This document shows positions 1 through 26,809 of a stretch of DNA of 26,809 bases, piece by piece; position 1 is the stretch's first letter, and each line of letters starts with the position of its first letter. The stretch spans positions 1-26,809 of the forward strand of contig JAEUIB010000679.1 of the NCBI GenBank assembly GCA_016795255.1, written 5' to 3'. This DNA comes from Planctomycetota bacterium. GTDB taxonomy: Bacteria; Planctomycetota; B15-G4; JADJEK01. The notes beneath the pieces are model-generated. The model had not been told where the DNA came from. It was given only the letters and a program-made list of their open reading frames with translations, and ran no database searches. Both the position numbers and the translations under genes were made by a program.

Positions 1-37
1 AGATCGCACGGGGGCTGACCCCTTCTTCGCGTGTGGT

Positions 38-2293
38 TCAGCGCGCGCGCTCGCGCACGAAGCGCGCTTCGAGGTCGTCGAGCTTGCCGCGCTTCGTCAG
101 CGTCGCGAACTCGGTGAAGGCGGGCTCGCGTTCCGGATGCAGAGCGACCGCGCGCAGCGTGATGCCCGGCGGGATCGCGTCGAACGTGAAGCGGCCGTCG
201 GCGTCACTGCGCTCGTAGCTGAACCAGTACGTCCCTTCGCCCGACGAGTCGCGCACGGCCTGGTCGAGCTTCGCGACGCGCTCGTCGGTGATCGGGCCGC
301 GCCCGGTGATCACGACGACCGCGTCGGCGACCGGTGAGCCGTCGACGTCGCGCACGATGCCGCGAAGCGTTCCGCGCGCGTTCGTCGCGACCTCGACGTC
401 GACGCTGCCGCCGTCGCCGACGTCGACCGGCCCCGCGATGCCCGGCGCCGGCGCGGGGATGTCGCCGAAGTACACGTCGTACGCGATCACGACGTAGCGC
501 CCGGGCTTCAAGCCCGCGAGGTGCGTGACGTCGGATTCCGGCGGTGAGCCGCCGGCGCACACCTGCACCGAGTCGCGGAACAGCCGATTCGGCACCACGT
601 CGAGCGCGATCGCATCCGCGTCGAGTCCGTCGACGCCGATCGCGTCGACGTCGTGGAACGCGCGCATCAGCGGTTTTCCGTCGGCCGTACGCACGTGCGC
701 GACGATCGTGCCGGTGTTGCCCGCGGGCGGGGGAGGCTCGAAGCCGCGCATCCCGTCGTCGGGCTGCGTGTCGATCCAGCGCGTCGGCTCGGCCAGCGAG
801 AACGTTCGCTGCGTCGAGCCGCCCGTGTCGACGACGAAGTCGTGCCGGTAGCGGTCGTAGGTCGTGTCGCCGAGCACCTCGAGTTCGATGCGCATCGGAC
901 CGAGCCACGAACCCGCCAGCTTCACGCGCCCGCCGTCCGTCGTCGTGCCGCCGCCGACGTGGACCGCGGCTTCGTAGTCCGCGCCATGCATCGTCGGCAG
1001 CATGCGCCACAGCATCACCGGCGTTCCGTCCGGCAGCGCGCGGTCGGGCGCGATCAGCGTCGCGTCGATCGTCCAATCGGCCTTCGTCGTCGGCACGTCG
1101 AGCGTGACGAGCCACGGATCGAGCACGCGCTCTTCGCCACCCTTCAACCGGATCGTGCCGCCGTCGTGGATCGGCGCGTTCTCGTGCAGGACCGTCAGCG
1201 TGAAGCCCTCGTCGGGCTCGCCGAGCACCTTGACCGACAGGTCGAACGAGCCGTCGGCGCGGACTTCGGCGACTCCGCCCTCGCGCGCCATCTTGCCGTC
1301 GCGGACGACGGAGGCGGCTTCGACGCGCATACCGTCGATGCGACGCCCATCCGCGTGCGCGACGCGTCCATGCAGCGTCGCGGTCGCCGCGACGCGCGCG
1401 CTGCGCGGCGGCGCACCGTTCGGCATCGGCAAGCCGCCGCCATTTCGGTTCGAAGGAGCCGGCACCGCAGGGGCGGGAATCGGCGCCGGAGTTCTCACGG
1501 GATCGTCGGTCGGCGTCGCAGCTGGCGGGTCCTGCGGCGTCGAGTCGATCGCGACGTCGGTCGTCGGTTGCGCCGGCCCGTCGCGCCACAGCAGCGGCAG
1601 AGCGACGAACGCGCCCGTCAGCACCAGCGACGACACGAGCAACGGCAGTAGCGCGAGCGTCGATCCCGCGCTCTTCGCCGACAGCGCGAGCAGGCGAGTC
1701 TCGAGCCCACTCGGCACCGGCGCCGGCGCGAGGCGCGTCGAGTCGCGCACCAGCGTGTCGAGTCCGTCGCCGTCGATCGCGACCAGCGCGACCGAGCTCG
1801 CGCGCAATCGATGTCGCAGCGTCGCGAGGCCGCGTTGGACGCGCTCATACGCCGTCGGCTCGGAGACGTCGAGTGCGCGAGCGACGTCCTTGAACGTCAG
1901 GTCCTCGCCGAAGCGCAGCTCGATCGCGAGTCGCAAGTCGGGCGGCAGATCCCGCAGCGCGGCGCGCGCGGCCTCGCGGTGTTCCGCGTGCTGCGCGGAC
2001 TCGATCGGATTCGAAGGTTCGAAGGTCATGACGTTCGCGGTCTCCCGGACGCGCCGGCGCCGCTCGCCACGCAGGATCATCAACGCTTGCTTGACCGCGA
2101 GCCACTTGAGGACGCGCTCCGGGTGCTCGCACGCGAGCAGCCGCTCCCCTTGTTCGAGCGCGACGACGAACGCCTGTTGGACCGCGTCGGCCGCGTCCTC
2201 AGGGCGTTCCGTGACGCGCAACGCGGCGCGATACGCGGCCGCGTGGTGCTCGCGCACCAAGTCCTCGAACGCTGTGGTCGTGATCGGAGTCAT
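38..2293 (-). CDS. ECF-type RNA polymerase sigma factor fused to a TM helix, Pro-rich linker and carboxypeptidase-regulatory-like beta-sandwich repeats
   Basis: Sigma2 (FEDLVREHHAAAYRAALRVT..EDAADAVQQAF) and sigma4 HTH (LPPDLRLAIELRFGEDLTFKDVARALDVSEPTAYERVQRGLATLR); hydrophobic segment LALLPLLVSSLVLTGAFVALPLLW; C-terminal GTLRGIVRDVDGSPVADAVV-type repeats. Confidence 0.85.
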   Translation of the reverse strand: MTPITTTAFEDLVREHHAAAYRAALRVTERPEDAADAVQQAFVVALEQGERLLACEHPERVLKWLAVKQALMILRGERRRRVRETANVMTFEPSNPIESAQHAEHREAARAALRDLPPDLRLAIELRFGEDLTFKDVARALDVSEPTAYERVQRGLATLRHRLRASSVALVAIDGDGLDTLVRDSTRLAPAPVPSGLETRLLALSAKSAGSTLALLPLLVSSLVLTGAFVALPLLWRDGPAQPTTDVAIDSTPQDPPAATPTDDPVRTPAPIPAPAVPAPSNRNGGGLPMPNGAPPRSARVAATATLHGRVAHADGRRIDGMRVEAASVVRDGKMAREGGVAEVRADGSFDLSVKVLGEPDEGFTLTVLHENAPIHDGGTIRLKGGEERVLDPWLVTLDVPTTKADWTIDATLIAPDRALPDGTPVMLWRMLPTMHGADYEAAVHVGGGTTTDGGRVKLAGSWLGPMRIELEVLGDTTYDRYRHDFVVDTGGSTQRTFSLAEPTRWIDTQPDDGMRGFEPPPPAGNTGTIVAHVRTADGKPLMRAFHDVDAIGVDGLDADAIALDVVPNRLFRDSVQVCAGGSPPESDVTHLAGLKPGRYVVIAYDVYFGDIPAPAPGIAGPVDVGDGGSVDVEVATNARGTLRGIVRDVDGSPVADAVVVITGRGPITDERVAKLDQAVRDSSGEGTYWFSYERSDADGRFTFDAIPPGITLRAVALHPEREPAFTEFATLTKRGKLDDLEARFVRERAR

Positions 2294-2400
2294 CGTGAGG
2301 ATTCCGCGCCGGCGGCGACCGGCTGGTCGATGTTCGGCCCCTGGATGCCGCCGGCGCGGAGATCATCGGAGAAAACTCGGAGTCCGTGAAGCGACCGGGC

Positions 2401-3303
2401 TCACTTGGTCGCCGGCGCGGGCTTCGGCGGTTCGTGGCCGAGTTCGCGCAGCATGTGCTCCGCGAGTTCGCGGCGGGCCTTCCAGAACACCTCGGTCTCG
2501 GGGTCGTTCTGCAGCAGCAGGATCGCGAAGTAGACCGGCTTGCCGTCGTTCTCGAGCATGCCGACGAACCAACCGATGTCCGGGCCCGTGGACCGCGACG
2601 CCCAGCCCGTCTTCGCGCGCAGCACGGAGTGGTCGTCGCGCGCCAACTCCATGATCTCGAGCGTCGCGTCGAGCGTCGGCTTCGAGACCGGCAGTTCGCC
2701 GTCGCGCATGCGGCGCAGGAAGTCGACTTGCTGGTTCGGCGAGATCGTGAGGCCGCCGTTCAGCCAGAACTCGTCGAAGCGGCCGCCGGGCGACTCGCTG
2801 CCGTAATGGAAATCGACCAGCGAGCGCACCAACGCCTCTTCGCCGACGCGGCGCGCCATCTCTTGATAGAACCACACCGCCGACGCCGCGAACGCGGTGC
2901 GCATCGAGTGGTCTTTGTTCCACGACTCGATCATGCGGTTCTGGCCGTCCCACGGCAGCACGACGTCGACGTCCTTCACCGCGCCGCGCTCGAGCGCGAG
3001 CAGCGACAGCGGGATCTTGAACGTCGATGCCGGCGAGAAGCCCTCGTCGCAGCGCTTCGTGTTCACGTGCGTCAGCGTGTCGGTCGCCGGATCGAGCAAC
3101 GCGAACGCTCCGTCGAAGCCGGCCTTCTCGAGGATCGGGAACAAGTCGTCGCGGACGACGACGGTCGGCGCGCGCCGCGTCGTCGAGGCCTTCGCCGGCG
3201 CGTCGGACGTCGCGCGCAATTCGTCGGTGGGATGGGGATCGCCGGCGCAAGCCAGCGCGATCGGCGCGAACAGCAGCGGAGCGAGCAACAACGAACGGGA
3301 CAT
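2401..3303 (-). CDS. blaOXA: Class D (OXA-like) serine beta-lactamase / penicillin-binding protein, exported (possible lipoprotein)
   Basis: Motifs PASTFK (SxxK), SAVW (SxV), HYGS (YGN-like), FWL, KTGW. ATG at 3303 has a GGAG RBS (track ORF starts 3324). Signal peptide MSRSLLLAPLLFAPIALAC. The symbol is a family label only. Confidence 0.85.
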   Translation of the reverse strand: MSRSLLLAPLLFAPIALACAGDPHPTDELRATSDAPAKASTTRRAPTVVVRDDLFPILEKAGFDGAFALLDPATDTLTHVNTKRCDEGFSPASTFKIPLSLLALERGAVKDVDVVLPWDGQNRMIESWNKDHSMRTAFAASAVWFYQEMARRVGEEALVRSLVDFHYGSESPGGRFDEFWLNGGLTISPNQQVDFLRRMRDGELPVSKPTLDATLEIMELARDDHSVLRAKTGWASRSTGPDIGWFVGMLENDGKPVYFAILLLQNDPETEVFWKARRELAEHMLRELGHEPPKPAPATK

Positions 3304-3364
3304 GGAATCTCCTTCGGCCGCCATCGTGGCGGTGGTTCTGGACCGGGGCGAGAGGGAACTTGGA

Positions 3365-4939
3365 TCAGGGTGCCGGGGACGTCGAAGCGCTCAACACGAG
3401 CGCATGGTCACCGGCGGTTTCGAGCGTGAAGTCGTGGACGATCGTGTCGGCGCCGCGTCGCAACTCGAGCTGTTTGCGGCCGAGGAATCGACCCGTCAGC
3501 GTGATGCGTCCTGACGCGTCCGTCCGACCGGCGGAATCGCGAGCGAGCGCCGTGTCGCCCGCGACGTCGACGTGACGGCGCGAGAGCGTGACGACGACGT
3601 CGGGGACGGGATTGCCTCGCGCGTCGACGACGTGCACCGCGAGCGCGAACGCGCCGCGCGTCGCATCGACCGCGACGGCCGCGACGATCGAGCCGAGCGC
3701 GTGCGTCGAGCCCGGATCGAGCTCGAGGGCGCGCTCGACGATCGTCGCGTTCGCGAAGCGCACGCGCAGCATCAGCGGCGTCGCGGCCGGCACGTCGGCG
3801 AGTTCGAAATCGCCGGAGTCGTCGGTGGTCGTGCGCGCCATCGACAGCGCGAGGTCGACGCCGGGCACGGAGGCTTCGAGGTCGACGACGGCTCCGGCGA
3901 GGCGTTGGCCGCGATCGTCCAGAAGGCGGCCCGTCAGCCGAGCCGGCAAAGCCGTGACGCTCGGCGGCGCGACCGCCGGCAAGGAGCCACCGGCGTCCAA
4001 GTACGCGGACAGCGGCACGCGATGGCCCCACGTCGAGGGATCGAACGCGTCGATGGGGGGCTCGAGACTGGTGTGTGGCGCCGTGTGGGGCTCGGGTGCG
4101 AATGCCGGCGCCAGAGCCGAACCGGAGCTGGAAGGCGACGACGCTCCGCGATCCATCAAGACCACGCCGACGAGCACGCTCGCCGCGACGCAGACCGCGA
4201 CAGCCCACGAGCGTAGACCGCCGCGCAGCCACGGCCGGTCCAGCAGCAACTCGACGAGGCGGCGGAGCGCCGGATTCGATGGCGCGGGCGAAGCCCCGTG
4301 GGGCAGCTCGCTCGCAGCCATCGGCCATCCGACCAAGCTCCAAGCGCCGAGCCCGCGCCGTCGCGATCCCAACCGCACGCGCAGCGCATCCAGCCCGCGC
4401 CGCACGCGTGCGTGCGCCGTCGCGTCGCTGATCGACAGCCGTCGAGCGATCTCTTGGTACGTCGCGCCGTGTTCGAACCGCAGCGTCAGCGCCTCGCGCC
4501 AAGCGCGCGGCAAGCGCACGAGCTCGTCGCGCACGCGCATCAGTTCGTCGTCGCGCTCCGCGCCGGCGCCGTGCATCCCCGCCTTTGGTGCGTCCTCGCC
4601 GATCGCGTCCGCATCACGAGCCGAGTCGATCCGCCGCCGCGCCCGCAGCTCCATGCACGCATGCCGCGTCGCCAGCCACCGCAGCACCCGGCCCGGCTCC
4701 CGAGCCGCCAGCACCCGAGGCCCTTGCCGCAACGCATGCAGCAAAGCCTCCTGCGCCGCATCCTCGGCCAGATCCGCCCGCCCGGTCACCCGCCGCGCCG
4801 CGCGCACCACCGAAGCGTGCTCGGCCACCACCAACCGCTCGAACGAAGCCGCGAACCCGCCATCGACCACGACCGCCACCTCCGACCCCCCGATGCAACG
4901 AACCCGCGCGACATTCGGAAGCCTTTCATCCAATTTCAA
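3365..4939 (-). CDS. Second ECF sigma factor-TM-beta-sandwich fusion (paralog of 38..2293); true start may be downstream of 4939
   Basis: Sigma2 (FERLVVAEHASVVRAARRVTGRADLAEDAAQEAL), sigma4 (LPRAWREALTLRFEHGATYQEIARRLSISDATAHARVRRGL), TM WAVAVCVAASVLVGVVLM, repeats LTGRLLDDRGQRLAGAVV and VHVVDARGNPVPDVVV. Confidence 0.8.
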   Translation of the reverse strand: MKLDERLPNVARVRCIGGSEVAVVVDGGFAASFERLVVAEHASVVRAARRVTGRADLAEDAAQEALLHALRQGPRVLAAREPGRVLRWLATRHACMELRARRRIDSARDADAIGEDAPKAGMHGAGAERDDELMRVRDELVRLPRAWREALTLRFEHGATYQEIARRLSISDATAHARVRRGLDALRVRLGSRRRGLGAWSLVGWPMAASELPHGASPAPSNPALRRLVELLLDRPWLRGGLRSWAVAVCVAASVLVGVVLMDRGASSPSSSGSALAPAFAPEPHTAPHTSLEPPIDAFDPSTWGHRVPLSAYLDAGGSLPAVAPPSVTALPARLTGRLLDDRGQRLAGAVVDLEASVPGVDLALSMARTTTDDSGDFELADVPAATPLMLRVRFANATIVERALELDPGSTHALGSIVAAVAVDATRGAFALAVHVVDARGNPVPDVVVTLSRRHVDVAGDTALARDSAGRTDASGRITLTGRFLGRKQLELRRGADTIVHDFTLETAGDHALVLSASTSPAP

Positions 4940-4947
4940 AGCCCGGG

Positions 4948-4976
4948 TTGCGAACGTCCACGGCCGGGCCTAACAT
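4948..4976 (+). promoter_or_regulatory. Sigma70-type promoter of the tRNA gene
   Basis: TTGCGA (4948-4953), 17-nt spacer, TAACAT (4971-4976), then a GC-rich discriminator GCCCGC, ending 25 nt upstream of the tRNA. Confidence 0.6.
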
Positions 4977-5001
4977 GCCCGCTCGCTTCGAGACAGAACA
5001 T

Positions 5002-5077
5002 CGCGGGGTGGAGCAGCTGGCAGCTCGTCGGGCTCATAACCCGGAGGTCGCAGGTTCGAATCCTGTCCCCGCTACCA
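5002..5077 (+). tRNA. Initiator tRNA-fMet (anticodon CAT)
   Basis: 76 nt; acceptor stem CGCGGGG/CCCCGCT with unpaired C1; three consecutive G-C pairs closing the CTCATAA loop; GGTTCGAATCC T-arm; encoded CCA. Confidence 0.97.
5033..5077 (+). repeat. attL core: 45-bp direct repeat (3' half of tRNA-fMet)
   Basis: CTCATAACCCGGAGGTCGCAGGTTCGAATCCTGTCCCCGCTACCA, identical to 26535-26579. Confidence 0.95.
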
Positions 5078-5087
5078 GACATAACTC

Positions 5088-5124
5088 AAGAGGGGCCGCA
5101 AGTTTGCGGCCCCTCTTTTGTTTT
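5088..5124 (+). terminator. Rho-independent terminator downstream of the tRNA, supplied by the element
   Basis: AAGAGGGGCCGCA-AGTT-TGCGGCCCCTCTT followed by TTGTTTT. Confidence 0.8.
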
Positions 5125-5149
5125 GATCCGGACCCCGAAAACGCGCGTT

Positions 5150-5167
5150 TGTGGAAGAAACGTGGAA
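5150..5167 (+). repeat. 18-bp direct repeat, putative integrase arm-type binding site (left end)
   Basis: TGTGGAAGAAACGTGGAA, identical to 26385-26402; contains GTGGAA twice. Confidence 0.7.
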
Positions 5168-5227
5168 GTGCGCGCGCGAGGGTGACGGTGAAAGCGCGAG
5201 AGACGGTCGCACGGCGGAGCAAACCCC

Positions 5228-6244
5228 GTGGATCGCGTGCATCTGTTCCAGCGTGGCGAAGCGTGGTGGGTCTACTACCTGCTCGACGGTCGTCGCGTGC
5301 GCAAGTCGCTCAAGACCGACAACAAGAAGATCGCCGAAGGCATTCGCGCCGAGCTCGAGGTCAAGCTGAGGCACAGTGAGCTACGCCACGAGCAGCCGCT
5401 GCCGCCCGCTGAATTCATCGAGCGCTTCCACGAGTACCAGCGACCGCGCAAGACCAAGAAGAGCCACGCGACCGATCGCGTCTATCTCGATCGATTGATC
5501 GAGGCGGTTCCGGTGCGTGATCTACGCGAGTTGACCGGCGCGCGCATCTCCGAGTACCTGACGCTGCGAGCGAACAAGGACAAGCTCGCGCCGAAGACGC
5601 TGAATCGCATTCGCCAAGTGGTGGGGACGTTCTTCGAGTGGCTCATCGATCAGGAGCTCTTGCGCGATAACCCGATCCGCCGCGTGAAGCGCTTTCCGGA
5701 GCCGGCGCCGATCATCCGCTACCTGAAGCACGAGCAGATCGACGAGCTGCTCCGGGTCGTCCGCGACGACCGGGTCTATTCGCTCGTCGCGACGCTCGTG
5801 TTCGCGGGACTGCGTCGCTCCGAAGCGCTGTGGCTTCGGTGGGAAGACATCGACCTCGAGCGGAACCTGCTGAGCGTTCGAGCGAAGCGCGACGACGACG
5901 AACGGTGGCAACCGAAGACGAAGCGCAACCGGCTCGTGCCGATTCAGTCACGACTGGCAGCGATACTCCGCGAGCTGCCGAAAACGTCGGGCTGGGTCTT
6001 CACGTCGCCGAAGGGCTGCCGATGGGATCCCGATAATCTCTCACAGCGCTACACGGCCCTCGTCCGTGCGGCGGGCCTGCCGTGGTCACTCTTGGACCTC
6101 CGCCACACGTTCGGCACGATGCTGGCCATGAAAGGCAAGTCGCTTGCGAAGATCGCGGCGGTGATGGGCAACTCGCCCGAGATCTGTCGACGGCACTACG
6201 CGCACATCGCGACGGAGGACCTCCATGTCGACGTTGAGTTCTGA
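5228..6244 (+). CDS. int: Tyrosine recombinase / phage-type integrase
   Basis: N-terminal arm-binding-like segment (WWVYYLLDGRRVRKSLKT), SAM-like core-binding domain, AGLRRSEALWLRWEDID, KTK, LDLRHTFG, MGNS, RRHYAH; directly beside attL. Confidence 0.95.
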   Translation: MDRVHLFQRGEAWWVYYLLDGRRVRKSLKTDNKKIAEGIRAELEVKLRHSELRHEQPLPPAEFIERFHEYQRPRKTKKSHATDRVYLDRLIEAVPVRDLRELTGARISEYLTLRANKDKLAPKTLNRIRQVVGTFFEWLIDQELLRDNPIRRVKRFPEPAPIIRYLKHEQIDELLRVVRDDRVYSLVATLVFAGLRRSEALWLRWEDIDLERNLLSVRAKRDDDERWQPKTKRNRLVPIQSRLAAILRELPKTSGWVFTSPKGCRWDPDNLSQRYTALVRAAGLPWSLLDLRHTFGTMLAMKGKSLAKIAAVMGNSPEICRRHYAHIATEDLHVDVEF

Positions 6245-7262
6245 CGCGCATGTCGCAAGTGGGACGACTGTCGTCGGTGGCGATCGGGATGACGTCGGCC
6301 TAGCGCGAATGGAGTGGTTGGCCGAGGCGGAGTCTCGTTGCTTCGCCTTCGCGGAACGCAAGGAATGGGCCCAGGTCCTCGCGATCTTCGATGACTTTGC
6401 GAATCGACTTGCTGCGAACCGCCGCGATGCAGTGATCGGGTGGTTGCTGTTCGAACTCTGGGCCCTTCACGAGAACTCGAACTATCGCGAGCGAATCCCA
6501 AGAACACCGTTTCGGTTCCTTGCGGTTCTTGTGCACGCTGCGCGGGAGGTCGGCCGTCAGCGTCTTTCGGTGGCGATCGTGGAAGAAGTCCTGCATCGGG
6601 TTTGGGTCGAACAGGACGAGTGGGCGGAACTGCTACCGGCGGCGGGCGATGCTCCGTGTTTTGACGATCTGGTCTTCGACGGCGTCCTCGCTGCGGCAGA
6701 ACTCGGAGAAACCGACGTGGCATCCTCGCTCGGATCGGCGCATGCGGGTGCGCTCCAGGGCGTTGGCGAGTTCCTGCGGTCGTCAACGTTCACCCGCCGC
6801 GCGAACGCAGCGGCGAATCGGGTGCATCGATTGTCAGCAGGAGAGAAAGCAATCGCGGACTACCTCGGAGTCGCTCCGTCGGCCGCGCGCGTCGATGATC
6901 GCCATGTCGTGCTCATCGGTGCGAAGCGAGGCGCGGGGCTGGCGGTGCGGTTCGCCAACGGACGAGTCATCGCGAGCTCGCACCTCCGCCCAATCCTCTT
7001 CACGCTCGCTTCCGCATTCGCGCGTGAATCCGGTTCCGTCGCGACCTTCAAGCACTCAGATCTGCGGGACGTAGTGCCGGCGTGGGCTCGCCTTCGGTCG
7101 ACACCGAAAGACCGCGGCCTCGTAGTGCGAACTTTCAACGCTTTGCGCAAATGCCTCGTCGAAGCCGGCTTCGCTTCGAGCGATCTGAGCTACACGACAA
7201 AGCGTGACACGTACTCACTGAACATGACGCGAATGGGGCTGACCGTGCGAGCGAATCGCTGA
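6225..7262 (+). CDS. Hypothetical protein; helical N-terminus, possible C-terminal winged HTH
   Basis: 345-aa ORF; GGAGG at 6214-6218 is 6 nt before ATG 6225; overlaps the int stop by 20 bp. Confidence 0.6.
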   Translation: MSTLSSDAHVASGTTVVGGDRDDVGLARMEWLAEAESRCFAFAERKEWAQVLAIFDDFANRLAANRRDAVIGWLLFELWALHENSNYRERIPRTPFRFLAVLVHAAREVGRQRLSVAIVEEVLHRVWVEQDEWAELLPAAGDAPCFDDLVFDGVLAAAELGETDVASSLGSAHAGALQGVGEFLRSSTFTRRANAAANRVHRLSAGEKAIADYLGVAPSAARVDDRHVVLIGAKRGAGLAVRFANGRVIASSHLRPILFTLASAFARESGSVATFKHSDLRDVVPAWARLRSTPKDRGLVVRTFNALRKCLVEAGFASSDLSYTTKRDTYSLNMTRMGLTVRANR

Positions 7263-7342
7263 CGACGGATCCATGCCGGCGTGCCGAGGTGCCACACGCG
7301 ACATGCCGACTCAGAGTGGTTGCACACGAGGATTCGCTTCAT

Positions 7343-8002
7343 GTGGACAAGACGGCGCGCGAACTCACGACGACCGTGGTCGAGGACCTGAAGTACTTTC
7401 GCGATGGTTGGACGCCGACCGTTGCCGACGACACGCTGCGGCGGACATCGGCATCCTTGCGCCGATTGCTCATCTACGGCGACTACGGGAACGCGTGGAG
7501 AGCCGCCAGCCTTGCGAAGCAGCCCAGCGTCGAAGCTGTCGATCTCACCGCACGGATCCTCGGACTGGGGTTCAACCCAACCGACATCGACTTCGCTCAG
7601 GCCGGCGGCGGCACGAGTAGCGATGCCGGCATCACGGTGTCCGGGGCGGTGGTCGGGCACAACCTGAGAGAAGATCCTCGTCTCCGCGCAAGCGCGGGAC
7701 CGGTCCGTCGCTCATTCACACTTTCGGAGTTTCGGCCATCGCCGGAGTTGATCGTCGATGGAATGGCGATCGCGCGCGACGCTGTCGTCAAGTTCGTTTG
7801 CAACAAGCTCGGCGGGGCGCACTTCGATCCGGACCGTCCAGGCGAATGGGAACTGCTCGACCATCTCAATGACGGACGGCTTCACGTCGCTGGGCGCCGC
7901 TGCGTTTACTACTCGATTCTCTCGATCGGTCAGGTTCTCGGAAGTTCGCCGCAGACCGTCGACTTCCTACGCCATGCGGAGAGTCAGTTCGGGATCGCAT
8001 AG
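7343..8002 (+). CDS. Hypothetical protein with NKLGGAH motif (possibly HEPN-like)
   Basis: Track ORF 7289..8002; GTG at 7343 follows GAGGA; LRRLL helix and RDAVVKFVCNKLGGAHFD segment. Confidence 0.65.
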   Translation: MDKTARELTTTVVEDLKYFRDGWTPTVADDTLRRTSASLRRLLIYGDYGNAWRAASLAKQPSVEAVDLTARILGLGFNPTDIDFAQAGGGTSSDAGITVSGAVVGHNLREDPRLRASAGPVRRSFTLSEFRPSPELIVDGMAIARDAVVKFVCNKLGGAHFDPDRPGEWELLDHLNDGRLHVAGRRCVYYSILSIGQVLGSSPQTVDFLRHAESQFGIA

Positions 8003-8382
8003 CCGCCGTCGAACATCCGGCCGCGGTCGCACGACGCAGACAAAGCCCTCGCATCGACATCGACGCTGCACGGTTCCTGCCGATCCATGACGCGCGACCT
8101 ATCGGTTGGAAAGACAGCGCAGCTTCGGATTTTCCGGCTTTCCGAGGAATGCTGTGTCCGTCTCTGTGCGCGCAAATCGCCGAACCGAGCGGTTCTTCGA
8201 CTTCGGTCCGCAAACAAATGCGATGTCTCGCGCCGGGTCAGCAGGACCATCCGCGCCACGGTCGTCGTGGGTGCTCCACCCCGCAAATGGAACTGCGCCG
8301 ATCGAGAGGATCCCGGGCCGCTGTTCGAGGGTGGCCCCCGGATGGCGGCTCGGGCTTCCTCGCCTTCTCGGAGATCGAATCG

Positions 8383-8658
8383 ATGACGCACCGACCCTCA
8401 CGCGCTTCGCACGTCGTCGCCCCGGCGGATCGTTCGGGTGCGCTCCCGCAGCTCGTCTCGCTCAAGGAGCTCGCGGATCGGTTCTCGTGCGATCGGTCGA
8501 CGATCGCGCGACGCTTGGCCGCAGCCGGCGTCCGGCCGTACGTTTTCAACGAATCCCGAACCGGATTGAAGCGGTATTCGCTCGACGAGGTCTTGGCGTT
8601 CGTTCGCGAGGCCAAGGGACCGCCGGCGCCGCAGCTCGAACCGAATCGGAGAGACTGA
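8383..8658 (+). CDS. Excisionase/AlpA-like winged-HTH DNA-binding protein (91 aa)
   Basis: LVSLKELADRFSCDRSTIARRL...GLKRYSLDEVLAFV; GGAG upstream of ATG 8383. Confidence 0.75.
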   Translation: MTHRPSRASHVVAPADRSGALPQLVSLKELADRFSCDRSTIARRLAAAGVRPYVFNESRTGLKRYSLDEVLAFVREAKGPPAPQLEPNRRD

Positions 8659-8659
8659 G

Positions 8660-9244
8660 TTGGTCACCGACCCGAAGGTGATCGCTCGGATCGGCGAACT
8701 CCGTCGCGGTGGCGCGACGAAGTCTGGCGCCGCGAAGATTCTCGGTCTCGCTCGCGGCACGATTCGAAAGTTCTGGGACCAACCCGACTCAGACGTCACG
8801 TTGCCGATTGTCCCGATCCCGGCCACTCCTTCGTCAACACCGGACGAACGAACGCGGCAAAGCCCGGATCCGCTTCAGCGCAAGGTGCGCACTCGGCAAG
8901 CAAAGCTCCAACTCCTTCGACTCGAGCGCCAGCGTCGTCACGAACTGCGCGAGCTTCAACGCGAGGAAGATGAGGCGCGGGGCGAAGTCACAGATCGCGA
9001 GGCACTATCGAAGGAAGTGGAGAATCTGCGATCGAAGCTTGCGAGCGAGAGTCGCCGCTGCGCGCAATTCGACGCTGCCGAACGTGAACGGCGCCGGCGT
9101 GTCGAGCTGCGCCGCAATGCGCGCCCGACATCGACGGGCTTCTTCCACTGCGTGCTCTGTTTCGCCCAACACAAGCTGCTCCAGAGCCGCGAACTGAAGT
9201 GCATCGCGTGCGGCGCGCCGCTCGTCCCAGGAGAACATCCATGA
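8660..9244 (+). CDS. HTH - coiled-coil - C4 Zn-ribbon protein
   Basis: N-terminal ATKSGAAKILGLARGTIRKFW (HTH), central R/E/L-rich coiled coil, C-terminal CVLC...CIAC; 1 nt after the previous stop. Confidence 0.7.
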   Translation: MVTDPKVIARIGELRRGGATKSGAAKILGLARGTIRKFWDQPDSDVTLPIVPIPATPSSTPDERTRQSPDPLQRKVRTRQAKLQLLRLERQRRHELRELQREEDEARGEVTDREALSKEVENLRSKLASESRRCAQFDAAERERRRRVELRRNARPTSTGFFHCVLCFAQHKLLQSRELKCIACGAPLVPGEHP

Positions 9245-9435
9245 CCCGAAAGCTCATTCGTCACACCGGAACGTTCGTCTGCGCGGAGTGCGGCAAGTCC
9301 TTCCGCCTCGTCAATGAGGCGAGCTTGAAGTGCGGCGAGGACTTCTGCTCCGGAGTGCTCGAGCCCGCGGATGACGACGAGCGCGACGAGGACGATTTCG
9401 ACGATGACGAGGACGACGAGGACGACGAGGACTGA
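9241..9435 (+). CDS. Small (64 aa) Zn-ribbon protein with highly acidic tail
   Basis: ATGA overlap with the previous gene; CAEC...CGEDFC; C-terminal DDDERDEDDFDDDEDDEDDED. Confidence 0.7.
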   Translation: MTRKLIRHTGTFVCAECGKSFRLVNEASLKCGEDFCSGVLEPADDDERDEDDFDDDEDDEDDED

Positions 9436-9542
9436 CGGTGGGGCGGACACGCGTGAGCTCGACGGGTGATCGTTTTGACCGGCCTGCCGTGGCCAACTTG
9501 CGCAGTTCTTGAACAGCGAACTTGCTGGATTGCGATGTGGCG

Positions 9543-11918
9543 ATGATTTCAGGCGGGGAGCCACAGCAGACACGTGCGGAACTGCTGCCTCAGCATGCGC
9601 AGCTGATCGAGGCTTCCGGAATCGCGTCGGACGTGGCGCTCGAACGCAGATACCGCTCGATCGAGGATCCCGACGAGCTGAAGCGACTCGGCTTTGCTGA
9701 GTCGCAGTGCCGCGTTCCCGGTCTCCTCATTCCGATTCACGACGTTCGCGGCAACGTGACGTTGCATCAGTATCGGCCGGATCGACCGCGCGTGCGCGGG
9801 GCCCGCCCCGTGAAGTATGAGACCCCGAAGGGTGCACGTCTCGTGATCGACGTGCCGCCGCGGGCTCGCTGCGCGATCGACGATCCGGGTGTCGCGCTTC
9901 TCATCACCGAGGGCGCGCGAAAGGCCGATGCGGCGGTTTCGCGAGGTCTGTGCTGCGTTGCGCTGCTCGGAGTATGGGGATGGCGTGGGAAGAGTCCAAC
10001 CGGCGCGTCGATCGTTCTTCCCGACTTCGAGTCGATTCACTTAAAGGGTCGGCGCGTCATCGTCGCGTTCGACAGTGACGTCACGACGAAGCGCGAAGTG
10101 CGAAAGGCGCTCGCTCGACTGCGCGCGTTGCTGTCATCTCGTGGTGCGGTCGTTCAAGTCGTGCTCCTGCCGAGCGGGGCCAACGGTGAAAAGGTTGGGC
10201 TCGACGACTACCTCGTGCAGGGGAAGAGCCTGTCGGACTTGGAGGCGCTTCCAGATCCCGAGCGACCTGAAGGATCGAACGAATCCCAGGCGTCGCAGTG
10301 CTCAGACTCGACGACCGGCGCGATCGCCGAGCGCTTGGTCCAGTTTGCGGCGAACGACGAGCTGTTTCAGGACGAACGAGGAGTCGCGCACGCGGCGGTT
10401 GTCTTGCGCGGCGTCCGCCGGATCGTTCGGCTCGGAACCGAGGACTATCGCCGCGTACTCGCGGGACGGTGCTTCGACACGCTGGGAAAGGTCCCGAGTC
10501 GCGAGGCGACACTCTCCGCGATCCGAGTCTTGGAGTCGAAGGTTCTCCCCGATGGCCTTCGACGGCCCCTACACAATCGGTTCGCAGAGTCTGACGGGGC
10601 GATCTGGATCGACCTCGCCGATGAACGGAACCGCGCGGTTCGAATCGACTCGAAGGGCTGGGCGGTCGTCGAACCGCCCATTCTGTTTCGGAGGCTCGGA
10701 CACCAACGTTCGCTACCGACCCCCGCGCGCGATGGTGACATCGAGTTGCTGCGTCGGTTCGTTCGGCTCGCTTCGCCGAACGATTGGCCGCTCTTGCGCG
10801 CATACGTCGTCAACGCGGCTCACCCGACCGTCCCATTGCCGATCCTGTGTCTGCACGGCGGTAAGGGAACCACGAAGTCCACTGCCGCTGAACTGATTCG
10901 CGCACTGCTCGATCCGTCGATCGCAAGACACCTCGAGATGGCCGACAGGCTCGCAGAGTTGGCGCAACAGCTCGACCATCACGCCGTGCCAGTCTTCGAC
11001 AACGTTTCGAGCCTTCCTCAGAGCATCGGTGACTTGCTGTGCAAAGCGGCGACGGGCGGCACGTTCTCGAAGCGGCAGCTCTTCACCGACGACGACGACT
11101 GCTTCTTCAACCTCAAGTGTTCGCCGATCCTCACGTCGATTGTCCTGCCGACGCGGCAAACCGACCTACTCGATCGGATCATCGACTTTGAGTTCACCGA
11201 GGTGCCCCCGCGCGAGAGACGCGAACGAGCCGCTCTTATGGAGGAGTTCGAAGCATTGAAGCCGCGAATCTTCGGGGGGATCCTCGACCTGCTCGTCGGC
11301 GCGCTCGCGATTCATCCCACGCTTCCGGAGTTCGATCTCCCGCGCATGGCTGACTTCGCGCGTTGGGCAGCCGCCGTGAACGTCGCTGCGGGCGGAACTG
11401 AGCGCGAGCTGCTCGAGAATCTTCAACGAAACGTGGCGGTGCGCGAGGGACACGTCCTCGACTGCGAGCCGTTGCTGCACGCGATCATCGGGTTGGTCGA
11501 CGATTCGGGCGGACACTGGCGAGGTACGGCGACTCAACTCTTGGAGACTCTGTACCGGCGCGACGGCCGCCGAAGCGGCAACCAGGGCCTGCCGCGAAAC
11601 ATCAACGCACTCTCGCGGCAGTTGCGTGAGTTCAAGCAGACTCTCGCAGCGCTCGGCGTCGAAATCGCGTTCTCGGCTTCGCACCACAATGGACGCCCGA
11701 TCGAACTCACGAAGCTCGTGTCACGATCGAATGCGTCCGAATCGTCCCGAATTGCGGAAGTTGAGAACAGGCCGGGTATCACGGCGGGCATGGGAGCTCG
11801 ACGGAGCAATGAATGCGTCCCGAGCAACGTCCGCGAAAGCTCGCGGCCGAACGGCGCGATACGGGCGTTCAGGCCGCCGGACGGATCGGACGATATCGGT
11901 GCGGGCCGCGACAGTTGA
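9543..11918 (+). CDS. Primase-helicase replication protein (DUF3854/Toprim-like primase + SF3-like AAA+ helicase)
   Basis: LLITEGARKADA, VIVAFDSD, KVGLDDYL (Toprim); LHGGKGTTKST (Walker A), VPVFDNVS (Walker B), DLLDRII (Arg finger). Track ORF starts 9522 (TTG); in-frame ATG at 9543. Confidence 0.85.
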   Translation: MISGGEPQQTRAELLPQHAQLIEASGIASDVALERRYRSIEDPDELKRLGFAESQCRVPGLLIPIHDVRGNVTLHQYRPDRPRVRGARPVKYETPKGARLVIDVPPRARCAIDDPGVALLITEGARKADAAVSRGLCCVALLGVWGWRGKSPTGASIVLPDFESIHLKGRRVIVAFDSDVTTKREVRKALARLRALLSSRGAVVQVVLLPSGANGEKVGLDDYLVQGKSLSDLEALPDPERPEGSNESQASQCSDSTTGAIAERLVQFAANDELFQDERGVAHAAVVLRGVRRIVRLGTEDYRRVLAGRCFDTLGKVPSREATLSAIRVLESKVLPDGLRRPLHNRFAESDGAIWIDLADERNRAVRIDSKGWAVVEPPILFRRLGHQRSLPTPARDGDIELLRRFVRLASPNDWPLLRAYVVNAAHPTVPLPILCLHGGKGTTKSTAAELIRALLDPSIARHLEMADRLAELAQQLDHHAVPVFDNVSSLPQSIGDLLCKAATGGTFSKRQLFTDDDDCFFNLKCSPILTSIVLPTRQTDLLDRIIDFEFTEVPPRERRERAALMEEFEALKPRIFGGILDLLVGALAIHPTLPEFDLPRMADFARWAAAVNVAAGGTERELLENLQRNVAVREGHVLDCEPLLHAIIGLVDDSGGHWRGTATQLLETLYRRDGRRSGNQGLPRNINALSRQLREFKQTLAALGVEIAFSASHHNGRPIELTKLVSRSNASESSRIAEVENRPGITAGMGARRSNECVPSNVRESSRPNGAIRAFRPPDGSDDIGAGRDS

Positions 11919-11953
11919 GTCGGACGATATCGGTGCGGGCCGCGACAGTTGAG
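11886..11953 (+). repeat. Perfect tandem duplication, 2 x 34 bp, spanning the primase stop
   Basis: TCGGACGATATCGGTGCGGGCCGCGACAGTTGAG at 11886-11919 and 11920-11953. Confidence 0.9.
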
Positions 11954-12095
11954 ATGGAGTGACGGAACGGGCAGTGTTGCCCGTCCGATCTCCAGTGTCG
12001 TCGTTCAAAGGGCGAGGCATAGGGCAGGGCATCACGATCGGCGTTGCAGTGACGCTGTTGCAAACTGCGGTGTCACTTCCTAGCCTGCGAGGCTG

Positions 12096-12536
12096 ATGCG
12101 CAAGAGCGTGCTCCAGACAATCGCGACGTGGGTCTGCCTCGTTGCCTATGCGCTGACCGGCGCCATCGCCGGGGCCCATGCCGTCGTGTTGTGCGTCGGC
12201 CCGAATGGACACGTTGAGTTCGAACTCTCCGCGGGCGCTCCGTGCGGCGGCTGCGGAGTCGAAAGTTGGCCGGAGCTCGGTACCGAGCCGGTCTCGCTCA
12301 TCTCGAGCGCTTCGGCGTCGCAATGTCCGTGCGTCGACATTCCGATCGCGATCGGATCGTCGGGACCACAGGCGCAAGCGCCGAACAACGACTCCCTGAA
12401 GCACGTCGTCATCGCCTACGCGGCGGTTGAGACGTTGCGGTTGGCTTTCCCCGTCCGTTGCGAGCCGGTCGCCGCGCTTCGCGATCCGCAACCTCCGCTG
12501 ATCGCGAATCTGCGGACGGTTGTCCTTCTCGTCTAG
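12096..12536 (+). CDS. CzcI/DUF2946-like Cys/His-containing protein preceding the czc operon
   Basis: N-terminal hydrophobic segment, LCVGPNGHVEFE, CGGC, CPCVD, C-terminal LRTVVLLV; first gene of the metal cassette. Confidence 0.6.
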   Translation: MRKSVLQTIATWVCLVAYALTGAIAGAHAVVLCVGPNGHVEFELSAGAPCGGCGVESWPELGTEPVSLISSASASQCPCVDIPIAIGSSGPQAQAPNNDSLKHVVIAYAAVETLRLAFPVRCEPVAALRDPQPPLIANLRTVVLLV

Positions 12537-12668
12537 CCGAACCCGATCCGAGACCCGCAGCCCGCTGCACGCTCATGCGTGCGCATAGCGAGCTGTTCGT
12601 GGCATCGCGCTTTTGTCGCGATTCGCCGCGCGTGCGTTCGGTCCCAGAGTTTCGGTCGAGAGGGTCAC

Positions 12669-14069
12669 GTGAAGAGACGCGCAATCCATGCAGTCATCGT
12701 TCGACGCATTGCACTCGCAACGATCGGCATCGTCACGTTCGGATGCGTCACACCGCCGCCCGAACCGGATGCGGAGACGCTCATCGCGGACGCGACGAGA
12801 TCGTCGCCCCCGATCCTCTTCACGCCCGATGACGAGTCGATCGACGCGCCATCGTCGGCGCCCGAAGTGCTGACTCGTGAAGAGGCGATCCGGCGCGCGA
12901 TCCTCGGCGACGCGCGGCTGCAAGCGCTGCTTGCGCGCGTACGCATGGCTCTCGCCGATGCAGAGCAGACGCGGCTGCTCCCGAATCCGATTCTCGAAGT
13001 CGCGTACCGCTTTCCCACCGTCTCCGATGCGCCGGACGAAATCGAAGTCGGTGTCACTGCCGAGTTGCTTCCCTTGCTAACGCGTCCGGGACGCAGTCGG
13101 GCCGCTGACGACAGACTTCGTGGAACCGTGTCGGACGCGATCGATCGAGCGCTCGATGTCGTGGCTCTCGTCCGGAGTCGGTATGCGGCGGTTCAAGCGT
13201 TCGAGGAGTTGATCCCGTCGCTCAATGGTCGGCGAGACCTGTTGGGGAGGCTGCGAACAGTCGCGCAAGAGCGCCTCGACGCGGGCGAGGGGATTCGCCT
13301 CGACGTCACTTCGCTTCGAACGCAGGAAGCCGAACTCGACTTGGACCTGTTGGAACTTGCCCGAGATCGCGCGGATGCGCGACTCGAACTGGCCCAGCTC
13401 ATGGGTGTTCCTTCGGAGCGAGGAGACTGGAAAGTCGAACCGCGCGAAGCCCCGACTCCGGTTCCGGTCGAGCACGAAGCGCGTTGGATCGAAGCCGCAC
13501 TCGCGAGTCGCCCCGACATCGAAGCGATTCGATGGGAGCTGGTGGCTCTCAAGGAGGAGGCCCAGCTCGCGGGCCTCTCGATTCTCGAAGGCGCCGGCGC
13601 AGGGATCTCCGCGGAGAAGGCGGAGGACTGGTCGATCGGGCCCGCTGTGAGCATTCCAATTCCGCTGTTCGACTTCGGGCAAGCCCGTCGCGCGCGTGCC
13701 GAAGCGAGTCTCATCGAGGCGCGGCATAGGCTTCTGGAAACGAGGCGCGTCGCCGTCTCCGAAGTGCGTCGCGCTCTCGTTAGCTACGCCGCGCTCCAAC
13801 AGAGCGTCGAGCGCCTCCGCGATGTCGTCCTTCCGCTGCAACGCCAGCGTCGCGAGGAAATCGAAGCCATCTACCTCGGTGGGCAAGCGGACATCACGTC
13901 GCTGATCATCGCCGAACAGGAGCTTCGACTTTCGCAAGTGAAGCTCATCGGGCTCGAAGAACGCATCGCGCTCTCTCGCGCCGCGCTCGAGCGAGCGGTG
14001 GGTGGGCCGGCTGCGGCTCTGCGCGTCGAGACCGAAACTCGCGAATCCGACTCGGGAGAAAGACCATGA
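12669..14069 (+). CDS. czcC: TolC-family outer-membrane factor of heavy-metal RND pump (lipoprotein)
   Basis: GTG 12669 after GAGAGGG; lipobox TFGC; LTREEAIRRAI, LLPNP, VSIPIPLFD OEP motifs; upstream of MFP and RND genes. Confidence 0.85.
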   Translation: MKRRAIHAVIVRRIALATIGIVTFGCVTPPPEPDAETLIADATRSSPPILFTPDDESIDAPSSAPEVLTREEAIRRAILGDARLQALLARVRMALADAEQTRLLPNPILEVAYRFPTVSDAPDEIEVGVTAELLPLLTRPGRSRAADDRLRGTVSDAIDRALDVVALVRSRYAAVQAFEELIPSLNGRRDLLGRLRTVAQERLDAGEGIRLDVTSLRTQEAELDLDLLELARDRADARLELAQLMGVPSERGDWKVEPREAPTPVPVEHEARWIEAALASRPDIEAIRWELVALKEEAQLAGLSILEGAGAGISAEKAEDWSIGPAVSIPIPLFDFGQARRARAEASLIEARHRLLETRRVAVSEVRRALVSYAALQQSVERLRDVVLPLQRQRREEIEAIYLGGQADITSLIIAEQELRLSQVKLIGLEERIALSRAALERAVGGPAAALRVETETRESDSGERP

Positions 14070-15388
14070 AGATGCTGAGTGAGTGCGCACTCGCGCGCGT
14101 TTGGTGCCTTGTCGCCGTGTTCGTGTGGATCGGTTGTGGTGACAAAGGCGGGTCGGAGAAAGGGCACGCCCACGATCACGATGAGCACGGGCATGAGCCA
14201 GGTGCGCACGCAGACGAAGCGGATGAGCACGGGCACGGCGAGGAGGAACACGAAGGTCACTCCGATGAGGTGACGCTCGCGGCCTCTCAGCTCGAGCAGT
14301 ACGGAATCCGAGTGGAGACGGTCGGAAAGCGCACGCTCGTTCCGACGGTGCTCGTGCCCGCTCAAGTCGCATTCAATCGCGAGGCGATCGCGCACGTGGG
14401 AAGCCCGGTGCGCGGGAGGATTTCCGAAGTCCTCGCCAAAGTCGGTCAGGACGTGAAGCAGGGCGAACGCCTGCTCACGATCGAGAGTCCGGAACTCGGC
14501 GAAGCGCAGAGCGAGTACCTGCAAAAGCGCGCATTCGCGAAAACGGCCGGGCCGATCGTCGATCTGTCCAAAGACGCGTTCGAACGGGCGAAAGCGCTCC
14601 TCGAGAAGTCGCAAGGCATCACGCTCACCGAAGTCCAGAAGCGCGAAGGCGACTTCCGGACGGCGGAAGCCGAGCTTCGAAACGCGGAGACCGCGAGAGA
14701 TGCCGCGCGAAATCGACTCACCCTGCTCGGCATGAACTCCGATGCCGTTGCTCGGCTCGAGGAAAGCAACGCGCTCGATCCACGTTTTGCGATCACTGCA
14801 CCGATCTCGGGACAAGTGATCGAACGCGAAGCGACGTTGGGCGAGCTCGTTGGGCCGGATCGCGAGCGACTGCTCGCCATCGCAGACCTGTCGAAACTGT
14901 GGGTTCTCGGCAAGGTTCCCGAGGCGAAGTTGCGCCGCGTGTCCGTGGGATCGAAGGCACGCGTGCTTCTTGGCGCTGCGGCGGGTCACTGGTGCGAAGG
15001 GAAAGTCGTCTACGTCTCGCCGTCGCTCGACGTGCGCACGCGCACGGTTGACGTGCGGATCGAAGCAGAGGATCGCCATCCCGAACTTCGGCCCGGACTC
15101 TTTGCGCAAGCGGAGATCGAGCTCGCGCCTGAACACGATGCCGGCGCGACCGAACAACTCGTCGTTCCCGAGGGCGCCGTGATGGTGCTCGAAGGGGCGA
15201 CGACCGTGTTCGTGCCGGTCGAAGGGGAAGAAGGAGCATTCACGAAGCGCCTCGTCGCTGTCGGCGAGAGCGTCGGGGGATTCCGGCCCGTCTTCTCGGG
15301 CCTCGCTCTCGGTGAGAGCGTCGTCGTGTCGGGAACGTTCCTTCTCAAGGCTGAGCTCGGCAAGGGCTCGGCCGCGCACGAACACTGA
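14066..15388 (+). CDS. czcB: Heavy-metal RND periplasmic adaptor (MFP) with His-rich N-terminus
   Basis: HAHDHDEHGHEPGAH...; VGSPVRGRISEV..GQDVKQGE lipoyl motifs, ITAPISGQVIER, LRPGLFAQA; ATGA overlap with czcC. Confidence 0.9.
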   Translation: MKMLSECALARVWCLVAVFVWIGCGDKGGSEKGHAHDHDEHGHEPGAHADEADEHGHGEEEHEGHSDEVTLAASQLEQYGIRVETVGKRTLVPTVLVPAQVAFNREAIAHVGSPVRGRISEVLAKVGQDVKQGERLLTIESPELGEAQSEYLQKRAFAKTAGPIVDLSKDAFERAKALLEKSQGITLTEVQKREGDFRTAEAELRNAETARDAARNRLTLLGMNSDAVARLEESNALDPRFAITAPISGQVIEREATLGELVGPDRERLLAIADLSKLWVLGKVPEAKLRRVSVGSKARVLLGAAAGHWCEGKVVYVSPSLDVRTRTVDVRIEAEDRHPELRPGLFAQAEIELAPEHDAGATEQLVVPEGAVMVLEGATTVFVPVEGEEGAFTKRLVAVGESVGGFRPVFSGLALGESVVVSGTFLLKAELGKGSAAHEH

Positions 15389-15402
15389 TCCGGAGACCCG
15401 AC

Positions 15403-18400
15403 GTGCTTGCACGCTTTCTTCAGTGGTCGATCGAGCATCGCACGCTTGTCGTGCTGCTCACGCTCATCGTTGCCGTGATCGGTGGCTTCTCGATGGCCCG
15501 GTTGCCCATCGATGCAGTGCCGGACATCACCAACAACCAAGTCCAGATCAACACGGTCGTTCCGGAGCTCTCGCCGACCGAAGTCGAGAAGCAAGTCACG
15601 TTCGTCGTCGAAACGGCGCTCGCGGGAATCCCCGGCCTCGAATACACGCGTTCGCTGTCGAGGAACGGTTTCTCGCAAGTCACGGCCGTCTTCCGCGACG
15701 ACGTCGACATCTATTTCGCGCGCACGCAGGTGAACGAGCGCCTCGGAGAAGCACGAGAGGCTCTGCCGAGTGGGGCCGAGCCACGCATGGGCGCGATCTC
15801 GACCGGGTTGGGCGAGATCTACATGTGGACGGTCGAGTTCGAGCACCCCGGCGGCGAGGGCGCAAAGCCGATCTCGGGAAAGCCGGGCTGGCAACACGAC
15901 GGCTCGTATCTCACCCCTGAGGGCGAGACACTGCGGACGGACGTCGAGCGCGCCTCGTACCTGCGAACCGTTCAGGACTGGGTGATTCGCCCCCAACTTC
16001 GCGGCGTCGAGGGCGTCGCGGGAGTCGACGCGATCGGCGGCTACGTCAAGCAGTACCACGTCGAGCCCGATCCGATGGAGCTCGTGAGCTATGGGATCAC
16101 GTTCGCCGACGTCATCGATGCGCTCGAGGGGAACAACGTCAGCACGGGCGCGGGCTACGTCGAGCACCAGGGCGAGAGCTACCTCGTGCGCGCTGCCGGT
16201 CGCATCGAAGACGCGGCGCAGATCGCCGACATCGTCGTTGGGTCGCGCGGCGGGACGCCCATTTACGTTCGCGACGTCGCGACGGTTCACGTCGGCCGTG
16301 AGCTGCGTACGGGAAGCGCGAGTGAGAACGGTGAAGAGGTCGTCGTCGGGACCGTGCTCATGCTCATCGGTGCGAACAGCCGCACGGTGGCTCAAGCGGT
16401 CGACGCGCGGATGGAAGTGATCAACGCCGCACTGCCGCCGGACATCGAAGCGCGCACGGTCTTGAATCGCACGAAGCTCGTGAACGCGACGATTCACACC
16501 GTCAGCAAGAACCTGGCGGAAGGCGCGGGGCTCGTCATCGCCATTCTCCTGCTGTTCCTCGGCAACTTCCGCGCCGCACTCATTTGCGCACTGGCGATCC
16601 CGCTCTCGATGTTGATGACCGCGATCGGCATGGTGCAGACGCGAATCAGCGGCAACTTGATGAGCCTCGGCGCGATCGACTTCGGGCTGATCGTCGACGG
16701 GGCCGTGATCATCGTCGAGAACAGCCTTCGCAAACTCGCAGAGCGTCAGCACGCGCTGGGACGAATCCTCACGCTGCCCGAGCGACTGCGCGAAGTCACG
16801 GTGGCCGCGAAGGAGATGGTCCAGCCCTCGGTCTTCGGGCAGGCCATCATCGTCACGGTCTACATCCCTCTGCTCGCGCTCACCGGCGTCGAAGGGAAGA
16901 TGTTCCACCCGATGGCGATGACGGTGATCTTCGCCCTGATCGCCGCATTCGTGCTGTCGCTGACGTTCGTGCCGGCGATGGTGGCGATCATCGTTCGTGG
17001 CAAGGTTCAGGAGAAGGAGAGTTTCCTCGTCCGCGCCGCGAAGGCGCCGTATGCGCCGATCATTCGTGGCGCGGTGCGGGCTCGCTGGGCCGTCGTTGCG
17101 CTCGCGATCGCGGCATTCGCGGGCTCGCTCGTCATTGCCGGTCGGCTCGGGCAAGAATTCGTGCCGACGCTCGACGAACGCGACATCGCGATGCACGCGA
17201 TGCGGATCCCGAGCACTTCACTGACGCAATCGACGGAGATGCAGTTCGAAGTCGAGCGCGCTGTGTCCAAGTTCCCCGAAGTGGCCTTCGTCTTTTCGAA
17301 GACGGGCACGGCGGAGATGGCCTCGGATCCTATGCCGCCGAACGTGTCCGACACGTTCATCATCCTGCGATCACGCGAGGAATGGCCCGATCCCCTCGAG
17401 ACGAAAGAGTCGCTGCGCATGCGACTCGAGGAAGCCGTGGAGCGCGTGCCCGGCAACAACTACGAATGGACCCAACCGATCGAAATGCGCTTCAACGAAC
17501 TGCTCGCCGGGGTTCGCGGCGATGTCGCAGTCAAGGTCTACGGCGACGACTTCGAGAAGATGCGCATCACCGCCGAACGCATCAAGAGCGTGCTGCAAGG
17601 AATCGAAGGGTCAGCCGACGTGAAGGTCGAGCAGACGACCGGGCTCCCCGTCATGAGTATTCGCATCGATCGCCAGGCGATCGCGCGGTACGGCTTGAAG
17701 ATGGTGGATGTGCAGGAGGTCGTCGCGGCCGCCGTCGGCGGTCGGGAAGCTGGACAGGTCTTCGAAGGCGATCGTCGCTTCGACTTGGTGGTCCGTCTTC
17801 CGGACGCGATGCGACGCGACGTGGACACGATCCGAAACCTCCCCATTCCGATCGCGCATCACGAAGGGGAGTCCGATGCGGGTTCATCCGGCGATGTCGT
17901 CGCGAGTCTCGATGCGCCCCAATCGATGGAAGTGGCATTCGTGCCGCTCAGCTCGCTGGCCGAAGTCGAAGTCGCCGAAGGGATGAACCAGGTGAGTCGC
18001 GAGAACGGCAAGCGCCGAATCGTCGTTCAGTGCAACGTGCGCGGCCGTGATCTCGGCTCGTTCGTGATGGCGGCGCAGGAAGCCGTCAAGTCGGTCGAGC
18101 TGCCGCCCGGTGGATGGCTCGATTGGGGCGGAGAGTTCGAGAACCTCGTCGCTGCGCGGAAGCGGCTGACGGTCGTCGTTCCGGTGTGCTTCCTGCTCAT
18201 CTTCTTCCTGCTCTACAGCGCTTTCGGATCGGTGCGATTCGCGCTTCTCGTCTTCAGCTGCGTTCCGCTCGGCCTGACCGGCGGCATCCTCGCGTTGTGG
18301 CTCCGCGACATGCCGTTCTCGATCACGGCGCACGTGGGCTTCATCGCCCTCTCCGGCGTCGCGGTGTTGAACGGACTTGTGATGGTCAGCTGCATCAATC

Positions 18401-18687
18401 AGCTGAGGCGCGAAGGCGCCGAGGTGAACGATGCCATCGAACGCGGCGCGCTACTGCGCTTGCGGCCCGTTCTCATGACCGCGCTCGTCGCGTCGCTCGG
18501 ATTCGTGCCGATGGCGCTCGCGACAGGAACTGGCGCTGAGGTGCAGAAGCCGCTCGCCACGGTCGTCATCGGCGGGCTCATCTCGAGCACGCTGCTGACG
18601 CTCGTCGTGTTGCCCGCGCTCTATCGGATGTTCGCTGGCCGATCGTCGTTGAAGTCGACCGAACCTGAGGCGGCGGTACAGGAATGA
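15403..18687 (+). CDS. czcA: CusA/CzcA-family heavy-metal efflux RND transporter
   Basis: LPIDAVPDITNNQVQINT, GAIDFGLIVDGAVIIVEN, RLRPVLMTALVASLGFVPMA, AEVQKPLATVVIGGL; 1094 aa. Confidence 0.95.
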   Translation: MLARFLQWSIEHRTLVVLLTLIVAVIGGFSMARLPIDAVPDITNNQVQINTVVPELSPTEVEKQVTFVVETALAGIPGLEYTRSLSRNGFSQVTAVFRDDVDIYFARTQVNERLGEAREALPSGAEPRMGAISTGLGEIYMWTVEFEHPGGEGAKPISGKPGWQHDGSYLTPEGETLRTDVERASYLRTVQDWVIRPQLRGVEGVAGVDAIGGYVKQYHVEPDPMELVSYGITFADVIDALEGNNVSTGAGYVEHQGESYLVRAAGRIEDAAQIADIVVGSRGGTPIYVRDVATVHVGRELRTGSASENGEEVVVGTVLMLIGANSRTVAQAVDARMEVINAALPPDIEARTVLNRTKLVNATIHTVSKNLAEGAGLVIAILLLFLGNFRAALICALAIPLSMLMTAIGMVQTRISGNLMSLGAIDFGLIVDGAVIIVENSLRKLAERQHALGRILTLPERLREVTVAAKEMVQPSVFGQAIIVTVYIPLLALTGVEGKMFHPMAMTVIFALIAAFVLSLTFVPAMVAIIVRGKVQEKESFLVRAAKAPYAPIIRGAVRARWAVVALAIAAFAGSLVIAGRLGQEFVPTLDERDIAMHAMRIPSTSLTQSTEMQFEVERAVSKFPEVAFVFSKTGTAEMASDPMPPNVSDTFIILRSREEWPDPLETKESLRMRLEEAVERVPGNNYEWTQPIEMRFNELLAGVRGDVAVKVYGDDFEKMRITAERIKSVLQGIEGSADVKVEQTTGLPVMSIRIDRQAIARYGLKMVDVQEVVAAAVGGREAGQVFEGDRRFDLVVRLPDAMRRDVDTIRNLPIPIAHHEGESDAGSSGDVVASLDAPQSMEVAFVPLSSLAEVEVAEGMNQVSRENGKRRIVVQCNVRGRDLGSFVMAAQEAVKSVELPPGGWLDWGGEFENLVAARKRLTVVVPVCFLLIFFLLYSAFGSVRFALLVFSCVPLGLTGGILALWLRDMPFSITAHVGFIALSGVAVLNGLVMVSCINQLRREGAEVNDAIERGALLRLRPVLMTALVASLGFVPMALATGTGAEVQKPLATVVIGGLISSTLLTLVVLPALYRMFAGRSSLKSTEPEAAVQE

Positions 18688-18691
18688 CGTG

Positions 18692-20902
18692 ATGACGCGC
18701 GTCGTCTTCGACATCAAAGGCATGGACTGCGCGGACGAGGCGATCCTCCTGCGCAAGACTCTCGGTGACGTCGCGGGCGTTGCCGAAGTCACTCCGAACG
18801 TCGTCGAGCGCAGCCTCGCTGTCGTGTTTCGGGATGACCAGACGAGTTCGGTGAAGATCGTTGAGGCCATCGCAACAACTGGAATGTCGGCCGTGGTCAG
18901 AACTGGCGCACAAGCTACGGCGCCAGCAGCAACGACTCACTCGGAGCTGCGCAGGGCTCTGCTCGCGGGCCTCGGTGCGGCGGCTTTGCTGACGGGGCTC
19001 TCGTTCCACGCGAGTCGCATTGGCTGGGCGACAGCACTTCTTCACGGAGGGGAGAGCACTCCGCCGCTGTTGAGTCGGGGGCTCTACGTCGTCGCGATCG
19101 TGCTGGCGGGGTGGTTCGTCGCGCCGCGCGCTTGGGCGGGAATTCGAGGGCTTCGCCCCGATATGTACGTGCTCATGACGATCGCCGTCGTCGGGGCGGT
19201 CGCGATCGGCGAATGGCTCGAGGCCGCGACGGTCACAGTGCTCTTCTCGACGTCGCTCGCGCTCGAAGCGTGGACGGTCGGAAGAGCACGCGATGCGATC
19301 GGCGCGTTGACCGCGCTGACGCCCCAACGTGCGCGCGTCATTCGCGACAAGGGACGCGAAGACCTCGTCGGTGTGGAGTCCGTCGCACCGGGTGAGCGAG
19401 TCTTGGTGAAAACGGGAGAGCAGATCCCGTTGGACGGAACCGTTCTCGCCGGGGAATCGAGCGTGAATCAGGCTCCCATCACTGGCGAGTCGGTTCCCGT
19501 TCCGAAGGGTCCAGGCGACGAGGTTCTCGCCGGCACGATCAATCACGACGGAGTTCTCGAAGTCGAAGTCGTGAGGCCTGCCGGTGAGAGCACGCTCGCG
19601 CGCGTGTCGAAGCTCGTCAGCGATGCTCAGGCGAAGCGGTCGCCATCCGAACAGTGGGTCGAACGGTTCGCGGCGATCTACACGCCTGCGGTGCTCGCGC
19701 TCGCGGCGCTCGTCGCGATCGTTCCGCCATTGGTCGTCGGGAACTTCCGCGCGTGGCTCTACGAGGCGCTCTCGCTGCTCGTGATCGCGTGTCCGTGTGC
19801 GCTCGTGATTTCGACGCCCGTGAGCATGGTCGCGGCACTCGTCGCTGCCGCGAGGCGCGGCGTGCTGGTGAAGGGCGGTGAGTTCCTCGAGCGCCTCGCT
19901 TCGGTTCGGGCCGCGGCGTTCGACAAGACCGGGACGCTCACGGTCGGACGTCCCGAGGTCGAGGAAGCGCATGCGTTGGCCGGCCACGACGAACGCCAGT
20001 TGCTCGAGATCGCGTTGTCCATCGAACGTCGGTCGGAGCACCCGCTCGCACAAGCGATCGTGGCGTACGCCGAGCAGAAAGGCATCGAGTCGCCTCCGGT
20101 GGACGACTACGTCGCCGTCAGCGGCAAGGGAGCGGAAGCGCGGCGGTCGGGGCGCCCCGTCTGGGTTGGTTCGTTGCGCTTTGCGACGCAAAAGGCCGGT
20201 GTCGAGCCCGAGCGCGACCGAGTCGTTGCCGAGCGCGCCGCTGGTGGAGGCAGCGTCGTCCTCGTCGGGGAGGAAGATCACACGTGCGGGTTCATCCTGC
20301 TGCGCGACCGCATGCGTGCCGACGTTCCGGACGCGCTGAAGCGGCTCCGAACGTTCGGTGTTTCCCGACTCGTGATGCTGACCGGCGACAACCGTCCAAC
20401 GGCTGAGGCGATCGGGAAGGAAAGCGGCGTCGACGAAATCCGAGCCGAGTTGCTGCCCGCGCAGAAGGTGGAGAACATCGAAGCGCTCGTCGCCGAGCAC
20501 GGGTCCGTCGCCATGGTTGGGGACGGAGTGAACGATGCGCCAGCATTGGCCCGCGCAAGCGTCGGAATTGCAATGGGGGCGGCGGGTAGTGCATCGGCAC
20601 TCGAGACAGCGGACATTGCCTTGCTGTCCGATCAGTTTTCGCGACTTCCGTGGCTCCTCGAGCACGCACGTCGAACGCTTCGCATCGTTCGACAGAACAT
20701 CGTTGCCTCGCTTGTTGTCAAGGCAGCGTTCGTCGCACTCGCTCTGTTCGGCAACGCGACGCTCTGGGCCGCAATCGCGGCCGACATGGGTGTATCGCTT
20801 GCCGTCGTCTTCAACGCCCTCAGGCTTCTCGTAGACGGCTCACCATCGGTGATCGGCTCCGAGAGCTCGGCGTCCGGACTCGCCCCAGGTTCCTCGTCAT
20901 GA
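18692..20902 (+). CDS. zntA: Zn/Cd/Pb-translocating P1B-type ATPase (ZntA/CadA-like)
   Basis: N-terminal GMDCADE metal-binding domain, TGESVP, ACPCAL, DKTGT, SEHPLA, MLTGD, GDGVNDAP; TM7 Lys and TM8 ADMG fit the P1B-2 subclass. GTG at 18689 is an alternative start. Confidence 0.92.
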   Translation: MTRVVFDIKGMDCADEAILLRKTLGDVAGVAEVTPNVVERSLAVVFRDDQTSSVKIVEAIATTGMSAVVRTGAQATAPAATTHSELRRALLAGLGAAALLTGLSFHASRIGWATALLHGGESTPPLLSRGLYVVAIVLAGWFVAPRAWAGIRGLRPDMYVLMTIAVVGAVAIGEWLEAATVTVLFSTSLALEAWTVGRARDAIGALTALTPQRARVIRDKGREDLVGVESVAPGERVLVKTGEQIPLDGTVLAGESSVNQAPITGESVPVPKGPGDEVLAGTINHDGVLEVEVVRPAGESTLARVSKLVSDAQAKRSPSEQWVERFAAIYTPAVLALAALVAIVPPLVVGNFRAWLYEALSLLVIACPCALVISTPVSMVAALVAAARRGVLVKGGEFLERLASVRAAAFDKTGTLTVGRPEVEEAHALAGHDERQLLEIALSIERRSEHPLAQAIVAYAEQKGIESPPVDDYVAVSGKGAEARRSGRPVWVGSLRFATQKAGVEPERDRVVAERAAGGGSVVLVGEEDHTCGFILLRDRMRADVPDALKRLRTFGVSRLVMLTGDNRPTAEAIGKESGVDEIRAELLPAQKVENIEALVAEHGSVAMVGDGVNDAPALARASVGIAMGAAGSASALETADIALLSDQFSRLPWLLEHARRTLRIVRQNIVASLVVKAAFVALALFGNATLWAAIAADMGVSLAVVFNALRLLVDGSPSVIGSESSASGLAPGSSS

Positions 20903-20916
20903 CTTTGGAGACTTCC

Positions 20917-21255
20917 ATGCTGTCGATGCTTCCTCGCTCGGTCCTGATGGTCGCCGCAATCCTCTTCGCGCTCGGTTGCTCCAAGGACAATCACAGCCAC
21001 GGAGACAGCCACGATCACGATCACTCTCACGACGAGCCGCACGCGAGCGCGACCGCTGAACCGGGCTCGTACGAAGACTGGTGCGGAGGACATGGTGTCC
21101 CTGAATCAAAGTGCACGCGCTGCAATTCAGCGCTCGTCGCCTCGTTCAAGGCGAACAACGATTGGTGCGCGGAACACGAGCTGCCCGCGTCGCAATGCGT
21201 GAAGTGCGATCCCAACCGGAAGGCGATCCGCCCGCCGAAGCCGGCTGGCAAGTAA
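20917..21255 (+). CDS. Small His-rich lipoprotein with duplicated WCxxHxxPxSxCxxC motif (putative metal-binding protein)
   Basis: GGAG RBS before ATG 20917 (alternative ATG 20899 overlaps the ATPase stop); lipobox ALGC; NHSHGDSHDHDHSHDE; DWCGGHGVPESKCTRC and DWCAEHELPASQCVKC. Confidence 0.8.
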   Translation: MLSMLPRSVLMVAAILFALGCSKDNHSHGDSHDHDHSHDEPHASATAEPGSYEDWCGGHGVPESKCTRCNSALVASFKANNDWCAEHELPASQCVKCDPNRKAIRPPKPAGK

Positions 21256-21286
21256 CGCGGCTCCCAGCAATGTGGCCGAACCAGCG

Positions 21287-21547
21287 ATGAAGAGGTCAAG
21301 GAGGCCGGCAACACAAGGCAAGTCGCTCGGCGTACGGTCGTCGCAGCGCGAACTACTCCGCCTCACGGTAATCACCGGCGCGGTCGCCCTACTGATCGAT
21401 CTGGGTGCCGCGGCCCACGCCATCGACGCGTATCGGACGGACGGTGAGTTCTGCCTCGAAATACGACTCAGCCTCTTGGGTGCCTTCTTCACTGTGTACG
21501 CAGCCTATACAGCGCGCGGCTGGTGGAGAGCCAAGCACACGAAGTAG
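21287..21547 (+). CDS. Possible small two-TM membrane protein
   Basis: 86-aa ORF 31 nt after the lipoprotein stop, two hydrophobic segments; no family recognised. Confidence 0.3.
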   Translation: MKRSRRPATQGKSLGVRSSQRELLRLTVITGAVALLIDLGAAAHAIDAYRTDGEFCLEIRLSLLGAFFTVYAAYTARGWWRAKHTK

Positions 21548-21632
21548 CATCCGCACGAATACGCGCCTTCAGAGTGATCGGTCGGGACTTCCTCACCCGC
21601 CAGCCGCCGTAGATGACAGCGGCATTGACTTA

Positions 21633-23525
21633 CTATGTCCCTGGGCGTTCTACCGAAATACCGGCACTCTCGAGCAGGCCGTACAGGCTCCCGATCGATT
21701 CGCGGCCTTGGACAGCGTTGGTACCGTTCCTTCCCGTAGGTCGCACGCCGCTAAACGTAAACACAACGCGCTGTTTCGCTCTGGACAGAGCGACGAAAAA
21801 CCCGCACGTTTCCTCAGTTCGGTTCCCTGCAAACCCGAAGTGCGCACTGTCCTCAAGGCCAATGAATATGACAGTATGATACTCGAGCCCCTTACTCTTG
21901 TGGGTTGTCATGATAGGAACAGTTCCCACACCTTCAACGTCGTCGACCGCCGCCGACCAAGAGTTGGTTTGCAGCGCCGCAGTGAGCGCCTTCGAGAGTC
22001 GGTCGCTCGTATCCCGATAAAACGTGCCCTGCTGGTATCGCTGGTTTATCGACTTAAATGCGGCTTCGCCCAGGAACTGGATTACCTCGTTTACCACCTG
22101 CGCAAGGTCGCGCTCGGTTTTCCCGTAGACATCGAGCCGCTGCTTGAAAGCGGCGCACCATAGGACGAGACGGTCCACCTCAACTCGCATTGATTCGTCC
22201 GAACTGTCACCGCCAAGTTCGGACAGCAGCTGCAATGTCCGCGCCCAAGATTCTGGAGCTCGATCTTGAAGCGCCAACTTGAGCATATCGAGGACCGCGA
22301 CAGTGAGCGGTTCGGCAAGCAGGTCTTGCAACTCGTTCTCGAAGCGGGAGCGAACCCCCTCTATTCGCAGAGCTTCTTGGAGCTTTTGCGTGTAAATCGG
22401 CGGCTTCATCCGGCATAGCACGCAAATCTCGCGAGGGGGAACCAGATCAACCTTGACCAGGTTCGCAACGAGCCGAGCAACCTGCACGGCCTCTTCGGCG
22501 TCATCCGCAAACGACAGAATGCGGCACTCGCCTGGCTCGCGCTGATCGGAACCGAATGGGGTTGCCTCGGTGCTCGTGGGATCCAACGCCTTCGCGACCA
22601 CCGATTGGACGCGGACTAGCGCACCGGCAGAGCGGTAGTTCCGCGTAAGGCGAATCGTTCCTGCGGCGAAGTGTTCAACGAAGTACTTGAACACATTATT
22701 CAGCGCGCCCGCCCACCCCATGATGCGTTGCTTATCGTCGCCAACGGCTGTCAATACGGTCGGCGATCCGTGAAAGGCTCGATGTATTAGACGATAGTGA
22801 ATCGTGGTTGTGTCCTGGAACTCATCCAAGAACACATAACGATAAGTTGCACGCACCGCGAGGAGTACCTGCGGATTCATGCGCAACAAGTGTTCGGCCA
22901 GCTGTCCGAGCATCGAGAAGCTCAGAACCGATTTCGAGCGACTATGAAGCAAGTACCGCCACAAGTCCCCCGCAATCACGTCCTCGTGTGTCGCGTTCAC
23001 CCAAGTTCCGCTGACCGGAAGGGTCCGACCAAATGCACGTCTGACGCCATCTGTGCTCATCGCTGCTCGATCAGTGTTAGACACCGACGACGGAACCGAC
23101 TGAATCAGCTCCCTAAGCTGCCGATCGTAGAATAGCTCATGGTCGATGACAAAGTTCTCCGTTGGTTGGAACGCTGGAGGGAGTGCGGCACGAAAGTGGT
23201 CGACCAGCGATTTGGAAAGCGCATCGAACGTGTACGAGTCGAACCGTCGAGACCCCAAGACTCCGCAGCGACGCTCCACGCGCTCGGCGAGGTTACGCGC
23301 AGCGTCGCGCTTAAAACTTATCGCAAGAATGCGAGCCGGATCGGGACAGATCATGGTCTGTAGCAAGTAACACGCGCGCTGGGCCAGCAGTTCGGTTTTG
23401 CCGGCTCCCGGACCGGCAATGACCAACGTGGTCGAGGCGCTCCGGACCGCTTCCTCCGCGGCGGGCTCGAGCCCCTCCACGTCAATGGGTCGCCAGTTGG
23501 CCGCGAGCGCTTTACGACTTGGCAT
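21633..23525 (-). CDS. gajB: UvrD/Rep SF1 helicase, Gabija GajB-like
   Basis: AGPGAGKT, FLDEFQD, VGDDKQRI, NYRS, MTTHKSKGLEY, FVALSRAK; start overlaps the OLD nuclease end by 14 bp. Confidence 0.8.
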   Translation of the reverse strand: MPSRKALAANWRPIDVEGLEPAAEEAVRSASTTLVIAGPGAGKTELLAQRACYLLQTMICPDPARILAISFKRDAARNLAERVERRCGVLGSRRFDSYTFDALSKSLVDHFRAALPPAFQPTENFVIDHELFYDRQLRELIQSVPSSVSNTDRAAMSTDGVRRAFGRTLPVSGTWVNATHEDVIAGDLWRYLLHSRSKSVLSFSMLGQLAEHLLRMNPQVLLAVRATYRYVFLDEFQDTTTIHYRLIHRAFHGSPTVLTAVGDDKQRIMGWAGALNNVFKYFVEHFAAGTIRLTRNYRSAGALVRVQSVVAKALDPTSTEATPFGSDQREPGECRILSFADDAEEAVQVARLVANLVKVDLVPPREICVLCRMKPPIYTQKLQEALRIEGVRSRFENELQDLLAEPLTVAVLDMLKLALQDRAPESWARTLQLLSELGGDSSDESMRVEVDRLVLWCAAFKQRLDVYGKTERDLAQVVNEVIQFLGEAAFKSINQRYQQGTFYRDTSDRLSKALTAALQTNSWSAAVDDVEGVGTVPIMTTHKSKGLEYHTVIFIGLEDSAHFGFAGNRTEETCGFFVALSRAKQRVVFTFSGVRPTGRNGTNAVQGRESIGSLYGLLESAGISVERPGT

Positions 23526-25539
23526 CGCTCTTGGTGGCAGGCGGCGACAACGCTGCTCTTATGCGCGCGACGAAACGCGGGAGAACTGAAGGAGGACTCC
23601 GTCGCAGCTCTGCGTCAGAGAGCTTTGAAAGCGCAAGAATGTGCGTAGTCGGCTTTCCACGACCAAGGAACAAGTACCGGTACCAAAAGAACTCTCTCAA
23701 GTCCTCAGCGCTGTATAACCCAGCAGGCAATTCAACATCACCTAGGACCGCTTTTGTCGCGGAGGCCAGCGCCGCCTTGTACTTGTCCTCATCGTCAGGG
23801 ATTCGTGGACCGTCACCGCCATCCGCGGTCCCGCGATACGTAGTTGGGAATGCGCGGAGCATGGCGAAGTCGAGGTCGAGCGGCTCCGAAAAGAAGACGC
23901 CGAAGCGTTCGAGGTGATCGATCCAGGGCTTGAGCTCGCTAGCGTCACCAACGGCCAACGTGTGCATCTCCGCGAGCTCCTCGACCGTCCACGTTTCCGT
24001 TCCGTCTCCCTTGAGGGCAAGAACAGAATCAGCAGGGACGCCCAACTCGATCAGCTGCTGAAGGGCATACTTGATCCGTCCCCAGCCCCCGCCATTGCGC
24101 CCCGCATCAAGGTCGAGAAGCGTCGCATACGGGATCTGTAGCGCACTAAGTAAGCGCCAAAAGTGGTTGACGTGCCTTCCGCCGAGCGGCGCAACGGAAA
24201 CAAAGCTGGAGTCGATCGGCACATCTAGCGCAGAAGCAAGGCGCGGTAGCACGATTTCCTCGCTATCACCTTCGCCAAGAGCGACGAACTTTGCGAAATA
24301 GAGTTCAGGGTAGGCTCTGACTGCCTCGCGCACGAATTTGAGTGCGGCGGATCTTTCTGGAGGCAGGGTGATCGCGCAAACAACAGTGATGCGCTCGGCA
24401 CGTGTCGTTCGAAAATACCGAACTTCCTCGGGCTCTACGCGCGCCAAGATGGACGGCGAGTGACTCGAAAGCAAGACCTGACTGCGCATCAGAGTGCTGT
24501 GCTTACGCAGAGCGACGATGATGCGACCAAGATAATGTGGTGCGACGTGGTTTTCCGGTTCTTCGACCGCGATGATGTTGAGAATTGGGATGGCAAGCGC
24601 TTCCTTGGACAGCGCCTCCGTCTCGGCGGACGCAACTGCTTCCTGAACGTCGAACAGGGCAGTTACGATGGCAAGATAGAACAGAGATCGTTCCCCGTCA
24701 CTTAGTCGTTCGATGGGGTCTTCGGGTCCGGCAGGTCCGGGGCTGAAAGTCGCCTCGACCTGACGCAGCAGGTCTTCGAGGCGCCGTGCGAGGGGGCGGA
24801 TAGATACGTCGCGGTGTTCCGGCGCGTCATGTAACTGCGACCATCGAGCGACAACCGCACCCTGAATTAGCTTGACTCCGTCCTCAGAACCGAAAGTGTC
24901 TCGGATCGAGTCGGACGCTTCAGCGATCTCGTTGCGACCAGCTTCGGTCCAGTTGACGGACCGAAGTAGTACATGAAGCAGTGACCCGGAGACGTTCTTG
25001 ATCTGTCGGTCTGGATCGCGAGCGGCCGGTACGTAGTGGACGTGTATGCGGGCCCGCTCGTGCCCATGTACACGACTAGTCTTTTCGTCTTTCGCAGGGG
25101 TACCGTTGGGGCTCGAGATCCAGAGGAGTTCCTGCTCAGTCTCTCCCTCCGCGAGATTGCTCTGTTGCCACTTTCCTACGAGGCGAATCCGGCAATAGGG
25201 CGCCTCGCCAGCGGCGCCAACGGTCATGTGCTTGAAGCAAGCCGCGGGTGCATCAGCGCCGTTTCCTGCCGCGAGCTCGGGAAATACCAACTGCGCTTCG
25301 AGCGAAAGCGCTGCCTGGTCGACTTTGTCCCATTCTGTGCCGGGTGGAAGATAGAAATCCTCGCGAACTAGCGTCCGTTCCGCTTGCGAGAGACCAAATA
25401 GACGGCTGAGCGCTTGAAGCGCGGCTGATTTGCCAGAACCGTTCGCCCCGATAAATGTGGTCAAGTCGCCGAGGTGGATCACCTGGGACTCGGGACCAAA
25501 ACAGCGAAAGCCCGTGAGCGTAAGAGTGGAGATTCTCAC
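23512..25539 (-). CDS. gajA: OLD-family ATP-dependent nuclease (ABC ATPase + Toprim), Gabija GajA-like
   Basis: MRISTLTLTGFRCF start (GTG 25539; track ORF extends to 25650), GANGSGKS, LSDGERS signature, VEEPENH, SSHSP H-loop, Toprim GEGDSEE and LLDLD. Confidence 0.85.
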   Translation of the reverse strand: MRISTLTLTGFRCFGPESQVIHLGDLTTFIGANGSGKSAALQALSRLFGLSQAERTLVREDFYLPPGTEWDKVDQAALSLEAQLVFPELAAGNGADAPAACFKHMTVGAAGEAPYCRIRLVGKWQQSNLAEGETEQELLWISSPNGTPAKDEKTSRVHGHERARIHVHYVPAARDPDRQIKNVSGSLLHVLLRSVNWTEAGRNEIAEASDSIRDTFGSEDGVKLIQGAVVARWSQLHDAPEHRDVSIRPLARRLEDLLRQVEATFSPGPAGPEDPIERLSDGERSLFYLAIVTALFDVQEAVASAETEALSKEALAIPILNIIAVEEPENHVAPHYLGRIIVALRKHSTLMRSQVLLSSHSPSILARVEPEEVRYFRTTRAERITVVCAITLPPERSAALKFVREAVRAYPELYFAKFVALGEGDSEEIVLPRLASALDVPIDSSFVSVAPLGGRHVNHFWRLLSALQIPYATLLDLDAGRNGGGWGRIKYALQQLIELGVPADSVLALKGDGTETWTVEELAEMHTLAVGDASELKPWIDHLERFGVFFSEPLDLDFAMLRAFPTTYRGTADGGDGPRIPDDEDKYKAALASATKAVLGDVELPAGLYSAEDLREFFWYRYLFLGRGKPTTHILALSKLSDAELRRSPPSVLPRFVARIRAALSPPATKSDAKS

Positions 25540-25682
25540 TAACGTCAGTTCCCCTTGCGTATGCAAAACGCTGTGCTCGACGACAAACCGAGATCTGGAG
25601 CCGCTAGCGCGGTGGGAGCCTTGCGTGGCGCCGACGTTCGTGATCCCCAATAGCCGCTAGCAGCCAAACGGAAACTCAAGGG

Positions 25683-26306
25683 TTAGACCATTGACCAAAG
25701 GCCACTGATGACACGTGTATTCATCTTGGCGTTCTTGATGGTCGATTGGCGAGGCGCGCGTCCGGTAATAGTCCAAGCGCCGGCGAGGTCATGAAACTCG
25801 TACTGTTTGCTCGAAGTCGTCAAGCCACCCTGCGAATGGACCCATTGAGCGATTTCAAGCACCCGGCGCGCTTCATCCGCGTCAGCTTCTTGGCCCGTGA
25901 AATTCATGAAATGGAAGCCTAAGACGCCGGAATCGACGGCCGCCAGATCGGCAGTTGTCTTGATTGTCACTCCATGACTCACGTGCGTTATGGTCGAAGC
26001 GCTGTGCACGCGGAGCTTCCTTGCTGCAAGCTGCAAGCTGGTGAAGGCATCGAGTGCGCGCTCGTTGTTGGTCACCTTGTGGCGAGGGGCTGAGCTTGCC
26101 TGCAAGTTGCGAGTCGCCGCCGTTAGTACGTGGGGGTCATTGCCCGAGGCGAAGTAGGCCCTGATCGCTAGACGCGCCGGCTGATAGTACAGGATCTGGA
26201 ATAGTGCGGGGATTGCGGATGATCGCTTCTGACCGGCAAGGATCCGCATCTGATGCGTGATCGGCATCCCGATGAATTCTGCAAGTGCGCGAGATGTGAT
26301 CTTCAT
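25683..26306 (-). CDS. Hypothetical protein (207 aa) upstream of and co-oriented with the OLD/UvrD pair
   Basis: ATG at 26306 with GAGGGGG upstream; globular-looking sequence MKITSRALAEFI...ISGLWSMV. Confidence 0.7.
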   Translation of the reverse strand: MKITSRALAEFIGMPITHQMRILAGQKRSSAIPALFQILYYQPARLAIRAYFASGNDPHVLTAATRNLQASSAPRHKVTNNERALDAFTSLQLAARKLRVHSASTITHVSHGVTIKTTADLAAVDSGVLGFHFMNFTGQEADADEARRVLEIAQWVHSQGGLTTSSKQYEFHDLAGAWTITGRAPRQSTIKNAKMNTRVISGLWSMV

Positions 26307-26384
26307 CAACGGCGGTCCCCCTCTTCGGCGAAAGCGCCGTAGCGTACGCGTGTCGCTGAGCCGGCGCAATCTTCGCCATTGACG

Positions 26385-26402
26385 TGTGGAAGAAACGTGG
26401 AA
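26385..26402 (+). repeat. 18-bp direct repeat, putative integrase arm-type binding site (right end)
   Basis: TGTGGAAGAAACGTGGAA, identical to 5150-5167. Confidence 0.7.
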
Positions 26403-26534
26403 TCATGCCGCCGAAAAGGCCGAACATGCCGAACTCGAGCGGCCTCTCGGTGGCGTGCGCAAGCCTTGCGTGGATCCTGGTTTCGAAGCAAGTGACGACA
26501 AGATCCGTGGTTGCGGCGGAGGACTGTCCCGCCA

Positions 26535-26579
26535 CTCATAACCCGGAGGTCGCAGGTTCGAATCCTGTCCCCGCTACCA
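26535..26579 (+). repeat. attR core: 45-bp duplicate of the tRNA-fMet 3' half
   Basis: Identical to 5033-5077; identity begins at the first base of the anticodon loop. Confidence 0.95.
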
Positions 26580-26588
26580 ACACAACCG

Positions 26589-26624
26589 AAAGCCCTGCGC
26601 CGCGAAGCGGCGTAGGGCTTTTTT
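26589..26624 (+). terminator. Rho-independent terminator, probably the displaced native tRNA terminator
   Basis: AAAGCCCTGCGCCGC-GAA-GCGGCGTAGGGCTTT followed by TTTGTTT, 9 nt after attR. Confidence 0.8.
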
Positions 26625-26809
26625 GTTTGGCAGGTTACGACCGGCCGGGGACGCCGCTCAAAGGCGTCGATCCGCGTTGTGGCGGTCCGACACGGTCAAA
26701 AAGGGGCTGTCGGGTCGCCGAGCGTTGCGTGCGCAAAGTTCCCGCCGTGACACTTGCGCACGGAGTGCGCGCGCGTAGCGTGCCGCCCGCCAGATCTGAC
26801 GAGACCGCG

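Follow-up and report, generated by a model that had tools for sequence, protein, structure and literature searches.

The stretch of DNA analyzed here (the window, 26,809 nucleotides) is a whole contig from a fragmented metagenome-assembled genome (MAG; 899 contigs, 84% complete) of a wastewater planctomycete. It contains a real, complete and discrete island of 21.5 kb that begins in a tRNA-Met(CAT) gene of the initiator type (5002-5077; all coordinates refer to the forward strand unless stated), which was called by ARAGORN and scores 59 bits in Rfam. Its initiator features, three G-C (GGG/CCC) pairs adjoining the anticodon loop and a C1:U72 mismatch, can be read directly off the sequence. The island is bounded by a perfect 45-bp direct repeat that extends from the anticodon loop to the CCA end, with 100% identity between the attL core (5033-5077) and the attR core (26535-26579), and the attL copy of the island supplies the 3′ 45 nt of the tRNA-fMet. 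In two independent JGI contigs, too, the island ends with this repeat. An earlier note on this DNA had described a complete island in tRNA-fMet with perfect att repeats, and both the tRNA call and the repeats bear this description out.

The tRNA's own terminator is replaced by an island-borne hairpin with a T-run (5088-5117), and empty sites have an analogous hairpin downstream of the tRNA. An 18-bp arm-type repeat, a candidate integrase arm-binding site, lies just inside both island ends (left copy, 5150-5167; right copy, 26385-26402), and two copies were found in 0 of 100 shuffles. The left copy is exactly conserved in a sibling element (L002) despite differing neighboring bases. In JGI metagenome contigs, 42 exact matches to the 18-bp site were retrieved, which are attributed to chance because none is island-related. 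The G+C content is 0.71 in the flank and 0.58-0.65 in the island.

Integration, regulatory and replication genes

The inward-facing gene that adjoins the tRNA encodes a tyrosine integrase of 338 aa (5228-6244; Pfam Phage_integrase, 5e-19; phrog_1, 3e-55). Its closest homologues belong to Planctomycetota MAGs, and the catalytic R, K, R and Y positions are kept across its planctomycete-rich clade. The integrase stop codon is overlapped by the start of orf345 (6225-7262), a lineage-specific accessory gene for which an exhaustive HMMER search of 1.84 billion representatives returned two proteins only, orf345 itself and a 347-aa protein of the sibling that is 22% identical to it. Weak winged-HTH/BTAD-like hints in the Atlas suggest that orf345 is possibly a regulator. 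The orphan accessory gene orf237 (7289-8002) has no family match in Pfam, PADLOC and PHROG searches and no Atlas lead, and its counterpart was not found in the sibling. No exact record was found for orf228.

Three small genes for HTH or zinc-ribbon proteins precede the replication gene. The first encodes a small HTH protein (8287-8658, start possibly at 8383) that matches phrog_66, “excisionase and transcriptional regulator” (8e-6), and, below threshold, HTH_17 (E 0.02) and DUF1441; it is a candidate excisionase/AlpA-like regulator, and distant relatives of the island have HTH_17 genes at the equivalent position. The second, orf194 (8660-9244), is predicted to be a DNA-binding protein on the basis of its AF2 model, in which an N-terminal three-helix HTH is followed by an 84-residue helix and a C-terminal CxxC...CxxC zinc ribbon. 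A near-identical copy in a JGI contig is its sole match in a word-index search. The third encodes a 64-aa Zn-ribbon protein with a poly-Asp/Glu tail (9241-9435). The small HTH protein and orf194 were both considered as small terminases and rejected: the PHROG matches of the former span the HTH only (profile positions 10-66 of 183) and the protein has at most 123 aa, and the BFVD fold matches of orf194 likewise cover the HTH only, none of them being TerS-like.

Rep (9522-11918), a protein of 798 aa, combines a DUF3854 (TOPRIM) primase with an SF3/D5-type helicase and a C-terminal helical domain. DUF3854 is detected with 74.8 bits against a Pfam cut-off of 23, and the Walker A motif is kept in 23 homologues. 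The AF2 model (pLDDT 82.5) retrieves DnaG RNA-polymerase domains in Foldseek, together with the primase-helicases ASFV PrimPol, NrS-1, MPXV E5, SCCmec Cch and SaPI5 (7ola). As modeled, Rep is a predicted DnaG-type TOPRIM primase and SF3 helicase with a P4-alpha/SaPI-like architecture. The likeness to P4 alpha is one of domain architecture by fold, as no sequence-family match between the two was obtained, and a search of the PDB with the Rep alignment profile gave P-loop noise only. Domain searches and models thus agree with the earlier readings of the genes as integrase, HTH, HTH-Zn, Zn-acidic and primase-helicase.

A perfect tandem duplication of 2 × 34 bp (11886-11953) spans the rep stop codon, and it is followed by a hairpin near 11965-11987. 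The region had previously been read as a repeat-hairpin origin. One tandem duplication and the hairpin are indeed there, but an iteron set is not, since a search of intergenic DNA in the window and in the sibling element gave no iterons. The identical JGI copy shares the duplication; the sibling lacks it and has no equivalent. The origin is the weakest point of the earlier description and, with a single duplication behind it, is no more than putative.

Cargo, sibling element and recent spread

Cargo makes up ~14 kb of the 21.5-kb island. A metal module is headed by orf146 (12096-12536), a small Cys/His-rich protein with a homologue, 35% identical, beside another att-like repeat in a relative (G010). 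It is followed by a CzcC/CzcB/CzcA-like RND metal-efflux operon (12579-18687; genes at 12579-14069, 14066-15388 and 15403-18687), in which Pfam detects OEP, HlyD_D23 and ACR_tran (1019 bits), by a P1B-type heavy-metal ATPase of the Zn/Cd/Pb class with an N-terminal HMA domain (18689-20902; TIGR01525, 3e-175; Pfam), and by a small Cys-rich ORF with weak zinc-ribbon-type Pfam hints (20917-21255). The reverse strand encodes GajB, a UvrD-type helicase (21633-23525; PADLOC, 2e-198), and GajA, an OLD-type ATPase with a TOPRIM domain (23512-25539; PADLOC, 2e-239), which has 675 aa as called in other assemblies. The two genes are adjacent and overlap, in keeping with the definition of Gabija. Upstream of gajA, on the same strand, lies a gene for a PD-(D/E)XK-fold protein (25683-26306), identified by Atlas structure search with TM values of 0.7-0.8 to PDDEXK_1/Cas4-like clusters. 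The proposed pairing of heavy-metal resistance with anti-phage defense is supported by the identification of CzcCBA, the P1B ATPase and Gabija.

The earlier note had also suggested looking for the same integrase and primase backbone with different cargo at tRNA-Met, and for an empty attB. The sibling provides the former: it occupies the same att and arm site, its backbone genes have the same order, and its cargo is a type I R-M system. Identities to the island are 93% for the integrase, 73% for the small HTH protein, 52% for orf194, 84% for the Zn-ribbon protein and 55% for Rep. The two genomes from other species of the genus that were compared (G001 and G002) lack the island at this tRNA, having a syntenic flank and an identical tRNA with neither a second att nor an integrase. 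In G002, the post-tRNA terminator is orthologous to the right flank of the window, so that this genome provides an orthologous empty site.

A JGI contig from a second species carries the backbone (5228-12000) with 0 mismatches, and the left flank of this contig is 99.2% identical to G001 but only 84-87% identical to the flank of the window. Since an identical backbone is found within diverged flanks, the island has recently moved between related species. In four wastewater runs from four studies, the island contigs show 0-1 differences each (backbone 99.9-100% identical). Flank contigs, listed in three of these four runs, differ by 1-5%, flank and island being linked here by similar depth alone because Logan contigs break within the att repeat. 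In the second-species copy, the 150-bp stretch from the tRNA to the integrase gene is missing. On the right side of this copy, the flanking DNA does not correspond to what follows the tRNA in G001; it matches another G002 locus with 75% identity and holds a dispersed repeat of ~100 bp. The lost 150 bp and the non-G001 right flank point to an extra rearrangement or a tandem element in this contig. There is some chance that it is a chimeric metagenome assembly, although the position of the join, away from any shared repeat, speaks against this.

More distant relatives, defined by a DUF3854/TOPRIM-SF3 Rep together with a tyrosine integrase and an HTH protein, occur in Planctomycetota, Acidobacteriota, Chloroflexota, Actinomycetota and Armatimonadota. 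One of them, 12.1 kb long, is flanked by copies of a 45-bp tRNA-Lys repeat, another (~14.7 kb) sits at tRNA-Asp, and the combination of integrase, HTH_17 and DUF3854 is accompanied by R-M, NACHT, SMODS or ScoMcrA cargo. Among 76 neighboring ORFs at six further loci, integrases form the most frequent family, and the top 25 families include none with virion or conjugation functions. The distant relatives are compact tRNA islands of 12-15 kb with defense cargo rather than prophages or ICEs, and the possibility, raised beforehand, that homologous backbones are always parts of larger prophages or ICEs is not borne out.

In view of these observations, it is highly improbable that the island once formed part of a larger prophage or ICE and is now an immobile remnant, or that it arose through assembly or binning errors. 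Such an origin could be suspected from the fragmented MAG, in which the window fills a whole contig, and from the 150 bp lost upstream of the integrase gene in one copy. However, the att repeats match perfectly, both the integrase and the rep gene are intact, and at least 10 studies yielded this structure in independent assemblies. The identical backbone is also set in different flanks. Like the island, the sibling and the distant relatives are compact and bounded by tRNA repeats. Prophage genes (capsid, portal, large terminase and tail) were not found in the island, and backbone and cargo account for all 21.5 kb.

Known elements and the mode of transfer

The best explanation, to which a probability of roughly 0.7 is assigned, is a site-specific integrative element, intact and recently transferred, that provides for its own replication but cannot pass between cells unaided. 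The integrase would recombine the 45-bp core, which matches the 3′ part of tRNA-fMet, with the matched 18-bp arm sites on either side, and the island would thereby restore the tRNA end and supply a replacement terminator. The small HTH protein would probably act as a directionality or regulatory factor, and the excised circle would be copied by the island's P4-alpha-like TOPRIM primase-SF3 helicase. The cargo would occupy a variable slot, filled by CzcCBA, the Zn/Cd-type P1B ATPase, Gabija and the PD-(D/E)XK protein in one case and by type I R-M in the sibling.

No recognizable transfer or packaging genes had been noticed initially, and the family searches agree: capsid, portal, large terminase, relaxase and T4SS gave no Pfam, PHROG, NCBIfam or PADLOC match among the ORFs tested. 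Nor is an oriT, a coupling protein, a partition gene or a copy-control gene recognizable in the island. Because it has no virion, conjugation or relaxase gene, transfer from cell to cell would need an outside vehicle, and a phage capsid would be the likeliest carrier.

A stronger version of this idea holds that the island is a true phage satellite, which a helper phage would trigger to excise and replicate and then package into its capsids, with orf345, orf194 and the Zn-ribbon/acidic protein as a sensing or hijack module. This is possible, although on balance unlikely. P4 and PICI cores have the same order of integrase, regulators, HTH gene, primase/helicase and cargo, as had been recognized before, and some vehicle is required for spread between species. 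Similar to PICIs and SaPIs, the island combines an integrase, an AlpA/Xis-like HTH protein (a candidate here) and a primase-replicase with tRNA or site-specific integration, and its Rep fold matches the SaPI5 enzyme. With P4-like satellites it shares a tRNA integrase, a defense hotspot and, according to the model, the gp-alpha architecture of TOPRIM primase, SF3 helicase and C-terminal domain. Defense cargo in a variable slot also resembles the P4 and PICI hotspots (PMC9122126).

In contrast to PICIs and SaPIs, however, the island has no TerS, Ppi, Rpp, Cpm or capsid gene in Pfam, PHROGs and NCBIfam, and no recognizable Stl-type repressor, capsid-remodeling or portal-like gene. It differs from P4-like satellites in its host phylum and in the absence of Psu, Delta, Sid and Epsilon homologues, for which no backbone ORF gave a PHROG or Pfam match. 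At 21.5 kb it exceeds most PICIs, as the earlier note had remarked, which is due to its ~14 kb of cargo. Regarding the PICI model of SatelliteFinder, the integrase and the primase-replicase are present and a packaging/hijack gene is absent; integrase, AlpA and primase alone are classified as “Type C” PICI-like, which is treated as ambiguous (Type C; PMC10085698). Capsid-less integrative elements that are packaged in virions have been documented as VEIMEs (PMC9618062), and these resemble the island in having an integrase, a primase/helicase, an AlpA/excisionase and R-M or abortive-infection-like cargo without a major capsid gene. By definition, VEIMEs occur as concatemers inside virions (PMC9618062), the likeness of the island to them being one of gene content. 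A search of IMG/VR with two exact backbone probes gave no match. Neither an excised circle nor an attP junction was seen among Logan contigs, which break within the 45-bp repeat, and the island-to-flank word depth of ~0.8-1.3 corresponds to about a single copy per genome. The helper dependence proposed in the earlier note is thus not supported, given that there is no recognizable hijack or packaging gene, no IMG/VR match and no excess in depth.

Transfer may also proceed free of phage. According to this explanation, which is tentative and of rather low probability, the island would be a plasmid-like episome able to integrate, or a cargo island similar to tycheposons, moved by vesicles, transformation or mobilization by another element's conjugation system. 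Tycheposons have the same layout: an inward-facing, tRNA-targeting tyrosine integrase in a tRNA-proximal position, partial-tRNA repeats, an adjacent small replication module (primase/helicase, Xis), variable adaptive or phage-interference cargo, and no capsid or conjugation genes (10.1101/2020.12.28.424599). Zinc homeostasis is among their cargo, tRNA-Met(CAT) is among their targets, and they are enriched in vesicles (10.1101/2020.12.28.424599). They differ in their hosts, marine picocyanobacteria as opposed to wastewater Planctomycetota, and the island has a Rep of the DUF3854/TOPRIM-SF3 type. The likeness is one of layout.

The affinities of Rep favor such an episome. CyRepA1 and CyRepA2 of cyanobacteria are DUF3854 proteins that have been proven experimentally to be sufficient as plasmid replication initiators, and they have an N-terminal DUF3854 and a C-terminal helicase domain like the island Rep (PMC10079941). 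They reside on free plasmids, and their relation to the island Rep is at the domain level only. Methylobacterium, Methanothrix and Streptomyces have small plasmids with Rep homologues, the helicase half occurs on small, mostly non-mobilizable plasmids, and full-length-type relatives in cultured reference collections comprise 32 plasmid versus 3 phage records, a ratio that also speaks against a satellite. In addition, a large adaptive metal cargo is unusual for satellites. Against an episome stand the missing relaxase, oriT, partition and copy-control genes and a depth without extrachromosomal excess. VirB4, the T4SS ATPase, was found in 0 of 13 related genomes. The apparent scarcity of conjugative helpers weighs against the episome and for a satellite; the HK97 capsid gene, present in 1 of the 13 and absent from the host MAG, weighs against the satellite. 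Taken together, the two counts do not discriminate between the rival explanations.

Regarding novelty, the island matches no described satellite family, in line with the suggestion of a possibly undescribed one. In concept, its kind is not new, because tycheposons, VEIMEs and “Type C” PICI-like elements share the same logic.

Implications for Planctomycetota and their mobile elements

Very few mobile elements have been characterized in Planctomycetota, and the island provides a clearly delimited case of gene flow in this phylum. Heavy-metal resistance and anti-phage defense are carried between species in one module, in wastewater plants worldwide. A more speculative proposal, and a doubtful one at present, is that the island belongs with its relatives to a hitherto undescribed family of phage satellites that spans several phyla. 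The hijack module would be made up solely of lineage-specific orphans (here orf345, orf194 and the Zn-ribbon/acidic protein), and the members would ferry defense systems as well as large adaptive operons, metal efflux among them, from species to species in engineered and soil ecosystems. Should a phage prove to be the carrier, satellites would be extended to new phyla. The hijack functions would then reside in orphan genes, and SatelliteFinder-like marker tools would be expected to miss them because they search for known core genes. With its identical backbone in diverged hosts, its cargo-swapped sibling and an empty site, the element is well suited for experiments on excision, replication and the carrier.

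An integrative island at the initiator tRNA

The window spans the full length of contig C451, from a fragmented MAG (899 contigs, 84% complete), and the island at 5033-26579 is demonstrably real, complete and mobile. It is inserted at a tRNA-Met(CAT) gene at 5002-5077, detected by ARAGORN and Rfam, which is identified as the initiator because its sequence shows a 1:72 mismatch and an anticodon stem with three G-C pairs at its base. The att core, repeated directly and without a mismatch at 5033-5077 and 26535-26579, is 45 bp long and covers the tRNA from its anticodon loop to its CCA end. Just inside each island end lies an 18-bp repeat (5150-5167 and 26385-26402), two copies of which occur in none of 100 shuffles, and a strong hairpin with a T-run at 5088-5117 takes the place of the tRNA terminator. 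The left flank has a G+C of 0.71; the value drops to 0.63-0.65 across the backbone (the genes from integrase to replication protein) and the metal genes, and to 0.58 where Gabija is encoded.

In two genomes of the same genus, G001 and G002, the left flank is syntenic and 80-86% identical, the tRNA-fMet is identical, and neither a second att copy nor an integrase is found within the next 15-20 kb. The terminator hairpin right after the tRNA in G002 is orthologous to the right flank of the window right after attR, which provides the empty site that the earlier note had proposed to look for. In the host's order, many genomes contain further partial copies of the 3' end of tRNA-fMet, at spacings of 3.4 kb to 33 kb (G013:C24:120112-153221; G022:C7:364365-367884; and on contigs G027:C90, G010:C179, G011:C401 and G024:C81), so the site is an integration hotspot. 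The integrases of the G013 island and of the G011 contig are 37% and 54% identical to that of the window, respectively.

The left flank (38-4939, reverse strand) encodes two large fusion proteins containing sigma-70 r4 around a transpeptidase/class-D beta-lactamase-like gene, and evolves fast between strains, with 1-5% divergence and differences clustered near 4060-4100.

Gene content and the replication protein

The gene order was derived from a GC3-guided choice of ORFs and four profile libraries. It begins with a tyrosine integrase (5228-6244), which together with its homologues P0123-P0181 forms a clade rich in Planctomycetota, in which both canonical histidines are absent throughout: HxxR reads L/M/F-x-x-R and GH reads GN, while the R, K, R and Y positions are kept. 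The start of orf345 (6225-7262) overlaps the integrase stop, and its product is an extreme orphan, for which HMMER against 1.84 billion cluster representatives retrieves only itself and the protein of a sibling element (E 3e-4). It is followed by orf237 and by a small HTH protein ending at 8658, which matches phrog_66, 'excisionase and transcriptional regulator' (8e-6), and has only sub-threshold matches to HTH_17 and DUF1441. Two PHROG 'terminase small subunit' matches to this protein span the HTH only (profile positions 10-66 of 183), and since it has at most 123 residues, it is not a TerS. AF2 models the orf194 product as an HTH followed by an 84-residue helix and a Zn ribbon. Between orf194 and the gene of the 798-aa DUF3854 protein, Rep (9522-11918), lies a gene for a Zn-ribbon protein of 64 aa whose tail is acidic.

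Downstream of Rep, the cargo consists of CzcC, CzcB and CzcA, a P1B ATPase of the Zn/Cd/Pb class (TIGR01525, 3e-175), a small Cys-rich ORF (20917-21255) and, on the opposite strand, GajB (2e-198) and GajA (2e-239). Upstream of gajA, a reverse-strand gene at 25683-26306 encodes a protein with a confident, Cas4/RecB-like PD-(D/E)XK fold, which is kept with Gabija in all copies of the island and suggests a three-gene Gabija variant. The four libraries gave no match in the island ORFs to families of capsid, portal, large terminase, tail, relaxase, coupling protein or T4SS. The ORF and profile searches thus confirm the earlier description of an island with att repeats, an integrase and an HTH/Zn/primase-helicase operon, in which no transfer or packaging gene is recognisable. 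The repeat-hairpin origin claimed with it is not borne out, as it amounts to two perfect tandem copies of a 34-bp sequence, spanning the rep stop codon, and a hairpin; iterons were found in neither the window nor the sibling.

The AF2 model of Rep was built from a 23-sequence alignment (mean pLDDT 82.5). In Foldseek searches of the PDB, its N-terminal half matches the RNA-polymerase/TOPRIM domains of DnaG (2au3, 5guj), and its C-terminal half matches SF3/D5-type helicases of primase-helicases, namely ASFV PrimPol, phage NrS-1, MPXV E5, SCCmec Cch and the SaPI5 primase-helicase 7ola. By fold, this domain logic resembles that of P4 gp-alpha. Within reference collections, 32 plasmid records, as against 3 phage records, contain a relative of the helicase half, the plasmids being mostly small and non-mobilizable and coming from Streptomyces, Methylobacterium and Methanothrix; many IMG/VR contigs carry one or both Rep domains. 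In cyanobacteria, two DUF3854 proteins, CyRepA1 and CyRepA2, have been shown by experiment to initiate plasmid replication (PMC10079941).

Relatives with other cargo

The closest Rep homologue (55% identity) is located on Logan contigs from four runs and belongs to the sibling element. These contigs open with the final 30 nt of the same tRNA-fMet and have the same replacement terminator and an identical 18-bp arm site, and their genes encode, in order, an integrase (93% identical to that of the window), a 347-aa protein (22%), an HTH protein (73%), a 197-aa HTH/Zn protein (52%), a 64-aa Zn-ribbon protein (84%) and then Rep. The sibling cargo is a type I R-M system and a 1758-aa protein, which makes it the proposed search target, a backbone with different cargo at the same tRNA.

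Full-length relatives of Rep (32-42% identical) are encoded by 5 of the 42 genomes of the host's order and by MAGs of Acidobacteriota, Chloroflexota, Actinomycetota, Armatimonadota and Planctomycetota. One lies on an island of 12.1 kb with a 45-bp tRNA-Lys repeat at its ends, together with an integrase gene, two HTH_17 genes and an R-M system; another lies on a tRNA-Asp island of ~14.7 kb, and further ones are accompanied by NACHT/SMODS or ScoMcrA as cargo. An element whose integrase is 51% identical to that of the window has the order integrase, 535 aa, 71 aa, DUF3854+DUF927. For 76 neighbouring ORFs at six additional loci, the most frequent family is Phage_integrase, virion and conjugation families are absent from the 25 commonest, and housekeeping genes lie within 7 kb. 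Because the annotated and neighbouring contexts are compact, the backbones are not pieces of larger prophages or ICEs, as the earlier note had allowed, but of compact tRNA islands, and it is very improbable that the island is a remnant or an artefact. In the searched papers that mention DUF3854, no description of integrative islands was found. The family, which the earlier note held to be possibly undescribed, appears undescribed as such, but the kind of element is already known.

On the contig L251 (1-9500), a shorter integrase, 54% identical to that of the window, stands beside a long array of co-oriented ORFs free of Pfam matches, which looks like a phage structural module; the contig may represent a temperate phage lineage of the same hosts.

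Spread between species and possible carriers

A 57-kb JGI contig carries the island with no mismatches over window positions 5228-12000 and three over 17000-26580. Its left flank is 84-87% identical to that of the window and 99.2% identical to G001, a genome without the island; its right flank differs from the G001 sequence. In this second-species copy (L235:9990-10010, on JGI contig Ga0558119_03908, corresponding to window 5078-5227), the tRNA CCA end is followed by one base and then the integrase start codon, a 150-bp deletion having removed the replacement terminator, a palindrome and the left arm site, and the next 6.8 kb are 100% identical. Logan island contigs from four runs of four studies show 0-1 differences per contig over ~15 kb, and flank contigs, listed for three of those runs, are 1-5% different, the linkage of flank and island resting on similar depth because the contigs break inside the att repeat. 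At least 16 DNA runs contain the island sequence, and they belong to ~10 studies of wastewater or activated sludge. These sequence comparisons support the view that the island crossed species boundaries very recently.

The metal module (window 12600-21000 compared with L235, L252 and L253) is the sole variable part among otherwise identical copies: in two JGI contigs, the czc/ATPase parts are ~7-8% divergent, with many indels and fragmented ORFs, which could reflect true decay of the module, its exchange, or a consensus of mixed strains. In the right flank beyond attR (L252:1973-2082, positions 365-474) lies a dispersed repeat of ~100 bp, with dozens of copies, 85-94% identical, across G000, G001 and G002, which looks like a REP- or MITE-like element of the host genus.

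Taken together, our general reading, to which we give a probability of roughly 0.7, is an intact, recently transferred, site-specific integrative element that replicates itself and has no cell-to-cell transfer of its own. The island would excise and may then replicate as an episome by its P4-alpha-like module; in bulk communities, its depth ratio to the flank (~0.8-1.3) does not point to an amplified episome. An outside carrier would move it between cells, and phage capsids are the likeliest single one, because the architecture fits, VEIMEs provide a precedent (PMC9618062) and a T4SS ATPase is found in none of 13 relatives. That the island is a true phage satellite, which the same points favour, is nevertheless less likely than not, given that no hijack gene is recognisable in it, that the cultured relatives of Rep are plasmid-borne and that its extensive adaptive cargo is of the kind carried by cargo tycheposons. 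None of the hijack features that define P4-like satellites and PICIs is recognisable in the island, and in the SatelliteFinder scheme (PMC10085698) the island is at best an ambiguous 'Type C' cluster. In its layout, it agrees with the published definition of tycheposons, which travel in vesicles too (10.1101/2020.12.28.424599). A plasmid-like or vesicle route independent of phages, to which the plasmid-borne relatives and the cargo would point, is slightly less likely still. Overall, the evidence supports the reading of the island as an element that integrates site-specifically, has a module for self-replication of P4-alpha-like type and holds its cargo in an exchangeable slot.

Follow-up and report, generated by a model that had tools for sequence, protein, structure and literature searches.

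The window analysed here, a stretch of 26,809 nucleotides, contains an integrative island of 21.5 kb which is inserted at a tRNA-Met gene. At the attR end of this island lies a block of three genes, comprising a gene for a protein of 207 amino acids (207-aa gene) and the pair gajA and gajB (Table 1). The minus-strand ORFs and the 45-bp repeat of the tRNA-Met gene agree with the preliminary description of this locus, in which three co-oriented genes were placed next to attR. The overlap of gajA and gajB amounts to 14 nt (23512-23525). The island also carries metal resistance and is widespread in wastewater metagenomes.

Table 1. Features of the island and of the three-gene block (positions refer to the window).
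Feature	Position	Strand	Remarks
tRNA-Met (CAT)	5002..5077	+	ARAGORN; the last 45 bp (5033-5077) represent attL
Tyrosine integrase of the island	5228..6244	+	Pfam Phage_integrase (5.2e-19), Phage_int_SAM_4
gajB, 630 aa	21633..23525	-	ATG start; UvrD/Rep-like SF1 helicase of Gabija
gajA, 675 aa	23512..25539	-	GTG start; Class 2 OLD nuclease (ABC ATPase + Toprim) of Gabija
Spacer between 207-aa gene and gajA, 143 nt	25540..25682	-	contains a copy of the 12-mer at 25617-25628
207-aa gene	25683..26306	-	ATG start; unnamed family; predicted Cas4/RecB-like PD-(D/E)xK fold; probably an independent gene
Region between attR and the start of the 207-aa gene, 228 nt	26307..26534	-	contains the other copy of the 12-mer (26462-26473)
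attR	26535..26579		exact 45-bp copy of the tRNA-Met 3' end; direct repeat

GajA comprises the Pfam domains AAA_15, AAA_21 and OLD-like_TOPRIM and matches the PADLOC GajA profile PDLC00090 (3.1e-240) over profile positions 1-655 of 659. Among PDB sequences only TsOLD and the Toprim domains of the Class 2 OLD proteins from Xcc and Bp are matched at E<=1e-5. Walker A (GANGSGKS), signature (LSDGERS) and Walker B (EEPE) motifs can be read in the translation, as can the Toprim residues E423 and D476-x-D478. GajB contains the domains UvrD-helicase (2.8e-35) and UvrD_C (5.8e-20), matches the PADLOC GajB profile PDLC00103 (2.2e-198, profile positions 7-607 of 612) and possesses the helicase motif residues K43/T44, D234-E235 (within DEFQD), Q266 and W271. 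With the ATPase, Toprim and helicase residues all present, the catalytic motifs are intact, as had been described. A longer reading frame of gajA, starting with TTG from position 25650, was considered and rejected, as the profile alignment gives no support for it.

Motif III of GajB had been called atypical. The wording as such is correct, but the sequence VGDxKQRIMxWAGA is the consensus in 76 out of 77 related GajB genes and thus characterises the clade and not this locus in particular. The argument that both proteins are longer than the model Gabija proteins has to be given up: because the best PADLOC profiles themselves have 659 and 612 positions, the lengths of GajA and GajB are typical of a catalogued clade. 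Domain architecture, the order of gajA followed by gajB, the stop/start overlap and the intact motifs are all common to Gabija and this locus, which differs from the Bacillus cereus Gabija pair in belonging to a distant clade of long proteins. What had been regarded as a Gabija-like pair of OLD and UvrD proteins is thus almost certainly an ordinary two-gene Gabija, with PADLOC matches to GajA and GajB over their full length, and an anti-phage activity of the pair would be expected by homology.

The genetic neighbourhood of GajA relatives was studied in 160 loci, 80 genomic and 80 metagenomic, with identities of 36-62%; the nearest relatives show 62% identity among the metagenomic and 52% among the genomic sequences. 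gajA is immediately followed by gajB in 77 of the 80 genomic and 73 of the 80 metagenomic loci (150 out of 160 overall), and in the three genomic loci without a downstream gajB the contig ends there. Upstream of gajA, various genes without mutual relationship are found. None of the 160 loci harbours a member of the 207-aa family (family HMM, E<=1), and the family HMM also finds no homologue at the nearest GajA relative (62%) when 3 kb of upstream DNA are included. In the reverse direction, neither GajA nor GajB is encoded in any of 13 homologue contexts of the 207-aa gene. The closest relative of the 207-aa protein (42% identity) is found without GajA, and that of GajA (62%) without a 207-aa homologue. 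Co-occurrence of the 207-aa family with this OLD/UvrD clade therefore gives no sign of linkage, the idea of a three-component Gabija is not supported, and the 207-aa gene is very probably no obligate component of Gabija.

The 207-aa ORF represents a real gene, because 120 representative clusters of homologues of near-constant length, nearly all of them about 208 aa, were found by exhaustive HMMER searches. The alignment of the family shows conservation along the full length. A word-indexed protein search with the 207-aa protein returned only the protein itself, and exhaustive HMMER was needed to retrieve the homologues. The family is unnamed: no match for any of its members was obtained with Pfam, PHROGs, NCBIfam or PADLOC (PADLOC-DB 2.0.0). 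Weak matches of single members (UBA_4, a ParB-like PHROG, Cas4b, PD-Lambda-5_A, SocB in the Atlas feature search) did not hold for the family as a whole and were rejected. The family is also rare. A sample of 400 other genomes from its own phylum contained it once, two further phyla (800 genomes) gave at most one weak partial match, and searches of 72,556 plasmids and 50,697 phage genomes did not retrieve it. No paralogue was found in the homologue loci.

The AlphaFold2 model of the 207-aa protein (pLDDT 95.1, pTM 0.90) matches ACE1 (Foldseek E 1.4e-5). Z-scores of about 11 over 180-199 residues were obtained with Dna2, RecE, AdnA, ACE1, Exo5 and MGME1, and of 9-10 with Cas4 chains. Many PDDEXK_1 matches were obtained as well, and RecC chains are also among the fold matches (1w36_C, Foldseek E 0.078, Z 5.6). 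The alignments to the nuclease fold extend over the entire chain, and none of it was recognised as a DNA-binding regulator domain. The model contains the PD-(D/E)xK core fold with an N-terminal helical decoration, including the alpha-beta-beta-beta-alpha-beta core in which strand 2 starts with an acidic residue (E113-117, E121-125, E128-135, H143-159, E169-173; D120 precedes strand 2). The 207-aa protein is accordingly predicted to be a member of the Cas4/RecB-type PD-(D/E)xK fold.

The active site is altered. The first catalytic aspartate, D120, is kept in 86% of the family, and the second motif reads N135 (83% N)-x-R/K/T (60/12/12%), with N135-x-T137 in the window copy, so that the catalytic D...(D/E)-x-K triad of Cas4 is not retained. 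Further conserved residues in the family are the acidic E/D125, E170 and D173 and the basic K27, R83 and R96. In the Cas4 family four conserved cysteines bind an Fe-S cluster; the 207-aa protein of the window contains no cysteine, and the family members have between none and three, none of which is conserved. The distance from D120 to N135-x-T137 is 15 residues compared with 14 in ACE1 (D148 to D162-x-K164; PMC12094033), where the catalytic residues of the 207-aa protein were mapped by topology or strand position together with spacing and not by a residue-level structural alignment. In comparison to the Cas4/ACE1/RecB family (ACE1 9IAB/9IAC, Cas4 4IC1, AdnA/AdnB, the Dna2 nuclease domain, RecE, Exo5, MGME1), the fold of the whole chain is thus common, while the 207-aa family is without the Fe4S4 cysteines, carries N-x-R/K/T instead of (D/E)-x-K and has E170 and D173 as additional conserved residues. 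A similarity at the sequence level was detected neither with Pfam nor in a profile search against PDB sequences, which gave chance matches only. Inactivated RecB-like nuclease domains exist, for instance the C-terminal domain of RecC. This domain has the fold and a degenerate catalytic motif in common with the 207-aa protein, which differs from it in being free-standing, and not a domain of a helicase-nuclease machine, and in keeping several conserved acidic residues. The earlier proposal of a PD-(D/E)xK core without the later catalytic residues is in agreement with both the predicted fold and the conservation within the family. Whether the protein is catalytically active is doubtful, and we consider an activity slightly less probable than its loss.

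The neighbourhood sample consists of the 13 distinct homologue contexts mentioned above and the window locus, 14 in total. The homologues are found next to an integrase, PDC-S08 and Kiwa; next to DUF499 and AbiU2; in a PrimPol satellite-like element with a NucC-like gene; with Kiwa, Abi_C and HsdR; with an XhoI/Eco57I R-M system; with a serine recombinase/ParB; with Kiwa at a separate locus; in an operon of a conjugative element, adjoining a relaxase and an orphan methylase; in contexts with hsdRMS and an AAA_15/21-DUF3696 ATPase; and with PDC-S21. A known or candidate defence gene lies within about 5 kb in 10 of the 14 contexts, a raw count from a small sample, and mobile-element markers are present in six. 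The downstream neighbour is encoded on the opposite strand in six homologue contexts, and in three (XhoI/Eco57I R-M, serine recombinase/ParB, Kiwa) this is true for both flanking genes; the 207-aa homologue is thus transcribed there with no partner gene on its own strand. The two closest homologues differ in their convergent neighbours, which show no relationship to one another. In five contexts a co-oriented defence-type gene follows 10-262 nt downstream of the homologue. Small size, a stand-alone, patchy and rare occurrence and the setting in defence islands are shared with the PDC-S single-gene candidates of PADLOC; in contrast to these, the 207-aa family is absent from PADLOC-DB 2.0.0 and is a candidate by its neighbourhood alone. 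The 207-aa gene may hence be an independent single-gene defence, which fits the neighbourhoods, although as an assignment a defence function is tentative and falls somewhat short of an even chance.

The three genes have a GC content of 57-59% (GC3 63-66%), compared with 63-66% (GC3 69-83%) for the rest of the island. Because of this shared low GC a joint acquisition of the three genes is possible, and at this particular locus the 207-aa gene may be a partner of gajAB. Just two copies of the 12-mer CCACGCAAGGCT are present in the window, one upstream of the 207-aa gene and one upstream of gajA, and they could indicate a common regulation; beyond this core the two upstream regions have nothing in common. 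No sigma-70 or terminator consensus was called on the minus strand of either intergenic region, which is uninformative for a high-GC organism. Four libraries of RNA or labelled as RNA, in which DNA carry-over is possible, provided contigs that were placed on positions 21300-26809 and count neither for nor against co-transcription. Both gajA and gajB are partly represented by short contigs, one of which crosses the junction of these genes (23476-23713). The three clear RNA runs provide no contig for the 207-aa gene and none that connects it with gajA.

The locus is best explained, with a probability of roughly 0.75, by an ordinary Gabija and an independent single-gene module formed by the 207-aa gene, two unrelated units at the low-GC cargo end of the island. 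A three-component variant, in which the 207-aa protein would assist GajA and GajB as sensor, regulator or antitoxin, seems very improbable. The 207-aa gene is indeed adjacent to and co-oriented with gajA, at a distance of 143 nt, the low GC and the 12-mer are common to both units, and precedents exist in three Atlas proteins and in AdnAB and RecB, where the fold of the 207-aa protein is joined to UvrD-type helicases. However, linkage is lacking from both sides (0/160 GajA loci, 0/13 homologue contexts), the closest relatives of either protein are found separately, and the PADLOC profiles of the two-gene system fit GajA and GajB from end to end. A complex prediction for GajA and the 207-aa protein (score 0.22, mark 0.32) counts neither way. 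Hardly more probable is a facultative modular sensor or regulator serving varied effectors, namely GajA, the AAA_15/21-DUF3696 ATPase, the SIR2-like DUF4917, the HEPN protein AbiU2 and a 5'-nucleotidase. For such a role speak the position of the 207-aa gene directly upstream of and co-oriented with these genes (gaps of 10, 24, 139 and 262 nt) and the GajA-type ABC ATPase common to two of the partners, GajA and the AAA_15/21-DUF3696 ATPase. Yet DUF4917 and the 5'-nucleotidase have catalogue entries of their own as single-gene candidates (PDC-S21 and PDC-S08, respectively), at least five contexts have the 207-aa gene by itself among opposite-strand genes, and the entire chain is taken up by the nuclease fold, which leaves no DNA-binding regulator domain.

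The 207-aa protein could also be a catalytically dead nuclease fold which serves a mobile element and not defence, for instance as a binder of DNA ends that protects or processes the element after excision or transfer, or acts as an anti-defence decoy. The replacement of the (D/E)xK lysine by R, K or T in the family (T in the window copy), the change of the acidic residue to N in 83%, the existence of inactivated RecB-like domains with RecC among the fold matches, and the mobile-element markers in six of 14 contexts, including one conjugative-element operon, all point in this direction. On the other hand, no match was obtained in the phage and plasmid genomes, the neighbours are mostly defence genes and not transfer or replication genes, and four conserved acidic residues are unusual for a dead site, so that we regard this explanation as unlikely. 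A more far-reaching proposal would see the family as an undescribed modular defence component, a Cas4-like reader of DNA ends with a rewired active site, which can act alone or, placed before unrelated effectors (OLD/ABC ATPases such as GajA, DUF4917, AbiU2, a 5'-nucleotidase), feeds them an end signal and forms a facultative three-part Gabija at this locus; we consider this very improbable.

If two independent units are assumed, the first would act like the Gabija of Bacillus cereus. There GajA and GajB form a complex, GajB senses DNA termini, and GajA cuts invading DNA once nucleotides stop restraining it. By homology, the ABC ATPase and Toprim nuclease of GajA and the helicase GajB of the island would work in the same way. 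The second unit, the 207-aa gene, would be an autonomous single-gene module of a rare family found in defence islands and mobile elements. As a best guess, its product would bind single-stranded DNA or DNA ends and serve, without partners, as a small protein for defence or exclusion, either by cleavage via a rewired metal site or by mere capping of the ends.

For Gabija itself the locus adds nothing new, as it represents a divergent member of a catalogued clade. The useful product of this analysis is the 207-aa family, which is compact, confidently folded, altered in its active site and recurrent among defence genes. Should the 207-aa gene protect alone, it would be a small single-gene system with a Cas4 fold that does without the Fe-S cluster and the canonical lysine. 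Should its product be inactive, it would be the equivalent, as a separate protein, of the dead nuclease domains in RecC-type machines.

The window is one entire contig of a genome assembled from a metagenome, which has 899 contigs and is 84% complete; it contains a 21.5-kb island bounded by a tRNA-Met gene and an exact repeat of the 3' end of this gene. The GC content is about 64% in the island versus about 72% in its flanks, and about 58% in its last 5 kb. This island is not a prophage; its defence cargo follows a metal-efflux set and a P-type ATPase. For the three genes at the attR end, namely a 207-aa gene, the OLD nuclease gene (gajA) and the UvrD helicase gene (gajB), the coordinates, sizes and orientation in the preliminary description were correct. 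The genes gajA and gajB overlap by 14 nt, and a spacer of 143 nt lies between the 207-aa gene and gajA. Metagenomes from wastewater, activated sludge and bioreactors, in 13 listed studies, contain near-identical copies of 21633-26535; some of these studies may be the source of the window DNA.

Features of the island in the window
Feature	Position	Strand	Remark
Island	5002-26579
tRNA-Met gene	5002-5077
Tyrosine integrase
DUF3854 primase-like protein
RND metal-efflux set			OEP, HlyD and AcrB family
Heavy-metal P-type ATPase
gajB	23525..21633	minus	630 aa, attR end
gajA	25539..23512	minus	675 aa, attR end
10-nt word, two copies	25599-25661	minus	spacer before gajA
12-mer	25617-25628	minus	78-89 nt upstream of gajA
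207-aa gene	26306..25683	minus	attR end
12-mer	26462-26473	minus	156-167 nt upstream of 207-aa gene
tRNA-Met 3' end copy	26535-26579		exact, 45 bp, far island end

The OLD/UvrD pair is assigned to Gabija by its domain and profile matches. Pfam finds AAA_15/AAA_21 and an OLD-like TOPRIM domain in the 675-aa protein, and UvrD-helicase and UvrD_C in the 630-aa protein. Both proteins match the PADLOC profiles over their full length (GajA PDLC00090, E 3.1e-240, profile positions 1-655 of 659; GajB PDLC00103, E 2.2e-198, positions 7-607 of 612). Therefore these long proteins represent an already catalogued clade, and a variant system cannot be argued from their size, which the preliminary description had noted as exceeding that of the model proteins. 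The translations show the ATPase, Toprim and helicase motifs directly, and these are intact, as described before. The helicase motif III (VGDDKQRIMGWAGA) had been called atypical; its wording does differ from the canonical one, with the Q and the aromatic residue kept, but 76 of 77 related GajB genes share the consensus VGDxKQRIMxWAGA, which is a hallmark of the clade and not an oddity of this locus. One GajB relative, from Clostridium sp. LS (locus L026, near 6073-7920), has an in-frame stop within this motif (VGDDK*RIM), which could reflect either a sequencing error or a pseudogene.

We collected 80 genomic and 80 metagenomic loci with GajA relatives (36-62% identity) from many bacterial phyla and some archaea. 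Directly downstream of gajA lies gajB in 77 of the genomic and 73 of the metagenomic loci; in the three remaining genomic loci the contig ends there. A review of OLD nucleases treats Class 2 OLD and GajA as equivalent and gives a layout of two genes (PMC10568477). The mechanism worked out for the studied Gabija system (PMC8136825, PMC10781630, PMC10681800) would apply to the window pair by homology. Gabija is already known, and the window pair belongs, as a divergent member, to a clade that has been catalogued.

The preliminary description proposed the 207-aa gene as a third Gabija component and asked for its co-occurrence with the OLD/UvrD clade. We looked for such a link from both sides and found none. 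All 160 GajA-relative loci were searched by tblastn and, as six-frame ORFs, with a family HMM built from the alignment of the 207-aa homologues (A1), which had no match even at E<=1; of the 80 metagenomic loci, at least 56 include over 700 bp of sequence upstream of gajA. The closest relative (62% identity) has 3 kb of upstream sequence, and these encode TPR and beta-propeller proteins, and in the others the upstream genes are mutually unrelated. Conversely, GajA and GajB are absent from all 13 distinct homologue contexts retrieved. An obligate three-component Gabija including the 207-aa protein is thus highly improbable, and a facultative accessory role hardly less so. A local link is kept in play by a base composition common to the three genes and distinct from the rest of the island, by several other loci in which a co-oriented effector gene comes right after a homologue, and by the 12-mer CCACGCAAGGCT, found in the window only twice, once upstream of each unit. 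This word could act as an operator or promoter element common to both units; it was picked post hoc, with an expected count of 0.19, and two matches were reached in 2 of 100 shuffles. The spacer before gajA also contains two copies of a 10-nt word (GCTAGCGGCT) 53 nt apart, and the gajA ribosome-binding site is closely preceded by a palindrome, TTGC-N4-GCAA; these elements were read from the sequence.

The 207-aa protein has no credible match in Pfam, NCBIfam or PADLOC, and a word-indexed protein search returned only the protein itself. An exhaustive HMMER search gave 120 representative clusters of homologues at E<=1e-3, of which 72 reach E<=1e-10. Almost all of them have a length of 200-220 aa and align over their full extent, and therefore the ATG at 26306 is supported as start codon. 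None of 65 aligned members has a reproducible Pfam, PHROG or PADLOC match. Judged by these comparisons, the gene is real and its family unnamed. The family is also rare: it was found in one of 400 other sampled genomes of the same phylum, in one of 400 (a weak partial match) of the phylum sampled around a Paucibacter genome and in none of 400 around a Neobacillus genome, and tblastn with two different members detected it in none of 72,556 plasmids and 50,697 phage genomes.

The AlphaFold2 model based on A1 (pLDDT 95.1, pTM 0.90) matches a Cas4/RecB-type PD-(D/E)xK nuclease fold over the whole predicted chain. The best Foldseek hit in the PDB is ACE1 of the Argonaute-associated Cas4 family (E 1.4e-5), followed by Dna2, AdnA/AdnB, Cas4, MGME1, Exo5, RecC, RecE and lambda exonuclease; VIA-align gives Z of about 11 over 180-199 residues to Dna2, RecE, AdnA and ACE1. 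The nearest models in AlphaFold DB and ESM Atlas are uncharacterised proteins of about 200-250 aa (TM 0.74-0.81), then PDDEXK_1, Cas4 and DUF2800 proteins and UvrD-helicase/PDDEXK_1 fusions, while a viral structure library yields phage RecB/Cas4-type exonucleases with weaker scores. The family alignment has no conserved cysteines, and therefore the family lacks an Fe-S cluster. ACE1 uses D148 and D162-x-K164 for catalysis (PMC12094033). Mapped by strand order and spacing, D148 corresponds to D120 (Asp in 86%), D162 to N135 (Asn in 83%) and K164 to position 137 (R 60%, K 12%, T 12%; T in the window copy). The predicted fold together with these replacements of D-x-K bears out the earlier suspicion that a PD-(D/E)xK core is present without its later catalytic residues. 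Further strongly conserved are K27, Y41, R83, F88, R96, E/D125, E151, E170, D173, R186 and W204; of these, E170 and D173 might conceivably contribute to a rewired metal site.

With the window counted, a defence gene, known or candidate, lies no more than about 5 kb away in 10 of 14 contexts, and six contexts have mobile-element markers. The homologues are accompanied by an integrase, PDC-S08 5'-nucleotidase and Kiwa; DUF499, HEPN AbiU2 and Mrr_N; a PrimPol/D5 element with a NucC-like gene; Kiwa, Abi_C, HsdR and an HNH protein; a P4-cII-like element with a XhoI/Eco57I R-M system; Kiwa at another locus; a conjugative element with relaxase, coupling protein and orphan methylase; and DUF4917 (PDC-S21). 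Three contexts are uninformative or short. Kiwa (KwaA/KwaB) lies about 1-5 kb from the homologue in three of the 14 contexts (L092, L095, L102) at differing distances and orientations; probably the two merely inhabit the same kind of island and are not functionally linked. In L098-L101, an arrangement recovered from several samples that also includes an SLFN-type helicase, one side of the homologue carries a NAMPT and NMNAT/Nudix pair (NAD-salvage), Band_7 and a very large SACS/NOV_C protein, the other ParB/RepB and a large serine recombinase. At L097 (G355:C100, 2773-11911) a distant homologue comes directly after hsdR, hsdM and hsdS of a type I R-M operon, overlapping it by 4 nt. An AAA_15/AAA_21-DUF3696 ATPase gene, with PDC-M55A, NsnB and HEC-03B as its best PADLOC matches, lies 10 nt further downstream and precedes a 313-aa gene without assigned function; this cluster may be a composite defence operon. 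The next downstream gene is on the opposite strand in six contexts, and in three of these both flanking genes are; therefore the homologue must be expressed and act there without a co-transcribed partner.

In the most parsimonious reading, two independent units, a standard Gabija system and a stand-alone 207-aa gene, occupy a cargo slot at the attR end of the island. The 207-aa product would be a Cas4-type binder of DNA ends or ssDNA that acts alone, with cleavage and mere binding about equally probable. Its most likely role is that of a small defence or exclusion factor, at odds somewhat short of even. The uncharacterised, island-resident 207-aa family is not a demonstrated system but a modest new lead.
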